A DNA stretch of 64,000 nucleotides, taken from the IMG/VR virus record IMGVR_UViG_2895476258_000013, positions 11,634 through 75,633 of that record; one strand, written 5' to 3'. The stretch is from a virus (taxonomy: Duplodnaviria; Caudoviricetes). Of the stretch, positions 1-64,000 are shown piece by piece. Within the stretch, counting starts at the first letter, position 1. The number at the start of each line of letters is the position of its first letter. The notes beneath the pieces are model-generated. The model had not been told where the DNA came from. It ran no database searches and saw only the letters and a program-made list of their open reading frames with translations. The position numbers were made by a program, and so were the translations under genes.

Positions 1-374
1 ACCGGCTGCATTGGGCCGCCGAAGCGCGGATCACGAAGGACCTGCGGACGCTCGGCCACGTGCTCGCCCTGAAGGCGAAGATCCCGCACCTGGAACGCGC
101 CCACATCGTGTGCGTCTACCAGCCGCCCGACCGGCGGGCGCGAGACTCCGCGAACCTGCACCCCACGGTGAAAGCGCTGGTCGACGGCATGGTGTCGGAC
201 GCCAAAATCCTGCCCGACGATTCCAGCCGCTACCTGTCGGGGCCGCTAGTGGAGATCGGCGAGGTGTACCCGAAGGGCCGCATGGTCCTTCACATCGCCG
301 AGGTTCTCCCGCCTGAGCCGGACGGCCTGTTTCCCGCCCCTGACCAGACCCACGAGAGAGGGCCGCTGCTGTGA
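1..374 (+). CDS. rusA: RusA-like Holliday junction resolvase (5' truncated by window)
   Basis: RDSANLHPTVKALVDG...PDDS acidic motif pattern of RusA family; frame open back to window start. Confidence 0.7.
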   Translation, partial: RLHWAAEARITKDLRTLGHVLALKAKIPHLERAHIVCVYQPPDRRARDSANLHPTVKALVDGMVSDAKILPDDSSRYLSGPLVEIGEVYPKGRMVLHIAEVLPPEPDGLFPAPDQTHERGPLL

Positions 375-595
375 AGCTCCGATTGAGCTCTACCGAGTGG
401 ACGGAGATCCGCCTCATCGGCTCCCAGAGGGCCGTTGAGGGCGCGGTGCGGATCCTCGCCGAGTGCGGTGCTGAGATCCGCTCCGACACGGGCACCAAGC
501 CCGCTCAGAAGGGCAAGGACGGCAAGGTCCGCCGGTATCTCGTGGCTCGCCTCGCCGCGGCTCTTCCCGTACAGGAGGAGACCCGCGATGCCTGA
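371..595 (+). CDS. Hypothetical phage protein
   Basis: 74-aa ORF with GTGA overlap upstream, coupled to next gene. Confidence 0.7.
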   Translation: MKLRLSSTEWTEIRLIGSQRAVEGAVRILAECGAEIRSDTGTKPAQKGKDGKVRRYLVARLAAALPVQEETRDA

Positions 596-1364
596 ACCGT
601 ATTTCAAGAGCGACGGCGTTGAGCTGTACCTCGGCGACTGCCGCGAGGTGCTGCCCGCGCTCGGCGTCAAGGCCGATCTAGTGCTGGCGGATCCTCCGTA
701 CGAGGAAACCTCGTTGAAGTGGGATCGCTGGCCGGACGGCTGGCTCGAGGTAGCCGCGAGCGTCAGCAAGAGCCTCTGGTGCTTCGGTTCCATCCGCATG
801 TTCCTCGAGCACCATGGCGAGTTCGACGCCGCGTGCTGGCGACTGGCACAAGACATCGTGTGGGAGAAGCACAACGGAAGCGGCTTCCAAACGGACCGGT
901 TCAAACGCGTCCATGAACACGCGCTCCACTGGTATCGGGGCGAGTGGCGCGACCAGCACCTGGACGTTCCCCGCATCGCCTCAGCCGACCCTAGCGACCT
1001 GCGCACCCGCAAGCCGCGTGTCAGCAACGCCCCACACATGGGGGCGATCACCTCCACCGAGCACACCCGCCGGGACGGCACCCGGTTGATGCGGTCGGTC
1101 ATTCAGGTGAAGTCGATGAAGGGAAAGGCCCTGCACCCCACCGAGAAGCCGCTGGGGATCTTGGAGCCGCTACTCCGGTATTCCTGCCCGCTTGGCGGTC
1201 TCGTTGTCGATCCGTTCGCCGGGTCCGCCTCCACGTTGGTCGCTGCTCGCCTGTCGGGCCGTCGCGCGATCGGCGTGGAGGGCTGGGAGCCCTACGCCGA
1301 GAAGGCCGCTCTCCGCCTGTCTCAAGCCCCTTTGGACCTGTTCTCGGAGGTCTCCGATGCCTAA
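588..1364 (+). CDS. DNA adenine-N6/cytosine-N4 methyltransferase (beta class)
   Basis: DPPY motif IV, HPTEKP, DPFAGSAST motif I; RBS AGGAGG before ATG 588. Confidence 0.92.
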   Translation: MPEPYFKSDGVELYLGDCREVLPALGVKADLVLADPPYEETSLKWDRWPDGWLEVAASVSKSLWCFGSIRMFLEHHGEFDAACWRLAQDIVWEKHNGSGFQTDRFKRVHEHALHWYRGEWRDQHLDVPRIASADPSDLRTRKPRVSNAPHMGAITSTEHTRRDGTRLMRSVIQVKSMKGKALHPTEKPLGILEPLLRYSCPLGGLVVDPFAGSASTLVAARLSGRRAIGVEGWEPYAEKAALRLSQAPLDLFSEVSDA

Positions 1365-1402
1365 CCCGACGATCTTGGTTCCCTCCCGGAGAGGAGCAGA
1401 CC

Positions 1403-1882
1403 ATGGCGAGTAGCCGTATGAAGCTTGCCCGCCCACGCCCGAGCTGGGCGTGGCAGGACGACAGCGCGTGCAGGGGCGAGGACCTTGTCCTGTTCTTCGG
1501 CCCCGACGGCGAACGCCAGCCTGAACGTGACGTGCGAGAGCGCAAGGCCAAGGCGGTCTGCTCCCAGTGCCCGGTCCGCGCTGCTTGCTTGGACTACGCG
1601 CTGTCCCGCAACGAGAAGACAGGTCTTTGGGGAGGACTCTCTGAGGACGAGCGGGCATCTGAGCGGCGCCGGCGGATGCGCCGCGGCGCCTCGCTGGCGG
1701 AGGTTTCCGTCCTTCCCGGGTTCAAGCGGTGCCGCGCCTGCCGTGAGACCAAGTCCGTGAAGGAGTTCAGCCGCAACGCCAAGCACTTCGACGGGCTGAG
1801 CATGCGGTGCCGTGCGTGCATCCAGAAGTCACGCAAGCCGACGTGGGCGCGATCGGATGAGCAAGAGCTGGAGGCGTCATGA
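1403..1882 (+). CDS. whiB: WhiB-family (WhiB3/WhiD-like) Fe-S regulator with C-terminal CxxC..CxxC zinc finger
   Basis: WQDDSAC...C-x2-C-x5-C and GLWGG turn; extra CRAC...CRAC domain. Confidence 0.9.
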   Translation: MASSRMKLARPRPSWAWQDDSACRGEDLVLFFGPDGERQPERDVRERKAKAVCSQCPVRAACLDYALSRNEKTGLWGGLSEDERASERRRRMRRGASLAEVSVLPGFKRCRACRETKSVKEFSRNAKHFDGLSMRCRACIQKSRKPTWARSDEQELEAS

Positions 1883-1985
1883 GGACGTCACCTCGCAAAA
1901 GCCGCAATGGATCTGCCGCCAAACCTGATGAACAGAGCGGTAGGACCGTTTGGTCCTGCTTTCGCCTGCTCACTCAGGAGTCCCC

Positions 1986-3137
1986 ATGGCCGTAAGCAAG
2001 CGCCTCCGTGCCGAGATCTTCCGCCGCGACAACCACACTTGTCAGAGTTGCGGGGCTACGGCCCCAGACGTGAAGCTCGAGCCCGACCACGTCATTCCCG
2101 TGACGCTAGGCGGCTCCGACGACCCGTCCAACCTGCAGACCCTCTGCGAGAGCTGCAACGCGGGCAAGTCGGCCACGCCGCCCGACGCGGCTGTTGTGGC
2201 ACAGGTCTCCGAGCAGGCACTTCGATGGGTGGCGGCTCAATCGCAGGCCGCCAAGACGATGCTCGCAGACCTGCAGACTGTCAAAGCGAGGCGCAAGCGG
2301 TTCCGCGAGGAGTGGAACCTGTGGACCTGTGGCGACGAACACCGGCAATTCGACCTTCCGCCTGCGTGGGAGGACAGCGTAGACCGCCTGTTCGCGGCTG
2401 GTGTGCCTGAGGAAATTCTCTATGAGTGCATGGCCGCCGCCATGCGCAGCGACATGGTCAAGGCGGAAAACAAGTTCCGCTACATGGCGGGCGCCGCCTG
2501 GAAACGGGTCGAGGCTCTTCAAGAGCACACGTACGGACTGCTGGGGACTTCCGCGCCACAAGGGGGCCAGGATGCCCCGGACCAGAGCTGTGATGTCCGG
2601 TGGGCGCTCACGTACCTCTTGAAGGCCGAGCCGGACAACACGTACGAGCACTACAGGGTCATCGCGACGGAATATCTCGACGTCATGCATCAGGAGTATT
2701 CCGAGGACCACGTGTTGGTTCACATGGCGCTCTTCCTCGTTCAGACGCGCGAGGCCGAGGCGTATCTGGCATCGCTTGATTCAGAGGAAGCCGCGGAGTG
2801 GACACGGGTCGCCAGGGCTGCGTACAGCCGCACCTGTCCGCCAGAAAAGAAGATCGTGCTTGCGGCCGGCGGGTGGGCTAAGGCGTGGAAAGAGCATCGG
2901 GTTGTCCAGCCCGGTATGTGCAGCTCGGCGGGTGACCACGGCGCGTCCTGTCCACGGCGCCGAAGCTTCGAGGTGACCTACGAGAACTGTCCTGGCTGTA
3001 CGGAGAAGGGCCACGCCTGTGCGGGCGGTCATCCCCTCTGTGAAGAGCACATGGAACTGCTTCTCGCGGGCGATCTTCGCAGCCTGCGGAACGGTGAACT
3101 CCTTGTGGCCAGCGACTTCTCCCCAATGGAGGGCTAA
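1986..3137 (+). CDS. HNH endonuclease domain protein with long C-terminal extension
   Basis: RDNHTCQSCG...DHVIP...GGSDDPSNLQTLCESCNAGK. Confidence 0.85.
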   Translation: MAVSKRLRAEIFRRDNHTCQSCGATAPDVKLEPDHVIPVTLGGSDDPSNLQTLCESCNAGKSATPPDAAVVAQVSEQALRWVAAQSQAAKTMLADLQTVKARRKRFREEWNLWTCGDEHRQFDLPPAWEDSVDRLFAAGVPEEILYECMAAAMRSDMVKAENKFRYMAGAAWKRVEALQEHTYGLLGTSAPQGGQDAPDQSCDVRWALTYLLKAEPDNTYEHYRVIATEYLDVMHQEYSEDHVLVHMALFLVQTREAEAYLASLDSEEAAEWTRVARAAYSRTCPPEKKIVLAAGGWAKAWKEHRVVQPGMCSSAGDHGASCPRRRSFEVTYENCPGCTEKGHACAGGHPLCEEHMELLLAGDLRSLRNGELLVASDFSPMEG

Positions 3138-3203
3138 TGGCTCAAAGACCTACGCGCTTCTCCTCGTCCTTCTAATCCCCGCTCCAAGGAAAGGCACGCT
3201 CTC

Positions 3204-4121
3204 GTGGCACGAATCCGCAGCATCAAGCCGGAGTTCTGGTCGGACCGGTCGATGGCCCGTGTCTCCCGTGATGCTCGGCTGCTCTATATCGCGCTGTGGA
3301 ACCAGGCCGACGAGCACGGCCGGCTTCATGGCGATGCTCGCTGGATAAAAGGGCATTGCCTGCCGTACGAGGATGACCTCGATTTGGCGGATATCGACCG
3401 CCTGCTTGATGAGTTGGCCAAGGCGGGCAAGGTCCAGCGGTACATCACGGAGGAGGACCCTTACGTCTTCCTGCCGAACTTGAGCAAGCATCAGCGTCTC
3501 GAAGCTGGCAAGGTGCCAAGCCGTCTCCCGGACCCGCCCGAGCCGGACGACGATCCGTCTGCGCGCGGCGCGGACAAGTCTGCGCGAGACTCGGATATCC
3601 ACAACGGTGGAGAACTCGATTCTGATGCATCGAAGCACGTCAGACCTAGTGCGCAGATCGGCGCGGACAAGTCTGCGCGAGACTCGGACGAATCGGAGCC
3701 GATTGTCGCTCTGCATGTAGCAGGTAGCAGGTTGCATGCAGCAGGCAGCAGCGACGCGCGTGCCCGCGCACGCGAAGAGCCGCCGCCGCTGCCGCATGAA
3801 CTTTCAGAACCCGTCCGCCGCCTTCGGCGTCAACTCGAAGACGCCCGGCTCCTCGTCCGCTGGGACAAGCTCGACAGCGATCAGGTTGCTGAGATCACCG
3901 TCCTCGTGGAAATCCACGGCATGGAGCGCCTGGTCAAGGCGGCTCTGGCGGCGTACCAGCCCAACCGGCCGCCCGCATTCGCTCAGGCATGGCTCGCTAC
4001 GTGGCGGGCCTTGCCATCTCCGACCGAGCGCCTCCGTGTGGTCGCGGATACCTGCTCGGCTCATTTCCTTCCGACGCCGTGCCGTGGCTGCGCGGCGGAT
4101 GTTCTGGCAGGTGAAGCGTGA
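3204..4121 (+). CDS. Phage replication initiator / replisome organiser-like protein
   Basis: MARIRSIKPEFWSD...ARLLYIALWNQADEHGR N-terminus typical of phage replication proteins; internal DNA repeat. Confidence 0.75.
   Translation: MARIRSIKPEFWSDRSMARVSRDARLLYIALWNQADEHGRLHGDARWIKGHCLPYEDDLDLADIDRLLDELAKAGKVQRYITEEDPYVFLPNLSKHQRLEAGKVPSRLPDPPEPDDDPSARGADKSARDSDIHNGGELDSDASKHVRPSAQIGADKSARDSDESEPIVALHVAGSRLHAAGSSDARARAREEPPPLPHELSEPVRRLRRQLEDARLLVRWDKLDSDQVAEITVLVEIHGMERLVKAALAAYQPNRPPAFAQAWLATWRALPSPTERLRVVADTCSAHFLPTPCRGCAADVLAGEA
3566..3688 (+). repeat. 30-bp perfect direct repeat within replication gene (candidate iterons/origin)
   Basis: CGGCGCGGACAAGTCTGCGCGAGACTCGGA at 3566-3595 and 3659-3688. 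Confidence 0.85.
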
Positions 4122-4426
4122 CCAGCACCGATTTGGACCAGGCCACCCGCGAGGCGGTGGCCGCCCTCGTACACCGGATCCGGGAGCGCGACTTCGCCTC
4201 GGAGGAGGACAAGCCCGACGCGGAGCCGTTCGCGCTGGAGTTCGTGATGGCGATGAGGTTCCGCGGCTGGCGCCCGACGCCGGCGCAGGCCGCGGTGTCG
4301 TGGCCTCCGCCCGTGGGCCGCGGCGCCGACCCGGCCAAGCACGCCGACGCGCTGGCCGAAGCCCGTATCGACTGCGCCAACGCCGCGGCCAAGTTGCGGT
4401 CCGACGAGAGCGAGAGGACTCCATGA
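4118..4426 (+). CDS. Hypothetical phage protein
   Basis: GTGA overlap with rep gene, GC-rich codon usage. Confidence 0.7.
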   Translation: MTSTDLDQATREAVAALVHRIRERDFASEEDKPDAEPFALEFVMAMRFRGWRPTPAQAAVSWPPPVGRGADPAKHADALAEARIDCANAAAKLRSDESERTP

Positions 4427-4725
4427 GCGCCGACCTAGACGAGCTCGTCGACCAGATGCTTGGCCCGGCCACCCGGCTGGTGTGCGCGGTTCAGGACTTC
4501 GACCCCGAGGAGTCCCACGCGATCCTCGAACCGCTCGACGCGGTCGAGCTTCGCAGCTTGGCTGTGGCTTTGGCCGCGCTGGTTCCGGACGACATGGCCC
4601 TTGAGGTGCTGCTCGCCTGGTCCCGCAACGAGGGGCCGATATCGCCGCGAAAGGCGCGCGTGAACCGCCGGCGGCTTGAGTCCGAGGTTGCCGAGCACGA
4701 GCAGCGCAAGCGGAGCGCCGCTTGA
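4423..4725 (+). CDS. Hypothetical phage protein
   Basis: ATGA overlap, RBS GAGAGG; MSADLDELVDQ... Confidence 0.7.
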   Translation: MSADLDELVDQMLGPATRLVCAVQDFDPEESHAILEPLDAVELRSLAVALAALVPDDMALEVLLAWSRNEGPISPRKARVNRRRLESEVAEHEQRKRSAA

Positions 4726-4897
4726 CCCGGCTCTCCGACCCGATCGGGGAGGAGCCGGCGCTCCTCCCAGGACCCGACACGAGCGGGGAGCGCGGATGAA
4801 TCGGACACATCGTCCACAACCTGTGCAAATAGCTGTGGACGGGGGCGCATGAGTTGTTCACCGGACAGACATGACAACGACCCGAAGGAGAACCGTA

Positions 4898-5401
4898 ATG
4901 GCTGACACCAAGATCGACACCCGCATCCCATGCGGCAACGAGGACCACGAGGAGCGCACGCCTGCCGTCGCTCGGCTGTCGTGGCCGGACGGCCGGTTCC
5001 GCCCGACGACGGCCTGCCGGGAGGACCTGGAGGACACGTTCTTGGAGGCAATCGATGAGCGGCTGACGCTGCTGATCGAGCCGATCAAGCCCGAAGGCGA
5101 GCGCAAGGGCTCGAAGGACTACACCGAGGCGATCCGCGAAGTGGAGAGGGCTTACCGCAACTCCTACTCGGAGCCGGTGCGGGCGATCCTCCTGGAGGCG
5201 CAGGACATGCCGGGCTACGACATGCTGCCCGACACGCTGGAGGAGCGGCAGCAACTCCCGGCCCGCTTCCACGTCCCCAGGTGGGACGGCGTGGGAGAGC
5301 CGAACCTGTGGCTGTGTGCGGTCTGCTGGGACGAGGGCACCGTGACGCAGTGGCCGTGCAAGGCCGCTTCGGAGCACGGGGGCGAGGTGTTCGCCCGATG
5401 A
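4898..5401 (+). CDS. Hypothetical phage protein
   Basis: RBS GAAGGAG before ATG 4898; C-terminal CAVC...WPC motif. Confidence 0.7.
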   Translation: MADTKIDTRIPCGNEDHEERTPAVARLSWPDGRFRPTTACREDLEDTFLEAIDERLTLLIEPIKPEGERKGSKDYTEAIREVERAYRNSYSEPVRAILLEAQDMPGYDMLPDTLEERQQLPARFHVPRWDGVGEPNLWLCAVCWDEGTVTQWPCKAASEHGGEVFAR

Positions 5402-6867
5402 GCGACAAGACGGGCATCTCCTGGAGCGATGCCACGTGGAACCCGATCATCGGCTGCACGAAGGTCAGCCCCGGCTGCGATCACTGCTACCCGATCCCGC
5501 TGTCCCGCATCCGGGAGAAGAACCCCAACCCGAAGGTGGCCGCCGCGTTCGCTGGGGTCGTCGAGCAGACCGAGAGCGGGCTGGACTGGACTGGTCGCGT
5601 CAACCTTCTGCCGGAGCGTCTGGACCAGCCGTTGCGGTGGCGCAAGCCGCGCCGCGTCTTCGTCAACAGCCTCGCCGATCTCTTCCATGAGGCCGTGCCA
5701 GACCAGTTCATCGCCAAGGTGTTCGCGGTCATGGCGCTGGCTCCGCAGCATTCCTTCCAGGTCCTCAGCAAGCGGCATGCCCGGATGCGCAGCCTCCTGG
5801 CCAACCCCGAGTTCCCTCACGCGGTGGCGCGGGCAATGGACGCCGTGCAGGTCGATCTGGAGCACGACCCTGCGGAGTTGTGGAAACCCATCCCGGGCTT
5901 AGAGGGGTACGAGGCGTCCTCTCACGGGCGCGTGCGGGGCGAGACCGGTTTATTGGCAACCTGCATAAATCCACGGTCCGGACGGGAGACAGTGACGCTG
6001 TGGAACCGAGGAGAGCCGAAGACCCTTACGGTTCACCGCCTGGTTCTCACGGCTCACTCTGCTGATGACCAGCCAGGCGCAGAAGTGTGTCACCGCAACG
6101 GAGACAAGCGAGACAACAGACTCGCCAACCTCCGGTGGGGAACCCGGTCGGAGAACCAGCGGGAGAAGGTCCGACACGGATCACGAGGAGGTCCCCAGAA
6201 ACTCACGCCCGCAGAGGTCGAGGAGATCCGGGCGGCACGTCGAACCGGGCTCACTCAGCAGGCGCTAGCAGACCGGTTCGGCATTTCCAGGTCCCTCGTG
6301 AGCCTGATCGAGAGCGGCCGGGTTTGGAGCGGCCCCGACATCCCATGGCCGCTCCCGAACGTCTGGATCGGCGTATCTTGCGAGAACCAGCAGTGGGCGG
6401 ACATCCGAATCCCGGCACTCTTGGAGACGCCCGCTGCCGTCCGGTGGATCTCCGCTGAGCCTCTACTTGGACCTATCATCCTGCGCGATGACTGGCTCGG
6501 CGCTGACCCGTACCGGCGTGACGAGCCGTCGCTCAACTGGGTCGTGGCCGGGGGTGAGTCCGGACCTGGAGCGCGGCCGATGCACCCGAAATGGGTCAAG
6601 GACCTGCGCGACCAATGCCAGCAGGCAGGCGTCGCCTATCACTTCAAACAGTGGGGCGAGTGGCGTCCACAGCCCCGCTACTCGACCGACGACCGCCATC
6701 ACCTGGTGATGCTGAACGGCATGGACCGGGGCACGCCGTGGCCCGGGTGGGGACTCGACCAGCCCGAGGCAGAGGTGATGGAGCGCGTCGGTAAGAAGCG
6801 CGCCGGCCGCGAGCTGGATGGGCGGACTTGGGACGAGTTCCCGCAGGAGGTGGCCGTCCATGGCTGA
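5398..6867 (+). CDS. DUF5131 (Gp37/Gp68) radical-SAM-like phage protein with in-frame NUMOD4-HNH-HTH insertion
   Basis: WNPIIGCTKVSPGCDHCY, VFVNSLADLFHE, NVWIGVSCENQ, WISAEPLLGP, WVVAGGESGPGARPMHP; insert WKPIPG...HRLV...CHRNGDKRDNRLANLRWGT. Confidence 0.88.
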   Translation: MSDKTGISWSDATWNPIIGCTKVSPGCDHCYPIPLSRIREKNPNPKVAAAFAGVVEQTESGLDWTGRVNLLPERLDQPLRWRKPRRVFVNSLADLFHEAVPDQFIAKVFAVMALAPQHSFQVLSKRHARMRSLLANPEFPHAVARAMDAVQVDLEHDPAELWKPIPGLEGYEASSHGRVRGETGLLATCINPRSGRETVTLWNRGEPKTLTVHRLVLTAHSADDQPGAEVCHRNGDKRDNRLANLRWGTRSENQREKVRHGSRGGPQKLTPAEVEEIRAARRTGLTQQALADRFGISRSLVSLIESGRVWSGPDIPWPLPNVWIGVSCENQQWADIRIPALLETPAAVRWISAEPLLGPIILRDDWLGADPYRRDEPSLNWVVAGGESGPGARPMHPKWVKDLRDQCQQAGVAYHFKQWGEWRPQPRYSTDDRHHLVMLNGMDRGTPWPGWGLDQPEAEVMERVGKKRAGRELDGRTWDEFPQEVAVHG

Positions 6868-7156
6868 CACCAAGACAGAGAAGACCGTCGCCTCCGAGCT
6901 CCTCACCGCCGCCACTCGGCTCCGCTGCACCACCCACTCTTTCCCGCGCAACGCGATCAGCGAGAGTCCCTGCGAGCGCTGCGGCATCTCGGCCCACAAC
7001 GCGTGGATCACCGTCGTCAATCCAGCCCTGGCTGAGCCTCTCGCCTCCTGGCTGGAGTCCTGGGACGGGGTCGAACTCCGCGAGGACGGCCCGCTACCGG
7101 CTGATTTCGAGTTCGCCCTGAGGATCGCCCGGGTCTTGAACGGGACCACCTCGTGA
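6860..7156 (+). CDS. Hypothetical phage protein
   Basis: RBS AGGAGG; CxxC motif; coupled to neighbours. Confidence 0.65.
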   Translation: MADTKTEKTVASELLTAATRLRCTTHSFPRNAISESPCERCGISAHNAWITVVNPALAEPLASWLESWDGVELREDGPLPADFEFALRIARVLNGTTS

Positions 7157-7569
7157 GCGGCCCGTGGCGTAAGTCGACCTTCTGCAACGGCGCTGACGCC
7201 TGCGTCCTGGTGGCGCACGTCGATGGCCTGGTGATGGTGCGGGACTCCAAAGAGCAGGACGGCCCGGTGCTCAAGGTGACGGCCGAGGACTGGCAGGCGT
7301 TCGTTGAGGCGATCGCGTTCCGTTCGCGCGGCGACGTCGGCCCGCTCCGGCTCTCTCGCGAAGGCGACAACGTGTGGGCGATGACCTACCAGGACTCGCC
7401 TGGGGCGCTGCTGTTCGGGGACTCGGAGGTCGCGGCGTTCGTCGCTGGCGTCAAGGACGGCGAGTTCGACTTGGCCGCGCTCGCATCCGGGTCGCTCGGT
7501 TCGGACGGGGATGACCGCAGCGGGCCCCACAATGCGCCTACGGCTGGCGTTGGGGTCAAGAACGGGTAA
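7153..7569 (+). CDS. DUF397 domain protein (one full plus one degenerate unit)
   Basis: WRKSTFCNGADACVLVA...VRDSK...W-AFV; second unit ends AAFVAGVKDGEFD. Confidence 0.85.
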   Translation: MSGPWRKSTFCNGADACVLVAHVDGLVMVRDSKEQDGPVLKVTAEDWQAFVEAIAFRSRGDVGPLRLSREGDNVWAMTYQDSPGALLFGDSEVAAFVAGVKDGEFDLAALASGSLGSDGDDRSGPHNAPTAGVGVKNG

Positions 7570-7693
7570 TGCCTAGGGCGGCCCGCCGGTCGGGTCTCAG
7601 GGGCCTCTACAGCCTCGCGGGTCGCTCACCAGTCCGAGAAAGATCACAGATCAAGCTCGTCAAGATCGATATTCGACTTAGAAAGGGAACGCC

Positions 7694-8059
7694 ATGGGCG
7701 TCAGCATGTACCCCGGTAGGGCCTCGTGGAGCTACTCCGGGTTCGGTTCCTTCAGGGATCGGCTCGCGCAAGCCGAGGGCTTCGACCTGCGTGAGATGGC
7801 AGGCTTCGCGCCGTTCGATGCACCCGAGGACTGGACGGGCAAGCCCTGGGACACCGTGCACACCACGCTGGAGCCGCTACTCAACCACTCCGACTGTGAC
7901 GGCTACCTCGACGCCTACGAGTGCGAGCAAGTCATCCCGCGCCTACGCCAGATCATCGCGACCTGGCCGGAGTCCGACTACGACCGGCAGCACGGCGAGG
8001 CCCTGATTAAAGGCATGGAGCACTGCGTAGAGCACGGCTGCTCCATGCGGTTCGCGTAG
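7694..8059 (+). CDS. Hypothetical phage protein
   Basis: RBS AAAGGG, HSDCDG motif, good codon usage. Confidence 0.7.
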   Translation: MGVSMYPGRASWSYSGFGSFRDRLAQAEGFDLREMAGFAPFDAPEDWTGKPWDTVHTTLEPLLNHSDCDGYLDAYECEQVIPRLRQIIATWPESDYDRQHGEALIKGMEHCVEHGCSMRFA

Positions 8060-8077
8060 TGGAGTCCGGGTGAACGG

Positions 8078-8344
8078 CTACTCGCCGGCGGGCTGCTGCA
8101 CCTCCCGGCCGACAGTGGGCGGACGCAGGCGTTCGACACCCTCAGCGCGAGCGATGCGGCGGAACACCTCGTCGGTGAGCCCGGTCAGCTTGGCGAGTTG
8201 GCCGACGCTGGCGCCCTCCTTCAGTGCGTGGGCGGCCAAATCCTTGACCTCGGGCAGCAATGCCTTCTGTGCCTCGTAATGGCGCTTGAAGCGGGCGAAG
8301 GTCTGCGCCTCGCGGTCGTCGGGAGTGTAGTCGCTCTTGCTCAT
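8078..8344 (-). CDS. Small HTH DNA-binding protein, divergent
   Basis: ALKEGASVGQLAKLTGLTDEVFRRI helix-turn-helix pattern. Confidence 0.7.
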   Translation of the reverse strand: MSKSDYTPDDREAQTFARFKRHYEAQKALLPEVKDLAAHALKEGASVGQLAKLTGLTDEVFRRIARAEGVERLRPPTVGREVQQPAGE

Positions 8345-8424
8345 GGCACCCATGGTCGCATACATGGTGGCCACCGTGAAGGCCACCATGTTGGGCTCAC
8401 GGAAGAATCATGAAGAACAACACG

Positions 8425-8461
8425 TTGGCCTATTGACGGCCAACGCATAGGCCAATAGATT
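8425..8461 (+). promoter_or_regulatory. Sigma70/HrdB-type promoter overlapped by inverted-repeat operator
   Basis: TTGACG (8433-8438) N17 TAGATT (8456-8461); IR TTGGCCTAT (8425-8433)/ATAGGCCAA (8447-8455). Confidence 0.7.
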
Positions 8462-8498
8462 GGGTTCATCAGCAAGAGCGAGACACAGGGAGAACGAG

Positions 8499-8678
8499 AT
8501 GACCGCCACCGAGATCGCCACCCTCACCGACGAGGCCCGCGCGCAGCTCCGCAAGACCCAGCAGCGTGTCGGCGCTCCCTGCGCCCACACCAGCTACACG
8601 GCGTGCCGCTGCGCCGACGGGCTGCGCGAGGACATCGCGTACTGGGAGTCGCGTCTCGACGCGTTGGCGGCTTGCTGA
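8499..8678 (+). CDS. Small Cys-containing hypothetical protein
   Basis: RBS GGGAG; first gene after the promoter. Confidence 0.65.
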   Translation: MTATEIATLTDEARAQLRKTQQRVGAPCAHTSYTACRCADGLREDIAYWESRLDALAAC

Positions 8679-8790
8679 CCTTCTCGGCCCCGGGTTACCC
8701 GGGGCCATCACCCAGTCCGACCAGCAGTCACCCGGTGTGCGAGACCCGGGACGGACACAAGATCACAGCCCTTCAACGAAGGAGATACAC

Positions 8791-9318
8791 GTGACCATGA
8801 CCGCCACCCGTAGCAGCCTGACCGGCCACACCCTCACCGTCGAGCGGATCCTCGACGTCCCCGAACTGGAGGGCACCCGGCTCCGCGAGCGCGCCGAGTC
8901 CAACACGTTCGACGCCCCCGTCTGGGTGTTCGTGGAGCGCCGCGACGGCGCGTTCGTCTGCGACCACGGCACCAACGACCGCCGCGACCTGAACCCGAAC
9001 AACCACGTGTGGGACAACGCCCGATTCCTCGCCGAGCGCCTGTCGGGGCGGGCGGGCGAGCATGAGGACCTGCGCTACGTCGGCCCTGGCCGTGACGGCG
9101 ACTGGCAGGCCGCCTACGTCCGCGAGGGCTGGCACGTCCGCCTCACCCCGCGCGGCGAGTGGCTGCGCGTCGTCGAGGTCGTCCAGCACGTCAACCTGGC
9201 GACGCTGCGCCGCACCGGCCAGGTCCGCTACCGGACCGTGACCCTCGTGCTGGAGGACGGCAGGACCGTCGTCCGCAAGAACGCCGCCTACCTGACCGCC
9301 CGCCCCACCTGCCGCTGA
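8791..9318 (+). CDS. Hypothetical phage protein
   Basis: RBS GAAGGAG before GTG 8791; very high GC3. Confidence 0.75.
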   Translation: MTMTATRSSLTGHTLTVERILDVPELEGTRLRERAESNTFDAPVWVFVERRDGAFVCDHGTNDRRDLNPNNHVWDNARFLAERLSGRAGEHEDLRYVGPGRDGDWQAAYVREGWHVRLTPRGEWLRVVEVVQHVNLATLRRTGQVRYRTVTLVLEDGRTVVRKNAAYLTARPTCR

Positions 9319-9387
9319 CCTTCCTCCGTCCCCGGGAGAGACACCTCCCGGGGCATCCCAACCCCCTCGACGACCAAGGAGCCCAGC

Positions 9388-9963
9388 GTGACCCTCACCA
9401 CCGACGTCTACGTGTTAGACGAGATCGCGCACAAGGACGTGTTCCTCAAGTGCAACCAACTCGTTGGCGCGACGGAGGCGACCCGCTTCCGCGACGAGCA
9501 GCTCACCTCCTGGCGTAAGGGCGCCCGCACCCCGGACCCCGGCAAGCCGTGGAACATCGGCAACCAGGTCGATCAGGGCCTGTGTGCCCTGCTGGACATC
9601 TACTACCGGCCAGGTGGGCCACTCAGAGCCGAGGACAACGGCTGTGAGTGGTACTGCGACTCGGGCTGCGACAACGGCGAGCACGAGAACCCTGCCTGCT
9701 GGCTGGAAGTGTCGTTCGACACGGCGTACGGCTACCGGGATGAGCAGGGTCGACGCTGTGGCGACCTGCACGCGTCTCTCGTGGCCGACCTTGGTCGTTG
9801 GCTCGACGAGCGTGGCGTGCGCTGGCTCTGGTATGCCGACACCTTGGCGGAGGTCTACTCCGGGTACGAGCCGCTGACCCGCCTGTGTACGGCTGGGGCT
9901 GAGGCTGCTGACTGGTTCCGCACGAGCGTGCTGCCTGCGATCGAGGCCCACGCCCACACCTGA
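9388..9963 (+). CDS. Hypothetical phage protein
   Basis: RBS AAGGAG before GTG. Confidence 0.75.
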   Translation: MTLTTDVYVLDEIAHKDVFLKCNQLVGATEATRFRDEQLTSWRKGARTPDPGKPWNIGNQVDQGLCALLDIYYRPGGPLRAEDNGCEWYCDSGCDNGEHENPACWLEVSFDTAYGYRDEQGRRCGDLHASLVADLGRWLDERGVRWLWYADTLAEVYSGYEPLTRLCTAGAEAADWFRTSVLPAIEAHAHT

Positions 9964-10022
9964 TCTTGTGGTCCGGTCTTCCCTGCCGGGCCACCCACCT
10001 ACCCCCTGAACGGAGAACCGAG

Positions 10023-10229
10023 ATGAGCGACGGAGAGACGATCCAACTCAAGGTCGACCTGAGCATCGGCCTCGCCAACGCCAAGCAGGAAGACGTCATC
10101 GACAGCGGCATCCTCAAAGCCGACTGGGATGCCATGACCGCCGAAAAGCGCGACGAAGCCGCCCGCGAGGTCTGGGAGGAGTGGGCCTGGGAGTACATCG
10201 AAGGCGGCTGGGACGTCGTCGAAGAGTGA
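10023..10229 (+). CDS. Small acidic hypothetical protein
   Basis: RBS GGAG; 19 D/E in 68 aa. Confidence 0.7.
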   Translation: MSDGETIQLKVDLSIGLANAKQEDVIDSGILKADWDAMTAEKRDEAAREVWEEWAWEYIEGGWDVVEE

Positions 10230-10327
10230 CCCGCGCCCGGCCCTCTTCCTCCCGGTACTGGCCGGGACACCGCTTCGGAAGCAGGAGAGGGCGCTACCCA
10301 AGACCCCATCAACGACAAGGACCCGAC

Positions 10328-10456
10328 ATGGACTTGACCACCATGAAGACCGGCGCGCTCATCCTGGCGATAGACGGCCATGACGAGACCGTCTGCGACT
10401 GCGAGCACTGCGCCGAGTGGAACCGGCGACGCTCGCTCGACTCCGAGGAGGGCTGA
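10328..10456 (+). CDS. Small hypothetical protein (CDCEHC motif)
   Basis: RBS AAGGA before ATG 10328. Confidence 0.55.
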   Translation: MDLTTMKTGALILAIDGHDETVCDCEHCAEWNRRRSLDSEEG

Positions 10457-10457
10457 C

Positions 10458-10682
10458 ATGGACAAGCCGCCCACGAACAAGTGGCGGGTCTATGTGGGCC
10501 GCGTAGCCCCGGACCTACACAAGGGCTTCCGTAGCCAGAACAAGGCGTACGAGTACGTCCGGGAGCGGATCTCGCTCGGCCACCGGATCACCGTGCAGTG
10601 CTGGGAGAACGGACACTGGCGACTGTTCGAAGTGCTCAACGAGGAGCAGGCCGCATCCCCAGACTCCGCCGAGGAGGACTAG
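10458..10682 (+). CDS. Hypothetical phage protein
   Basis: RBS GAGGAGG. Confidence 0.65.
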   Translation: MDKPPTNKWRVYVGRVAPDLHKGFRSQNKAYEYVRERISLGHRITVQCWENGHWRLFEVLNEEQAASPDSAEED

Positions 10683-10684
10683 CG

Positions 10685-10990
10685 ATGGCCTCGATCAAGG
10701 TCCGCTTAGCCGTCCGGGATGTGTTCCTCGCACGTCTCGCCGAGGTCGGCAAGCACCGTGACGAACGCTGGGACGAGGTGCCTGGCCTGTACGGCCCCGA
10801 GCCCGGCTGGGTCATCTACGAGGCGGAGCAGATGTTGGCGCTCGTCAACGAGATCCGCTCTGGGGACGGTCTGCCACTGGCGACTCTGGAGCAGGTCCTG
10901 CGGATTGAACGCTCAGCGTCTGGCCACTCTGACTACCCCGACAAGTACGCCCTACGCTGCGCCTTCCTGGCGCTCGGAGAGGAGGACTGA
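10685..10990 (+). CDS. Hypothetical phage protein
   Basis: RBS GAGGAGG, tightly packed. Confidence 0.65.
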   Translation: MASIKVRLAVRDVFLARLAEVGKHRDERWDEVPGLYGPEPGWVIYEAEQMLALVNEIRSGDGLPLATLEQVLRIERSASGHSDYPDKYALRCAFLALGEED

Positions 10991-10993
10991 CCC

Positions 10994-11335
10994 ATGGCTG
11001 ACATCGACCGCGAGCAGATCGGATGGCAGTTACGTGCCGTCCGCCTGATCGAGAAGCTCCTCCTAGCCCAACTCAAAGACGCCTCCCTGCCGGTGCTGCG
11101 GTGGACGCTGGACTCGGCAGGGTGCGGCATCGTCGCCGAACCTGGAGCAACCGGCAGGGACGCCCGCGAGCATGCGGTACGAGCGTGGGCCGACCACCTG
11201 AACCTGCCCGTCAAGGAGGGCCGGCCAGCCGAAGGCGTCACCAATCTGGTAGCTCACGGCCCTGTGGGAGACGTGTACCGGGTCGTCATCCACACCACCC
11301 TGTACGACGACGAGGAGGAGGGCGAGCGTGGCTAA
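10994..11335 (+). CDS. Hypothetical phage protein
   Basis: RBS GAGGAGG. Confidence 0.65.
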   Translation: MADIDREQIGWQLRAVRLIEKLLLAQLKDASLPVLRWTLDSAGCGIVAEPGATGRDAREHAVRAWADHLNLPVKEGRPAEGVTNLVAHGPVGDVYRVVIHTTLYDDEEEGERG

Positions 11336-11666
11336 GATCCCGGCGCAGGCTGTGCAAGCAGCGGCCGAGGCGCTCGCGGCGCACTTCAATCCAACCTGCG
11401 CGAAGTCGTGGGAGGCGGAGACCCGGGCTGATTTGGCCGAGTCTTGGGAGACGGAAGCCCGCGTCGCACTGATGGCCGCGCTGCCGCACCTCCAGCCCGT
11501 CCGCAAGCCGCGCATGGCCTGTCCCGTCTGCCGTAAGGACGTAGTCCGCCGCGACGACGGCAAGCCGATCACCCACTACGCGAAGAACAACAACCCGAAG
11601 TTCACCTGCAAGGGCGACATGTTCAGCCACTGCCGAGGAGGGTGCAGATGCGCGAAGCACCGCTGA
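11328..11666 (+). CDS. Hypothetical protein with C-terminal Cys/His motifs
   Basis: CPVC...H...C; overlap with upstream gene. Confidence 0.6.
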   Translation: MAKIPAQAVQAAAEALAAHFNPTCAKSWEAETRADLAESWETEARVALMAALPHLQPVRKPRMACPVCRKDVVRRDDGKPITHYAKNNNPKFTCKGDMFSHCRGGCRCAKHR

Positions 11667-11815
11667 TCTCAGAGAAGACACAGAACCCGACGACGTACAT
11701 CCATTTCATCCTCGCCTGCGCTGTCCCTGACCCGTCGAGGCATGACGGTATCTGCGGGGAGTTCATCGAGTCCGAAGATTGCGTCTATCACGGAACGAGC
11801 GCAGCCGATGCCTGA
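11648..11815 (+). CDS. Small hypothetical protein (not in ORF track)
   Basis: MREAPLISEKTQ...AADA*, RBS GAGGAGG, ATGCCTGA overlap with next gene. Confidence 0.45.
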   Translation: MREAPLISEKTQNPTTYIHFILACAVPDPSRHDGICGEFIESEDCVYHGTSAADA

Positions 11816-12029
11816 CCCCATCCCGGCAGAAGCCGCCCCGCTCACCTGCCAGTGGTGCCGCAACAGGCCTGCCGCTCAACTGATCGTCGTCGATTGGTCA
11901 GCAATCGGGCGGCACACCTCGCTCGTCTGTGACCCGTGCGGAGATGAGCGTGTGCCCGGCACGCGCCAGATCGATGCGATGGTGTGGCGCTACCGCCTCG
12001 CTCCGATCAAGGAGTCCGCCGATGCCTGA
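11808..12029 (+). CDS. Hypothetical zinc-finger-like protein
   Basis: CQWC...CDPC. Confidence 0.6.
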   Translation: MPDPIPAEAAPLTCQWCRNRPAAQLIVVDWSAIGRHTSLVCDPCGDERVPGTRQIDAMVWRYRLAPIKESADA

Positions 12030-12363
12030 CCTTCCCGAGGAAGCCGTACAAGCCGCAGCCGACGACTTGGAGGAGGCGTTCAAGAACACCCCGTACCGGT
12101 TCTGGACGTGCATCAACAAGACGCACAAGTACGTCACCTGGACTGGCGACGTAGCGTCCTGCGACACATGCGGGCTCACGTCGGAGATGACCGGAAAGCG
12201 GGATGTGCTGGTCCGTGCCGACGAACGCCGCAAGACCGCCGAGGAGATCGCCGCCGCGATCGAGGCTCGCCGCTGCCCTATGGACCGGAAGTTCTGCACC
12301 GACTGCGTGTGCCGTCCTGAGGACGCTGCTCTCGCCCGCCAGCTAGGAGAAGCCCGTGCCTGA
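12022..12363 (+). CDS. Hypothetical phage protein
   Basis: RBS AAGGAG; CxxC motifs. Confidence 0.65.
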   Translation: MPDLPEEAVQAAADDLEEAFKNTPYRFWTCINKTHKYVTWTGDVASCDTCGLTSEMTGKRDVLVRADERRKTAEEIAAAIEARRCPMDRKFCTDCVCRPEDAALARQLGEARA

Positions 12364-12739
12364 CTACGAGTCCGCTATGAGGAGGCTCGCCAAACTCTGC
12401 CAAGCGAACCCGTACCACCGGGTGTACGAGTGGCGGCAGATCCTCGACAAGATCTGGCGGGAAGGGTTCGACGCCGGATACACCGCAGGCCGCAGGGACG
12501 CGGAGATCTCCGAGCAGATGGCCGAGCAGGAGAAGGACCTCGCGGCGCCGCCCGAGGAGGTCGCCGATGCTGAGCGGACCCGGATCGCCGCCGTCTTCGG
12601 CGACATGGTGGTCATCCGTGAGCAGAGGAGACGCTTCGAGGACCGCCACGCGCAACACCTGAGCAACGGCGTCACGGTCCACGGCCTGCTGTCTGCCGTC
12701 GTTGACGAGATCAAGGGGATGGCCCGTGACTCCCGCTGA
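12356..12739 (+). CDS. Hypothetical phage protein
   Basis: Coupled overlap, RBS AGGAG. Confidence 0.6.
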   Translation: MPDYESAMRRLAKLCQANPYHRVYEWRQILDKIWREGFDAGYTAGRRDAEISEQMAEQEKDLAAPPEEVADAERTRIAAVFGDMVVIREQRRRFEDRHAQHLSNGVTVHGLLSAVVDEIKGMARDSR

Positions 12740-13028
12740 GGTGCTCGCCAAGGCTCGTCTAGCCGCTCACGAGTCCCGATGGGGTGAGGGATCGGGCAGC
12801 TTGGACACGTTCCGGGAGCAGGCCGCCCGGGATGTCGCTGCTCTCGCCGAACAGGGACAGGTCATCGTCTCAGCTGAGGACGTGCAGCTTCTGGAACGGG
12901 ACGTACGCCGCCTCCTGTCCATCAATCGACGCTTGGAGGTGCGCCTGGCCTCGGCGCGCAACCTGTGCGCTCGGTCCCCGCTCTGCGTCCCCGCCGCCCT
13001 TCCCGAGGAGACCACCGATGAGCACTGA
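12726..13028 (+). CDS. Hypothetical phage protein (coiled coil)
   Basis: GTG start overlapping upstream gene. Confidence 0.55.
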   Translation: MTPAEVLAKARLAAHESRWGEGSGSLDTFREQAARDVAALAEQGQVIVSAEDVQLLERDVRRLLSINRRLEVRLASARNLCARSPLCVPAALPEETTDEH

Positions 13029-13299
13029 GCCCGCCGCCGTTTACATCGCTGAAGTGATCTGGTTCAGCGAGAACCCTGTAGATGGACGCAAGCGCATCGC
13101 AGTGGGTGCCAGCCTAGAAGCGGCCCTGAACGCCCTCCGTAGCGACGACATCCATGGTGGCGACCTGGTTGCCACGGAGACCACGAGCGCTCTCGGCACC
13201 GACGACGCGCGCACCTGGGCGGTGCACGAGCGAGGCGAAGAGCCTTCCGACGAGGGCTGCCTGTGGATCACCAGCGAGCAGGTGCGCCATGCCGGATGA
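13018..13299 (+). CDS. Hypothetical phage protein
   Basis: RBS GAGGAG. Confidence 0.6.
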   Translation: MSTEPAAVYIAEVIWFSENPVDGRKRIAVGASLEAALNALRSDDIHGGDLVATETTSALGTDDARTWAVHERGEEPSDEGCLWITSEQVRHAG

Positions 13300-13777
13300 C
13301 CTCCGCCACTACTACACCTTCGAGGGCTCTCACTGCGGCACCTGCTGCATGCCTCGCAGTACGCCTGTTACGGAATGCGATGAGCACGACGCGCTGGCCT
13401 CAGCGACTGCCGAGCGCGACCGCGAGCAGCAGCGTCTCGCCTACAACGCCGCCAACGCCATGGCAGGCGTCCACAAGCTCCACGCCGACCGGCTGAAGGC
13501 CGAGCTGGAGCACGCGAAAGGCGCCCTCGCAGGCGACAGCGAGGCCATGGCAGCGTTCATGGCCGACCACGCCAAGGTGGTGGAACGCCTCCGCGAACGG
13601 AACAGCATGTCCCAGCGAGCGGTCGATAGGGCAGAAGCGGCTATAGATCGGGTCCACGCCCTAGCGGAGCGCTTGGGCCGTGAACCGCACCCCACCCACG
13701 ACCACCTCTGTCCTGACGACCTTCGCCGGGAGCTCCTCGCCGCTCTCGACGACTCCCAGGAGGCCGACCGTGGATGA
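13289..13777 (+). CDS. Hypothetical coiled-coil phage protein
   Basis: Overlap with upstream gene; heptad-rich. Confidence 0.6.
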   Translation: MPDDLRHYYTFEGSHCGTCCMPRSTPVTECDEHDALASATAERDREQQRLAYNAANAMAGVHKLHADRLKAELEHAKGALAGDSEAMAAFMADHAKVVERLRERNSMSQRAVDRAEAAIDRVHALAERLGREPHPTHDHLCPDDLRRELLAALDDSQEADRG

Positions 13778-14057
13778 GGGAATCCTCGTCATCGACCTCG
13801 ACGCCCATTTCGCCGGCTACGAGAGCGTCAATGAGTGGTATTTCGGCGAGCGAGACGATCACATCTACAGGACATGCCCCGCATTGACCCGGTCCCGGCC
13901 GCCGATCAATCGCGGGCAGGGCAGGCTGTACCCGGAGGCTGGCGATGTGTGCGGCTGGTGCGTCCGAGTGTGGAGAGCGCGCAAGGCCAAGAGCGACTCC
14001 CAGAGCCCTACCTTGGAGCCTGAGGTGTCAGCCCTATCAGAGCAGGAGACAGGGTGA
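13770..14057 (+). CDS. Hypothetical phage protein
   Basis: RBS AGGAGG; CGWC motif. Confidence 0.6.
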   Translation: MDEGILVIDLDAHFAGYESVNEWYFGERDDHIYRTCPALTRSRPPINRGQGRLYPEAGDVCGWCVRVWRARKAKSDSQSPTLEPEVSALSEQETG

Positions 14058-14314
14058 GAGCGTTCGTCAAGGACTATGCCTGGGGTGAGCCGTACCACAT
14101 CAATGTCGAAGGTGAAGCGGACTTCCACATCGAAGCGGACCAGGCGGTCTATGATCTGCCGCCTGCCCTGGTGGAGCGGTTCCGGGCAGCGCAACGTGAG
14201 ATGCGAGCTGCCGCCGATGCGATCACCGCCCATCTGAAGCGGACAGGACAGCCCAAGCCGTGGGGAATGCCTGAGGACGACTGGGCAGCCCTACCCCAGG
14301 AGGAGACGCAGTGA
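14054..14314 (+). CDS. Hypothetical phage protein
   Basis: GTGA overlap, RBS AGGAG. Confidence 0.65.
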   Translation: MRAFVKDYAWGEPYHINVEGEADFHIEADQAVYDLPPALVERFRAAQREMRAAADAITAHLKRTGQPKPWGMPEDDWAALPQEETQ

Positions 14315-14487
14315 TCACTGTCGAGTTGAGGCTGAAGGACGACGACGACGGCAGCCAGACCCTGAACCACGCTCCCATCAAGTCCTCCAAGGAGACCGAG
14401 GTGGAAGTCGTCGTCTCAGGAGGCGACAGGGACGCGTTCCTGGCCCTGTGCGGGCAGGTGTGGGACCGGCATCACAACCAGATGTGA
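14311..14487 (+). CDS. Small hypothetical protein (not in ORF track)
   Basis: GTGA overlap, RBS AGGAGGAG; 58 aa. Confidence 0.55.
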   Translation: MITVELRLKDDDDGSQTLNHAPIKSSKETEVEVVVSGGDRDAFLALCGQVWDRHHNQM

Positions 14488-14668
14488 CAGCATGTGATCG
14501 GACGAACAGGCGATATCACGCGTTGTGCACGTACCCGCTCGTGGCCGACGTCCATAATGTCCTGAAACGCGAAGAGCGGCCCTCCACCGTCCATGGAGGA
14601 CCGCCCCGGAATCCAACCCTCGACCCGTCACTGGTCTCCCACAGCGTACGACTCTCGGGGGAGACACC

Positions 14669-15424
14669 GTGCCCATCAGCTCCGACTCGTGCAATGGTCC
14701 CTGCAACACAGGCGCGAGGCGCGCTATCGCCGCCTATGAGCAGGCACTGGACGCCCACATCATCGAAGTGGACGCCTGGATCGCCGCCGGCCAGCAGGGC
14801 GAATGCCCGCCCGCTCCCGCAGAACCGGTCATCGAGAGCATTCCGGGAGACCCGTTGTGGTGCTCCCGCTGTAAGTCCCTGGTCCGGGCGGCACTCTTGG
14901 ACCTCGACGTCCTCGCTTCCGAACTCGCAGCTCGGGCCGACGGCCACCGCGGGGTGGTTGCGGAAGGGCGTGTGAGCGGCTCCAAGGGGGCGCCGAGCCC
15001 TTCCCCTATCGGTGACGCCCTCGACAAGTTGTACGGGTTCCTATCCGATCTGGAGGACGAGTGGCGGCAAACCTGCGGGTACGCGCAGCGCGTCAACCGC
15101 ACCCACCGCGGCGCCCACCCGAGATCCCGCACGATCGGCTGGCTGTCGGAGCATCTGGGCAACCTGCTCGCCGATGACGACCACATCAAGTCCGGGCTGG
15201 ACATCCTCCGCTGGGAGATCGTCCTCCGCGCGCTGGCGGACGAGGAGCCGATCGGCAGCGTGTCCCCGATCCGCTGCCCACGCTGCGCCATCTACAAGCA
15301 GGTGATGCGCGAGCAGGAACACCACTGGGCGTGCAAAGCGTGCGGCAGGCTCATCCCGGACTGGGAGGAGCGGGAACTTCGAGACAAGCAAGGGCGCGAA
15401 CTGGATCTCGTGGAGGCGTCCTGA
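14669..15424 (+). CDS. Zinc-ribbon phage protein
   Basis: WCSRC N-terminal and CPRC...CKAC C-terminal motifs, a type common in actinomycete prophages. Confidence 0.7.
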   Translation: MPISSDSCNGPCNTGARRAIAAYEQALDAHIIEVDAWIAAGQQGECPPAPAEPVIESIPGDPLWCSRCKSLVRAALLDLDVLASELAARADGHRGVVAEGRVSGSKGAPSPSPIGDALDKLYGFLSDLEDEWRQTCGYAQRVNRTHRGAHPRSRTIGWLSEHLGNLLADDDHIKSGLDILRWEIVLRALADEEPIGSVSPIRCPRCAIYKQVMREQEHHWACKACGRLIPDWEERELRDKQGRELDLVEAS

Positions 15425-15614
15425 CATGGAACAATGGACGCACTGTGATTTCGTCTCCTCCCCGTCCAACAGTGGCCGGACACGTGACCCAATGCCCCGG
15501 CGGCAACGCCAAAGTAATCCCGTACTTCCTCCCGCTGGACGTGGCCAAGGAATCGATGACCATGACCGTGCAGGAATGGCTACGGCTCACCGTCGATGAG
15601 GAACGCGCATCATC

Positions 15615-16109
15615 ATGAAGAAGATTCCTGGTGGGGGTCCAACGGAATCCAAGCCGCTCACCAGGGCAGAGATCAATCGTCGCTACCGGGAGCGCCACAA
15701 GGAGCGTTTGTGCGAACCGGAACGTCTGCGCGTCCGGGCTTACTACGAGGCGAACCGCGAGGTCCTTCTCGCTCGCGCCAAGGAACGCTATGCGAGCAAT
15801 CCGGAGCGAGGCAGGGAGCGCGCACGGCGGGACTACCAGCGGCTGCGCCAAGAGATGTTCGTGGCCTACGGGGATCGCTGTGCTTGTTGCGGCGAGTCCG
15901 AGCAAGAGTTCTTGTGTCTTGACCATGTGGGCGGCGGCGGCAACGCCGATCGGGCGAGGACGGGTGGCAAAAACTCCGGCGTGCTGCGCCGCTTGAGCAA
16001 GGAGGGGTGGCCGCAGGAGGGATATCGCGTTCTGTGCGCCAACTGCAATACCGCGACCATGCGCGGGCGTGTGTGTCCACATCAGAAGGAGAGTGATGGC
16101 GATGCGTAA
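15615..16109 (+). CDS. HNH endonuclease
   Basis: YGDRCACCGE...LDHVGGGG...YRVLCANCN. Confidence 0.85.
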   Translation: MKKIPGGGPTESKPLTRAEINRRYRERHKERLCEPERLRVRAYYEANREVLLARAKERYASNPERGRERARRDYQRLRQEMFVAYGDRCACCGESEQEFLCLDHVGGGGNADRARTGGKNSGVLRRLSKEGWPQEGYRVLCANCNTATMRGRVCPHQKESDGDA

Positions 16110-16665
16110 GGTGCCCACCATCTTCGTCCGGGACTGGAACAGCAACCCGAAGTACGTCACCGAAGAGCCGAACCCCGAATGCGCCTGGGTGTTCGCGGGG
16201 GAGGGCGTCCCGACGGTCAAGTGGGACGGCACCTGCGTAAAGCTCGACGAAGCAGGCCGCTGGTGGGCGCGCCGAGAGGTGAAGTCCGGCAAGGCTGATC
16301 CTCCTGACTTCGTGCTCATCGAGGAGGACCTGGAGACGGGCAAGCGGATGGGCTGGGAACCGGTCGAGCGGTCCGGGTTCGCCAAGTACCACGCCGAAGC
16401 GCTCCAGACGACGTTGCGACCGGGCACGTACGAGCTGCTGGGCCCGAAGATCAACGGCAACCCGGACGGGTTCGAGGCGCACGTCCTGATGGAGCACGGC
16501 TGGGCGCCGCTCCGCATCCGCGAGGACGTCAAGTCCGCGCCGCGCGACTACGACGGGCTGCGGGAGTGGCTGCATGCCCGGCCGTACGAGGGCATCGTCT
16601 GGCACGGGCCGGATGGACGCATGGCCAAGATCAAAGCTCGGGACTTCCCTCAGGAGACGTCGTGA
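16096..16665 (+). CDS. RNA ligase-like nucleotidyltransferase (DUF5565/RLIG1-like)
   Basis: KWDGT motif I, GTYELLGPKINGNP, EGIVW motif IV, MAKIK motif V. Confidence 0.78.
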   Translation: MAMRKVPTIFVRDWNSNPKYVTEEPNPECAWVFAGEGVPTVKWDGTCVKLDEAGRWWARREVKSGKADPPDFVLIEEDLETGKRMGWEPVERSGFAKYHAEALQTTLRPGTYELLGPKINGNPDGFEAHVLMEHGWAPLRIREDVKSAPRDYDGLREWLHARPYEGIVWHGPDGRMAKIKARDFPQETS

Positions 16666-16835
16666 TCACCCGCACAGTCAAAGCCGAAGCAGCCGACCCC
16701 AAGCACGGCATGACTCTGGACGAACTCGCCGCCTACGTGGAGGAAGCCCGCTGCGCCGAAGTGCCAGGCGGAGCACACATCCACGTGCGGGTGAACGTGC
16801 GAGGCGGCATCAAGAGGGTGGAGACCAAGCCGTAG
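16662..16835 (+). CDS. Small hypothetical protein
   Basis: GTGA overlap, RBS AGGAG. Confidence 0.6.
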   Translation: MITRTVKAEAADPKHGMTLDELAAYVEEARCAEVPGGAHIHVRVNVRGGIKRVETKP

Positions 16836-16973
16836 GCCGTAACTGTCGGCTGCCCGTGACACGATCCGGGCGCGTCGAATTGGCTTTCGGGCCTCTGACC
16901 TGTTATAAATCGAGTTGATCGTGCACCATCAGGCCCTCAGGCGGACGCCCGGGGGCTTTCTGCTTGTCTGGGG

Positions 16974-17228
16974 GTGGCCGAAGTGCAGGCCGCTTACGAC
17001 CCGGTCACCATCGCTGTGGCAGCCGAACGACTGGAAGTACCACAGCCCACACTCAGGGTGTGGGCATCACGCCACAACGCCCGCAAGCTGGCCAGAACCG
17101 GCAAAACGGTCTGGTACGACTACAACGACCTGGCCACGATCGAGGCGCACCTCCATCTGGGCAAGCGGGTCCCCATCACACCCGAGCTGAGAGACGCCTA
17201 CCGCGCCCAGCTCCGCGCCGCCGCATAG
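16974..17228 (+). CDS. HTH DNA-binding protein (candidate late regulator)
   Basis: VTIAVAAERLEVPQPTLRVWASR...KLARTGKTVWYD MerR/excisionase-like HTH. Confidence 0.7.
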   Translation: MAEVQAAYDPVTIAVAAERLEVPQPTLRVWASRHNARKLARTGKTVWYDYNDLATIEAHLHLGKRVPITPELRDAYRAQLRAAA

Positions 17229-17264
17229 CGGCCCACGAACGCTCTCTGGTGCCGGTGGAGAGCC

Positions 17265-17435
17265 GGGCTCCGCTGCTTCCGCCCCCGTGGATGCCGAGTG
17301 GAGCCCACCGGGTGGCGGTCTGTTCTGCTCTCGCGTGATCTGAGGGGGTCCGCGAGACCTCGGGGTCCAGACCGCCACCCCCCTTGCTCCGGGCGGATGG
17401 TTTCAGCCGCACGCCGCAACGCTTGCCATCCGCCC
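17265..17435 (+). other. Multi-hairpin structured leader upstream of late operon (possible ncRNA)
   Basis: IRs 17265-71/17300-06, 17310-22/17368-80 (nested 17329-35/17351-57), 17391-400/17426-35. Confidence 0.5.
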
Positions 17436-17518
17436 AGTACTACACGTGACGGCTCCATCCGTACATTCTCGCGACGCGCACACGCTTTGTCCGCTGAGAC
17501 GCTCTCCCGGAGGTCAGC

Positions 17519-17926
17519 ATGACGCTTCGCGTCTCGAACGCCGCCCGGTCCGCCGCTGCGGACGCGGTTCGTCTCCTCATTGATGCGGGAGCAGGAGCTG
17601 GGAAAATCCGCGTCTACAACGGTTCTCAACCCGCTGGCCCGGACACGGCTCTGTCCGGTCAGACCCTGCTCGCCGAGTTCACCCTCGCGGACCCCAGCTT
17701 TGGCGCAGCCAGCAACGGCGTGACGACGCTACTGGGCACACCCCGGACGACGACCGGTGTCGCAGCAGGTACCGCCTCATGGTTCCGGGCGCTCGACAGC
17801 AACAACGTGGCCATACTGGACGGCGCGGTCAGCACCTCGAGTGCGGAGTTGAATCTCAACACGACCACGATCTCGATCGGAGTCAACGTCGAGATCACGG
17901 CTGGCACCATCACCATGCCGGCATAA
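17519..17926 (+). CDS. Virion-associated beta-rich protein (putative)
   Basis: RBS GGAGG; G/A/T/S-rich; resembles widespread phage structural protein type. Confidence 0.6.
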   Translation: MTLRVSNAARSAAADAVRLLIDAGAGAGKIRVYNGSQPAGPDTALSGQTLLAEFTLADPSFGAASNGVTTLLGTPRTTTGVAAGTASWFRALDSNNVAILDGAVSTSSAELNLNTTTISIGVNVEITAGTITMPA

Positions 17927-17929
17927 CCC

Positions 17930-18637
17930 ATGGCCACTCCCATCGTCCGTGAGGTCCTGCAGAACTCTGTCGGCGGCGGCCCTGTGACCGTCGTCACTGG
18001 CGTTGGCACCCAGGTCGACGACGTCCTGTGCACGATTCACGGCTGCGACTACGGCACCCTCGCCGGGATGACCACCCCGACCGGCACGTCGGGTACGTGG
18101 GCTGAGGATGCCTTCGCCGACCTGGGCGTCAACACGATCCACCTGAAACTGTGGACCAGGCCGGTCACCGTGAGCGGGCCGCAAACGGTCACTGTGCCCG
18201 ACCAGGGTTTCGGCGAGGAAAACTTTCAGTTCACCTACGTTGTGGCGGGCGTGGCAGCCGTTGGTGGCATCGACGGAGCGGCAGGCGCGACGGATGGAGC
18301 GGGAACCAGCGCCACCGCGCCGTCCGTCCCCCCAACCGGCACAGATGATCTGTTGATCGCTGCCTGGTTCAGCGCCAACAATGTCGTGAACTTCTCCTTC
18401 CCCGCGGGGATGACGAACGGCCTCGAGGAGGAGACGGCCGGTTTCGTCACCCTCGCCACGGCCCGCGAGGTGTTGACCGCGAGCGGCGCGACTGGAACCC
18501 GCGTGGCCACGGCCAGCGTCTCCTGCTCGGGTTTCACCGGGGTTTCCATCGCGCTCAAAGGTGCGGCCACTGCGGCCGGCGCAGGCCCTCCACTCTCTCC
18601 GTATGCGGGCGCCCGTAGGCGTCTACTTGTCCGTTAG
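17930..18637 (+). CDS. Putative virion beta-sandwich protein
   Basis: T/G/A/V-rich, DLLIAAW motif, Arg-rich tail. Confidence 0.6.
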   Translation: MATPIVREVLQNSVGGGPVTVVTGVGTQVDDVLCTIHGCDYGTLAGMTTPTGTSGTWAEDAFADLGVNTIHLKLWTRPVTVSGPQTVTVPDQGFGEENFQFTYVVAGVAAVGGIDGAAGATDGAGTSATAPSVPPTGTDDLLIAAWFSANNVVNFSFPAGMTNGLEEETAGFVTLATAREVLTASGATGTRVATASVSCSGFTGVSIALKGAATAAGAGPPLSPYAGARRRLLVR

Positions 18638-18660
18638 CGCTCGTCATTTAGGGGTTCGTC

Positions 18661-19317
18661 ATGGCTGTGACCGTATTCGTGTACGGCAAGCTGCAGCAGA
18701 GCTTGTTCGAGGGCAGGATCAACTTCGGCACCGACACGATCAAGGCGATGCTGCTGAGCAGCTACACGGTCGGCGCCACGCAGGACACCGCCCAGTTCCT
18801 TTCGGACGTTGTGACTGGCGGCGTCGGAGTGGAGACCACCGGGTCGGGTTACACGGCTGGTGGTGCCACGTTGGCATCCAAGACGGTCACCTACACTGCG
18901 GCGAACTCCTGGTCCGTGCAGCGCGCCAACAGCACGGCTTACGCGGTCGGCGACGTGGTGCGCCCTGTGTCGGCGAACGGCTTCGTGTACCAAGCCGTGG
19001 TGGCCGGCACTAGCGGCGGCACTCTTCCGACCTACACCACCACCGTGGGCGATGACTTCACCGACGGCACCGTCACGTGGGTGTGCGCGGGCCGGGGCGC
19101 CCTGGTCGTGGACGCTGCGGATCCGTCGTGGACCACCGTCAACCCGGGAACCCTGTCCGCGTCGCACGTCCTGTTCTACAAGGACACTGGCACCCCCTCG
19201 ACGTCGCCGGTGATGCTGTACTGGGATCTCGGCGGCACCCAGACCGCCAGCAACGGCGGCGCTTTCACACCGCAGCTCGACTCCACCGAGGGCCTCGTCG
19301 TCTCGTTCACGAGCTGA
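18661..19317 (+). CDS. Putative virion protein with inserted carbohydrate-binding-like module
   Basis: INFGTDTIKAMLL...GYTAGGATL core; W..STAYAVGDVV...GTVTWVC insert. Confidence 0.65.
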   Translation: MAVTVFVYGKLQQSLFEGRINFGTDTIKAMLLSSYTVGATQDTAQFLSDVVTGGVGVETTGSGYTAGGATLASKTVTYTAANSWSVQRANSTAYAVGDVVRPVSANGFVYQAVVAGTSGGTLPTYTTTVGDDFTDGTVTWVCAGRGALVVDAADPSWTTVNPGTLSASHVLFYKDTGTPSTSPVMLYWDLGGTQTASNGGAFTPQLDSTEGLVVSFTS

Positions 19318-19323
19318 GCTGAT

Positions 19324-20340
19324 GTGAGCCGCGTCCTCGTCACGCGGGTCGCCCGCCCGTCAGATGCCGAGGCGATTGCCGCACTCCTTGCGGGCCGCGG
19401 CGGGCGGCTGGTGCTGCAACCGGGCACCGGGACGTTCGGAGCGTTCCCGGACGCCACCAACACCGGGTACACGGCGTGGCCCAGCTACACCGGCAGCCTC
19501 ACCACCTACAGCGGCGCCGACCCGATCCCGATTGGGCAGTCGGGCGCCACCTTCGAGGGGCTGCGGTTCGACGGTGGGGTGGCCATCGGCACCGCCGGAT
19601 CCAGGCCCACGGGCGTCACCTTCCGGGGCTGCTTGTTCGAAAGCACCGCGCCGAATTTCATGAACGTCCAGGACTACGGGACCGGGACGACGTTCGAGTA
19701 CTGCACGTTCCGCCCGGCTGCCGTGTCGTCGCCGCCAGTGAGTTTTGCCCAGAGCTTCCAGTTCGGGATCAACCACAGTGGTGTCGGGCTCGTCGCCCGC
19801 CGGTGCGAATTCTGGGGCTTCGGCAACGCCATTCAGTTGGACGCCTCATCGACCGCGGCGAACCCCGTGACTGTCGAGTACTGCTACATGCACGACGCGG
19901 CTGACCAGGCGAACGACACCTATCACCACGACGGCATCCTGAGCAGCAACGGCGGCCCGAACGTCAGCCACATCACGATCCGCGGTAACACGATCGTCAG
20001 CGGGGGCAACACCAACGCGATCGCGTTGCAAGTGGATCCGGGTAGCCCCGCGTATTACTCGAACATCACGGCTGTCGGGAACCTCCTGGGCGGGTTCGGG
20101 GCGACCGTCAACATCGGCGGCAACGGCACCGGCAACACCAACGTGATCTTCACGGACAACACCTTTACGACCTTGATCGAGCCACTGTTTTTCCCTCTGT
20201 ACGGCTGGTCGGACGGGTCGGGCAACCTGTGGCGGCGCAACCGCTGGTACGTGCCGCCCGGCGCGGAGTACGGCAGCCCTGCCGACAGCGGCAAGTTCTG
20301 GACGCCGAGCGGCGTAAGCACCACCGACTGGACCGGCTGA
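19324..20340 (+). CDS. Right-handed beta-helix (pectin-lyase-like) protein, possible depolymerase/adhesin
   Basis: Repeating VT.(R/E).C.F / I.GNTI / TAVGNLL / FTDNTF pattern; YCYMHD...HHDGI. Confidence 0.7.
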   Translation: MSRVLVTRVARPSDAEAIAALLAGRGGRLVLQPGTGTFGAFPDATNTGYTAWPSYTGSLTTYSGADPIPIGQSGATFEGLRFDGGVAIGTAGSRPTGVTFRGCLFESTAPNFMNVQDYGTGTTFEYCTFRPAAVSSPPVSFAQSFQFGINHSGVGLVARRCEFWGFGNAIQLDASSTAANPVTVEYCYMHDAADQANDTYHHDGILSSNGGPNVSHITIRGNTIVSGGNTNAIALQVDPGSPAYYSNITAVGNLLGGFGATVNIGGNGTGNTNVIFTDNTFTTLIEPLFFPLYGWSDGSGNLWRRNRWYVPPGAEYGSPADSGKFWTPSGVSTTDWTG

Positions 20341-20365
20341 AGCCCGGCGGAGCGGAGAGATAACT

Positions 20366-20857
20366 GTGATCCAGTTCCGGGTCTACACCGTCAGTTTCAC
20401 GGCCTCCGCTCAGGGTGGGGCGGTGGACTGGTTCGAGCTGGTCGCGCCGTCCTCGTGCGGCCTGTCGATCTTCTATCTGGACATCGGCCAGTCCACGGAC
20501 TACGGCGATACGCAGGACGAGGGCATCCGTTACTACATCAAGCGGGCGTCCGGCGCCTACACCAGCGGTAGTGGCGGCAACACCGGTGTGGCCCGGGTCC
20601 CGGTCCGTTCCGGGGACGTGTCTGCCACCTTCACGGCGGAGACGCTGAACACGACGCAGGCCGCCGCAGGGTCGGGCGCTCTCGCCACGGTTCACCAGTC
20701 CACGTTCAACGTCCGTGTCGGGCTGGACAAGCTGTGGACCCCGGAGACGGCGATCTCGTGCAAGGCGTCGGAGGCGCTCGTCGTGGGCATGAGTGCGGCG
20801 CCGACGGATGCGGTGACCTGGGAGGGCACCGCGTACGTAGCCGAGATCATGGGCTGA
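20366..20857 (+). CDS. Putative virion protein
   Basis: RBS GGAG; beta-rich; in structural-like block. Confidence 0.6.
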   Translation: MIQFRVYTVSFTASAQGGAVDWFELVAPSSCGLSIFYLDIGQSTDYGDTQDEGIRYYIKRASGAYTSGSGGNTGVARVPVRSGDVSATFTAETLNTTQAAAGSGALATVHQSTFNVRVGLDKLWTPETAISCKASEALVVGMSAAPTDAVTWEGTAYVAEIMG

Positions 20858-20861
20858 TCCA

Positions 20862-22115
20862 ATGGGCCGGGCGATCTTCCGGCGTCGCTGGCGGGATCGT
20901 CCGCGTCCTCGCCGGAGAGTCCCCACCGCCGCCGCGGCACCAACCAGCGTCACTCAGCAGGGCGGCGCGGCAGCTGTACGGCTGCGCGCGTCCGCAGGCT
21001 CGGTCTCCGTCACCGACATCCTGCCCGCCAGCAACGTCGCCGCCATCAGACTCAGGGCATCCGCCGGGGCAGTACTTGCCGTTCAGGCCTCACCCGTGTC
21101 CGGCCGCGGCGGCAGCCTCATGCTCCGTGCCGGTCTGGGCGCAGCCCAGACCGCCCTGGTTGCAGCTCACGCAGGCGAGGCAGGCTCGGTCCGCCTGCGC
21201 CCAAGCGCGGCCGACATCACCGCTGTGCAGGCATCCCCTGTGTCGGGCAGGGCAGGGGCGATCCTGCTCCGCGCGTCCACGGGGACGCTCACCGCCGTCA
21301 GGGCTGTCGCAGAGCAGGGGCCCCCCGGTTCCCTCCGCATGCGGGCTGGCTCCGGCGAGTTCACCTCCGCAGCCAACGTCACACTCACCAGCGGCGCCGG
21401 CGCACTTCGACTCCACGCGTCCGCAGGGCAGACCGAAGCCGTTCAGATCGCGGCTACGGCTGGTTCGGCCGGCTCGGTCCGTCTGCGCGCGAGCAGCGGC
21501 ACCGTGTCCACCGGGGCCGTCCACGTCAGCGTCGGCACGACAGGCGTGATCGCTGTGCGGGCCGGATCTGCCGCCCTGTCCACGGTGCGGCAAGCGCCCG
21601 TCCAGGGCGCGGCGGGTGCTGTCGCGATGCGGGCGTCGACGGGTGCGGCTCAAGCTGTTCAACAGCAGACCCTCGCAGGGGCTGCTGCCGCACTACACCT
21701 GTCCGGCCAAACAGGCGCCGTGGTGCTGGGCGGCGGCTCATCCGCACCAGCGGGCGCGAGCGGGCATCTCCACATCGCAGGCGCCGCCGGCACGGTGACA
21801 CCCGTCCAACACGCCTACAGCGCCGCAAGGGCGGCACTCCTGCGGTTGTCTCCCGGATCCGCGACGGTCCTGGTCGACGAAGGTGACAACGTCTACCTGA
21901 TCGGCGACGCCGGCGTCCTCCGGATCACCGCAGCCTCGGCCGCGGTCACGAACGTCCAGCATCCCGCCCCAAGCGGCAGGGCCGGCAAGCTCCTGCTCGC
22001 CGGTGCGGTTGGGGGCGCTGCGGTGGTGGACGGTTCTCTCGACATCGACGGTGTCGTCTCCGCCCCCTATGTCAGGTGGCGTGTGGGCGCACCGACTCTG
22101 CGCGTGGGAGTGTGA
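20862..22115 (+). CDS. Fibre-like protein with ~24-aa G-x-AG-x-LRLRAS-x-G repeats
   Basis: About 15 imperfect repeats visible in translation. Confidence 0.7.
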   Translation: MGRAIFRRRWRDRPRPRRRVPTAAAAPTSVTQQGGAAAVRLRASAGSVSVTDILPASNVAAIRLRASAGAVLAVQASPVSGRGGSLMLRAGLGAAQTALVAAHAGEAGSVRLRPSAADITAVQASPVSGRAGAILLRASTGTLTAVRAVAEQGPPGSLRMRAGSGEFTSAANVTLTSGAGALRLHASAGQTEAVQIAATAGSAGSVRLRASSGTVSTGAVHVSVGTTGVIAVRAGSAALSTVRQAPVQGAAGAVAMRASTGAAQAVQQQTLAGAAAALHLSGQTGAVVLGGGSSAPAGASGHLHIAGAAGTVTPVQHAYSAARAALLRLSPGSATVLVDEGDNVYLIGDAGVLRITAASAAVTNVQHPAPSGRAGKLLLAGAVGGAAVVDGSLDIDGVVSAPYVRWRVGAPTLRVGV

Positions 22116-22394
22116 ATGGTCATCGTCCCCGCCTCCAGTAAGGAATTCCTGCACATTCCCGTCGCGGACGGCTCGGCCGGCATCCCTGGGGAGATCGCCG
22201 TGATCGCTTCCTGTAACGAGCCGGCCGAATCCGACTGGAAGACCGCTACCTGGGACAGCGGAAACTACAAGGTGCTGATCGGCCCTGCGACCAGCCTTCC
22301 GCTGACGGTCGGCACGTACACGGCGTGGGTTCGGCTGACCGCTGCTCCCGAAGTCATCGTCCGCCGCTCTGGTCCGGTCCGGGTGGGTGCCTGA
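22116..22394 (+). CDS. Small adaptor-like protein (paralog of 24098..24385)
   Basis: SDWKTATWD...GP...GTYTAWVRLTAAPE. Confidence 0.7.
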   Translation: MVIVPASSKEFLHIPVADGSAGIPGEIAVIASCNEPAESDWKTATWDSGNYKVLIGPATSLPLTVGTYTAWVRLTAAPEVIVRRSGPVRVGA

Positions 22395-22912
22395 TGGCCA
22401 TAGTGGAGCTGTACTTCGCCCCCGAAGAGCCGTCATTCCTGCCCGCCGCCGGATACCCCCAATACCTCAACACTCCCGGCTCCACGTTCGGGCTGACCGG
22501 ACTCGCCTACGACGGTGTAGGCGCAAGCGTCGAAGAGGCCGCCTGGAAGTTCAACCCGGCCAAATACGGGTCAGGCGCGATCACCGTCGACATCATCTGG
22601 TACGGGCTCGGCGCCACCAGCGGCGCCGTCGTCTGGGGAGCCGGACTCGCCGCGATCACCCCGAACACCGACACACAGGATCCGACCACGAAAACGTTCG
22701 CGGCCAGCGGGAGCGTCACCACCTCGCACCTGGGCACGACGGCGAAGCGGCTGCACAAGTCGACGATCACATTGTCGGGTGCGAGCCTGGACAGCATCGC
22801 GGCCGGCGACGAAGCGTGGCTGCGAGTCTTCCGCACACCTGGCGCGGCCGGCGACACGCTGGCAGCGGACGCGGTCGTCACCTCGGTCCGTCTCTCCTAC
22901 AGCGACACGTAG
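22394..22912 (+). CDS. Putative virion beta-sandwich protein
   Basis: ATG overlaps upstream stop; T/G/A-rich. Confidence 0.6.
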   Translation: MAIVELYFAPEEPSFLPAAGYPQYLNTPGSTFGLTGLAYDGVGASVEEAAWKFNPAKYGSGAITVDIIWYGLGATSGAVVWGAGLAAITPNTDTQDPTTKTFAASGSVTTSHLGTTAKRLHKSTITLSGASLDSIAAGDEAWLRVFRTPGAAGDTLAADAVVTSVRLSYSDT

Positions 22913-22920
22913 GAGGCGGC

Positions 22921-24087
22921 GTGGCGGTCCGCTTCGACGCCGACGGCGAGAGTTACACCAGATCGACCGGGCTGGGCGCGGTCACGGTCTTCTCGTTCGC
23001 CTGCTGGGTCAAACTGGCCGTCGACCGCGCGACCACTACGGTCATCCTGCAGATCGACAACGGCTCAGGGGCGAACAGGCTGAGGCTGAACGCCTGGAAC
23101 GGCACCGCCTTGACGTTCCAGTCGGATGGCGGCGGCTGGTTCGGCACCATCGGCCACACGCTGGTCGTCGGCGAATGGACATACGTCGCGCTCAGCGCCA
23201 CATCCAACCCCGGCCAAGCCCGCACCGCCATACGAGCCGCCGGCTCCACCACATTCGCCGGCGGATCCCCCAGCCAGGCCAACATCACCGTCAACGCCGC
23301 GACCCTGCGCATCGGCGACGGGCAGGCCGCCTCCGAGTGGCTCAACGGGTCCATCGCCGCCGTCAAAGTGTGGGACCAGGAACTCACCGCCGACGAGCTG
23401 CAGCAGGAATCCTGGACGTACATGCCGCAGCGGACCGCCGGGCTGCGCGGCTGGTATCCCCTGCTCACCAACACCACCACGGACCTCAGCGGCTCAGGCC
23501 AAACCCTGACCGGCGGCACTGACGCAGCTCTCGATGACGGGCCGCCGATCTCGTGGCGGACGGGCCGCCACAGGACCGTTTTCCCCGCCAGCGGCGTCTC
23601 GGGGACTCTGGCGGGCGTCCTCCCGGCGCTGACCGCGACTTCGTCCGGCATCGTTGAGACGTCCGGGACGCTCGCCGGCGCTCTGCCTGCCCTGACGGCA
23701 AACGCAGCCGGCGTTGTTGAGTCCGCGGGTGCCCTGGATGCCACACTCCCGGCACTCACAGCATCCCTGACGGGCGAGTCGGACATGCCCGCCGGTGAAC
23801 TCCTGGCGACGCTACCGGCACTGTCGGCGTCCCTCACAGGCGACGTCACCGTTACCGGGACGCTCGACGCCGCTCTGCCCGCGCTGACCGGCGGCTTCAC
23901 CGACGTCAAAACGGGCGACTTCGACTTCATCGCGGCAGGCCTGAGCCGCGGCTGGACCAGCCCGGCCCTCGACCCAGCCTGGGCAGGGCTCGACGTCGCA
24001 GCCGCGTGGGCCGCCCGCGACATCACCCGCGGGTGGACAGAAGACGACACCAGCCGCGAATGGACCGCACGCACGCCCACCCTGTGA
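22921..24087 (+). CDS. LamG/concanavalin-A-like domain protein with C-terminal GxLxxxLPAL repeats
   Basis: FSFACWVKL...GEWTYVAL...LRIG...WLNGSIAAVKVWDQELTADE; five LPAL repeats. Confidence 0.8.
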   Translation: MAVRFDADGESYTRSTGLGAVTVFSFACWVKLAVDRATTTVILQIDNGSGANRLRLNAWNGTALTFQSDGGGWFGTIGHTLVVGEWTYVALSATSNPGQARTAIRAAGSTTFAGGSPSQANITVNAATLRIGDGQAASEWLNGSIAAVKVWDQELTADELQQESWTYMPQRTAGLRGWYPLLTNTTTDLSGSGQTLTGGTDAALDDGPPISWRTGRHRTVFPASGVSGTLAGVLPALTATSSGIVETSGTLAGALPALTANAAGVVESAGALDATLPALTASLTGESDMPAGELLATLPALSASLTGDVTVTGTLDAALPALTGGFTDVKTGDFDFIAAGLSRGWTSPALDPAWAGLDVAAAWAARDITRGWTEDDTSREWTARTPTL

Positions 24088-24097
24088 GGAGGCGAGG

Positions 24098-24385
24098 ATG
24101 CCGCTGCAGATGCCGAGCCTCTCCCTGGAGTACGTACACGCCACCATCGACGGACCGCCGAACAAGACGTCGTTCGCCGTCGAGATGGCGATCCTCCCCG
24201 AAGGCCAAGACCCCGGAGTCAGCGACTGGGAAACCGCGGCATGGGATGGCGACGATGTCATCTGCCTCGTCGGTCCCGGCGGTCTGATCGCGCTGACGAA
24301 GGGCGTCCAGTACGAGGTGTGGGTGCGCATCACCGCCTCGCCGGAGATCCCCGTCCTCCGCCCCGGATTCATCCACGCCACTTAA
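24098..24385 (+). CDS. Small adaptor-like protein (paralog of 22116..22394)
   Basis: SDWETAAWD...GP...QYEVWVRITASPE. Confidence 0.7.
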   Translation: MPLQMPSLSLEYVHATIDGPPNKTSFAVEMAILPEGQDPGVSDWETAAWDGDDVICLVGPGGLIALTKGVQYEVWVRITASPEIPVLRPGFIHAT

Positions 24386-24425
24386 GGACCCCGCGCATGC
24401 CCAGCTCAGACCCGCGCAGGCAGCC

Positions 24426-25109
24426 ATGAACGATCTCCTCGTGATCGTCCCGAGCCGTGGCCGCCCCCACAACATCGCTGACCTGTATGTCGCGTGGAGC
24501 GAGACCGCACACAGAGACGCCGGCCTGCTGGTCGCGGTCGATGACGACGACCCGGCCCTGCCCGAATATCAGCGGGTGTGCTCCCTGATCGGTGTCGAGT
24601 TGGAGGTCGGCCCGAGGCTCCGTCTCACGGGCACGCTCAACAAGGTCGCCACCGAACGGGCTCCACATCACAAGGCGATCGCGTTCATGGGCGACGACCA
24701 CCGCCCCCGCACCATTGGCTGGGACACGCAACTCCTGGCCGAGCTGAACCGGCTCGGCACCGGGATCGTCTACGGCAATGACCTGCTGCAGGGCGAGAAG
24801 ATGGCGACCGCCGTCGCCATAACATCCGACATCGTGGCAGCGCTCGGCTACATGGCCCCACCCTCGATGGTGCACCTCTGCCTCGACCTGGTGTGGGTGG
24901 AATGGGGGCGGTCGATCGCCCGGCTCACCTACCTGCCGGGCACGGTCATCGAGCACATGCACCCAGCCGCCGGCAAAGCCGCCAACGACGCCGGTTATGA
25001 GGAAGCCAACAGCCCTCACCAGACCGCCGCCGACCATGCTGCCTACCACGCGTACAGGAACGGCCCGCAGTTCGCTGCGGACGTGGAGAAGCTGAAGGCG
25101 CTCCTATGA
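24426..25109 (+). CDS. GT-A fold (GT2-like) glycosyltransferase
   Basis: LLVIVPSRGRP N-terminus, VAVDDDD, FMGDD motif. Confidence 0.82.
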   Translation: MNDLLVIVPSRGRPHNIADLYVAWSETAHRDAGLLVAVDDDDPALPEYQRVCSLIGVELEVGPRLRLTGTLNKVATERAPHHKAIAFMGDDHRPRTIGWDTQLLAELNRLGTGIVYGNDLLQGEKMATAVAITSDIVAALGYMAPPSMVHLCLDLVWVEWGRSIARLTYLPGTVIEHMHPAAGKAANDAGYEEANSPHQTAADHAAYHAYRNGPQFAADVEKLKALL

Positions 25110-25660
25110 GAGTCCGCCTCCGCCCCGCGCACACCCGGGAACGGCTCGCCAAGATCTACGCCAAGCCTCACGACCACACCCAGTGGATCGACCACCACCT
25201 GCGAGTCGGAGTCACGGTCGAGTTCGCCCGCTGGTTCCTCGCCTGCGGTGTCCAAACCGTCGCTGACCTGTCCTGCGGGGACGCGACGATTGCCCGCGCC
25301 CTTGGCCTCAACGAGGAGAGCCTGTTCCTTGGCGACTTCGCGCCCGGCTACAAGCTGACCGGCCCTATCGAGGACACCGTCCACCAGATCCGCAACGTGG
25401 ACCTGTTCATCTGCTCCGAAACGCTCGAGCACCTCGACAACCCCGACACGGTCCTCAAAGAGATCAGGGCGAAGACTCGCTACCTGGTGCTGTCCACGCC
25501 CGAGGGCGAGACCAGCACCGGCAACCCCGAGCACTACTGGGGCTGGGACTCGGCAGAGGTCGAACGCATGCTCACCGCCGCCGGCTTCACCCCGGAGATT
25601 CACACCGTGCTCGGGCTGCGCGAGTACGGCTACGACTTCCAGATCTGGGGATGCCGGTGA
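25106..25660 (+). CDS. Class I SAM-dependent methyltransferase
   Basis: VADLSCGDA motif I; DLFICSETLEHLDNP. Confidence 0.8.
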   Translation: MRVRLRPAHTRERLAKIYAKPHDHTQWIDHHLRVGVTVEFARWFLACGVQTVADLSCGDATIARALGLNEESLFLGDFAPGYKLTGPIEDTVHQIRNVDLFICSETLEHLDNPDTVLKEIRAKTRYLVLSTPEGETSTGNPEHYWGWDSAEVERMLTAAGFTPEIHTVLGLREYGYDFQIWGCR

Positions 25661-26232
25661 CCGAATGGCGGCTGTTCGAAAGCGACAGCCCCGCAGTGGC
25701 TACGTTCGCCTTCCACGAGCACAGGCCCCGGGCCGCGCACCTCGAACAGTCCGACCACCACGCCCGACTGCACACCACAGCACAACTCATCCGGGACCTC
25801 GCGCCAGCCAGCGTGGTGGACCTCGGCTGCGGCGACGGTGGTCTCCTCAGCCTGATCAAAGACATCCCGTCGTGGGGCTATGACTTCCACCCTGCCAGCG
25901 CCCAAGGCTGGGCCGAACGCGGCGTCACCGCCGAACACCGAGACGTGTTCGGCGCCCGCGACGTCCCCAAGTGGGGTCAGGTCGCGGTGATGACCGAAGT
26001 GCTCGAACATCTCGCAGACCCGCACGGGACCGTCGAATGGGTCAGCCGCCACGCCGAATGGGTCGTCGCCTCCTCACCCAAGGACGAGACCGGCGACAGG
26101 CACGGCGACTGCCACGCGTGGGCTTGGGACATCGACGGCTACCGAGCTCTGTTCGAACCCCACTACCAGGTGACCAGCCACACCACAGTCGACTGGTCTC
26201 AGATCATCGTGGGACGGAGCCGGCGCACGTGA
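25657..26232 (+). CDS. Class I SAM-dependent methyltransferase
   Basis: VVDLGCGDGGL; TEVLEHLADP. Confidence 0.85.
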   Translation: MTEWRLFESDSPAVATFAFHEHRPRAAHLEQSDHHARLHTTAQLIRDLAPASVVDLGCGDGGLLSLIKDIPSWGYDFHPASAQGWAERGVTAEHRDVFGARDVPKWGQVAVMTEVLEHLADPHGTVEWVSRHAEWVVASSPKDETGDRHGDCHAWAWDIDGYRALFEPHYQVTSHTTVDWSQIIVGRSRRT

Positions 26233-27110
26233 AGGTCCTCATCACCGGTTCGTCGGGGTTCGTTGGCCGGCACTTCGTCCGAGCGTTGGACGGCCACGAC
26301 CTTCACCTGGTGGACGTGGCCGCAGGGACGGACGCCCGGGATTTCTTCCGCCTGAACCACACCCGGTTCGACCTCGTCATCCACCTTGCCGCAGTGGTGG
26401 GCGGGCGAGCCCAGATTGAGGGCGCTCCGCTATCCCTCGCGGTGGATCTGGCGATCGACGCCGACATGTTCGCGTGGGCTTGGCGCACCCGTCCGTACCG
26501 AATCGTCTACTTCTCCTCGTCAGCCGCGTACCCGATCGACCTGCAGAACGACCTGTCTCGCCCGTATCGGCTACACGAGTCGGATCTGAAACTGACGGGC
26601 AACATCGGCAACCCGGACATGACGTACGGGTGGGCGAAACTCACCGGCGAGCAGCTCGCCCAGCACGCCGAGAACGAAGGGCTGCGCGTCCACGTGTTCA
26701 GGCCGTTCTCCGGCTTTGGCGAAGACCAGGACCTGGCGTATCCGTTCCCGTCGTTCATCCGCCGCGCCGCCACCAGGCAGGACCCGTTCACCGTATGGGG
26801 CGACGGCGAACAAGTCAGAGACTGGGTTCACATCGACGACATCGTGAACGCGACGCTGACAGCGGTGGAGGAGGACGTGCCCGGACCGGTCAACCTGTGC
26901 ACCGGCCGGGACACCTCATTCAACGAGCTGGCCGCCCTCGTGTGCGAGCAGGCCGGGTACAAGCCCGAGTTGCGTCACATCCTGGACGCCCCTCAAGGGG
27001 TTGCCTACCGCGTTGGGGACCCGACCAAGCTCAACAGCTTCTACACGCCGAAGGTCGCTCTGGAAGACGGCATAGCCAGCGCTCTGGCCGCCACACGGGG
27101 GAGGGCGTAG
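26229..27110 (+). CDS. NAD-dependent nucleotide-sugar epimerase/dehydratase (extended SDR)
   Basis: ITGSSGFVG, SSSAAY, YGWAK, QVRDWVHIDD. Confidence 0.92.
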   Translation: MKVLITGSSGFVGRHFVRALDGHDLHLVDVAAGTDARDFFRLNHTRFDLVIHLAAVVGGRAQIEGAPLSLAVDLAIDADMFAWAWRTRPYRIVYFSSSAAYPIDLQNDLSRPYRLHESDLKLTGNIGNPDMTYGWAKLTGEQLAQHAENEGLRVHVFRPFSGFGEDQDLAYPFPSFIRRAATRQDPFTVWGDGEQVRDWVHIDDIVNATLTAVEEDVPGPVNLCTGRDTSFNELAALVCEQAGYKPELRHILDAPQGVAYRVGDPTKLNSFYTPKVALEDGIASALAATRGRA

Positions 27111-27475
27111 TGGCTGCACAGCAGTGGAGACACGGCTGGATCCCGCTCACGCCGACAGCCGCCCGGGAGAAGAACCATGGCACGACGCCAGGCCCCGGCA
27201 GCAAGCTCGGTAAGTCCCTCGCCCGCAGCCGAGAGACGTCGCAGGCGATGGACACGGAGATCCGCCGCGCCGCCCGCAGCAGGAACAAGACCGTTCAGCC
27301 TGACCGGCCCGAACCCGCTGACGACGTGGCCGAGGCGACGAAGGCCATCAAGAGCGGTGACCACGCCCGCGCGGTGAACCTCCTCACCCGGGCGATGAAC
27401 AACGCCAAGGGCGCAGACAAGAAGGCGATCAAGGCGAAGCGGGACGAACTCGCCCGCCGCCTGATGGGCCGATAG
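27110..27475 (+). CDS. Basic hypothetical protein
   Basis: GTG overlapping upstream stop; WRHGWIPL N-terminus. Confidence 0.6.
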   Translation: MAAQQWRHGWIPLTPTAAREKNHGTTPGPGSKLGKSLARSRETSQAMDTEIRRAARSRNKTVQPDRPEPADDVAEATKAIKSGDHARAVNLLTRAMNNAKGADKKAIKAKRDELARRLMGR

Positions 27476-27478
27476 GCC

Positions 27479-27706
27479 GTGGCCAACGCAAGGCTCGCCC
27501 ACGTTGGCGACCCCGACAGCTTGCGCCGCGTTCTGGCCGAGATCCGCGCTGCCTACCAAGGCGATCCAGAAGCGGCTCACAGCCTCGAAGACGACACGAT
27601 GCGCCACGTACTCCGGCTCACCGCCGAAGGACACCCACAAGCCCGTCAGCTCGCCACAGAGATGCTGACGATCGCCGACTTGGACCTCAAGCGCTGGTGC
27701 GCCTGA
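27479..27706 (+). CDS. Hypothetical phage protein
   Basis: 75-aa ORF ending KRWCA. Confidence 0.6.
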   Translation: MANARLAHVGDPDSLRRVLAEIRAAYQGDPEAAHSLEDDTMRHVLRLTAEGHPQARQLATEMLTIADLDLKRWCA

Positions 27707-27812
27707 ACGTCCACGGCTGACCCCAGAAGATCCTCCAGGTAGCTCCTGGAGGCCAGAGAGCCCGGCGTCCTCATGCGCCGGGCTCTCGCCACACCATGAG
27801 GAGATCAACCAG

Positions 27813-28283
27813 ATGCGCATCAAGATGCAGGCCGCCCTTACCTCGCTTCAAGAGCAGGGGCGTCTGGCCATAGCCGCGAACGCCGCGTCCCGCCCCAGCC
27901 CGTCTCTTTCCGATTCGTTGAGCCCACCGCGTCAGGAGGCGCAGGCGCCTGAGCACGAGAGCGTGATATGGCTCCGCGCCGTGATCGAATGCGACAGGGC
28001 GCTCGACTCCGCACTGATAGGCATGGCGGGGCGCGACGGCGGTAGCGAGCAGGCTTCCGCTCACGTCAACCGTCACGATTTCGAGGACGCTGTCGCTCGC
28101 TGTGAAGCGGAGTTGAAGCTTCTCGACCTGCACGTGCCCAATCGCTACGGCTACTGTCTCACCTGCGACCCGGACTCATGCGGATGCGTCGGTAGTGGCG
28201 ACTACCCGTGCTACACGATCAAGGCGCTCCTGTCCGGCTACCGCCACCGCGGAGGCTTCAAGCCCGAGTGGGTGAACGCCTGA
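27813..28283 (+). CDS. DUF6221-like phage protein
   Basis: AELKLLDLH...CLTC...YPCYTIKALLSGYRHR..FKPEW. Confidence 0.6.
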   Translation: MRIKMQAALTSLQEQGRLAIAANAASRPSPSLSDSLSPPRQEAQAPEHESVIWLRAVIECDRALDSALIGMAGRDGGSEQASAHVNRHDFEDAVARCEAELKLLDLHVPNRYGYCLTCDPDSCGCVGSGDYPCYTIKALLSGYRHRGGFKPEWVNA

Positions 28284-28924
28284 TGCGCATCCAGATCCTC
28301 ACTCTCCCGTCCGTCATGGTCGGTGACGACATGGATGAGCCGTTCGCGCTCATCGTGGACCAGCACGACTCGGACCTGGATCAGCAGACCGCCGAGGAGT
28401 GGCAGCGGTTCAAGACCAGCGCTGGGGCACGCGCCCTCCTGATCACCCCGGACACGGTCGAGGTCGTAGGCCGGTACGCAGAGCCTGCGCACAAGGTCGC
28501 CGAAATGGCCGGCTGCGTCCACTGCGACAACGGCGAGCTGAGCGTCGTCGTTGCCTGCGCATGCGCGACACCTTGTTGGAACCCGGACTGCCCCAAGGCT
28601 CGACCAGCAGCCACAGATGGCACGCTCTTCGACAAGCCGGTCCGCCTCGAATGGCCCGAGGGTCCACCTCTCGGACTCTCCCGGCAGACGCTCACGGAGA
28701 AGCTACGCGTGTTCGGCGCCACCCTGCTGGAGCCAAACCCGACCGTCCTGAGTGACCGCAACGGCAGCCCGATGAACATCTTGGCGACGTGCTCGTGCGG
28801 AAAGGCGATGGGACGAGCCTGGAACACGATTGACTCAGACCCTCGCCAGGAACGAACCGAGATCGCCTGCAACGGCTGCGGCAACCGCCTGACCGTCACG
28901 GTTCCTCTCGGGGACCAGACATGA
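28283..28924 (+). CDS. Hypothetical protein with Cys motifs
   Basis: ATG overlaps upstream stop; CxxC pairs. Confidence 0.6.
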   Translation: MRIQILTLPSVMVGDDMDEPFALIVDQHDSDLDQQTAEEWQRFKTSAGARALLITPDTVEVVGRYAEPAHKVAEMAGCVHCDNGELSVVVACACATPCWNPDCPKARPAATDGTLFDKPVRLEWPEGPPLGLSRQTLTEKLRVFGATLLEPNPTVLSDRNGSPMNILATCSCGKAMGRAWNTIDSDPRQERTEIACNGCGNRLTVTVPLGDQT

Positions 28925-29097
28925 GGCGCATCCTCGGAGCGGCACTGATCGCGCTCCCCGTCGTCGTCTTCCTGGCGTCCATGGCCATCAACAAGGGCTG
29001 GTTGTACGTCGTCACGATGCTCGCCATAGCGTCGCTGTCCCTCGGCTGCGTTCTAGGCGGCATGCACCTGCTCGCGCCCAAGGACAACGGCCGCTAG
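28921..29097 (+). CDS. Small two-TM membrane protein (not in ORF track)
   Basis: MRRILGAALIALPVVVFLAS...; ATGA overlap. Confidence 0.6.
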   Translation: MRRILGAALIALPVVVFLASMAINKGWLYVVTMLAIASLSLGCVLGGMHLLAPKDNGR

Positions 29098-29136
29098 ACA
29101 GCCCTAGATTTCCTGATGAAGGGGTGGGGGTAGTCC

Positions 29137-29439
29137 ATGCCGTACGGCCCCACATCTGCCCGCACCGTCCCACTCCCCAAGGGGTGGGGGGTCATACGTA
29201 AGCGCATCCTGAAGCGGGACGGATTCGTCTGCACCTGGATAGACGGCGGGATGCGCTGCTCGGTGCCGGCCACGGACGTGGACCACATCGGAGACCCGGC
29301 AGACCACAGCGAAGCGAATTTGAGAAGCCTCTGCCAGCCACATCACCGCAGACGCAGCTCAGCTCAGGGTGGACGCGCCGCGCAGGCCAAGAAGATCCCG
29401 CGCAAGAGACGCCAGGAAGCCCACCCCGGACTCCTCTGA
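29137..29439 (+). CDS. Packaging-associated HNH endonuclease
   Basis: RILKRDGFVC...C...ATDVDHI...NLRSLCQPHH, upstream of terminase. Confidence 0.85.
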   Translation: MPYGPTSARTVPLPKGWGVIRKRILKRDGFVCTWIDGGMRCSVPATDVDHIGDPADHSEANLRSLCQPHHRRRSSAQGGRAAQAKKIPRKRRQEAHPGLL

Positions 29440-29524
29440 AACGGTCACACAGAGTCGCATCTGTCTCCAGATCGCCGGGCCTAGCAACTACCCGCTGTGA
29501 TAACCGCAGGACGGGAGAGAACCC

Positions 29525-29668
29525 ATGGACGCCGTACTCCTCCTCGCAGCTCTAGCGTTCCTCGCCTCCGCCATCTGGTCCGCCATCCAACGCGCATGGC
29601 CGATCGCTCTACTCGGACTCGGCGCCTTCCTGCTCGCCATCCACGCGAGCGGACTCATCACGCCGTGA
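29525..29668 (+). CDS. Small membrane protein (not in ORF track)
   Basis: MDAVLLLAALAFLASAIW...; RBS GGGAG. Confidence 0.55.
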   Translation: MDAVLLLAALAFLASAIWSAIQRAWPIALLGLGAFLLAIHASGLITP

Positions 29669-29823
29669 GCCTGCATGTCGTGCCCATCGGTGATCTCATA
29701 GACCACACGACCACAGACGAGTGTCCGTGCGGTCCACGAGACCAGTCAGTGACGAGAGACGACGGCACCATCCGATGGCTTGTCGTCCATCACAGCCTCG
29801 ACGGTAGAGAGCTGACCGAGTGA
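29665..29823 (+). CDS. Small hypothetical protein
   Basis: DLIDH...CPCGP...HHSLDGRE; GTGA overlap. Confidence 0.55.
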   Translation: MSLHVVPIGDLIDHTTTDECPCGPRDQSVTRDDGTIRWLVVHHSLDGRELTE

Positions 29824-30181
29824 TCAGCGTTCTATCATGAAGCCGTGATCATGAAGAGCGAATACGGCAAACCGGACAAACGGCGTCCATGCGGGTCGCA
29901 GAGTTCCCGCAGGTCGCAGCCATAGGGTGGGGAATGCCCCCTTTGTCCGTTTTTCCCGCGCCCGCTTCGGCATAGCGCCTCTGATCTTGTACGGGCCGTA
30001 ACGAGTTCCGCCTAGCGATCTTGGCGGCCACCACAGACCACCTCCGACGTGACGACCCTGCGCCGACATGGCCTTTCGTCCATTCGGAGGTTCGCGCTCG
30101 ACCTCGAGTGCATGCTTTCACGCCCCCGCGGCTGTGTCCCCGCCATGGGGGTTGGCCGCCTTCCCGACATGGGAGATTCTG

Positions 30182-30607
30182 ATGGCTCGTACTGGTGGGC
30201 CTGTGCCCAAGAGAAGTGATCAGCGGCGTCGCCGCAACAAGGTGGACATCGACTCGGCCCCGGTCGCGGTCGCGTCCGGAGTGGTCCGCGGGCCTGAGTG
30301 CCCGGAGGACTTCGGCGGGTTGGCGAAGCAATGGTATGAGTCGTTGCGCACATCGGGCCAGTCGGAGTTCTACGCGGATTCGGACTGGACGTCGGCGCTG
30401 ATCATCGCGCGTGCGATCGAGCGGTTCGAGGAGCGTCCGTCTGCGCACATGCTGACCGCGATCCTGTCCGGGTTCGGCTCCCTGGCAGCGACTGAGGGGG
30501 ACCGGCGCAGGCTGCGGATTGAGTTGGAACGCGACGTGGCCAGCGACGAGGACGAGGACGCCGCCGTGCTCGCCATCGATGAATACCAGCGTCGCGTCTC
30601 CGGCTGA
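30182..30607 (+). CDS. terS: Terminase small subunit
   Basis: GPVPKRSDQRRRRNK N-terminus, WYESLRTSGQ...DW, TEGDRRRLRIEL; precedes TerL. Confidence 0.85.
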   Translation: MARTGGPVPKRSDQRRRRNKVDIDSAPVAVASGVVRGPECPEDFGGLAKQWYESLRTSGQSEFYADSDWTSALIIARAIERFEERPSAHMLTAILSGFGSLAATEGDRRRLRIELERDVASDEDEDAAVLAIDEYQRRVSG

Positions 30608-32228
30608 TCGGCTCGTCACTCTCCCTGAAGGTCTGCCTGATCTGACGCTCGGCTGGGAGGTCGTCCGGTGGGCGACCAAGTACTTGAAGCAGCCGAACGG
30701 GCCCCGGGCCGGGCAGCGGTTCGAGTTCACCGACTCGCAGATCCGGTTTCTGCTGTGGTTCTACGCGGTCAACGAGTCGGGCGACTGGCTGTTTCATCAT
30801 GCGGTGCGCCGGCTGGCGAAGGGCTCGGGCAAGTCGCCGTTCGCCGCGTTGTGGGCGCTCGCGGAACTGACGGCGCCGGTACGGCTGAAGGACTTCGATC
30901 GCAAGGCGCCTGGCGGGTGTGTGGGCAAACCGGTCGACATGCCGTGGGTGCAGATCGTGGCCACGGCGGAGAGCCAAACAAAGAACACAATGCGCATGGT
31001 GCGCGCGTTCGCACCCAAGGGTTCCCGGCTGGTCCACGAGTTCGCCTTGGATCCCGGCAAGACGCAGTACTTCAAGGCGCCTGAGGGGACGCTGGAGCAG
31101 ATCACCTCGTCGTACACCGCGGCGGAAGGCGCAGAGGCTACGGCGATCGTCGGTGACGAGTTGGAGCACTGGAAGCCGAACAACGGCGGCACGGACTTGT
31201 CCTCGACGCTGGCGGACAACCTGGCCAAGTCGGGGTCGCGGATGCTCGGCACCTGCAACTCGTGGATCCCCGGCGCAGGCTGCGTCGCAGAAGCCGACTG
31301 GGACGCGTGGGTGGCTCAGGAAGAGGGCCGCACCCGGAATGAGTCCCGGATCCTTTACGACGCTCGGATTGCCCCTCCGGACACGGACATGACGGACGAA
31401 GCCTCGCTGCGCCGCGCCTTGCAGATCGTCTATGACGACTGCTGGTGGGTGAATCCGCAGGCCATCATCACCCGGATCTGGGACCCGAGGTCGAAGCCGG
31501 ATGACAGCCGCCGCAAGTACCTCAACCAGCCGACCGCGGCGGAGGACGCGTGGATCACGCCACAGCAGTGGAGCGCACTCGCGGACCCGACACAGGTTGT
31601 GGCCGACGGCGAAGAGATCGTCGCGTTCTTTGACGGATCCAAGTCCCGCGACGCAACCGCGCTGGTTGGCTGCCGGGTGTCGGACGGGCACGTGTTCACG
31701 ATCGGCGTGTGGGAGCCGGACACCGCGCATGACACCGACTCGGTCGTCCCCGTCCATGAGATCGACGCCGCGGTTGAGCAGATGTTCGGCCGCTGGCAGG
31801 TGCTCGGGTTCTTCTCGGACGTGAAGGAGTGGGAAGGCTTCGCGAAGGTCACCTGGCCGGAGCGATACGCCGACCGGCTGCTCGTCAAGGCCGTCCCGAC
31901 CGGCAAGGATCCGCAACCGATCGCGTGGGACATGCGCAGCCGGGTGTACGACTTCACGCAGGCGTGCGAGCTGACTGAGACCGAGATAGCAGATACGCGG
32001 TTCACGCATGACGGCGATGCCCGTGTTGCCCGGCATATGGGAAACGCGCGCCGCCGGCCGAACCGGTACGGGGTGTCGATCGGCAAGGAATCTCCTGACT
32101 CTCCAAAGAAAATCGATGCCGCTGTGTGCGTGATCGGCGCCCGGATGGTGCGGCGGCTGCTGCTTGCGGCGCCCGGCTACAAGAACCGCAAAACGACCCG
32201 CTCGGGCCGCGTGTACGGATTCGCTTAG
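30579..32228 (+). CDS. terL: Terminase large subunit
   Basis: KGSGKSP Walker A, IVGDELEHW Walker B, FFDGSKSRDATAL nuclease, KIDAAV. Confidence 0.95.
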   Translation: MNTSVASPADRLVTLPEGLPDLTLGWEVVRWATKYLKQPNGPRAGQRFEFTDSQIRFLLWFYAVNESGDWLFHHAVRRLAKGSGKSPFAALWALAELTAPVRLKDFDRKAPGGCVGKPVDMPWVQIVATAESQTKNTMRMVRAFAPKGSRLVHEFALDPGKTQYFKAPEGTLEQITSSYTAAEGAEATAIVGDELEHWKPNNGGTDLSSTLADNLAKSGSRMLGTCNSWIPGAGCVAEADWDAWVAQEEGRTRNESRILYDARIAPPDTDMTDEASLRRALQIVYDDCWWVNPQAIITRIWDPRSKPDDSRRKYLNQPTAAEDAWITPQQWSALADPTQVVADGEEIVAFFDGSKSRDATALVGCRVSDGHVFTIGVWEPDTAHDTDSVVPVHEIDAAVEQMFGRWQVLGFFSDVKEWEGFAKVTWPERYADRLLVKAVPTGKDPQPIAWDMRSRVYDFTQACELTETEIADTRFTHDGDARVARHMGNARRRPNRYGVSIGKESPDSPKKIDAAVCVIGARMVRRLLLAAPGYKNRKTTRSGRVYGFA

Positions 32229-32238
32229 GAGGCATTGG

Positions 32239-33642
32239 GTGGCGCTCGACCAAGAACAGGCTGAGGCCACCGTGCGGACTCTGCTGGAGCTGCGGAAGCC
32301 GGAACAGGCCAGGCTGGATCGGATCGCGGCGTACGTCCGGGGCGAGCACAACAGCGTGTACGTGCCCAGGTCGGCGCGGGACGAGTACACATGGCTGCGC
32401 AACCGCGCCAAGGTCAACATGCTGCGGCTGGTGGTGACGGTCGTCGCCCAGAACCTGTACGTGGACGGCTACCGGCCGGCTGGGATGGCGGACAACGCGG
32501 ATCCGTGGAAGGTGTGGCAGGCGAACCGGATGGACGCCCGCCAGCACGGCATTCACCGGTCAGCGTTGAAGTACGGCATCTCGTACGCCAGCGTGCTGCC
32601 TGGGGAGCCGGTCCCGGTGATCACGCCGATGTCGCCGCGCAGGCTCACCGCCTTCTACAGCGACCCGGCCAACGATGAATGGCCTCTGTTCGCGGTCGAG
32701 GTGACGTCAGAGAAGGTGAAGGGCGAGGGTGGCCGTCTGGTGGCGCGGCGGCTGGTCCGCCTGTACGACGAGACGTCCACGTACCGTTTCACCGGTGACG
32801 CCGAAGGTAGGCGACTTGTGGCCGGCCCGGTGGACGACCACGACATGGGCGTCTGCCCGGTGGTGCGCTACCTGAACGAGATCGACCTGGACGAGGACGA
32901 GGCCGTCGCCGGCGAGGTCGAACCGCTGATCGAGATTCAAGACCAGGTTAACTCCACCACGTTTAACCTGCTCATGGCGCAGCAGTACGCGGCGTTCAGG
33001 CAGCGCTGGGTGACGGGGATGGCGCCGGCGCAGGACACGGACGGCAACCCGATCGAGCCGTTCCGGGCGGGTGTGGACAGGCTGTTCGTGGCTGAGGACG
33101 CGGACACGAAGTTCGGAGAGTTTTCCGAGAGCAGCCTTGAGGGGTACCTGCGGTCGCGGGAGGAGTCGATCCGTGAGATGGCGACCATCAGCCAGACGCC
33201 GCCCTACTACCTGCTCGGGCAGATGGCCAACCTCAGCGCCGAGAGCCTGGTAGCCGCGAGGGACGGCCTTGACCGCAAGGTAGAGGAGCGTAAGTCGTCG
33301 TTCGGTGAGGCGCACGAGCAGACGCTGAGACTGGCGGCGCTGGCCAGCGGCGACAAGGACGCCTGGCAGGACGAGTCCGCACAGGTGGTGTGGCGGGACA
33401 CCTCGAGCCGGGCGCTGGCGGCGACGGTGGACGCCCTCGGCAAGCTCAGCCAGATGCTCGGGGTGCCGCAGCAGGAGCTGTGGGAGAAGATCCCGGGTGT
33501 CACCCAGACGGACGTGGCCAGGTGGAGGTCGTCAGCCGCGGAGGCGGACGCGTTCACCCAGTTGAACCATATGCTGGAACGGCAGATGGCGCCCGCCGCG
33601 GACGATGTGCCGGAGTCGGTGAATGGCCAGCCCGCAGGCTGA
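32239..33642 (+). CDS. Portal protein (SPP1 gp6-like)
   Basis: Follows TerL; WQANRMDARQ, GEVEPLIEIQDQVN, NLSAESL. Confidence 0.92.
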   Translation: MALDQEQAEATVRTLLELRKPEQARLDRIAAYVRGEHNSVYVPRSARDEYTWLRNRAKVNMLRLVVTVVAQNLYVDGYRPAGMADNADPWKVWQANRMDARQHGIHRSALKYGISYASVLPGEPVPVITPMSPRRLTAFYSDPANDEWPLFAVEVTSEKVKGEGGRLVARRLVRLYDETSTYRFTGDAEGRRLVAGPVDDHDMGVCPVVRYLNEIDLDEDEAVAGEVEPLIEIQDQVNSTTFNLLMAQQYAAFRQRWVTGMAPAQDTDGNPIEPFRAGVDRLFVAEDADTKFGEFSESSLEGYLRSREESIREMATISQTPPYYLLGQMANLSAESLVAARDGLDRKVEERKSSFGEAHEQTLRLAALASGDKDAWQDESAQVVWRDTSSRALAATVDALGKLSQMLGVPQQELWEKIPGVTQTDVARWRSSAAEADAFTQLNHMLERQMAPAADDVPESVNGQPAG

Positions 33643-34363
33643 ACGGCTCGCCGAACAGCACCGCGTCCAGCAGGTCGCTCTCCGCGCCGGGGTGAGCCGG
33701 GACGTCGTCGCGTTGCTGCGGGACCTGTTCGACGTCGAGAACGCCGACCGGACGTGGCCCGCCATCCGCTCCATACTCGCGGCCATTGCCGTACAGCAGC
33801 GCGGCACATCGGCGACGCTGGCGAACACCTACTACGGCCAGGCCCGCGCGGAAGCGGACGTCAGCGGCGCGTTCCTGCCGATCAACCCGGCCGCCCTGGC
33901 GGAGGAACTGCTGAAGGTTGTGCTGGACGCCACCGGGATAGCCGCGTTCAAACGGGCTATCGCGCTCGGGAGAACCCCAGAGGAAGCGCTGCAGATCGCC
34001 GGCGTCACCCTGTCCGGGTCGGTCTCCCGTCTGGTGTTGTCCGGCGGCCGGGATCAGATTCTCGGCAACGTGCGTGAGGACCGTCAGGCGGTCGGCTGGG
34101 CTCGGCTGACGGACGCCGACCCGTGCGCCTTCTGCTCGATGCTCGCGTCGCGCGGGCCGGTCTACCGGTCCAAGCAGACGGCGAAGTTCGAAGCTCACGA
34201 CCACTGTGCCTGCATGCCCGTCGCCGCCTGGAGCCGTGACGAGGCGTGGCTGAATCACAGCCGCGACCTGTATGAGCAGTGGCAGGACATCACCCAGGGG
34301 CAGAGCGGCGCGGACGCGCGCAGAGCGTGGCGCAGGCACTGGGACAACCGCAAGGGAGCGTGA
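33623..34363 (+). CDS. Minor capsid/head morphogenesis protein (MuF-like)
   Basis: GWARL...PCAFCSMLASRG...HDHCAC. Confidence 0.8.
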   Translation: MASPQAERLAEQHRVQQVALRAGVSRDVVALLRDLFDVENADRTWPAIRSILAAIAVQQRGTSATLANTYYGQARAEADVSGAFLPINPAALAEELLKVVLDATGIAAFKRAIALGRTPEEALQIAGVTLSGSVSRLVLSGGRDQILGNVREDRQAVGWARLTDADPCAFCSMLASRGPVYRSKQTAKFEAHDHCACMPVAAWSRDEAWLNHSRDLYEQWQDITQGQSGADARRAWRRHWDNRKGA

Positions 34364-34365
34364 AG

Positions 34366-34635
34366 ATGGGTCAGCCCGATGCCGACAAGATGCGGAACCT
34401 CGTCAAGCAGGGCAAGGCCATGCCGACTCCTGCCGAGGACGACCGCCCTGGCCGGTTCCCCATCGCTAACCGTGCCGATCTGGAGAACGCGATCCGCGCA
34501 GTGGGCCGAGTCCGGCCGGACACCGAGGAGGCGCGGGCCGCGGTGCGCCGTTTCATCCTGAAGCGGGCGCGCGAACTCAATCTCGGCGATCTCATCCCGC
34601 CCACGTGGGCCGGAGACGGTTCTCTCAAGAGCTAA
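34366..34635 (+). CDS. Small head-associated hypothetical protein
   Basis: RFPIANRADLENAIRAVG...IPPTW; between minor capsid and scaffold. Confidence 0.6.
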   Translation: MGQPDADKMRNLVKQGKAMPTPAEDDRPGRFPIANRADLENAIRAVGRVRPDTEEARAAVRRFILKRARELNLGDLIPPTWAGDGSLKS

Positions 34636-34734
34636 CTGACCTTTACCAGGGGCCGGAGCCGGCATGGCGCTGGCCCTTTCGTATGCCCCTAGCCCCGCCG
34701 ACACGGCGGGCTGTCCCGACATGGGAGTCACCGA

Positions 34735-35292
34735 ATGTCCGAACCGACACCAGCGGTCGACGTCGAGCAGATGCTTGCCGAGGCTGTTTCCACGCCAGAA
34801 CTGTCCGCGCCCGAGTCTCAGGCGCAGGAGCCCGACACGGGCACCGCACCGAAGGACTGGCAGGCCGAGGCCACCAAGTGGAAGTCCCTGGCCAGAAAGC
34901 ACGAGTCAACGGCCAAGACCCACGCCGACGCGGCGAAGCGTCTCGCAGAGATTGAAGACGCGCAGAAGACCGAGCAGCAGCGCCTCCAAGAACAGGCGAC
35001 GGCCGCTGAGCAGCGAGCAACGAAGCTGCAAGCGGCGAACGCGCGTCTTCTGGCTGCCGCGACGTACGGCATCCCGGCCGATCTGATCGACCTGCTCGGC
35101 GACGGAGACGAAGAGCAGATCAACGAGCGGGCCCGCCTGCTCGCCGAGAGGCTCGCCGCCGCTGTCCCGCCGCCGGCATCCACGGCGCCGGTCAACAGCC
35201 GGCCGGTGGAGTCGCTCAAGCCGGGTGCGGCTCCTGCCGCGTCCGAGCCTGACCCGGACGCGTGGCTGCGCCGCATGGCCGGCCGCACCTAA
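34735..35292 (+). CDS. Capsid scaffolding protein
   Basis: DWQAEATKWKSLARKHE, coiled coil, directly before MCP. Confidence 0.85.
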   Translation: MSEPTPAVDVEQMLAEAVSTPELSAPESQAQEPDTGTAPKDWQAEATKWKSLARKHESTAKTHADAAKRLAEIEDAQKTEQQRLQEQATAAEQRATKLQAANARLLAAATYGIPADLIDLLGDGDEEQINERARLLAERLAAAVPPPASTAPVNSRPVESLKPGAAPAASEPDPDAWLRRMAGRT

Positions 35293-35367
35293 CCATCCAT
35301 TCATCGCAGCAACCGGATTCCTGCACGGGGCCCGGGGCCGCTGCATGCCTGAAAGTGAGGTTGCCCC

Positions 35368-36312
35368 GTGCCCTACAACTCCATCATCAGCAGGGACGCC
35401 AGCAACGACCCGCTCGTCCCGACGCCAGTGTCGGCGCAGATCATTCAGGAGATGCCCGCCAGTTCGGTGATGCTGCAGCGGGCCCTCCAGCGGCGCCTGT
35501 CCAGCAAGACCCAGCGTCAGCCCGTTCTCGATGTGCTGCCGACCGCGTACTTCGTGTCCGGTGATACCGGATTGAAGCAGTCCGGCACCCAGGACTGGAA
35601 GAACGTGGAGCTCGTGGTCGAGGAGCTCGCCGTGATCGTGCCGATCCCGGAGGCGTACCTGGACGACGCTCAGGTGCCGATCTGGGACGAGGTCCGGCCG
35701 CGCATCGTGGAGGCGTTCGGCAACAAGATCGACGCAGCGTGCCTGTTCGGGACGGACAAGCCGTCCACGTGGGGCGCCCCGATCTACCAGAGCGCCGTCG
35801 CCGCGGGCAACGTGGTGACCGCTGGAGCCGACCTGTCGAAGAACGTCGCCGAGCTGGGTGAACTGCTGGCCAAGGACGGCTTCCCTGTGAACGGGTTCGC
35901 GTCCCGCCCGGGGCTGAACTGGAAGCTCGTCGGCCTTCGGACGACTGACGGGCAGGCGATCTACCAGCCGGACCTGCAGGGCCGTCCTGGCGGCACCCTG
36001 TACGGCTACCCGCTGAACGAGGTGTCCAACGGCTCGTGGGACGCGACCGAGGCTGAGCTGATCGCGGGCGACTGGTCCAAGGCGATCATCGGTCTGCGGC
36101 AGGACATCAGCTTCAAGATGTTCACCGAGGGTGTCATCACCGACGGCTCCAACGCCGTCGTGCTGAACCTGATGCAGCAGGACGCGGTCGCGCTCCGCGC
36201 CGTCATGCGGATCGCCTACGCCACCGCAAACCCGGTGACGCGGCTCAACGCCAGCGCGTCCACCCGCTACCCGTTCGGCGTCCTCCGAGCGGCTTCCTAC
36301 ACCTACTCCTGA
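35368..36312 (+). CDS. Major capsid protein (HK97 fold)
   Basis: LVPTPVSAQIIQEM...LAVIVPIPE...GDWSK...DAVALRAVMR. Confidence 0.93.
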   Translation: MPYNSIISRDASNDPLVPTPVSAQIIQEMPASSVMLQRALQRRLSSKTQRQPVLDVLPTAYFVSGDTGLKQSGTQDWKNVELVVEELAVIVPIPEAYLDDAQVPIWDEVRPRIVEAFGNKIDAACLFGTDKPSTWGAPIYQSAVAAGNVVTAGADLSKNVAELGELLAKDGFPVNGFASRPGLNWKLVGLRTTDGQAIYQPDLQGRPGGTLYGYPLNEVSNGSWDATEAELIAGDWSKAIIGLRQDISFKMFTEGVITDGSNAVVLNLMQQDAVALRAVMRIAYATANPVTRLNASASTRYPFGVLRAASYTYS

Positions 36313-36320
36313 TCCCGCGC

Positions 36321-36349
36321 GCCACCCCAGAGCCCCGCTCTGGGGTGGC
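36321..36349 (+). terminator. 13-bp stem-loop after capsid gene (terminator/stabiliser)
   Basis: GCCACCCCAGAGC-ccc-GCTCTGGGGTGGC. Confidence 0.6.
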
Positions 36350-36367
36350 ATCCATGGAGGCTCTTTG

Positions 36368-37363
36368 ATGCGTGTCCTCGCCATGCTCCACCTGTATCCG
36401 CCGGCCGGGAACGCCGGCGCCGAGTGGGCGATGCACACCCTGCTCGCCGCTCTGGTGACGGCGGGCCACGACGTGGACGTCCTGATGATCGAACCGCATC
36501 GGGAGATGAGCGAGCCGTACACGCTGGACGGGGTGCGTGTGCACCCCCGCCGCGGCAAGGGCGACCCGTTCGAGTGGCTGCTGTCGGACCGGGCGCCACA
36601 CGTGATCGTCACACATCTGATGAACACGCCCAGGGCAACCGTGCTGGGGGAGATGTACGGCATCCCCGTCGTGCACGTCCTGCACAACGACCACGACCAC
36701 GAACGGTCCTGGCTGGTCCGAGGCCCCGACCTGGTCGTCTACAACAGCGAGTGGGTGCAACGTTCCTGCCTGGACTGGTGGAAGGACACCCAGACCGGCA
36801 CGCCTCCGCCCGGGGTCGTGGTTCGCCCGCCGGTCATCGCGGAGGACTACGCCACCGAGCCGGGCGACCGCGTCACGTTGATCAACATGTGTGAGAACAA
36901 GGGCGCTCGCCTGTTCTGGGCGCTCGCCAAGCGCATGCCCAAGATGAGGTTCCTCGCAGTCAAAGGCGCCTACGGAGCCCAGATCGTCCAGGACCTCCCC
37001 AACGTCGATGTGCAGGAGCACGTGCCCGGCGGCCAGATGCGCGAGCAGGTGTACGCACGCACGCGGGTGCTGTTGGTGCCGTCGTCGTACGAGTCGTGGG
37101 GCAGGGTCGCGGCCGAGGCGATGGCATCCGGCATCCCGGTGGTGGCTCACCCGACTCCGGGCCTGCTGGAGTCGTGCGGCGACGCCGGCATCTTCTGCGA
37201 CCGCGACGACATCGACGCCTGGGAACGGCAGATCCGCCGCCTGTCCAAGCACCTGGCGTGGAAGAGCGCTTCGGCGAAAGCGCTGGCCCGCTCACGAGAA
37301 CTCGACCCGTCCGCAGACCTGGACCGGTGGGTGTCCGCCATCCAAACCGTCGCAAAGGGGTGA
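36368..37363 (+). CDS. GT-B fold (GT4) glycosyltransferase
   Basis: GAEWAMH...GHDVDVL; ESWGRVAAE (EX7E); AMASGIPVV. Confidence 0.9.
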   Translation: MRVLAMLHLYPPAGNAGAEWAMHTLLAALVTAGHDVDVLMIEPHREMSEPYTLDGVRVHPRRGKGDPFEWLLSDRAPHVIVTHLMNTPRATVLGEMYGIPVVHVLHNDHDHERSWLVRGPDLVVYNSEWVQRSCLDWWKDTQTGTPPPGVVVRPPVIAEDYATEPGDRVTLINMCENKGARLFWALAKRMPKMRFLAVKGAYGAQIVQDLPNVDVQEHVPGGQMREQVYARTRVLLVPSSYESWGRVAAEAMASGIPVVAHPTPGLLESCGDAGIFCDRDDIDAWERQIRRLSKHLAWKSASAKALARSRELDPSADLDRWVSAIQTVAKG

Positions 37364-37366
37364 CCG

Positions 37367-37987
37367 GTGGCAACCCTGGCCAGCAAATGCGCCCTCGAAA
37401 CCCGACTGGGGCGTGTCCTGTCCGCTGAGGAGGGGGCCCGCGCTGACGCGCTACTGGAGGACGCGTCCGCGCTGGTGCGGTCCTACACGCGCCAGGACTT
37501 CGCGCCGCCCGCCTCCGAAACCGTAGTCCTGCGCGCATCATCGGGCGTGGTCAGGTTGCCGAAAACACCGGTCACAGCCGTGACCGCGGTGGTCGCGGTA
37601 GGAGTCGGCGGAGGCCCAGATCTCGCGCTGGCCGGGTGGGTGTTCGACGGCATCGACGTCATCGACGTGGCCGGCTGGGACTCGCTCATCATCAACCTGC
37701 CCGAAACCCTGCACGACACCTGCCTTCCGCCCACCTACCGCGTCACCTACGCGCCCGGCTACGCCGCTGTGCCCGCGGACGTGGTGGCGGTGGTGTGCGC
37801 GATGGCCATGCGCACCCTGACCGCGCCCACCATGGCCGCCGGCGTCACGTCGGAGACCATCGGGTCGTACTCCTACCGGCTCGATTCCGGCGGCATCGGC
37901 ACGTCCGTGCAGATGGGCGCGTCCGAGAAGATGGTGCTGGACCGGTACCGGCGCAAGGCCGACACGATCACCGTGCGGATGCGATGA
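37367..37987 (+). CDS. Head-to-tail adaptor
   Basis: LLEDASALVR...VPADVVAVVC...SETIGSYSY. Confidence 0.85.
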   Translation: MATLASKCALETRLGRVLSAEEGARADALLEDASALVRSYTRQDFAPPASETVVLRASSGVVRLPKTPVTAVTAVVAVGVGGGPDLALAGWVFDGIDVIDVAGWDSLIINLPETLHDTCLPPTYRVTYAPGYAAVPADVVAVVCAMAMRTLTAPTMAAGVTSETIGSYSYRLDSGGIGTSVQMGASEKMVLDRYRRKADTITVRMR

Positions 37988-38322
37988 TCCCCGCCAGGCT
38001 GCTGCCGCTGACCGTCATCAAGGTCCGGCCGGCGACATCAACGGACCGATACGGCAACACCGAGCTCGACTACGGGGCCGCAGCCAGCCGCATCGCCGTC
38101 GCGGCGTGGATCGATCAGGCGTCCGCGTCGGAGGACACCCCGAACGGGCGTGACGTGATCGTCGGCGTGTGGAAACTCATCACCAACCACACCGACCTCG
38201 ACGCCGCCGACCGCATCGAATGGGGCAGCAGCATCTACGAACTCGACGGCCCTGCCTGGCCCGTCCACACCCCGGCCGGACTGCACCACCTCGAGGCCAG
38301 ACTGCGCAGAGTGGAGGGCTGA
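37984..38322 (+). CDS. Head-to-tail stopper
   Basis: DRYGN...DRIEW...YELDG; position in neck module. Confidence 0.8.
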   Translation: MIPARLLPLTVIKVRPATSTDRYGNTELDYGAAASRIAVAAWIDQASASEDTPNGRDVIVGVWKLITNHTDLDAADRIEWGSSIYELDGPAWPVHTPAGLHHLEARLRRVEG

Positions 38323-38597
38323 TGGCTGTCCGCGTCGTGCTCAACCCCGTGGGAATGCGGGAGATGCTCCGCTCAAAGGAGGTAGAGCGGGACTTGCTGC
38401 GCCGCGGTAAGCAGGTCGCCTCCACCGCCGAGGCGATCGGTCATCTCCCACACGAAGGTGACGTCGAGTACTACGCGGAATCCTCCGTCGGCTCAACCAG
38501 GGCACGCTGTGTCGTGGTCGCCGATCACCCGGGCGCGCTCGGCCAGGAAGAGGAGTACCGCACGCTTGGCACGGCGATCGATGCGGCGAGGCTGTAG
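38322..38597 (+). CDS. Neck/tail completion protein
   Basis: GMREMLRSKEV motif; position. Confidence 0.7.
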   Translation: MAVRVVLNPVGMREMLRSKEVERDLLRRGKQVASTAEAIGHLPHEGDVEYYAESSVGSTRARCVVVADHPGALGQEEEYRTLGTAIDAARL

Positions 38598-38971
38598 TGA
38601 CTTCCTATCCGGATGCCGAAGACCTGCTCATCGACTACCTGCAGCCGATCGTCGGCGTGCCCGTCCGCACCCGCGTGCCGCGCACCAGGCCCGATGTGTG
38701 GCTGCATGTGAGGCGCAGCGGCGGCGTCGATGACGTTGTCCGCGACCGGCCCCGCCTGGACGTGTTCGCCTGGGCTCCAGACGACGGCGCCACTCGAGAC
38801 CTGCTGACGACCGCCCGCTCCGCCATCCACGACCTGAAGGGGACAACCCTGCTCGGGGTCACCTGCTACCAGGTCGAAGAGTTCCTTGGCCCCACACGCG
38901 CCGACGACCGCGAGACCGGCACCCCGCGCATGTGGATGACCGTGCAGCTCAGTCTGCGAACCACCAGCTAG
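38597..38971 (+). CDS. Tail terminator
   Basis: VRRSGG...DRPRLDVFAWA; precedes major tail. Confidence 0.8.
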   Translation: MTSYPDAEDLLIDYLQPIVGVPVRTRVPRTRPDVWLHVRRSGGVDDVVRDRPRLDVFAWAPDDGATRDLLTTARSAIHDLKGTTLLGVTCYQVEEFLGPTRADDRETGTPRMWMTVQLSLRTTS

Positions 38972-39038
38972 ACCCGCGCATCCAACTGATCCGGCCGTCC
39001 GCGCCGGTGTTTCTGCTGCTCACCGAAGGGTTAACACC

Positions 39039-39590
39039 ATGACGCTTGACGCACAGAAGGTGCGCGTTGCCGTCACAGGCGCGGTTTACGCTGGCCCGAC
39101 CTCCTCCACCGCCCCCACGTCGGCCGTATCGGCCGTCCCAGCCGGGTACAACGATCTCGGCTATATCTCTGAGGACGGCGTCACCGAGGCGTACGACGAG
39201 GACGTCCAGGACATCCAGGCGTGGCAGGGCGGCGCGATCGTCCGCACGCTGATCTCTTCGTCGAAGGCGTCGCTGTCCTTCACGATGATCGAGTCGAAGG
39301 CCAGCACGCTGGAGCTGTACCACAAGGGCTCCACGATGGAGGCCGTCTCCGGCGGCTACAAGATCGACGTGAAGTTGCCCAACGTCGTGAGGAAGAAGTT
39401 CATCCTCGACGTCCTCGACGGCTCCACTCACCTGCGCATCTACGTGCCGGACGGTGAGGTCACCGAGCGCGGCGAGATCACCTACATCAACGACGAGACC
39501 ATCTCGTACAACGTCACGATCACCTGCTACCCCGTCGCCGACGTCGTCATGACCAAGTACTCCGATGACGCCTACTGGGGATATTCGTGA
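39039..39590 (+). CDS. Major tail protein
   Basis: LGYISEDGVTE...IQAWQGG...GEVTERGEI. Confidence 0.9.
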   Translation: MTLDAQKVRVAVTGAVYAGPTSSTAPTSAVSAVPAGYNDLGYISEDGVTEAYDEDVQDIQAWQGGAIVRTLISSSKASLSFTMIESKASTLELYHKGSTMEAVSGGYKIDVKLPNVVRKKFILDVLDGSTHLRIYVPDGEVTERGEITYINDETISYNVTITCYPVADVVMTKYSDDAYWGYS

Positions 39591-39687
39591 TCGTTTTCTG
39601 AGACTCCGGGGTGGGAGCGAATCGCGCGGGTCCGCACCCACCCCGGTATCACCATGCACCCGCGCGACCGCATGAAAGGACCCGCGC

Positions 39688-40032
39688 ATGACCACGAGAA
39701 GTCCCCGCTCCGTCAAGCCTGCGAAGCCGGCCAAGGCGTTCGACCTGGACGCCGTCGAAGCCGAAGAAGCGGGCGAACGGTTCGAATTCATCTTCGGCGG
39801 ACGCACCTACAGCCTCCCGCATCTGCAGGACATCGACCGTAGCCTGCTCAACACCGCAGACCAAGGCGACATCGCGGCCATGCAGGAAGCGTTCCGGACC
39901 GGTCTCGGCGACGACTATGAGGAGTTCAACTCCCAGCCGATGAAACTGCGATCCCTCGAGGCCCTCTTCAAGGCGTGGACGGAGCACTCCGGTCTGAAGC
40001 CGGGGGAATCTCAGGCCTCCACGCGCTCCTAG
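39688..40032 (+). CDS. Tail assembly chaperone G
   Basis: Between MTP and TMP; ends with slippery site. Confidence 0.85.
   Translation: MTTRSPRSVKPAKPAKAFDLDAVEAEEAGERFEFIFGGRTYSLPHLQDIDRSLLNTADQGDIAAMQEAFRTGLGDDYEEFNSQPMKLRSLEALFKAWTEHSGLKPGESQASTRS
40002..40008 (+). other. Programmed -1 frameshift site GGGGGAA (G-T chaperone fusion)
   Basis: CCG GGG GAA in frame 0; -1 frame open to 40409. Confidence 0.85.
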
Positions 40033-40409
40033 AAGAGCACGGGGAGGCGATCGAGTGGGACCTGTCCCACTACCACCATCGCAGCCTGCACGACCTGTTC
40101 AACGGCATCCTGACGTGGCGTCAGCTACGCAGCTACCTCTCCCATCTGCCGCGCGAGTCGGCTCTGGCCCGCGCTCTGCTTGGTGACGACACCATGTGGG
40201 GCCTGAACGAGCAGCTCCTCGCCATGGCCATTGACGTGCTACGGCAGGGCAATTACCAACGCGGCAACGGCAAAGGGCCAAAACCGAAGCCCCTGCCGCG
40301 CCCCGGGGTCAAGAAAGCCGCCGAGCCACTCCGGCACGGCCGCACCGACCGCGACCCGGACGAGGTCATCGCCTACCTGGACCGGTTCCGCCCACAGCAG
40401 TCCGCCTGA
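40002..40409 (+). CDS. Tail assembly chaperone T part (frameshift extension)
   Basis: GISGLHALLEEHGEAIEWDL...WGLNEQLLAM; no own RBS evident. Confidence 0.8.
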   Translation, partial: GGISGLHALLEEHGEAIEWDLSHYHHRSLHDLFNGILTWRQLRSYLSHLPRESALARALLGDDTMWGLNEQLLAMAIDVLRQGNYQRGNGKGPKPKPLPRPGVKKAAEPLRHGRTDRDPDEVIAYLDRFRPQQSA

Positions 40410-40433
40410 CTCAACCACGCTCGGGGGTGAGGC

Positions 40434-43400
40434 ATGGCGGCCGAGGTCGGCTCTGCGTACGTCACGATCCTTCCCAGCGCCCGCGGTTTCCGCCGGGCGT
40501 TGGAGAAGGAGCTCGACACCCCTCTCCGGGACTCGGGGCAGGACGCGGGCAAGACGCTCGGCGACGCCATCGCTTCCGAGGGGAGCCCCGCTGGCGAGAA
40601 GTTCGGCAAGAACTTCGCCAAGTCACTGATCCCCAGCCTGTCCGGCGCTACCGACGTGGTCGGCCGGTTCGGCGTCAGCATGACCGCGGCACTGCTGCCG
40701 AGCCTCGGCCAGGTCACTGCCGGCATCGCCAAAATCGGGGCCGGCGCCGGGGCGTTCGCAACCCTTGCGGCGGGAGCAGGAGCAGCGGCGGTCCAGGTGG
40801 GCGCTTTGGCTGCTGCCTTGGCCCCGGCTGCGGGTGCTTTGGCGGCTCTACCGGGTGCTGCGCTGCTCGGCGCCGCCGGCATGGGCACGCTCAAGCTCGC
40901 TCTCCAGGGCGTCAGCGAGGGGTTCGCTGCTGCTCTATCGGGCGACTACCTCAAGTTCATCGCAAAGACCAAGGACCTCTCCCGGAACGCACAGCTCGTC
41001 TCCTACGAGTTGTTCCAGATGGCGGGCGCCTTTCAGGGCATCCAGAACGCCGCCCAGAACAGCTTCTTCGCGCCGTTCATCGGCCAGATGGAGTCGCTTC
41101 GGCCACTGCTGAACGCGCTGCGAGAAGGCGTTCGCGGCGCAGCAGGAGCGTTCGGCGAAGCCGCGTTCGAGGTCTTGCGGTTCGCCCGGTCAACGGACTC
41201 CATTTTCGCGGTCGAAGAGGTCTTCCGGATCCTCAAGAAGTCCGTGGAAGAGGTCACCCCGGCGATCCGGCCGCTCCTCGACGGGTTCCGCGACCTCGGG
41301 GTGCTCGGATCCTCGTTCCTGGGCAGCTTCGCCCCCGGGATCGCCGACGCCGCAGCCAAGTTCGGCAACTTCCTGTCGCATGCAGTGGCGACCGGCCAGG
41401 CGCTGCAGTGGATGGAAGGCGCCGTCGTCGTCTTCCGGCAACTCGGCGCGATCATCGCCGACGTCGGCGGCATCATCCGTGGCGTCTTCGGTGCGCTGGA
41501 GACCGCGGGCACAGGGGCACTCGGTGTTCTTGGGCAGCTCGTGGACGCGGCCAACGCCTGGGTGAACTCTGCCCGCGGCCAGGAAGCCCTGATCTCGGTC
41601 TTCCGATCGCTGGCTCAGGCCGGCCAGGCGCTCGTCCCCGTCATCACTGCGATCGCCACGGGGATCGGCCAACTGGCGCCGTTCGTGGCTGATCTGGCGA
41701 CTGCGTTCGGGCCGGTCCTGACCGGCGCGGTCCAGGCGGTCGTGCCCGCTCTGGCGGCGCTCGCCCCGGGGATTATCGCGGTCATCAACGGCCTCGGTGG
41801 GGCCGTGCAGGCGCTGGGCCCTGCCCTGTTGCCGCTCGGGCAGACCATCTCGGGGCTGTTCCAGGTCGTCGCGCCTGTGTTCACTCAGATCGGGCAGGCT
41901 GTTGCTGCGCTTCTGCCCGGCGTCCAGGCGCTCGTGGCTGCGGTCGGGCAGACCATCTCCGCCCTGGGGCCTGCGTTGGGGCCGCTCGCCGCCGCGTTCT
42001 CCGCCCTCGTGGCCGCCGTGTCGCCGCTCCTGCCGGTGCTGGGACAGGTGATCGCCGTACTCGCCGGTGCACTGTCGCAGCACATCCAAAACCTGGTGCC
42101 GTTGCTGGGGCCGCTCGTGGCCGTCGTCGGGCAGTTGGTGACCGCGCTCGGCTCCGGCCTGGCGACCACTATCACGACGCTGTCGCCCCTCTTCGGGCCG
42201 GTGGTGCAAGCCGTCACACAGTTGCTCGCCTCGTTCGCGCCGCTCATCTCGCAGGTGCTGCAGCTCGTCGCCGCGTTCGCGTCGGCTCTGCTGCCCGCGG
42301 TCGCTCAGCTTGTGCCCGTGATCGGCGGCGCGATCGTGGGCGCCCTCGGACAGCTCCTGACCGCTGTGCAGCCGCTCATCCCGGTGTTCGGCCAGATCGT
42401 CGGCATCCTGGGCGGAGCCCTGGCCACGGCGATCAACGCGTTGGCGCCGCTGATCGCGCCGATCATTGCCGGGTTCGGGCAGCTCGTGGCTGCGGTTGGC
42501 CCGTTGCTCAACCAGGTCGTTCAGCTCGCGGCGTCGCTTCTTTCGGCGCTGCTGCCTGCGCTCGCCCCGCTGATCCCGATCGTGGTCCAGATCGTCTCGG
42601 TGCTCGGCGGCGCGTTCGTCCAAGCGATCTCAACGGTCGTGCAGGCTGCGACGCCGCTCATCACCGTGCTGGGGCAGGCGCTGCAGGCCATCGGCGGCGC
42701 ACTCCTGACTGCGGTCCAGTCGATCACTCCGTATATCGCCCAGTTCGGTCAGGCGATAGCCGGGCTCGCGCCGATCCTCGGCCAGATAGTGGCAGCGGCG
42801 CTGCCGGTGATGGTGCAGCTCTTCCAGACTGCGGCGCCCATCATCGGCCAGTTGGTGACCGCGTTCGGCACGCTGCTGCAGGCTCTCGCGCCGCTGCTGC
42901 CCATCGTGGTCCAGATCGCCGGCGTGATCGGCCAGACCCTGCTGTCGGTCATCTCCAGTCTGCTCCAGGCGGTCACACCGCTGCTGGGGCCGCTCGGCGA
43001 GCTGGCGGTGACGATCGGGCAGGTCCTACTGAAGGCGGTGCAGGCGGTAGCGCCGTTCGTGGTCGCCTTGGCGAAGTCGATCGCCCAGCTTGTGCCGGTG
43101 TTCGTGCCGCTGATCGAACTTGCGTCGCAGATCGCGGCGCAACTCGGCGGGATCCTCGTGCAAGCCATCACGATCCTGGTGCAGGCGCTGACGCCGGTCC
43201 TGCCGATCATCGTGGAACTGGTGTCGCAGATCGGCACGGCCCTCGTGACAGCGCTGCAAGCGGTCGCGCCGGCGTTCCTGGCGATCGTCCAGGCCGTGGT
43301 CGGGCTGCTGCCGTCGCTCACCCCGTTGATCGGGCTGGTGGCTCAGCTGCTGCAGGCGATCGTCCCGTTGGTCGTCCAGTTCCTGCCGATCTTTGTGCAG

Positions 43401-44819
43401 CTGATTCAGACGCTCGCTCCGGTCATCGCCGCCGTGGCCGGCGTGGTGGGTCAGCTCTTGGCGGCGCTCCTGCCGGTGGCGGCCATCCTGATCGACCTCG
43501 CGTTGAAGATCCTCACCCCGTTGATCGGGATCGTCCTGCAGGTCGTTCAGGCGCTGATGCCGCTCATCCAGGCGGTGCTGCCGGTCCTGGTGACGCTGGT
43601 GCAGGCGATCGCGCCGATCCTCGGGCTCGTCGCCAACGTGTTCGGGCAGATCTTGCAGGCGGTCTCGCCGCTGATCGACGTGCTGCTGCAGCTCGTGATG
43701 GCGGTGTTGTCGCCGCTCCTTCCGCTGATCGAGGCGATCGCGCCGATCCTCACCTCGCTGATCGGCATCTTCGCCCAGCTGGTGACCGCGGTCATGCCTC
43801 TGATCGAGATCCTGCTGAACTTGATCGTGTCGGTGCTCACGCCGCTGATCGAGATCATCGCGACGGTCATCTCGTGGCTCGTCGACAAACTCGCGGTCGC
43901 CATCGAATGGGTGGCCGGCATCATCGAAGTCGCGATCACGGCGATCGCCGACGTCTTCCAGTGGCTGTATGACCTGCTGGTCGGCAACAGCATCATCCCC
44001 GACCTGATCCAAGGCATCAGGGATTGGTTCCAGAAGGGCGTCGACTGGGTCAAGGGAATCATCGCTTGGTTCGGCGAGTTGCCGGGCATGATCGGCGCCT
44101 GGCTGGGCCAGGTCGTGACCTGGGTCCAGACCAAATGGGCTTTGATCAGGGAATACATCGCCGACAAGATCAACGACATTCGGGAGACGATCTCCCGCAT
44201 CCTGGCCCAGATCGGCGAGCGCTGGAACACCTTCTGGGACACCGTCCGCACCTTCGTCTCCGGCAAGTTCAACGAGATCAAGACAGCGATCAGCGGAAAG
44301 ATCGACGAGGTTCTCCAGTTCTTCAGAGACCTGCCTGGTCGAATCGGCGCCGCGCTCGGCAACCTGGGCTCGACTCTCTATAACGCCGGACGCGACTTGA
44401 TCGTGGGCCTGTGGAACGGCCTCGTGTCCATGTGGGAGTGGTTCAAGACCGCGATCTACAACTTCTTCGCGGGGATCATGCCGCAGTGGGTGAAGGACGC
44501 TCTCGGCATCGCGAGCCCCAGCAAGGTGTTCATGGCGATGGGCCGGGAGCTGCCCGCGGGCATGGCACTCGGCATCGAGAAGGCGTCCGGGCTGGTCGAG
44601 AATGCCGTCGCTGGGCTCGCGGGTACAGCGTCGATCGCCGCGACAACCGATGTGTCCGTCGCTTCGCCCAACGCTGGCGGCATCACCGTGGCGGGTGACC
44701 TGGTGCTGCCGGTGGACGGGCTGATCCTCGATCTGCGCAAGCCGGACCAGGCCGTCCGCCAGTTCCTGGAGCAGGTCCGTGAGGGCCTGCGCGGTCTGGA
44801 GAAGGAGGCGTTTGCGTGA
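40434..44819 (+). CDS. Tape measure protein (1461 aa)
   Basis: VGSAYVTILPS N-terminus; long LAP.I..L repeats; GIASPSKVF C-terminal motif. Confidence 0.96.
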   Translation: MAAEVGSAYVTILPSARGFRRALEKELDTPLRDSGQDAGKTLGDAIASEGSPAGEKFGKNFAKSLIPSLSGATDVVGRFGVSMTAALLPSLGQVTAGIAKIGAGAGAFATLAAGAGAAAVQVGALAAALAPAAGALAALPGAALLGAAGMGTLKLALQGVSEGFAAALSGDYLKFIAKTKDLSRNAQLVSYELFQMAGAFQGIQNAAQNSFFAPFIGQMESLRPLLNALREGVRGAAGAFGEAAFEVLRFARSTDSIFAVEEVFRILKKSVEEVTPAIRPLLDGFRDLGVLGSSFLGSFAPGIADAAAKFGNFLSHAVATGQALQWMEGAVVVFRQLGAIIADVGGIIRGVFGALETAGTGALGVLGQLVDAANAWVNSARGQEALISVFRSLAQAGQALVPVITAIATGIGQLAPFVADLATAFGPVLTGAVQAVVPALAALAPGIIAVINGLGGAVQALGPALLPLGQTISGLFQVVAPVFTQIGQAVAALLPGVQALVAAVGQTISALGPALGPLAAAFSALVAAVSPLLPVLGQVIAVLAGALSQHIQNLVPLLGPLVAVVGQLVTALGSGLATTITTLSPLFGPVVQAVTQLLASFAPLISQVLQLVAAFASALLPAVAQLVPVIGGAIVGALGQLLTAVQPLIPVFGQIVGILGGALATAINALAPLIAPIIAGFGQLVAAVGPLLNQVVQLAASLLSALLPALAPLIPIVVQIVSVLGGAFVQAISTVVQAATPLITVLGQALQAIGGALLTAVQSITPYIAQFGQAIAGLAPILGQIVAAALPVMVQLFQTAAPIIGQLVTAFGTLLQALAPLLPIVVQIAGVIGQTLLSVISSLLQAVTPLLGPLGELAVTIGQVLLKAVQAVAPFVVALAKSIAQLVPVFVPLIELASQIAAQLGGILVQAITILVQALTPVLPIIVELVSQIGTALVTALQAVAPAFLAIVQAVVGLLPSLTPLIGLVAQLLQAIVPLVVQFLPIFVQLIQTLAPVIAAVAGVVGQLLAALLPVAAILIDLALKILTPLIGIVLQVVQALMPLIQAVLPVLVTLVQAIAPILGLVANVFGQILQAVSPLIDVLLQLVMAVLSPLLPLIEAIAPILTSLIGIFAQLVTAVMPLIEILLNLIVSVLTPLIEIIATVISWLVDKLAVAIEWVAGIIEVAITAIADVFQWLYDLLVGNSIIPDLIQGIRDWFQKGVDWVKGIIAWFGELPGMIGAWLGQVVTWVQTKWALIREYIADKINDIRETISRILAQIGERWNTFWDTVRTFVSGKFNEIKTAISGKIDEVLQFFRDLPGRIGAALGNLGSTLYNAGRDLIVGLWNGLVSMWEWFKTAIYNFFAGIMPQWVKDALGIASPSKVFMAMGRELPAGMALGIEKASGLVENAVAGLAGTASIAATTDVSVASPNAGGITVAGDLVLPVDGLILDLRKPDQAVRQFLEQVREGLRGLEKEAFA

Positions 44820-45994
44820 GCGATCTGACCATCGGCCGGTACGTCGTCCGGGAAACGTGGTCCGTCTCCGAGACCGGCGCCGGCGTGCTGCAGGTGGCTG
44901 GCCGTGAGGTGATGCCTCCGCTGACCCGCGCCGATGTGGTGTACCGGTATGAGAGCGCGCTCGGCTCACAAAGGCTGCTGGTACCGGTCGTGTGGGAGGA
45001 CAAGCCCGAGAGAAGCGGCTACTACACGGTGACGTCAGCATCCGGCGACATCATGGACCGGGCCGCCGAGGGCGTGGTGGTCGCCGAGTGGAAGCTCTCG
45101 CTCGCCAGGCACGGCAGCGACACGGACGTCGACCTGGAGTCCAGGCTTACGGGTGCGGTGCGCGCCAACGACTTCTCGCTGACGGGTGAGCGCTGGCATG
45201 CGCCGCCCATCGGCCACCACAGCTACTACACCGGCTCGACGATCCCCTCGACGATGACCCGCACGGGATCGGACGGGGCGGTGACCGTCTACCGCGGGGT
45301 TCCCGCTAACGTGTCCCCGCGGTGGGGCTGCGCAGTCGATGACTACCTCCGTGGCTGCGTGCGGATTCTGTCGGTCGGCTATGAGCGGGTCGGGGTTGGC
45401 CAGGCTGTGGACGCCGACGATTGGGAGCTGTCCAACACGCTAGTCCGGGTGCGTCCGCTGCTGTCCGGTGGCACGCTGGAGATCGCCGCCTACACGGGCG
45501 GTGCCTGGCGTACCAAGGCGTGGTGGGCGGATATTGGCGGGGTGCAGATCGCCCGGTTCGAGGCGGCGACGATCCTCCGCAACGACCCCGAGATGTGCGT
45601 CCTACGCCTCACAGAGCACCGTGCGACCGTTGGGCGGGCGGTGCTGGATTTGACGCTCAGACGCGGATCCAGGGTCGTCGAGGGCTACCTGCAGAGAGGC
45701 GACTCCGGGACGCTCAGCGTCTACCTGGCCAGCGCCGAGACGATGACCGACAGCACCTCGTACGTGGTGAAGACCACCAACGACGCCGACGGCAACAGGG
45801 CGATAGCGGGCTCGGCACGAAACTTTGACCCACACGCGTCGGGCGGGATCACCAAGACCGCGAGCACTGCACTGGACTTCTTCGTCGGCGTGGTCGCGGG
45901 AGGCGGCTCAGCGGTGTCGGGGGACCAGGCAACCAACATCAGGGACCAGTACATTGGCGCACTCCCCGAGGCGGTCGTCGCCGTGCGGCGCTAG
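44816..45994 (+). CDS. Minor tail protein (distal-tail position)
   Basis: GTGA overlap with TMP; position. Confidence 0.7.
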   Translation: MSDLTIGRYVVRETWSVSETGAGVLQVAGREVMPPLTRADVVYRYESALGSQRLLVPVVWEDKPERSGYYTVTSASGDIMDRAAEGVVVAEWKLSLARHGSDTDVDLESRLTGAVRANDFSLTGERWHAPPIGHHSYYTGSTIPSTMTRTGSDGAVTVYRGVPANVSPRWGCAVDDYLRGCVRILSVGYERVGVGQAVDADDWELSNTLVRVRPLLSGGTLEIAAYTGGAWRTKAWWADIGGVQIARFEAATILRNDPEMCVLRLTEHRATVGRAVLDLTLRRGSRVVEGYLQRGDSGTLSVYLASAETMTDSTSYVVKTTNDADGNRAIAGSARNFDPHASGGITKTASTALDFFVGVVAGGGSAVSGDQATNIRDQYIGALPEAVVAVRR

Positions 45995-46485
45995 CTCGCG
46001 AGCTTCTTGCCTCGGACGTTGCGGATGACGGTTGCCACAGCTTGAACGTCACCCTCCTCGTTGGTCAGATGGGGGTTGGCTTCCATGATCTGTCCGGCGA
46101 GTTCCTTCAGGGCTGCGTCGTCCACGTTGTAGGTGGCGGCGATGTGCCGTAGAGCGCGGACTTCGTGATGCCATTCGGTCGTGTCGTGCGGGTGTTCTCT
46201 GTGAGAGGCATCCCGGGCTGCGCGGTACTCCTCGCGGGCCCTCTCGATGGGGAGAGGGCCGCCCCCCGCTCCGCGTCCGGGGAGCGCGAGCTTCCACGCC
46301 TTCCAGTCGGTCGGGTTGTCCCATCCGGGGGTGCCGCCGTCGTCGGGGTCGCCGATCCAGACAGTCGGCTCGGGGCAGGGGTGGTTGGTTCCGGCGTAGC
46401 GGGTGCGCCACTTGGAGACGGTGGCGGCGGAGACGCCGAAGAGTCCACTGATGTCCTTCATGCTCAGGTGCCGCTTCGCTTCCAT
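45991..46485 (-). CDS. HTH-domain moron inserted antisense in the tail operon
   Basis: LSMKDISGLFGVSAATVSKWRTRY HTH; RBS GGAGG; own promoter. Confidence 0.8.
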   Translation of the reverse strand: MEAKRHLSMKDISGLFGVSAATVSKWRTRYAGTNHPCPEPTVWIGDPDDGGTPGWDNPTDWKAWKLALPGRGAGGGPLPIERAREEYRAARDASHREHPHDTTEWHHEVRALRHIAATYNVDDAALKELAGQIMEANPHLTNEEGDVQAVATVIRNVRGKKLAS

Positions 46486-46503
46486 GGGGATCCTCCGGAG
46501 TCG

Positions 46504-46563
46504 TTGTCGAGCTTCTAGACAAAGATTAGACCATCACAGAAACCTTGTCTATATCTTCGACAA
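46504..46563 (-). promoter_or_regulatory. Leftward promoter with nested inverted repeats
   Basis: Minus strand TAGACA (46546-51) N17 TAATCT (46523-28); IRs TAGACAA/TTGTCTA and TTGTCGA/TCGACAA. Confidence 0.65.
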
Positions 46564-46586
46564 AGACATCGGGGGGGTGGTGGCAG

Positions 46587-49500
46587 ATGACGGTCAACGA
46601 GCAACTCATGGGGCTCGGTTCCTGGGGCATCACCCTGCGCGAGGAGACCCCGCGCGAGGTCCTCGACCGGCTCGGCTACTTCGGCCACGTCGCCATCGTC
46701 CCGGGCAGGGTGAACCCGGCCGAGTACAACGACACCCTGTTGACGATGGCCAGGTACGTCGGCGTGCTGACGAAGCGGGACTTCGACGACGATAAGCGCA
46801 TCAGCGGCCAGGGCATGGCGCTGTGGCTCGGCGACTCGGACGACAAGGGCGAAGTGTTCGAGAGCCCCGTCTCGATCGTGGGGCAGACGTTCGCGACCAC
46901 CATCACCACTCTCATGTCCGGCTCCACGGCCGTGGTGGTGGGCACCCTGTACTCGGTGGCCGGGAACTACTCAGGGACGCACGTGTGGCAGTCCCGGGGC
47001 AAGGCGATCGACTACGTGTGCCAGACGATGGGCGCCGAGTGGCGGGTCAACGGCAACGCCGCCTTGGACGCCGGGCCGATCGCGAACCTGTACGTCACCA
47101 GCCCGACGTGTGTGGTGGTGCGGAAGGATGCGGGCAAGGACCTGACGTTGACCGGCATCACCGGCGACATGCAGTTGAGCAGGGATGTGGAGGACTTCAC
47201 AACCCGCGTGGTGCTGCTGGCCGAGGGCGAGGGCGAGTCCACCGCTACGGGGTCGGCGAACATCGCGAGCAACCCCTACCTAGACATTCGCGGGAATCCA
47301 GTGAAGCGAGTGCGGCTCGTCTCGGAGTCGTCGACTTCGACGGGGAACGCGCAGGTTAGGGCGCAACTTCAGCTCAACCGGTTCACGGGTACTCGGAATG
47401 CGCTCGGCTTGTCGGCGGATGTCTACGAGGTCCGCGGCTCGTTCCAGTGCGGTGACTACGTGTGGGTGTATGACCCGGACAGCGGGTTGTACGACACGAC
47501 CCAGGAGATCACATTCCGGGGTCAGCGCATCAACCCGACCAAGCTCCGGGTTGTGGGCGCGTCGTGGCCGGTCACAGACCAGATGACGGTCGCGTACCGG
47601 CACCAGGACGGGACGTGGATCGACCTCACCGACTACGTGAATTCGGAGACGGGCTCGACGAAGCTGACCGTGGGGGAGCTGAACCGCAGCCTCACGAACG
47701 CGGGGACCGAGCCGGTCGGGCCGCGACCGATCCCGGACACGACGATCCCGGGTGTCGTGAGCTGGGATCTCCCGTTCACCACGGGCGTCTACCTCGACGG
47801 GTTGGGGAACACGCGGGCGCGGATCCTTGCGTCGTGGCTGCTGCCGTTGAACGCCGACGGGTCCACGATCCTGGATGGTTCGCACTACGAGATCAGATAC
47901 GGGATCAGCCCCGCCACGGACTGGCAGACCGAGTTCGCGCCATGGGGCAGCTTCCAGGCGAACATCCTGGACTTGTCGCCGGGCGTGGACTACGACTTCC
48001 AAATCAGGGCCGTTGATCTCTCCGCCAATCAGGGCGCCTGGTCGGCGACGGAGACTGCGACTGCGAACCCGGACACGATCGCGCCCAGCACCCCGGCACC
48101 GCCCACGGTGGCGGGCAGCCGGTTGGCGATCCAGGTCACGCACACGCTCGGCAAGGCCTCCGGCGGAACCTACAACCTCGAACTCGACCTCGACCATCTT
48201 GAGGTGCACGTCGGCTCGGTCGGGAGCTTCACGCCGGACAGCACCACGCTCAAGGGCGAGGTGCTCGCCAACTCGGGCATGATCCGCGCGCTGATTCCTG
48301 CGGTGGGTACGGTCGACGTGGAGGAGACGACGACCCGGCACGTCAAGGTGATCGCCGTGGACGAGGCGGGCAACAAGAGCAGCCCGTCTACAGCAGCGAC
48401 CGCGACGGCATTGCTGATCGACAACGCGCACATCAGCGATCTGACTGTCACCAAGGTCACGGCCGGGACGGTTAGCGCGAACTGGCTGCTCGGCGCGTCG
48501 ATCAGGACAGCGTCCAGCGGGCAGCGGGTGGAGCTCAACGCAACCGGCCTGCACGGTTTCAACGGTGCCGGGACGGAGCTGGTGACTCTGTCGAACACCG
48601 GCTCATTCACGCTGCGGAGCGCGTCCAGTGGCGCTCGTATCAACCTGGACGGCACGGGCTTCCGGGTGTTCAACTCAAGCGCGGTTGAGACAGTAAGTCT
48701 TCTCGCAACCGGATCGTTTGTAATAAAATCTGCTTCTTCCGGGGCAAGAATAGAACTTGACACTACTGGGTTTGCCGCTTTTAACTCAAGCGGCACACAA
48801 ACAGTAGACATCGATGCAGCGACTGGCGATGTTACGATAACTGGTATTTTCCGTTCAGGGCTGACAGGGAAAAGAATCGAAGTCATCACAACGTCAGGTG
48901 ATCCATTCATCAAGTTTTATGGAAGTTCGTCGGGTACCGACTTCGCCTACATGGCTTATGCTCAATCCATTGTCAATGCAAATCATCCCGCTGTCGTCAT
49001 GGGCTCATCGACTGGGCTATCTAATCCCGGCGCTGTTATTGTTGATAGCGGAAAAGTTCACGCGATTATTAATCCAGGGGTGAGCGGGTCAGAGGCTGGA
49101 TTGATTGCATTGACGGGCTATGCAGAACTCAGGACGCCGACTTCAACAATTCAGGTTGGAGATCCAAATATATTTCTTAATGCTCCTAACGGAAATGTTA
49201 GAGTTGTCTCGTCAACTGGTTTTGAGGTCAATGGCGTAACGAAGAACTTTATTATTGATCACCCGGCAGAAGGGGATCGTTATCTTATTCACGGTTGCAC
49301 AGAGTCTCCGCACAACGGCGTCGAGTACTGGGGCACCGCCACCCTCGACGACCTCGGCGTGGCCGAGGTGGAACTGCCGCGATACTTTGAGGCGCTCACC
49401 GCTTATGAAGGCCGCGCCGTCCTGCTCACCGGTATTGGTGAGCACCTGCTGCTGGCGTCCGCCACGTACCCGAAGGATGGCCGGTTCTGCGTGCACGGTG

Positions 49501-49646
49501 TCGCTGGCCAGCGGGTCGCCTGGCTCGTCAAGGCCATCCGCAAGGATGTGCCGCCAGTGCTGGTCGAACCGCGCCGCGATGAGGTGATCGTGCGCGGTGA
49601 CGGACCTTACCGCTACTACACGATCAAGGAAGCCGCGCATGACTGA
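46587..49646 (+). CDS. Tail tip/host-specificity protein (FN3-like domain, repeats, chaperone-like C-terminus)
   Basis: About 1019 aa; LSPGVDYDFQIRAVD FN3-like; SASSGARI repeats; KNFIIDHP...TESP C-terminal domain. Confidence 0.8.
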   Translation: MTVNEQLMGLGSWGITLREETPREVLDRLGYFGHVAIVPGRVNPAEYNDTLLTMARYVGVLTKRDFDDDKRISGQGMALWLGDSDDKGEVFESPVSIVGQTFATTITTLMSGSTAVVVGTLYSVAGNYSGTHVWQSRGKAIDYVCQTMGAEWRVNGNAALDAGPIANLYVTSPTCVVVRKDAGKDLTLTGITGDMQLSRDVEDFTTRVVLLAEGEGESTATGSANIASNPYLDIRGNPVKRVRLVSESSTSTGNAQVRAQLQLNRFTGTRNALGLSADVYEVRGSFQCGDYVWVYDPDSGLYDTTQEITFRGQRINPTKLRVVGASWPVTDQMTVAYRHQDGTWIDLTDYVNSETGSTKLTVGELNRSLTNAGTEPVGPRPIPDTTIPGVVSWDLPFTTGVYLDGLGNTRARILASWLLPLNADGSTILDGSHYEIRYGISPATDWQTEFAPWGSFQANILDLSPGVDYDFQIRAVDLSANQGAWSATETATANPDTIAPSTPAPPTVAGSRLAIQVTHTLGKASGGTYNLELDLDHLEVHVGSVGSFTPDSTTLKGEVLANSGMIRALIPAVGTVDVEETTTRHVKVIAVDEAGNKSSPSTAATATALLIDNAHISDLTVTKVTAGTVSANWLLGASIRTASSGQRVELNATGLHGFNGAGTELVTLSNTGSFTLRSASSGARINLDGTGFRVFNSSAVETVSLLATGSFVIKSASSGARIELDTTGFAAFNSSGTQTVDIDAATGDVTITGIFRSGLTGKRIEVITTSGDPFIKFYGSSSGTDFAYMAYAQSIVNANHPAVVMGSSTGLSNPGAVIVDSGKVHAIINPGVSGSEAGLIALTGYAELRTPTSTIQVGDPNIFLNAPNGNVRVVSSTGFEVNGVTKNFIIDHPAEGDRYLIHGCTESPHNGVEYWGTATLDDLGVAEVELPRYFEALTAYEGRAVLLTGIGEHLLLASATYPKDGRFCVHGVAGQRVAWLVKAIRKDVPPVLVEPRRDEVIVRGDGPYRYYTIKEAAHD

Positions 49647-49830
49647 CCAACCGCTTTCCGTCCCCTTCGAGCCCTACGCCCAAGCCCTCGCAGAGCAGCG
49701 CAACCAGGCGCTCGACCAGGTGGCCCAGTTGCAGGCCGTTGTCCACCAACTCCAGGTGGACAACGAGCGGCTTACGGCTGAGAACAAGAAGCTCCGCGCA
49801 GAGAAAGACGGCCCATTCGGCGACTCCTGA
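49639..49830 (+). CDS. Small coiled-coil protein
   Basis: ALAEQRNQALDQVAQLQA...; RBS AAGGA. Confidence 0.7.
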   Translation: MTDQPLSVPFEPYAQALAEQRNQALDQVAQLQAVVHQLQVDNERLTAENKKLRAEKDGPFGDS

Positions 49831-49834
49831 CCTC

Positions 49835-49999
49835 TCACCGATGCTTGGTGATTGTGGTCCGCTTGCGGCGCCGGTTCCAGATCCACGGCCAAGCCATCCC
49901 CATGGTGAACGTCATCCACATGATGTCGCCGAGCGTCCACGCAGGTTTCGTCGTCGACCTGCCGACGTTCCGCACCTCTAGCGGCTTGTCCTGTCCCAT
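49835..49999 (-). CDS. Small antisense membrane protein (moron)
   Basis: RBS AGGAGG; WTLGDIMWMTFTMGMAWPWIW then RRRKR. Confidence 0.65.
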   Translation of the reverse strand: MGQDKPLEVRNVGRSTTKPAWTLGDIMWMTFTMGMAWPWIWNRRRKRTTITKHR

Positions 50000-50168
50000 C
50001 TGGTGTGGCCTCCTGCCGTAGCGCCCGGGAATGGTGTGACGCCTCAAGCATGCTCCCGGTTGACGCGCTTCGCCTGTCCACATCCGGACACCCACGATCG
50101 GTGCCGCCCGTCTTGTTGAGGGTGCTCGGCGGGCGGCACCCACTACCTACACCACGGCGAGGAGCGAT

Positions 50169-50492
50169 GTGGCTGATGAGCCGTCTCTGGGTGAGCTGTC
50201 TCGCCGGATTGACCACATGACGGCGATGCTGGGGCAGCTCGTGCAGCGGGCGGAGTACACCGCGGACCGGCGCTACGACGACCGAAGGTTCGCTGAGATC
50301 GAGGCCGACCTCGCCGAGCTGCGCCGCACGTGGACGGACGAGCTGAAGGCGTTGAAGGCTAGCATCGACGCCGCCACCGAGAAGCGCGGCACCAACGTCA
50401 GGCAGGCCGTCTACGCAGGTCTCATCCCTGCCGTGCTGGTGTTGATCGGCATCATTGTGCAGGTCTGGCTCGCCTCGAAAGGCGGGTCCTGA
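50169..50492 (+). CDS. Lysis-cassette coiled-coil protein with C-terminal TM
   Basis: EPSLGELSRRID...; C-terminal GLIPAVLVLIGIIVQVWL. Confidence 0.75.
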   Translation: MADEPSLGELSRRIDHMTAMLGQLVQRAEYTADRRYDDRRFAEIEADLAELRRTWTDELKALKASIDAATEKRGTNVRQAVYAGLIPAVLVLIGIIVQVWLASKGGS

Positions 50493-51145
50493 TGGGTGAG
50501 CACGTACGGCTCGCGCGCCGCAACTGGCTGGTCATCGCTACCGCCGTTGTGGTCGCTCTGCTCGGACTATGGGCTTCGGTCCAGATCGGCGCTCTCGGCG
50601 AGCAGCTGCGCAAGTCAGAGGAGAACCAGGAGGTGCTTTCCGACCAGGTGGAGCGCCTCGGTGGGGAGCCTCTCGTGTCGCCATCTGTTGGCCCTCCCGG
50701 TGAGCGCGGTGAACCAGGCCGGGCCCCGACTGCTGCGGAAATCTCCGCCGCGGTGTCCGCCTACCTGGCCGCGCATCCGCCGGCGGGTGGCAGGGCGCCC
50801 ACATCGAGCGAGATCGCCGCGGCGGTAACGGCGTACCTGAAGGACCATCCGCCCGCCCGCGGGCCTGCTGGCTTTGCGGGGAGCCCGGGGCCTCGCGGTG
50901 AGCCCGGAGAGACCGTTACTGGCCCGCCGGGGGCCAAGGGCGAAGACGGCGTCGACGGTAAAGACGGCAAGGACTCGACCGTTCCCGGACCTCAGGGTGA
51001 GCGCGGCCCGCCGCCGTCCGCCGAACAGATCTCCGACGCCGTCGACGCGTGGCTGAAGGCCAACCCCATCTACTGCTACCCGCCCGACCCGCCTGGCCAG
51101 GTCACAGGCAAGCCATGGCGATGCACAGCCGTCGCACCGTCTTGA
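50492..51145 (+). CDS. Membrane-anchored collagen-like protein
   Basis: N-terminal TM, coiled coil, Gly-X-Y runs, three EI.AAV.AYL..HP repeats. Confidence 0.8.
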   Translation: MGEHVRLARRNWLVIATAVVVALLGLWASVQIGALGEQLRKSEENQEVLSDQVERLGGEPLVSPSVGPPGERGEPGRAPTAAEISAAVSAYLAAHPPAGGRAPTSSEIAAAVTAYLKDHPPARGPAGFAGSPGPRGEPGETVTGPPGAKGEDGVDGKDGKDSTVPGPQGERGPPPSAEQISDAVDAWLKANPIYCYPPDPPGQVTGKPWRCTAVAPS

Positions 51146-51158
51146 AAAGGAGGCCAGC

Positions 51159-51956
51159 GTGCCATACCTGACACAGCTCGCGAAGGTGGCCCGCCGTACC
51201 GGCTGCCCGGTGACTGAGGTGTCCGGCTGGAAGACTCGCGGACACGGGCCTCAGCCCGAGGTCGACGGCGTCGTCTGCCACCACACCGCCGGCTGGAATG
51301 ACATGCACGTGGTCCGCGACGGCCGACCGGGTCTTGACGGGCCGCTGTCGCACATCTGGCTACGCCGCGACGGACGGATCTTCATCGTTGCTGCGGGTCG
51401 GTGCTGGCACAACGCGCCGAGTCTGTCGCTGGGCCACACCAACAGCCGCTCGATCGGTATCGAGGCGGAGAACGACGGCCGGACGGCGTGGCCCAAGGTG
51501 CAGTTGGACGCCTACAAGCGGCTGTGTGCGGAGCTGTGCCGCGAGTTCGGGCTGCCGGTGTCGACGGTGAAGGGCCACAAGGAGGTCAACTCCTCCAAGC
51601 CGGACCCGCACTCGATCAACATGACCAGCTTTCGCAAGGACGTCGCCGCGTTGCTCAAGGGTGAGCCCGCGGCGCCGGCCCTCACGTGGACGGAGAAGCT
51701 CGTGAAGGACCTACCCGTGCTCCGCCCCAAAGACGACAACTACGACGTCAAGACGGCCAGGAGCGCACTCTTCGCCCGCGGCTACCTCCCCGAGGCCGTC
51801 TACGCCACCGTGGGGCTGCAGGCATGGCTGGAGCGGACCAAGTACGACGACGAATTCGCGGGCCTCATCAAGGGCTTCCAGAAGCTGAAGAAGCTCGACG
51901 CGGATTGCCTGATCGGCCCCGACACCTGGCGAGCCCTGCTGACGGCCTCCAGATGA
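51159..51956 (+). CDS. Endolysin: N-acetylmuramoyl-L-alanine amidase plus peptidoglycan-binding domain
   Basis: VVCHHTAG, GRCWHNA, SIGIEAEN, VKGHKE, KPDP; FQKLKKLDADCLIGPDTW. Confidence 0.92.
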   Translation: MPYLTQLAKVARRTGCPVTEVSGWKTRGHGPQPEVDGVVCHHTAGWNDMHVVRDGRPGLDGPLSHIWLRRDGRIFIVAAGRCWHNAPSLSLGHTNSRSIGIEAENDGRTAWPKVQLDAYKRLCAELCREFGLPVSTVKGHKEVNSSKPDPHSINMTSFRKDVAALLKGEPAAPALTWTEKLVKDLPVLRPKDDNYDVKTARSALFARGYLPEAVYATVGLQAWLERTKYDDEFAGLIKGFQKLKKLDADCLIGPDTWRALLTASR

Positions 51957-52081
51957 GCGACGGCCTGTTCGCCCTCTGGTGGCCGTGGCCGTACCAAGAA
52001 CGCCTCCCCGTGGCATCCATGCCGGCGGAGGAGATCGAGCCCGGGGAGCGCATCCCTGGGCTCATCGACGAGTGCAACTGA
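51953..52081 (+). CDS. Small hypothetical peptide
   Basis: ATGA overlap with endolysin stop; 42 aa. Confidence 0.4.
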   Translation: MSDGLFALWWPWPYQERLPVASMPAEEIEPGERIPGLIDECN

Positions 52082-52167
52082 CCGCGAGACCACGTTCTCG
52101 CCCTGGGCGGTCCTGCCGGATGCAGGGCCGCCCTTCGCATGTCCCCTGATAGGAAGAGCATCCTCGA

Positions 52168-52701
52168 ATGCGCATCAACAAGAGCGCGACCCTCGCCGCC
52201 GGCGTTCTCATCGCGGCGAGCATGACCACCGGTACGGCGTCGGCTGCTGCCGCGCCCGGCGTGGGCGACCTCAAGATTGTGGAGGTCGGTACGGACGCGA
52301 TGGGCAGCGACACGTTCGCTAACCGGAACCGCGAGTTCGTCACCTTCAAGAACGACACCGCCGCCGCGATCGACATCGATGGTGTGGTCGTTCAGGACAA
52401 CTGGTCGAAGAACAACCCGAGCCCGCACACCTGCAACAAGTACGTGATCACCGGCCTGCCCGGTCAGGGCTCCGGCGCGATGCTCGGCGTGGGCGAGACC
52501 GTGACCGTCTTCAACGGCAGCAGGTGGGGCGGCAACTACAAGAACGGCAGCGAGTACCGGCTGTACGCGCGAAGCGACGTGGACTGCGGCACCGCCGGCC
52601 ACTTCCTGAACAACGACGCCGACTCTGTCTGGGTGACCGCGGGCGTTACCGCGGTCGACAGCAAGTCGTGGGACTGGAACGGCGGCTACACCGTCAAGTA
52701 G
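52168..52701 (+). CDS. Secreted lamin-tail-domain (LTD)-like protein
   Basis: Signal peptide ending ASAAAA; NREFVTFKN...IDIDG.V.D...GETVTV...FLNNDAD. Confidence 0.7.
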   Translation: MRINKSATLAAGVLIAASMTTGTASAAAAPGVGDLKIVEVGTDAMGSDTFANRNREFVTFKNDTAAAIDIDGVVVQDNWSKNNPSPHTCNKYVITGLPGQGSGAMLGVGETVTVFNGSRWGGNYKNGSEYRLYARSDVDCGTAGHFLNNDADSVWVTAGVTAVDSKSWDWNGGYTVK

Positions 52702-52710
52702 GAGGCTGTC

Positions 52711-53061
52711 ATGAAGAAGGTCACCATCTTCGGCCAAGAGCCTGCGATGATCCTCGGGGCCGTCAACGCCCTGGTCGCGCTCGTGGTCGCATACGGCCTG
52801 GATCTGTCGCAGGTGCAGACAGCGGCTATCTCGACGGTGGCGAGTGGCGTCTTGGCCATCGCTGTCGCGGTGATGACGCGCCCGGTCGTCGTTTCCGCGC
52901 TGACGGGTGCGGTGTCCACGGTGATGGCCGCGGTCGCCGGGTTCGGGCTGGAGTTCACCGCGGACCAGATCGGCGCCACCGTCACGGTCCTGTCGATCGT
53001 GCTGGCGCTGGTGCTGCGGGCGAACGTGACCCCTGTGTCCGGGCCGGTGCAGCCTCAGTAA
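52711..53061 (+). CDS. Holin
   Basis: IFGQEPA N-terminus, several TM segments, RANVTP C-terminus; RBS AGGAGG. Confidence 0.8.
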   Translation: MKKVTIFGQEPAMILGAVNALVALVVAYGLDLSQVQTAAISTVASGVLAIAVAVMTRPVVVSALTGAVSTVMAAVAGFGLEFTADQIGATVTVLSIVLALVLRANVTPVSGPVQPQ

Positions 53062-53137
53062 CTGGAGTCCGTTTCGTCCGCTTTCCCGGATCCGGGAAGT
53101 CGTCTGAGCTGGCTCTTTGCCAGTTGGGGCAATAAGT

Positions 53138-53177
53138 AGCCCGCTCTCCCTTCGGGGAGGGCGGGCTTCTTTGCTTT
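53138..53177 (+). terminator. Rho-independent terminator ending the late operon
   Basis: AGCCCGCTCTCCC-ttcg-GGGAGGGCGGGCT then TCTTTGCTTT. Confidence 0.85.
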
Positions 53178-53183
53178 GTACGG

Positions 53184-53936
53184 CTACTGATCCGCGACGG
53201 AGCAATGGAGCGCTAGGCGCATCCGCACTTCGCTGCGCGTGTAACCGCCACCAGCCTCCGACGCAGCGGAGAGCAACATGTCCAGCTCCGGCCTCGTCCG
53301 GCGCTGATACATGATGGTGCTCTTCGCTATCCCGAGAGTCTGACAGGCGGCACCCAGAGTGGATCCCTCCCGTAGTGCCTCAAGGAGCGGGCGGAGTTGG
53401 TCAGCCTCGTGGCGGACGAGCGCCCGATCAACGTTGGCGGCGAAGGCCGGGTGCTGTTGCATATGCCTGTGGACTGTCGAGCGTTCTACTCCAACGGCTG
53501 CGGCGGCAAGGCTGATTCGACCAAGCCGGGCTACAGCATCAACGCAAGCTGAATGCCATGGGGCCTCGGATAGCGTCTGAGTGCGCTCTTGGCGTGCTCG
53601 CTCCGCGTTCCAGGCCCGGCAGTCGGGGCATCGGCAGCGGCGATCCTTGTAGCTGTACTCGGTCCCGTGAGAGTGCGATTCGTCTCGCGTAACCAGCAGC
53701 ACAAGATCGAGGTCACGCCGCCATAGCCGATCCCAGCGCGCCCTCGACAACACCTGCTGAGTGGTCACCCCCAGGTCTGCGGCGGCTTCGCCCAGAGGAA
53801 CGCCACGCGCGAGCGCCACCAGCAGCAATGTCTGAGCCTCGTGGGGAAAGTCGCGGTCTGCCTGCTGCTGGCGCCTGCGCCGCTCCTGCTCGGCGTGCAG
53901 CCGCTTCTCTGCGCCCGTCCGAGCAGGCTTCGTCAT
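53184..53936 (-). CDS. Multi-HTH protein with CxCxxC zinc motif
   Basis: Three HTH-like segments; HGTEYSY...CRCPDC. Confidence 0.7.
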   Translation of the reverse strand: MTKPARTGAEKRLHAEQERRRRQQQADRDFPHEAQTLLLVALARGVPLGEAAADLGVTTQQVLSRARWDRLWRRDLDLVLLVTRDESHSHGTEYSYKDRRCRCPDCRAWNAERARQERTQTLSEAPWHSACVDAVARLGRISLAAAAVGVERSTVHRHMQQHPAFAANVDRALVRHEADQLRPLLEALREGSTLGAACQTLGIAKSTIMYQRRTRPELDMLLSAASEAGGGYTRSEVRMRLALHCSVADQ

Positions 53937-54466
53937 GGGAGCGCTGGGAGCGAAGCGTCGGTGTTCCCTCGCGAGAGCGTGTCCAGCACTGCGAGTGCCT
54001 GGATGCGACTCCATCCCCGGCACGCCTGCGCCAGCGCCGCCTGCTCAACACCCTCGGGCAACTCGTCGGGGTCGATGTCCTCGACTTCCTGTGCGAGCAA
54101 CTCGCCGGGATTGTGTAGCCATGTCGCGTCCACAACGGTCGAGCGGACGAGGTGCCGCAAGACCTGCCAGAGGGCGCCGGGCATTGGCTCCAGGTCGGCC
54201 AATTCCAGTGCGAACAGCCGTTCCAGCAGCTCATCGGCCTCGGGCAGAAAACCGGGCCGATCGAGGCCACGGGCACGAGCGATGGCCTTGTCCACCTCGC
54301 CGACGCTGATGCCCAGCAAATCGGCGGCATGCTGGCGTCCGCCTCGGCCGTACTCCTCCACCCCTTTGAGGATCCATCGGGACCGGTCATCGGCGGCGCG
54401 CGTACGGGCAACCTCGCCCCGGGCCTTGGCCGCTTCTGCGTGGGCGAACCAATCGGGCGTCGTCAC
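53933..54466 (-). CDS. HTH-containing hypothetical protein
   Basis: GTG at 54466 with RBS GGAG; RQHAADLLGISVGEVDKAI. Confidence 0.7.
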   Translation of the reverse strand: MTTPDWFAHAEAAKARGEVARTRAADDRSRWILKGVEEYGRGGRQHAADLLGISVGEVDKAIARARGLDRPGFLPEADELLERLFALELADLEPMPGALWQVLRHLVRSTVVDATWLHNPGELLAQEVEDIDPDELPEGVEQAALAQACRGWSRIQALAVLDTLSRGNTDASLPALP

Positions 54467-54798
54467 TTCGTCTCCTCCACAGTGCTGAGCGTCTCGGCCT
54501 CGATCTCGTCGAACCGTTCGGTGACCGCGTTGCTGGCCTGCTCCAGCAGCTCGTCTAATTCCAGCCCTTCCAGGGTGGCGTCGATGGGGCCGTGGATCTC
54601 GCTGAGATGCGGGAACCAGTGGCAGTCGTCGGGCAGCAGGTTGTCGAACTCGCGCTCCTGGGCGTCCATCAGCGCTTCGGCGAGGGCGCCCTGCTGGTCG
54701 TCGGTGTATTCGCCGTTGTTGATGTAGCTCATCCAGCCGTCGACCTGGTAGTCGCGGCCGAGCGTGTAGTTCCTGGCGAGGACGGTCGTGGTGGTCAT
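54463..54798 (-). CDS. Highly acidic small protein
   Basis: 26 D/E vs 5 K/R in 111 aa; RBS AGGAG. Confidence 0.7.
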   Translation of the reverse strand: MTTTTVLARNYTLGRDYQVDGWMSYINNGEYTDDQQGALAEALMDAQEREFDNLLPDDCHWFPHLSEIHGPIDATLEGLELDELLEQASNAVTERFDEIEAETLSTVEETK

Positions 54799-54825
54799 GG
54801 AGGACTCCTAGGTGGTGGTGGAGGG

Positions 54826-55317
54826 TTAGAGGGCGGCGATGGCGGCGCGGACGCCGGAGACGATGGCCTGCCACACCTCGGCGGGGGTGGCGACCCGGGA
54901 CTCGCTGTAGCCGTAGCGGCAGTGGAGCTTGCCGGTGGCGGCGTCGAACCACACCTGGTCGATGCTGGCGAGCAGCTTGTACGCCTGGCTGTTGGAGATG
55001 GTCTCGCCCTGGTAGGTGGCGCCGGAGATGTTGCCGGTGTTGTAGTGGCTGGTCTCGATCCCGGCGAGGGCGGCCCAGTCGTTGAGGTAGACGCGGTCGT
55101 GGCCGTTCTTGATCCAGCGGTTGCCGCCGATCGCGGTCATCGTCTCGATGGAGAAGACGGTCTTCTTGGCGGTGAGGGAGATGCGGCGGGCGAGGGAGGC
55201 GGCTTCGATGACCCACCGGCCGGCGACCTTGGCGGCGGCGACGGCGCCGTACCGGCACCAGTGCCGGATGGTGGCGACGGTGACGCTGGCCTGGGTGGCG
55301 GCGGTGGTGGTGTCCAT
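54826..55317 (-). CDS. N-terminal HTH (excisionase-like) fused to unknown domain
   Basis: TTAAATQASVTVATIRHWCRYGAVAAAKVAGRWVI. Confidence 0.75.
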   Translation of the reverse strand: MDTTTAATQASVTVATIRHWCRYGAVAAAKVAGRWVIEAASLARRISLTAKKTVFSIETMTAIGGNRWIKNGHDRVYLNDWAALAGIETSHYNTGNISGATYQGETISNSQAYKLLASIDQVWFDAATGKLHCRYGYSESRVATPAEVWQAIVSGVRAAIAAL

Positions 55318-55354
55318 CTCGGCTTCCTCTCTGGTGCGTTCTCCCTACGCACAT

Positions 55355-55401
55355 AACTATGCCCTACCCCATAAGGTTTGTCTATGGGGTAGGGCATAGT
55401 T
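55355..55401 (-). promoter_or_regulatory. 19-bp perfect inverted repeat operator over leftward promoter
   Basis: AACTATGCCCTACCCCATA (55355-73) N9 TATGGGGTAGGGCATAGTT (55383-401); minus strand TAGACA N17 CATAGT. Confidence 0.75.
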
Positions 55402-55477
55402 TTTGGCGGACTGCCCCGGTCCTCTGCTCGTACGGGTGTTCGGTCTAGGATCCCCTCGAACCACGAACGGGGAGACC

Positions 55478-55747
55478 ATGGCAGACCTACCTGACGACCT
55501 GATCCAACTCCGGCGCGACTTCCTGGCCGCCCAAGGCCGCCTCGCCGCCGCTGGTCGAGTGCTGCCCTCACACGCTGCCGTCGTCGCGGGAGAAGCCGAA
55601 CCAGCCACGCCCGAGCAGCATCAGGCGTGGCAGACCGCGCAGGCGGAATGCCGCCGCCTAGCCGTAGCCATCCAGGAGCACTCGCACTGGGAGGAGACTC
55701 CTGACCGTAAAGCGGCACGTACAGCGCTGGACGCGATCCAGACGTGA
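55478..55747 (+). CDS. Hypothetical helical protein
   Basis: RBS GGGGAG; divergent from HTH cassette. Confidence 0.65.
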   Translation: MADLPDDLIQLRRDFLAAQGRLAAAGRVLPSHAAVVAGEAEPATPEQHQAWQTAQAECRRLAVAIQEHSHWEETPDRKAARTALDAIQT

Positions 55748-55751
55748 AGAC

Positions 55752-55777
55752 GCCCCGGCCTCAACAGAGACCGGGGC
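55752..55777. terminator. Stem-loop between convergent genes
   Basis: GCCCCGG...CCGGGGC. Confidence 0.5.
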
Positions 55778-55793
55778 TTGCTCAGGGTGCTGG

Positions 55794-55982
55794 CTATACG
55801 TTCTCGCCTTTGCTGGCCAGGTAGACCCCGCGGTTGACGCCGTGATGGAACGGGCACCCACCATGCGGCCACGTGGGCCAAAGCTCGTCCGCGATCACGC
55901 ATGCCGAGCAGTCCTCAGCGTCTTCCTCGTTCACGTCGAGCAGGTCCATCAGGTCGATTTCGCTTGCCTCGGCAAGAGACAT
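55794..55982 (-). CDS. Small Cys/His hypothetical protein
   Basis: RBS GAGAGG; CSAC...CPFH. Confidence 0.6.
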   Translation of the reverse strand: MSLAEASEIDLMDLLDVNEEDAEDCSACVIADELWPTWPHGGCPFHHGVNRGVYLASKGENV

Positions 55983-56029
55983 GGCACCTCTCTTCGTCTC
56001 GTTGGTGGGAGTGGGGCTCAGGAGCTCGT

Positions 56030-56194
56030 CTACCGGTGGAATCCCAGCACGCTCCGGATCGTCGTTCCAGTGGTGGCCTTCTCAGACGCGGCCACCCACG
56101 CCTCCATGGCCGCCTCTTTCTCCGGGCCGTCTGGTGTGGACTCGGCCTTCTGTTTGAGCTCCGTCAGTTCGCGGGCGGTTGGTCTGCCGGTCAC
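56030..56194 (-). CDS. Small hypothetical protein (not in ORF track)
   Basis: MTGRPTARELTELKQKAE...; RBS GAGGA; GTGA overlap. Confidence 0.55.
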   Translation of the reverse strand: MTGRPTARELTELKQKAESTPDGPEKEAAMEAWVAASEKATTGTTIRSVLGFHR

Positions 56195-56331
56195 GATTCC
56201 TCTGTCCACTGCTCGACGACCCAGCGCGGAATGATCCCCTCGCTGCCGCAGAAGTCGCAGCCGCTGCCCTCACATCCGGGGCAGGTAGCTGGGTTGTCCT
56301 CATACCAGGGCTTGTTGCCGGGAAGGGTCAC
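56191..56331 (-). CDS. Small zinc-finger protein (not in ORF track)
   Basis: CPGCEGSGCDFCGSEG; RBS GAGGAGGAG. Confidence 0.6.
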   Translation of the reverse strand: MTLPGNKPWYEDNPATCPGCEGSGCDFCGSEGIIPRWVVEQWTEES

Positions 56332-56343
56332 GTCTCCTCCTCT

Positions 56344-56523
56344 TCAGTGCTGGTGGATGCCAGCGGATGCCGTGGCGTGCAGAGCGCCGCCTATCGTCGT
56401 GACGCCGGCCACGGAGACCTGGTGGCGGCACTGCGGGCGGCACATGCACCCGTACGTCACAGTGGGCGTCCCGTCGACCCAGGTCATGGTGTGGTCGGGG
56501 GCGTCGGCCGGTTTGAACGTCAT
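56344..56523 (-). CDS. Small hypothetical protein (not in ORF track)
   Basis: MTFKPADAPDH...CMCRPQC; fills operon gap. Confidence 0.45.
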   Translation of the reverse strand: MTFKPADAPDHTMTWVDGTPTVTYGCMCRPQCRHQVSVAGVTTIGGALHATASAGIHQH

Positions 56524-56525
56524 CG

Positions 56526-56693
56526 TCAGCGCCCGCCCTTCTCGCTACGCGCCTTCTCGATCGCGCCCGGGTACGCCTCCTTGAAGTGGAGTTCGCCCTT
56601 CTTCCAGTCGACCCGGTCGAGGCGGTAGCCCTGCTTCTTCTTCTCTTCGACGAGTTCAGAGAATGATTCCTGGGTCAGTTTGCCGATGCTCAT
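56526..56693 (-). CDS. Small hypothetical protein (not in ORF track)
   Basis: MSIGKLTQESFSELVEEKKKQGY...; RBS AAAGGAG. Confidence 0.65.
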   Translation of the reverse strand: MSIGKLTQESFSELVEEKKKQGYRLDRVDWKKGELHFKEAYPGAIEKARSEKGGR

Positions 56694-56786
56694 GGTTCTC
56701 CTTTGATGTGTTGGTGTTGATGAGATCTGGCCTTGCGGGCACCCGCCCGGCCGGGGAAGTGCCGGGCGAGCACCCGCAACGTCAGC

Positions 56787-56969
56787 TCAGTCCTTCTCCA
56801 GGGCGGCGGCGCGTTGCGCGTCTGCGAGCCTGTCGCTCAGCATTTCGAGCTCGTGGCGGGCGTCTGCCTTCTCGTCTGCAGTCATGATCGCCTTGTGTGT
56901 TTTGACGAACTCGAACAGGGCGTCGTACTCGCTCTTGAGGCGCCGCGCCTGCTGTTTGAAATAGCCCAC
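56787..56969 (-). CDS. Small coiled-coil protein
   Basis: GTG start overlapping upstream gene end. Confidence 0.6.
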   Translation of the reverse strand: MGYFKQQARRLKSEYDALFEFVKTHKAIMTADEKADARHELEMLSDRLADAQRAAALEKD

Positions 56970-56975
56970 GACACG

Positions 56976-57251
56976 TCAGCGCTTACCGCGCTTGGGGGGA
57001 GCCCACCACGGCCGGCGAAGTTCCTCGGCGGCCTCGCCCCAGTCCTTCGCGTTGGCCGCCGCGACCCTGCGGTTGCTGTCGTGCTGCCGGGCCAGGTACC
57101 TGTCGGCGTGCCGGTCGGTGCTCTGGCCGGAATCGAGGCGCTTCTGGTACTCCTCCGCCTTCTGCTTCTCTTCGCGTGCTTTGGCGGCTTCCTGGCTGGC
57201 GATCTCCGCCGCGCTGCCTGCCAACTTCTTGCGTTCCTTACCCCAACCCAT
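56976..57251 (-). CDS. Small basic protein
   Basis: RBS GAGGAGG; MGWGKERKK... Confidence 0.7.
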   Translation of the reverse strand: MGWGKERKKLAGSAAEIASQEAAKAREEKQKAEEYQKRLDSGQSTDRHADRYLARQHDSNRRVAAANAKDWGEAAEELRRPWWAPPKRGKR

Positions 57252-57331
57252 GTGTGTCCTCCTCTCGGTGGAGCTGGCTGCTCCGGGCACCCGCCCAGGC
57301 GGGGAAGTGACTGGGCGGGCACCCGCAACGG

Positions 57332-57520
57332 TCAGCCGGTGACGTGCCGGATGCCGTCCACGACGCTCGTGTTGCCGTCGCGGTGCCGGTTCTGCTCGTC
57401 GGCGATGGCGCGAAGGTCCTGCGGGGACACGCCCGCCTTGAGTTGCTTTTCCGTCCACGCACGGGTCTGGTCGTAGGTGGCGGTGTTCACGTCCAGCGTG
57501 CTGGGCTTGGGCTTCGCCAT
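57332..57520 (-). CDS. Small hypothetical protein
   Basis: RBS GAGGAGG; MAKPKPST... Confidence 0.7.
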   Translation of the reverse strand: MAKPKPSTLDVNTATYDQTRAWTEKQLKAGVSPQDLRAIADEQNRHRDGNTSVVDGIRHVTG

Positions 57521-57609
57521 GCTGTCCTCCTCGGGGGATTGGTGGAGCTGGGCCGCTCCGGGCACCCGCCACGCCCCCGGACGTGGCGAGCACCCGCAAC
57601 AGGCAGACC

Positions 57610-57774
57610 TCACTTGAGGACCTTGGTCGCGAACACGGCGAGCTGGTCGGCGCCCGTGAAGATGCTGTTCAGTAGGCCATTGACCGCGTCGGCGGCCTGG
57701 GCGGGACGGCTGAACAGATAGAACACGGCGAAGGCGATGCCCACGTACATGAGCGGCTTCTTGAGACGGTGCAT
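57610..57774 (-). CDS. Small membrane protein (Spd-like)
   Basis: RBS AAAGGA; YVGIAFAVFYLFSRP..AADAV. Confidence 0.65.
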   Translation of the reverse strand: MHRLKKPLMYVGIAFAVFYLFSRPAQAADAVNGLLNSIFTGADQLAVFATKVLK

Positions 57775-57791
57775 GACAGTCCTTTCTGTTG

Positions 57792-58013
57792 TCAGGAGTC
57801 GCGGACGCCTTCGCGGTCGGGGTGTGCCCGCCGGGCACGCTCGGGCCGGTTGGCGTTGCGGACGAAGAGCACGATGGCTCCGATGGCCAGCGCCGCGTAC
57901 ACGGCCATCGCGGCGAACGCGGCCGGGACGCTCGCGGTGGAGAGCCACACGCATGCGATCAGGCCGCCGATGGCGAACACCCAGCAGGCAAGGAGGATCA
58001 GGAAGCGTTGCAT
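57792..58013 (-). CDS. Two-TM membrane protein (Spd-like)
   Basis: FLILLACWVFAIGGLIACVWL / AFAAMAVYAALAIGAIVLFV. Confidence 0.65.
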   Translation of the reverse strand: MQRFLILLACWVFAIGGLIACVWLSTASVPAAFAAMAVYAALAIGAIVLFVRNANRPERARRAHPDREGVRDS

Positions 58014-58033
58014 CAGCTTGGTCCCCTCGGGGG

Positions 58034-58186
58034 TTAACGGGTGAGGTAGCCCTTGCCGCGGCAGCCGTGGCATTTGCGCGATTTGAGGTGCTTGCCGCCG
58101 GTAAGCGACATCACGACGATCTCGCCTTCGCCATCGCATGTCGGGCAGGTCATGCCGGGTCTGAAGAAGACGCCGAGGATTCCCAT
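58034..58186 (-). CDS. Small DnaJ-type zinc-finger protein
   Basis: CPTCDGEG...CHGCRGKG; RBS GGAG. Confidence 0.65.
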   Translation of the reverse strand: MGILGVFFRPGMTCPTCDGEGEIVVMSLTGGKHLKSRKCHGCRGKGYLTR

Positions 58187-58350
58187 GTCTGTTTCTCCGA
58201 TCGGTTGTAACGGGATCTTGGGAGCGGGTGCTCCGGACACCCCTCCCGAGAGATCGGGAAGGTCTCCGCAACCACCGCTCGCGGGCCCTTCGACGCAACC
58301 GTGAGTGACCGTCTTGGGGCTACAGCAGGGCTGCCTCCGAGCGCCGCGCA

Positions 58351-58520
58351 GGGGTTAAGCGGCCGAAGGCGGGTTAAATTTTTAGTCCTCGGGTTAAATC
58401 CAACGATCACGTCGCTGAGCTGGGGAAAGTTAAGCGCGAGTCCGGGTTAAGCGGGTTAAGCGAAGGGGCCCGGAAGCCTGGAGATGGAGTGTCCCGAGGG
58501 GATGTTCCTCTCTTAACCCG
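58351..58520. repeat. 8-bp CGGGTTAA repeat cluster downstream of traB (candidate clt)
   Basis: Exact at 58370, 58390, 58443, 58452; near at 58351 and 58426; inverted at 58513-58520. Confidence 0.8.
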
Positions 58521-60702
58521 CGTCGTCCTCGTGGGTGACGCCGGCTGTGGCGATCTCCACCATGCGGCAACGGATGGTGATCGGATCGATGGGATAGCGG
58601 TTCTTCGACGAGGGCACCTTGACGCCGAGGAGGCCCAGTTCGCGCACCAGCTCCATCCGGTCGCGGAGTAGCGCGTAAGGGCGGTGCCGCGAGTACGCAG
58701 ACTTCAAGGCAGCCAACGCCTGGGCGGCCGGAACCGGGTCGGCGCCGATCACATCGAGCAGGTCCGCCAGAAGGTCCCTCTCCTCGTCGTCAAAGGTGGC
58801 GTTGCCGAGGGCAGCCTTCTCCCTCAGCGCCACCGCCCGCGCCACGACCGAGCCCATCTCTGCGTACGGCACGTAGTAGGTGCGCAGCAGGCCGGCCTTG
58901 GCTTGGAAGCCGCTCGCCATGCAGGTGCCGATGTCGCCCGGCCCTTCCTCCGTCTTCGGCTCTAGGCCGACAGCGGAGATGCCCCTCTTGTACGAGCCGG
59001 TGCCGAGCACCGCGTCGTTCGAGGTCTGGTCGCCGATGGCGAAGCACGCCTTGTTGGAGATGACCGCCATCAGCTTGCGCGGCAGCGACGCCGACGACGG
59101 TTCCGGGGTGGCGAAGATCAGGGTGACGGCGTACTTTCGGGCCGCGCCCATCAGCTTCACACACAGCTCTTCGGCCTCCTCTCCGAACTCCTCGTTGAGG
59201 AACAGCGCCTGGCACTCGTCGATGACGATGATGCGCGGTCGTAGCCGCTCGTCCTTCTCTGCGAGTTCCCTGGTCACCATGGGGGCGCCGTGCTCCTGCA
59301 GCGCCTTGCCTCGCACGCTGAGTTCGGCGTACACCTCGCGCAGAAGGAACAGGCACGCTTCGACGACCTCGTCGCCCGGTCCCGTGAGCAGGGTCCGCAG
59401 GCGGGGTCGGAGCGGGTCGTAGTCGGCGTTCGTGGCGAAGACGAACACGTCGATCTCGACCAGGTAGTCGAGGATGGCCCCCAGCAGCAGCGTGAGGATC
59501 ATCGTGGATTTGCCGGAGCCCATCATGCCGGCCAGCGCGTAGTTCTTCTGAAACAGCAGGCCGATGACGGTCTTGCCGCGAATGTTCCGCGACACGGGGA
59601 CGCCCTCGAAGTAGTCGCCGACGCCGTCCTTCAGTAGCGGCCAGTCAGGCATCGGGCCGGTCAGCGATCCCTGGTCGGCGACCCACAGGTCCAGCACGCC
59701 GGGCTGCTTCTTGGGCTCGGTGGCCCACACCTCGACGGGCAGGCGTACGAGGTTGTGCGCGAGCACGGGCTTCTTCTGATTGATCATTTCTACGGTGACG
59801 CCCGGCGGCGGTTCAAGCTGGGTCCGGTACCCCTCACCGTCGCGCTGGGTCGGCAGCACGATCCGCGGCTTCCAACCCGCCTTGAAAGCCCTGTTCAGCG
59901 GGGCGATACCCAGGTGCTTCAGCGCGTTGATGATCGCTGACTCGTCGGGAATGACGTCCCGGCTGCTGTCGCTCTCTCGATCGTCGGCAACAAGCCACGT
60001 CGGCGTCTCACCCAGGCGGCGGCCTTCACGATGGCCTGCCCACGCCAGCAGCGGGACGAAGGCCACCACGAACACGGACCAGGCAACTCTGGTGGCACTG
60101 GCCAGCCATCGGAGGACGCCGCCGAACCACACCCACAGGTCCGTCCAACCTCCCGCGCCGGTCGCCCACACCACCGTGGCCGCCACGACCAGCAGCACCG
60201 GCACGGCCAGGAGGCAGCAGCAGGTGAGGATCGCCATCTTGAGCACCAGTAGCGGCAGCTTCATGAGCCGCTCGTAGCGGTCGTTCTTGGCTTCCTTCCG
60301 CTTTTCGATCCAGAACGCCAGCGCTTCGCGGTCGCCGGTGGCCTTCGCGATGCGGATCTGCTCGCGGATGTCTCCGCTGGTGAGGCCGTCTTTCGCGCGG
60401 ACGATCCAGGAGTGCCAGCCCGCGAGAACGAGAGCGCCGTGCTGCGCGGCGGTGCGGGCACGCTTCCTGGTGGCGGGGGAGGGCCGCAGCACCGTCACCC
60501 GGTCGACCACCGCGGACGGCAGGCGGCTGGAGCGTTCGGGCACGTCGGAGACGATTTCGGCCTCGACGACTGCGGGCTCCACCTCGTGCTCCTGCCGGGG
60601 CTCCAGCTCGTCGTGGCGCTGCTCGTCTTCGGGCAGGGTCAGGCCGGGAGCGTCGTCGGCGTTGCGGACGATCTCCAACCTGCGGCGCGGGCTCTCGGTC
60701 AA
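58513..60702 (-). CDS. traB: FtsK/SpoIIIE-family conjugative DNA translocase (TraB-like)
   Basis: N-terminal TMs; GMMGSGKS Walker A; IIVIDECQ Walker B; ARKYAVTL; C-terminal wHTH-like region; TTG start with RBS GAGGAGG. Confidence 0.88.
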   Translation of the reverse strand: MTESPRRRLEIVRNADDAPGLTLPEDEQRHDELEPRQEHEVEPAVVEAEIVSDVPERSSRLPSAVVDRVTVLRPSPATRKRARTAAQHGALVLAGWHSWIVRAKDGLTSGDIREQIRIAKATGDREALAFWIEKRKEAKNDRYERLMKLPLLVLKMAILTCCCLLAVPVLLVVAATVVWATGAGGWTDLWVWFGGVLRWLASATRVAWSVFVVAFVPLLAWAGHREGRRLGETPTWLVADDRESDSSRDVIPDESAIINALKHLGIAPLNRAFKAGWKPRIVLPTQRDGEGYRTQLEPPPGVTVEMINQKKPVLAHNLVRLPVEVWATEPKKQPGVLDLWVADQGSLTGPMPDWPLLKDGVGDYFEGVPVSRNIRGKTVIGLLFQKNYALAGMMGSGKSTMILTLLLGAILDYLVEIDVFVFATNADYDPLRPRLRTLLTGPGDEVVEACLFLLREVYAELSVRGKALQEHGAPMVTRELAEKDERLRPRIIVIDECQALFLNEEFGEEAEELCVKLMGAARKYAVTLIFATPEPSSASLPRKLMAVISNKACFAIGDQTSNDAVLGTGSYKRGISAVGLEPKTEEGPGDIGTCMASGFQAKAGLLRTYYVPYAEMGSVVARAVALREKAALGNATFDDEERDLLADLLDVIGADPVPAAQALAALKSAYSRHRPYALLRDRMELVRELGLLGVKVPSSKNRYPIDPITIRCRMVEIATAGVTHEDDAG

Positions 60703-61022
60703 GACGAGACCTCCTCCCTCAGCCAGACCGGGGTGCGGTAGACGCGCAGAGCACGGCCATCCAACGCGGACGCGGTGGCCAGGTGCACCGACAGGCAGGC
60801 GACCACGAAGGCGGCCACGTAGACGGCGAACCGTCCGGCGTTCCACAGCGTGTACAGCGGGAACGCGACCGCGACGGCGCCGAGCCAGTAGAAGGGGTGC
60901 CACCACTTCAAGGGACGCGGCTCGGCTGTGTCCTGGTCGTCGTCGGGCAGATCGACGATCGACGCCTGGATGAGCGCGAAGGCGGCCAGGAGCCAGACGG
61001 CAACGGTGACGATCGTGTTCAT
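60699..61022 (-). CDS. Membrane protein in transfer operon
   Basis: Three hydrophobic segments; coupled to traB. Confidence 0.7.
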   Translation of the reverse strand: MNTIVTVAVWLLAAFALIQASIVDLPDDDQDTAEPRPLKWWHPFYWLGAVAVAFPLYTLWNAGRFAVYVAAFVVACLSVHLATASALDGRALRVYRTPVWLREEVSS

Positions 61023-61858
61023 GACTGGTCTCCAGTCGGGGCGGCGGGGGCAGGGTGTGTGCCGTTCAGACGGGTCGGCTCGATCGGCGGGATGAGCGGC
61101 TCAGCGAGGCTGTTCTGACCCGGTGTCGGCACGGGCTCGGACGGCTGCGGTTCCTGTTCGCGCTTGACGTCGTCGATGACCTCTTGCGCCTCGCGGATCT
61201 CCAGCCCGAAGCGGTCCGACAGTTGACGCCGGCCGATGCCGCGGCGCCCGTTCTTGATGCTGTCGGCGTACGCCCACCGTGCCGCTTCGAACCGGTCGGA
61301 GGGGATGAGTTCGACGTCGACCTCGACGAGCTTCTCGACCTCGATCTCGCGGACCACCACCCGCTCCGGCATCTGTGTCGGGATGGCCTCGCGGATGGCC
61401 TTCAGGAGCCGCATGAACAACTCGACGGCGATCACCAGGACGAGGGCGGATGTGCCGCTGACCAGTCCGCCTTCGATCCCGGAGGCGAGTCCGTGGGCGG
61501 CGTTCCCGATGAGGGTTGCGACGATTCCCAGCCACAGCGCCGCACGTGCGAGAGGTGGAACAGGGATGCGGGAGCGGGTGCAGTACAGCATCACCAGCGA
61601 CGCCATGATGATCAGCCCGTCGATGGCGAGGGGGAACAGGCGTGCCGTGTCTTCGGCCTCGCCGTAGCGCCTCCCAAGGGTGATCAGGTGGCGGTACGAG
61701 ATGTAGAACGTGATGCCGATCAGAAGGACGAGGACGAGCCATGCAGCCGTCTTGATCCAACCGTCGCCGACCGGCTTCTCCGGCGCGACCTCGGGCTGGC
61801 ACACGCCGGGGTCGGCGCGGTCGGCGTCAAGGCCCTCGGCGGGCTGGGTGGTGTTCAA
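61019..61858 (-). CDS. DUF2637 (SpdA-like) membrane protein with C-terminal HTH
   Basis: ISYRHL...LFPLAIDGLIIMA...LWLGIVATLIGNAAHG; IGRRQLSDRFGL. Confidence 0.82.
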   Translation of the reverse strand: MNTTQPAEGLDADRADPGVCQPEVAPEKPVGDGWIKTAAWLVLVLLIGITFYISYRHLITLGRRYGEAEDTARLFPLAIDGLIIMASLVMLYCTRSRIPVPPLARAALWLGIVATLIGNAAHGLASGIEGGLVSGTSALVLVIAVELFMRLLKAIREAIPTQMPERVVVREIEVEKLVEVDVELIPSDRFEAARWAYADSIKNGRRGIGRRQLSDRFGLEIREAQEVIDDVKREQEPQPSEPVPTPGQNSLAEPLIPPIEPTRLNGTHPAPAAPTGDQS

Positions 61859-61867
61859 GGCGTGCTC

Positions 61868-62011
61868 CTACGTGTCGGTGTCGTCGAGCTCGTCCGGCTC
61901 GGCGGGTTCGTCGGTGGCGGGCTGTAGGGCGGCGAGCATGGCGAGCTCCTCGGCGTTGAGGGCCGCTACAGCTCGGGCGAGCCGCCGGCGTCGCCGCTCT
62001 TCAGGGGTCAT
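61868..62011 (-). CDS. Small hypothetical protein
   Basis: MTPEERRRRR...; RBS GGAG. Confidence 0.5.
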   Translation of the reverse strand: MTPEERRRRRLARAVAALNAEELAMLAALQPATDEPAEPDELDDTDT

Positions 62012-62101
62012 CGGGGGTGCTCCGTGTGTGGCCCCGTCCGCGGGGGCGCGATGGTTTGGATGCCAGGACACGTCCGCCGCGGACGGGGGAGTAGAAGGGG
62101 G

Positions 62102-62293
62102 TCAGCGCCGGACGCGGTACTTGGCCTCGCCGCGCTTGACCATGCCGGTGTTGCCGTCGCTGAACTCGATCCAGCGGCCTCGCATGAGGAGGCCGTCCTC
62201 GTCGCCGATGTCGTAGGCGTCGACCACGCGTGTGCCGTCTTCGAGGACGCCGCCTTTCTTCAGGTCGGCGGCGTCCACTTCACGAATCGCCAT
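62102..62293 (-). CDS. Small hypothetical protein
   Basis: RBS AAAAGGA; MAIREVDAADLKKG... Confidence 0.65.
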   Translation of the reverse strand: MAIREVDAADLKKGGVLEDGTRVVDAYDIGDEDGLLMRGRWIEFSDGNTGMVKRGEAKYRVRR

Positions 62294-62388
62294 GTTGTTC
62301 ACGTCCTTTTCGTCGTCTCGGGGGAGTAGGGTTGCCCGGCCGCCGCGGCGAGGGTTACCCCCCCGGGATGAGCGGCAGCCGGGCAGGT

Positions 62389-62562
62389 TCATCGCGCAGC
62401 CCTCCGACAGGAGCAGCGGCGGTTCGAACAGCGAGGGTCAGTGCAGGCGATCGTGTCGATCGCCGGGGCGCTCATGTAGCCGCGACGCTTGGGCTGGTGG
62501 ACCATCCGGCTGGTGACCTCGTTGATCCGCTCCCGGATCTCGTCAGGGGTACGGGTCGTCAT
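62389..62562 (-). CDS. Small hypothetical protein (not in ORF track)
   Basis: ATGA overlap; MTTRTPDEIRERINEV...CTDPRC. Confidence 0.55.
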   Translation of the reverse strand: MTTRTPDEIRERINEVTSRMVHQPKRRGYMSAPAIDTIACTDPRCSNRRCSCRRAAR

Positions 62563-62762
62563 CGAGACACCACCTGACGAGGAACGCGCCGGTAGTCGGA
62601 CAGCCGGACCACGTTGTCGGGCAGGACGGTGGCAGGGGCGATCTCCACGTCATTCGCTTCAAGAAGAAGCCCGACCTTGGCGGAGAGGACGGAAGCGTCC
62701 TCCAAGAGCGCGTGGAGCAGGTCTACGGGGACCGCGATGGTCTCCGGAGCTGTATGTGTCAT
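62559..62762 (-). CDS. Small hypothetical protein, first gene of transfer operon
   Basis: RBS GAAGGA before ATG 62762; upstream start at 62942 possible. Confidence 0.55.
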   Translation of the reverse strand: MTHTAPETIAVPVDLLHALLEDASVLSAKVGLLLEANDVEIAPATVLPDNVVRLSDYRRVPRQVVSR

Positions 62763-63027
62763 GATGAGGGAGTCCTTCCGTCCTTGACCGGCCTGGAGGA
62801 CATGCGGGCGGCCCGGATCGTGGAAGTGAGGGGCCGCCCGTCGCATGTCTGGGGCGATCGCGAGCGTCAGTAGGAAATCGCGCCCCATGACGGGAAATGC
62901 CGATGCGGATAAATCGCCCGACAAGTTCGCGGGGCTCTTCATGGATTGCCCTCCCTGGAACTGATAGGGCGTCGGCTCGGCTTTCAGGTCGTGCGAAGAG
63001 GCGTCGCGTCTAGGTCTACTGAGTTTC

Positions 63028-63117
63028 GCTAAGCGGTGTTAGCGTGTTGTGCTTAGACGGTAACGCGCCCTATGGGTGTCGTCAAGGCAGCTAAGCGCAT
63101 CCGCTAAGACCTCTTAG
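63028..63117. promoter_or_regulatory. Divergent control region: leftward promoter flanked by two CTAA-N6-TTAG operators
   Basis: Minus strand TTGACG (63080-85) N17 TACCGT (63057-62); palindromes at 63029-42 and 63104-17; extra half sites. Confidence 0.7.
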
Positions 63118-63145
63118 TACTCAAACACCTCAAACAGGGACATAG

Positions 63146-64000
63146 ATGTTCATTGATGCTGATGCGGTTCTTGATCTAGTAACTAGCTCAAACGATCCCG
63201 TCGAGCGAATCAAGAACGTAGGGGCCGCCCTCGTAGAGATCCAAAACCTGACGGCAGAGCTCGGCCGACTGCGACGCGAGGAGGTGGAGGAGTTGAAAGC
63301 GGCCGGCATGTCACAGAACGCCATCGCCAGGGCGATCGGGCTGACGAGCGCCAGGATGAGCCAGGTTATGAATAACGCCCCAGCCCCGGAGCGCGCTTTT
63401 TTCGGCGTAAAGATTGAGCCGATCATCGCGGCCGTCGCCGAGAAACGAGAGGCAGACAAGCCGAAGCCAGGCCCCGTGATTTCCATCGACGACATGCAGG
63501 CATACGACGGCCTGCGCAACCTAGTCGCAGACCTCGGATTGACGTCGACCTATGAAGTGGTAAGACCGCCCGGCAATATATGGCTCAACCGAAACGGACT
63601 CGTCGTCATTTGCGGACCTCGTCACTCATCTCTCATTGAGCAGGTGCTGGGATCTGACGACAAGCTCTCGTTCGAAAAGGACGACGCCGGATGGCACCTG
63701 GTGGACCATGTCGAAGGCGTTGCCTACCGCTCGCCGGAAGACTCCGACGAGCCAGGCGACATCGCCTATCTCGGTCGCCTGCCGCGGCCTGACGGCAAAG
63801 GGTATTTCCTGTACCTCGCTGGCATCCACGCCGCCGGCGCCGCAGGGGTCGTCCACTACCTCGGCAACGAACTGGCCAGCCTGTACCGGGAGGTCCGCAA
63901 CCGCAGGTTCTCGACCCTGATCCAGTGCCGCTACGACCCGGAAACCCATACGATCATCTCCAGCGAAAGGATCACGCCGGTCTACAAGCATGAAGGATGA
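63146..64000 (+). CDS. HTH regulator with uncharacterised C-terminal alpha/beta domain (candidate repressor)
   Basis: GMSQNAIARAIGLTSARMSQV HTH; divergent from transfer operon; TGA at 63998-64000. Confidence 0.75.
   Translation: MFIDADAVLDLVTSSNDPVERIKNVGAALVEIQNLTAELGRLRREEVEELKAAGMSQNAIARAIGLTSARMSQVMNNAPAPERAFFGVKIEPIIAAVAEKREADKPKPGPVISIDDMQAYDGLRNLVADLGLTSTYEVVRPPGNIWLNRNGLVVICGPRHSSLIEQVLGSDDKLSFEKDDAGWHLVDHVEGVAYRSPEDSDEPGDIAYLGRLPRPDGKGYFLYLAGIHAAGAAGVVHYLGNELASLYREVRNRRFSTLIQCRYDPETHTIISSERITPVYKHEG

What the first reader, a model, noticed from the sequence alone, without database searches (positions are those of the whole stretch)
50169..64000. Complete siphovirus genome joined to a TraB-type conjugation operon: a phage that may also spread by hyphal conjugation
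Seen: after the holin and terminator the sequence runs, with no host gene, integrase or att-like break that I could find, into a leftward operon encoding an FtsK/SpoIIIE ATPase (GMMGSGKS, IIVIDECQ), a DUF2637 protein, small TM proteins and an 8-bp repeat cluster, under a divergent HTH regulator. Established: TraB plus Spd proteins plus clt is the single-protein dsDNA transfer system of Streptomyces plasmids and AICEs, and a few Streptomyces plasmid-phages (e.g. pZL12) combine virion and tra/spd genes, so the concept has precedent but is rare. Inference: one element with two transmission routes (lysis and mycelial conjugation).
Basis: partly seen in the sequence, partly recalled or inferred. 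Interest (0 to 1): 0.85.

Follow-up and report, generated by a model that had tools for sequence, protein, structure and literature searches.

The report
Prophage carrying a TraB conjugation module
An 80-kb integrated virus of a filamentous soil actinomycete (Nonomuraea) carries, inside its own boundaries, the one-protein DNA pump and recognition site that actinomycete plasmids use for mating, and a dozen related viruses do the same, so these viruses may spread both as particles and by hyphal contact.

Summary
The whole contig shows more than the window could. One insertion of about 80.5 kb sits in the 3' end of comEA. It has a large serine integrase at its left end, 11.6-13.1 kb left of the window, and attR 3.4 kb beyond the right end. 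It holds both the complete siphovirus module and the leftward TraB operon. I found no second integrase and no internal att-like copy between them.

The TraB-like protein folds as an FtsK motor. Its nearest relatives outside this group are Tra proteins of small actinomycete plasmids. A cluster of GGGTTAA(GCG) repeats follows its stop codon.

Orthologues of this TraB lie a few kb from phage lysis and tail genes in 10 of 11 further loci examined. Each locus has a repeat cluster at the same place. The repeat motif follows the class of the TraB C-terminal domain, not the motor phylogeny.

31 IMG/VR viral contigs encode relatives. One 62-kb contig has direct terminal repeats and carries TerL, TraB and the repeats.

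No homologue was found in 50,697 deposited phage records.

The precedent is the conjugative Streptomyces plasmid-phage pZL12, so this is a new, integrative variant of a known, rare kind. Transfer itself is untested.

The parts
30579..37363 (+). Head and packaging genes: TerL 30579-32228, portal 32239-33642, protease 33623-34363, scaffold 34735-35292, major head protein 35368-36312, and a glycosyltransferase-like gene 36365-37363
   Evidence: PHROG matches with E 1.5e-69, 2.9e-120, 1.1e-46, 4.6e-17, 5.8e-50 and 2.6e-109
39039..49646 (+). Tail genes: major tail protein 39039-39590, tape measure 40434-44819 (1461 aa), minor tail proteins 44816-45994 and 46587-49646
   Evidence: PHROG matches. The G001 element has 60-66% identical tail proteins
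50169..53061 (+). Lysis cassette: TM proteins 50169-50492 and 50492-51145, amidase endolysin 51159-51956, secreted LTD-domain protein 52168-52701, holin-like protein with four TM segments 52711-53061
   Evidence: Pfam Amidase_2 at E 4.5e-23 plus a weak PG_binding_1 match below its cut-off (E 7.3e-4); hydropathy
53138..53167 (+). Terminator hairpin that closes the late operon and faces the first leftward gene
   Evidence: 13-bp stem with 10 G-C pairs, followed by a T run
53184..55354 (-). Two leftward genes of unknown role: an HTH-rich 250-aa protein (53184-53936) and a 473-aa ORF (53933-55354). Bases 54828-55331 are 81% identical to an HTH gene of a Streptomyces plasmid that carries phage genes
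   Evidence: The 473-aa ORF has no Pfam family and no Atlas hit
55794..58187 (-). Operon of seven small genes downstream of traB, taken as Spd-like candidates. Gene 57792-58187 has a Cys-rich N-terminus and 2 TM segments. Gene 57610-57774 has 1 TM segment and is about 60% conserved in relatives. The rest are hydrophilic. RGCACCCGC inverted repeats lie between the genes
58352..58519 (.). clt-like repeat cluster directly 3' of traB: GGGTTAAGCG three times, GGGTTAAAT twice, AAGTTAAGCG once, and one inverted copy over the traB stop codon
   Evidence: All three exact copies in the window lie here. Clusters sit at the same position in 9 further loci, with a motif that follows the class of the TraB C-terminal domain
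58513..60678 (-). TraB-like FtsK/SpoIIIE dsDNA translocase. It has an N-terminal membrane region, a motor with Walker A GMMGSGKS and Walker B IIVIDECQ, and a C-terminal domain of about 70 aa that resembles a winged helix
60699..61022 (-). Small protein with 2 TM segments between the DUF2637 gene and traB
   Evidence: Hydropathy. The same DUF2637, small gene, TraB order occurs in the AICE-like locus on contig C68
61019..61858 (-). DUF2637 membrane protein with 3 TM segments
   Evidence: Pfam PF10935 at E 2.5e-14. It is 54% identical to a protein in the G001 element
61868..62888 (-). Three small leader genes of the leftward operon (61868-62011, 62102-62392, 62559-62888)
   Evidence: Gene calls. 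No family was found for any of the three
63146..64000 (+). Divergent XRE-type HTH regulator of 284 aa. Beyond the window it is followed by a PP2C phosphatase, a Zn-finger protein, a secreted SNase/Excalibur nuclease, two short GntR-type proteins and attR at about window position 67374

Best explanation
The finding is the right arm of a single temperate siphovirus prophage of about 80.5 kb in a Nonomuraea chromosome. A large serine integrase inserted the prophage into the last codons of comEA. A conserved transfer module lies between its lysis cassette and attR, on the opposite strand and behind a strong terminator. This module is homologous to the conjugation core of actinomycete plasmids and AICEs. 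It holds a DUF2637 membrane protein, a small TM protein, a TraB-type FtsK-like dsDNA translocase, a cluster of 8-10 bp repeats directly after traB, and a string of small genes.

Proposed mechanism (inferred, not shown). In a lysogen the prophage excises as a double-stranded circle by Int acting on attL and attR. TraB assembles in the membrane at a hyphal contact. Its C-terminal winged-helix-like domain binds the GGGTTAA repeats (clt), and the motor pumps the whole circle into the neighbouring hypha. The small membrane proteins help spread it across septa. Int then integrates it at the recipient's comEA.

The element would thus have two routes of spread: virions after lysis, and receptor-independent, non-lethal hyphal conjugation.

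Shown here: there is one att-bounded element. TraB has an FtsK fold and plasmid Tra relatives. The module's position is conserved, and the repeat motif co-varies with the TraB C-terminal domain.

Not shown: excision, DNA binding, transfer, and packaging of the module.
For: 1. Boundaries. The empty site in G014 matches the left flank up to contig ~40874 and the right flank from ~121341, with a shared GGCCC core. The interrupted gene is ComEA (8dss, E 5.8e-21). The serine recombinase starts 36 bp inside attL. ComEC follows attR.

2. No second integrase was found among the proteins scanned. There is no internal att-like copy and no attP or attB contig. GC content is 0.65-0.68 across both parts, against 0.70-0.73 in the flanks.

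3. The virion and lysis gene set is complete.

4. TraB. The model has pLDDT 77.5. Its top fold matches are FtsK motors and the conjugation protein TcpA (E 1e-13 to 1e-14). tblastn hits in the plasmid collection fell on 21 actinomycete plasmids of 12-60 kb plus the Nonomuraea gerenzanensis chromosome record. The best is pCM32 at 45% identity; this plasmid is AICE-like, with an integrase and a prim-pol. The record lengths and source species of two hits fit pSVH1 (NC_007431, 24%, E 3e-5) and pSG5 (NC_008792, 25%, E 6e-6), an identification from memory.

5. Recurrence. 9 of 110 Nonomuraea species genomes and 4 genomes of other genera in the family carry close orthologues. Of 11 further ortholog loci inspected, 10 lie within a few kb of phage lysis or tail genes. 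Two of these are compact prophages of 43-44 kb with a serine integrase.

6. All ten loci inspected for this have a stem-loop and a repeat cluster right after traB. The motif class is TAACCC, CTAACTC or CTAACCC. It follows the C-terminal 70 aa of TraB: G000 versus G004 is 69% identical there, and G000 versus G008a or G283 is 34-35%. It does not follow the motor: G000 versus G008a or G283 is 84-85%, and G000 versus G004 is 69%. The GntR protein next to attR does not co-vary with the motif.

7. The traB ORFs are intact, and dN/dS is 0.24-0.51.

8. 31 IMG/VR viral contigs encode relatives. One has direct terminal repeats, is 62,227 bp long and is rated 100% complete by CheckV. It carries TerL, a tail gene, a lysin, a serine recombinase, TraB and the repeat cluster.

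9. Precedent. [quoted passage not shown] 2010).
Against: - There is no experimental or read-level evidence of excision, transfer, expression or packaging. The tools for sequencing runs and for encoding contigs were closed.
- PF01580 scores below Pfam's cut-off (21.9 against 24 bits).
- The winged-helix assignment for the C-terminal domain rests on middling scores (Z 4.3-6.1; Foldseek E 0.2 or worse).
- No Spd family could be matched to the small genes.
- The repeats lie in a promoter-proximal intergenic region and could be operators for a regulator.
- At 80.5 kb the element is nearly twice the size of the closest sequenced phages by portal similarity (40-45 kb). Packaging of the whole element is therefore uncertain.
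- No deposited phage record has a BLAST-detectable homologue of TraB or of the DUF2637 protein. The module has therefore not been seen in the genome of any isolated, deposited phage.
- In the terminal-repeat contig a tyrosine integrase lies next to the module. This hints that such modules arrive as nested AICEs.
Confidence: 0.6

Rival explanations
1. The module works, but not for transfer between mycelia. The phage would use TraB and clt to move its own DNA across septa within one mycelium. That could happen during lysogen establishment or lytic growth. Alternatively, the integrated clt would mobilise flanking chromosomal DNA in cis.
For: Streptomyces Tra/Spd systems also drive spreading within a mycelium (PMC4447253). 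AICE conjugation mobilises chromosomal DNA (PMC11571958). Virulent Streptomyces phages also carry FtsK-like genes of unknown role (PMC11536984, PMC13587820). The conservation data fit this reading equally well.
Against: The operon is transcribed opposite to the late genes. It lies behind a strong terminator and has its own divergent regulator. That is the layout of a gene set expressed from the prophage, not of a late lytic function. Its closest relatives are Tra proteins of small conjugative-type plasmids and AICE-like elements.
Confidence: 0.15
2. The module is the remnant of an AICE that once integrated into a phage genome. It has lost its integrase and replication genes, is carried passively, and no longer moves anything.
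For: The viral contig with terminal repeats has a tyrosine integrase beside its tra module. The same genome holds an AICE-like locus with the same DUF2637, small gene, TraB core. No AICE-type Rep gene was seen in the module.
Against: TraB is intact in all loci found, with dN/dS of 0.24-0.51. The repeat cluster is retained at the same place in ten loci. It changes together with the TraB C-terminal domain. The module persists across elements whose structural genes and integrases have diverged to 24-30% identity. A decaying remnant would not show this pattern.
Confidence: 0.12
3. The FtsK-like ATPase and its membrane partners act as a prophage-encoded exclusion or defence system against other phages or plasmids. 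The repeats would then be operator sites of a regulator.
For: There is a weak P-loop match to the defence ATPase mad8 (E 2e-10). The position between lysis genes and att is where prophages usually carry accessory genes. A nuclease and a PP2C phosphatase lie nearby. Part of the repeat cluster is palindromic, as operators are.
Against: No other protein of the module matches a PADLOC family. The whole-protein fold and the nearest homologues are DNA translocases of conjugation. The GntR regulator next to attR does not co-vary with the repeats, whereas the TraB C-terminal domain does.
Confidence: 0.08
4. There are two independent elements side by side: a prophage, and a separate AICE with its own integrase and att sites.
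For: Tandem accretion at one attB is known for integrative elements. The total size of 80.5 kb is large for this kind of phage.
Against: There is only one integrase, at the far left. No internal copy of either att arm exists. The empty site shows a single insertion. Two 43-44 kb relatives have the same layout without excess size.
Confidence: 0.05

Closest known systems
pZL12 / phiZL12, the Streptomyces plasmid-phage (Zhong et al. 2010, J Bacteriol 192:3747, as cited in PMC3583192 and PMC4487206), and its relative pSLE1
   Same: One element combines a tailed-virion gene set with a Streptomyces-type tra system. [quoted passage not shown]
   Different: pZL12 is kept as a ~90-kb circular plasmid with ParAB. 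The element here is chromosomally integrated by a serine integrase in comEA, and no ParAB was seen among the proteins scanned. The host family differs (Streptosporangiaceae). I could not compare the tra genes directly because I did not identify the pZL12 record. Here the layout is shared by a whole lineage of 10 or more prophages.
TraB/clt of Streptomyces plasmids pSVH1 and pSG5 (Reuther 2006; Vogelmann 2011; Thoma and Muth 2012, the first and third as cited in PMC12282955; the rest of this comparison is from my own knowledge)
   Same: A membrane-anchored FtsK-like hexameric dsDNA pump of about 720-770 aa. Short (8-bp) direct repeats near the 3' end of traB serve as a plasmid-specific recognition site. 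Small spd genes lie adjacent.
   Different: Only 24-25% identity over the motor (that these two records are pSVH1 and pSG5 is from memory). The repeat motif is GGGTTAA(GCG), not GACCCGGA. The module is carried by a prophage. DNA binding and transfer are untested.
AICEs and AICE-like plasmids, for example pCM32 of Saccharopolyspora endophytica and the locus on contig C68 of the same genome
   Same: pCM32 has the closest Tra homologue in the plasmid collection (45% identity). The C68 locus has the same DUF2637, small gene, TraB core. Both kinds of element integrate site-specifically.
   Different: The AICE-like comparators inspected here are about 12-15 kb and have no virion genes; the usual AICE size and Rep gene are known from the literature and my own knowledge. 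This element is 80.5 kb, has a full siphovirus module, and shows no AICE-type Rep among the proteins scanned.
FtsK/SpoIIIE-like genes of virulent Streptomyces phages (Geonosis, Jaresh, AndoPrime; PMC11536984, PMC13587820)
   Same: Phage-borne P-loop ATPases of the FtsK superfamily. PHROG families phrog_1358 and phrog_3551 match weakly.
   Different: Those genes are attributed in those papers to replication or left without a known role. As far as those papers report, they come without a repeat cluster, a DUF2637 gene or spd-like genes. No tblastn match to the protein here was found in 50,697 phage records.

Membership tests
TraB-type conjugative dsDNA translocase (Streptomyces plasmids and AICEs) | FtsK/SpoIIIE motor domain with Walker A and Walker B motifs | tested here: met
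   GMMGSGKS and IIVIDECQ are present. phrog_1358 matches at E 2.8e-18. Foldseek matches FtsK motor 2ius at E 1.7e-14 with TM 0.66 over about 419 columns. Pfam PF01580 scores only 21.9 bits against a 24-bit cut-off.
TraB-type conjugative dsDNA translocase (Streptomyces plasmids and AICEs) | Homology to Tra proteins of conjugative actinomycete plasmids | tested here: met
   tblastn found 22 records: 21 actinomycete plasmids of 12-60 kb and one Nonomuraea chromosome record. pCM32 is 45% identical at E 5e-84. NC_007431 (taken to be pSVH1) gives E 3e-5, and NC_008792 (taken to be pSG5) gives E 6e-6. The two plasmid names are from memory of record size and source species.
TraB-type conjugative dsDNA translocase (Streptomyces plasmids and AICEs) | N-terminal membrane association | tested here: met
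   Two hydrophobic segments lie at residues 138-216. The model has long helices at residues 125-231. This is a prediction only.
TraB-type conjugative dsDNA translocase (Streptomyces plasmids and AICEs) | C-terminal winged-helix DNA-binding domain | tested here: inconclusive
   The model of the last 90 aa has pLDDT 85. Most of the listed hits are winged-helix proteins (BlaI/MecI, PadR, ArsR, TubR, forkhead, LOTUS). The scores are weak, however: Z 4.3-6.1 and Foldseek E 0.2 or worse.
TraB-type conjugative dsDNA translocase (Streptomyces plasmids and AICEs) | Cognate clt made of short direct repeats close to traB, specific to each element | tested here: met
   The repeat cluster lies at 58352-58519. 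Clusters at the same position occur in 9 further loci. Their motif class tracks the TraB C-terminal domain and not the motor. Binding itself cannot be tested here.
TraB-type conjugative dsDNA translocase (Streptomyces plasmids and AICEs) | traB-dependent transfer of double-stranded DNA between mycelia (pock formation) | not testable with these tools
   This needs mating assays.
AICE (actinomycete integrative and conjugative element) | Compact att-bounded element of roughly 9-24 kb with Int, Rep (RepSA, RepAM or Prim-Pol) and Tra, and no virion genes | tested here: not met
   The att-bounded unit is about 80.5 kb and encodes a full virion module. Of the Pfam Rep families that Ghinet et al. list for AICEs (PMC3218068), none appeared among roughly 55 proteins of this element scanned against Pfam. 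Not every ORF was scanned.
Phage-plasmid (pZL12-like, P1-like lifestyle) | Prophage maintained as an extrachromosomal replicon with partition genes | tested here: not met
   The element is integrated between degV/comEA and comEC on a 150-kb chromosomal contig and has a serine integrase. No ParA or ParB appeared among the proteins scanned. An additional plasmid state cannot be excluded.
Temperate siphovirus prophage | Integrase with att sites, an immunity region, TerL, portal, major capsid protein, tape measure and a lysis cassette, all intact | tested here: met
   The portal is 42-47% identical to portals of isolated Arthrobacter and Streptomyces siphoviruses.

The most novel reading that the evidence does not exclude
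A whole lineage of temperate siphoviruses of Streptosporangiaceae would routinely move as naked double-stranded circles from hypha to hypha. They would do so with their own TraB pump and an element-specific clt. This gives a virus a transmission route that needs no receptor and does not kill the donor. Specificity would be reprogrammed by swapping the TraB C-terminal domain together with its repeats.
Probability: 0.45. Interest if true: 0.8.

Novelty: new variant of a known kind. Interest (0 to 1): 0.66.

Why it matters
Phages and conjugative elements are usually treated as separate transmission strategies. The one studied hybrid of this type, pZL12, is a plasmid.

Here an integrating prophage lineage keeps a TraB pump and a co-varying recognition site under purifying selection. 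It comprises at least a dozen elements in four genus groups of one family, plus 31 viral contigs.

If the module works, three things follow. These viruses could reach hosts that lack their receptor. They could spread lysogeny without lysis. They could also mobilise chromosomal DNA.

The two repeat classes, with matching C-terminal domains on otherwise similar motors, offer a natural swap experiment on how TraB recognises DNA.

It would also matter for genome mining. AICE finders and prophage finders would each annotate only half of such elements.

Tried and rejected
- Megablast of 50169-64000 found nothing in phage records. In plasmids it found only a 504-bp match.
- tblastn of TraB and of the DUF2637 protein against 50,697 phage records found nothing.
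- No tRNA gene is present in the window or its flanks, so the element does not use a tRNA attB.
- blastn-short searches for internal or extra copies of the att arms, and for attP or attB contigs in the assembly, found nothing.
- PADLOC gave only a weak P-loop match to mad8 for TraB, plus a match of the SNase-domain protein to C3a212.
- The 473-aa ORF at 53933-55354 has no Pfam family and no Atlas hit.
- Foldseek with the C-terminal domain gave no significant match. VIA-align gave only middling winged-helix hits.
- The pZL12 paper itself is not held, so I used secondary citations.
- A literature search on DUF2637 gave nothing useful.
- My first gene call on the + strand at 54592-55356 is a low-complexity antisense artefact of the minus-strand ORF.
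- No claim here rests on the genomes marked unpublished (G019, G024, G030).

Full report
**Where the window lies**

The window is bases 53968-117967 of a 150,414-bp contig (C565) of a 14.3-Mb assembly. GC content is 0.65-0.68 from about 40 kb to 123 kb of the contig and 0.70-0.73 outside that stretch.

I called genes with a codon-usage model trained on the genome. The closest homologues of the key protein carry Nonomuraea names, for example 82% identity to a Nonomuraea rubra protein. Several contig lengths in that table equal those of the anonymous relatives used below. The host is therefore a Nonomuraea (Streptosporangiaceae), not a Streptomyces.

**Checking the observation**

The late region of the phage is complete.
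- Head and tail genes: TerL, portal, protease, scaffold, major head protein, major tail protein, a 1461-aa tape measure and minor tail proteins.
- Lysis genes: an Amidase_2 endolysin at 51159-51956 and a holin-like protein with four TM segments at 52711-53061.
- Terminator: a strong hairpin at 53138-53167 closes this operon.

All further genes up to 62.9 kb run leftward.
- Pfam's FtsK_SpoIIIE model scores just under its cut-off. PHROG phrog_1358 (FtsK/SpoIIIE-like) matches at E 2.8e-18.
- An AlphaFold model built on 36 homologues has pLDDT 77.5. Foldseek superposes it on FtsK motor domains and on the conjugation protein TcpA (E 1e-13 to 1e-14, TM 0.66).
- Upstream lie a protein with 2 TM segments and a DUF2637 protein. 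Downstream lie seven small genes, two of them membrane proteins.
- A divergent HTH gene starts at 63146.

The repeat cluster is real. All three exact GGGTTAAGCG copies of the 64-kb window lie within 58352-58462. Four variants accompany them, one of which is inverted over the traB stop codon.

**One element or two?**

The flanks decide this question.

Left of the window lie host degV, then a ComEA gene, then a 485-aa large serine recombinase at contig 40904-42361. An immunity-type region follows, with an HTH_3 protein, a Bro-N protein and others. Right of the window lie a PP2C phosphatase, a zinc-finger protein, a secreted SNase/Excalibur nuclease, two short GntR-type proteins and then host comEC.

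In relative G014, degV, comEA and comEC are contiguous. Its sequence matches the left flank up to contig ~40874 and the right flank from ~121341, with a shared GGCCC core inside the last ~15 codons of comEA. The insertion is thus a single ~80.5-kb unit, spanning window positions of about -13100 to 67374. The integrase lies directly inside attL.

Three further checks agree.
- No other copy of either att arm exists in the contig or the assembly.
- No second integrase was found among the proteins scanned.
- No tRNA gene is involved.

**Is the tra module a conserved part of such phages?**

Two other Nonomuraea genomes carry mosaic relatives at the same comEA site. G008 has an integrase 74% identical, a lysin 90% identical and a TraB 67% identical. 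G001 has an integrase 77% identical, tail proteins 60-66% identical, a DUF2637 protein 54% identical and a more distant FtsK-like gene. In both, the module lies between the lysis genes and attR.

Close TraB orthologues occur in 9 of 110 Nonomuraea species genomes. They also occur in 4 genomes of other genus groups of the family. I fetched 11 further loci. In 10 of them the gene lies a few kb from phage lysis or tail genes. The eleventh (G004) is on a short contig, and its context is unclear.

Two of the loci (G271, G305) are compact prophages of 43-44 kb. They have a different serine integrase (29% identity), TerL, portal, a 1240-aa tape-measure-sized ORF, a CHAP lysin and TraB at the end opposite the integrase. 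They are inserted on the other side of comEC.

The same genome also has an AICE-like locus on contig C68. It has tyrosine integrases, the same DUF2637, small gene, TraB core, and no phage genes. This is the expected non-viral relative of the module.

**The cis site**

In every locus a stem-loop and a cluster of 7-9 bp repeats follow the traB stop codon, around a conserved centre (TTTCCGCAGGTCAG or a variant). The repeat motif falls into classes:
- TAACCC in G000, G268 and G004;
- CTAACTC in G008 (both copies), G283, G271 and G305;
- CTAACCC in G262.

The C-terminal 70 residues of TraB fall into the same classes. This grouping is decoupled from the motor phylogeny:

| Pair | Motor identity | C-terminal domain identity | Repeat class |
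|---|---|---|---|
| G000 vs G008a / G283 | 84-85% | 34-35% | different |
| G000 vs G004 | 69% | 69% | same |

The GntR protein next to attR behaves in the opposite way. It is 85% identical between G000 and G008a, whose repeats differ, and 44% identical between G000 and G268, whose repeats are the same. This pattern is what a TraB recognition site (clt) predicts, and it speaks against a mere operator of that regulator.

The C-terminal domain models well (pLDDT 85), and most of the listed structural hits are winged-helix proteins. The scores are too weak to settle the fold. TraB shows dN/dS of 0.24-0.51, and no broken copy was found.

**Evidence from viral collections**

IMG/VR holds 31 viral contigs that encode relatives with 38-82% identity. 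TraB often lies within a few kb of a contig end.

One metagenomic contig of 62,227 bp is classed as having direct terminal repeats and as 100% complete by CheckV. It contains TerL, a siphovirus tail gene, an amidase, a serine recombinase, a 735-aa TraB and the same kind of repeat cluster right after traB. This is indirect evidence that the free, circular or terminally redundant form of such a genome includes the module. That contig also has a tyrosine integrase beside the module, which hints at an origin by capture of an AICE.

In contrast, none of 50,697 deposited phage records has a BLAST-detectable homologue of TraB or of the DUF2637 protein.

**Comparison with what is known**

The nearest plasmid relative of TraB is the Tra protein of pCM32. 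This is a 14.6-kb AICE-like plasmid of Saccharopolyspora with an integrase and a prim-pol. Two records that I take from memory to be pSVH1 and pSG5, whose TraB proteins have been studied, match weakly.

The conceptual precedent is the Streptomyces plasmid-phage pZL12. It forms phage particles and needs a major tra gene plus two adjacent genes for conjugal transfer (PMC3583192, PMC4487206; the original paper is not held). A recent review of plasmid mobility, in the passages retrieved, describes phage-plasmids only as moving in virions (PMC12282955).

What differs here is chromosomal integration by a serine integrase, a different host family, conservation across a lineage, and a defined candidate clt with two specificity classes.

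**Caveats**

- Nothing here shows excision, expression, DNA binding, transfer or packaging.
- The element is about twice the size of the closest isolated phages by portal similarity, although the 43-44 kb relatives do not raise that concern.
- The small genes match no Spd family.
- Kinship among the loci limits the statistical weight of the co-variation. The motor versus C-terminal domain discordance supplies at least two independent associations.

**Verdict**

The one-element reading is supported. A working conjugation module is the most likely explanation (about 0.6). This is a new, integrative variant of a rare known kind.

Noticed in passing
window 56738-58232: The motif RGCACCCGC occurs 11 times in the window against 4.0 expected, and none of 100 shuffles reached 11. 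Seven copies lie in this 1.5-kb stretch. Six of them form inverted pairs between the small genes. The seventh lies in a palindrome, GGAGCGGGTGCTCC, next to the repeat cluster, and that palindrome is conserved in several related elements. This may be an operator or an attenuator of the small-gene operon.
   Followed up: partly
window 54828-55331 (inside the minus-strand ORF 53933-55354): This stretch is 81% identical at DNA level to an HTH gene of the 90-kb Streptomyces sp. NBC_01259 plasmid NZ_CP108469.1. That plasmid carries a tape measure gene, ParAB, an integrase and a PhlD-type PKS, so it looks like a pZL12-type phage-plasmid. This suggests gene exchange across actinomycete orders between such elements.
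   Followed up: partly
window 53933-55354, minus strand: A 473-aa ORF with very high third-position GC has no Pfam family and no Atlas hit. The + strand ORF at 54592-55356 is a low-complexity antisense artefact of it.
   Followed up: partly
G000 contig C68, about 37.4-50.7 kb (L057, L058): The same genome has a second DUF2637, small gene, TraB core. It is flanked by two tyrosine integrase genes and has no phage genes, so it is probably a classical AICE.
   Followed up: partly
contig positions 40.3-40.9 kb and 121.3-121.4 kb (L001, L002); G271 and G305 loci: The attB lies in the last ~15 codons of comEA, and the phage end supplies a similar replacement C-terminus. Two related prophages with a different serine integrase insert on the other side of comEC instead. 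The comEA-comEC neighbourhood is thus a hot spot for this lineage.
   Followed up: partly
G008 contigs C14 and C16: One genome carries two TraB-bearing prophages. Both have CTAACTC-type repeats and class-B TraB C-terminal domains, so cross-recognition or incompatibility between them is possible.
   Followed up: no
L002 964-4245 (window 63997-67278, beyond the right end): A set of accessory genes lies between the tra regulator and attR: a PP2C phosphatase, a DnaJ-type zinc-finger protein, a secreted SNase plus Excalibur nuclease (it matches PADLOC C3a212) and two short GntR-type proteins.
   Followed up: partly
L089 14295-15461: In the viral contig with terminal repeats, a tyrosine integrase lies between the lysin and the tra module, in addition to the serine recombinase. 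This hints that the module entered the phage as a nested AICE.
   Followed up: no
whole element, contig 40.9-121.3 kb: At 80.5 kb the element is nearly double the 40-45 kb genomes of the closest isolated phages by portal similarity. G008's element at the same site is about 94 kb. The early region of about 44 kb is full of methylases, HNH endonucleases, sugar-modifying enzymes and tail-fibre-like genes.
   Followed up: partly
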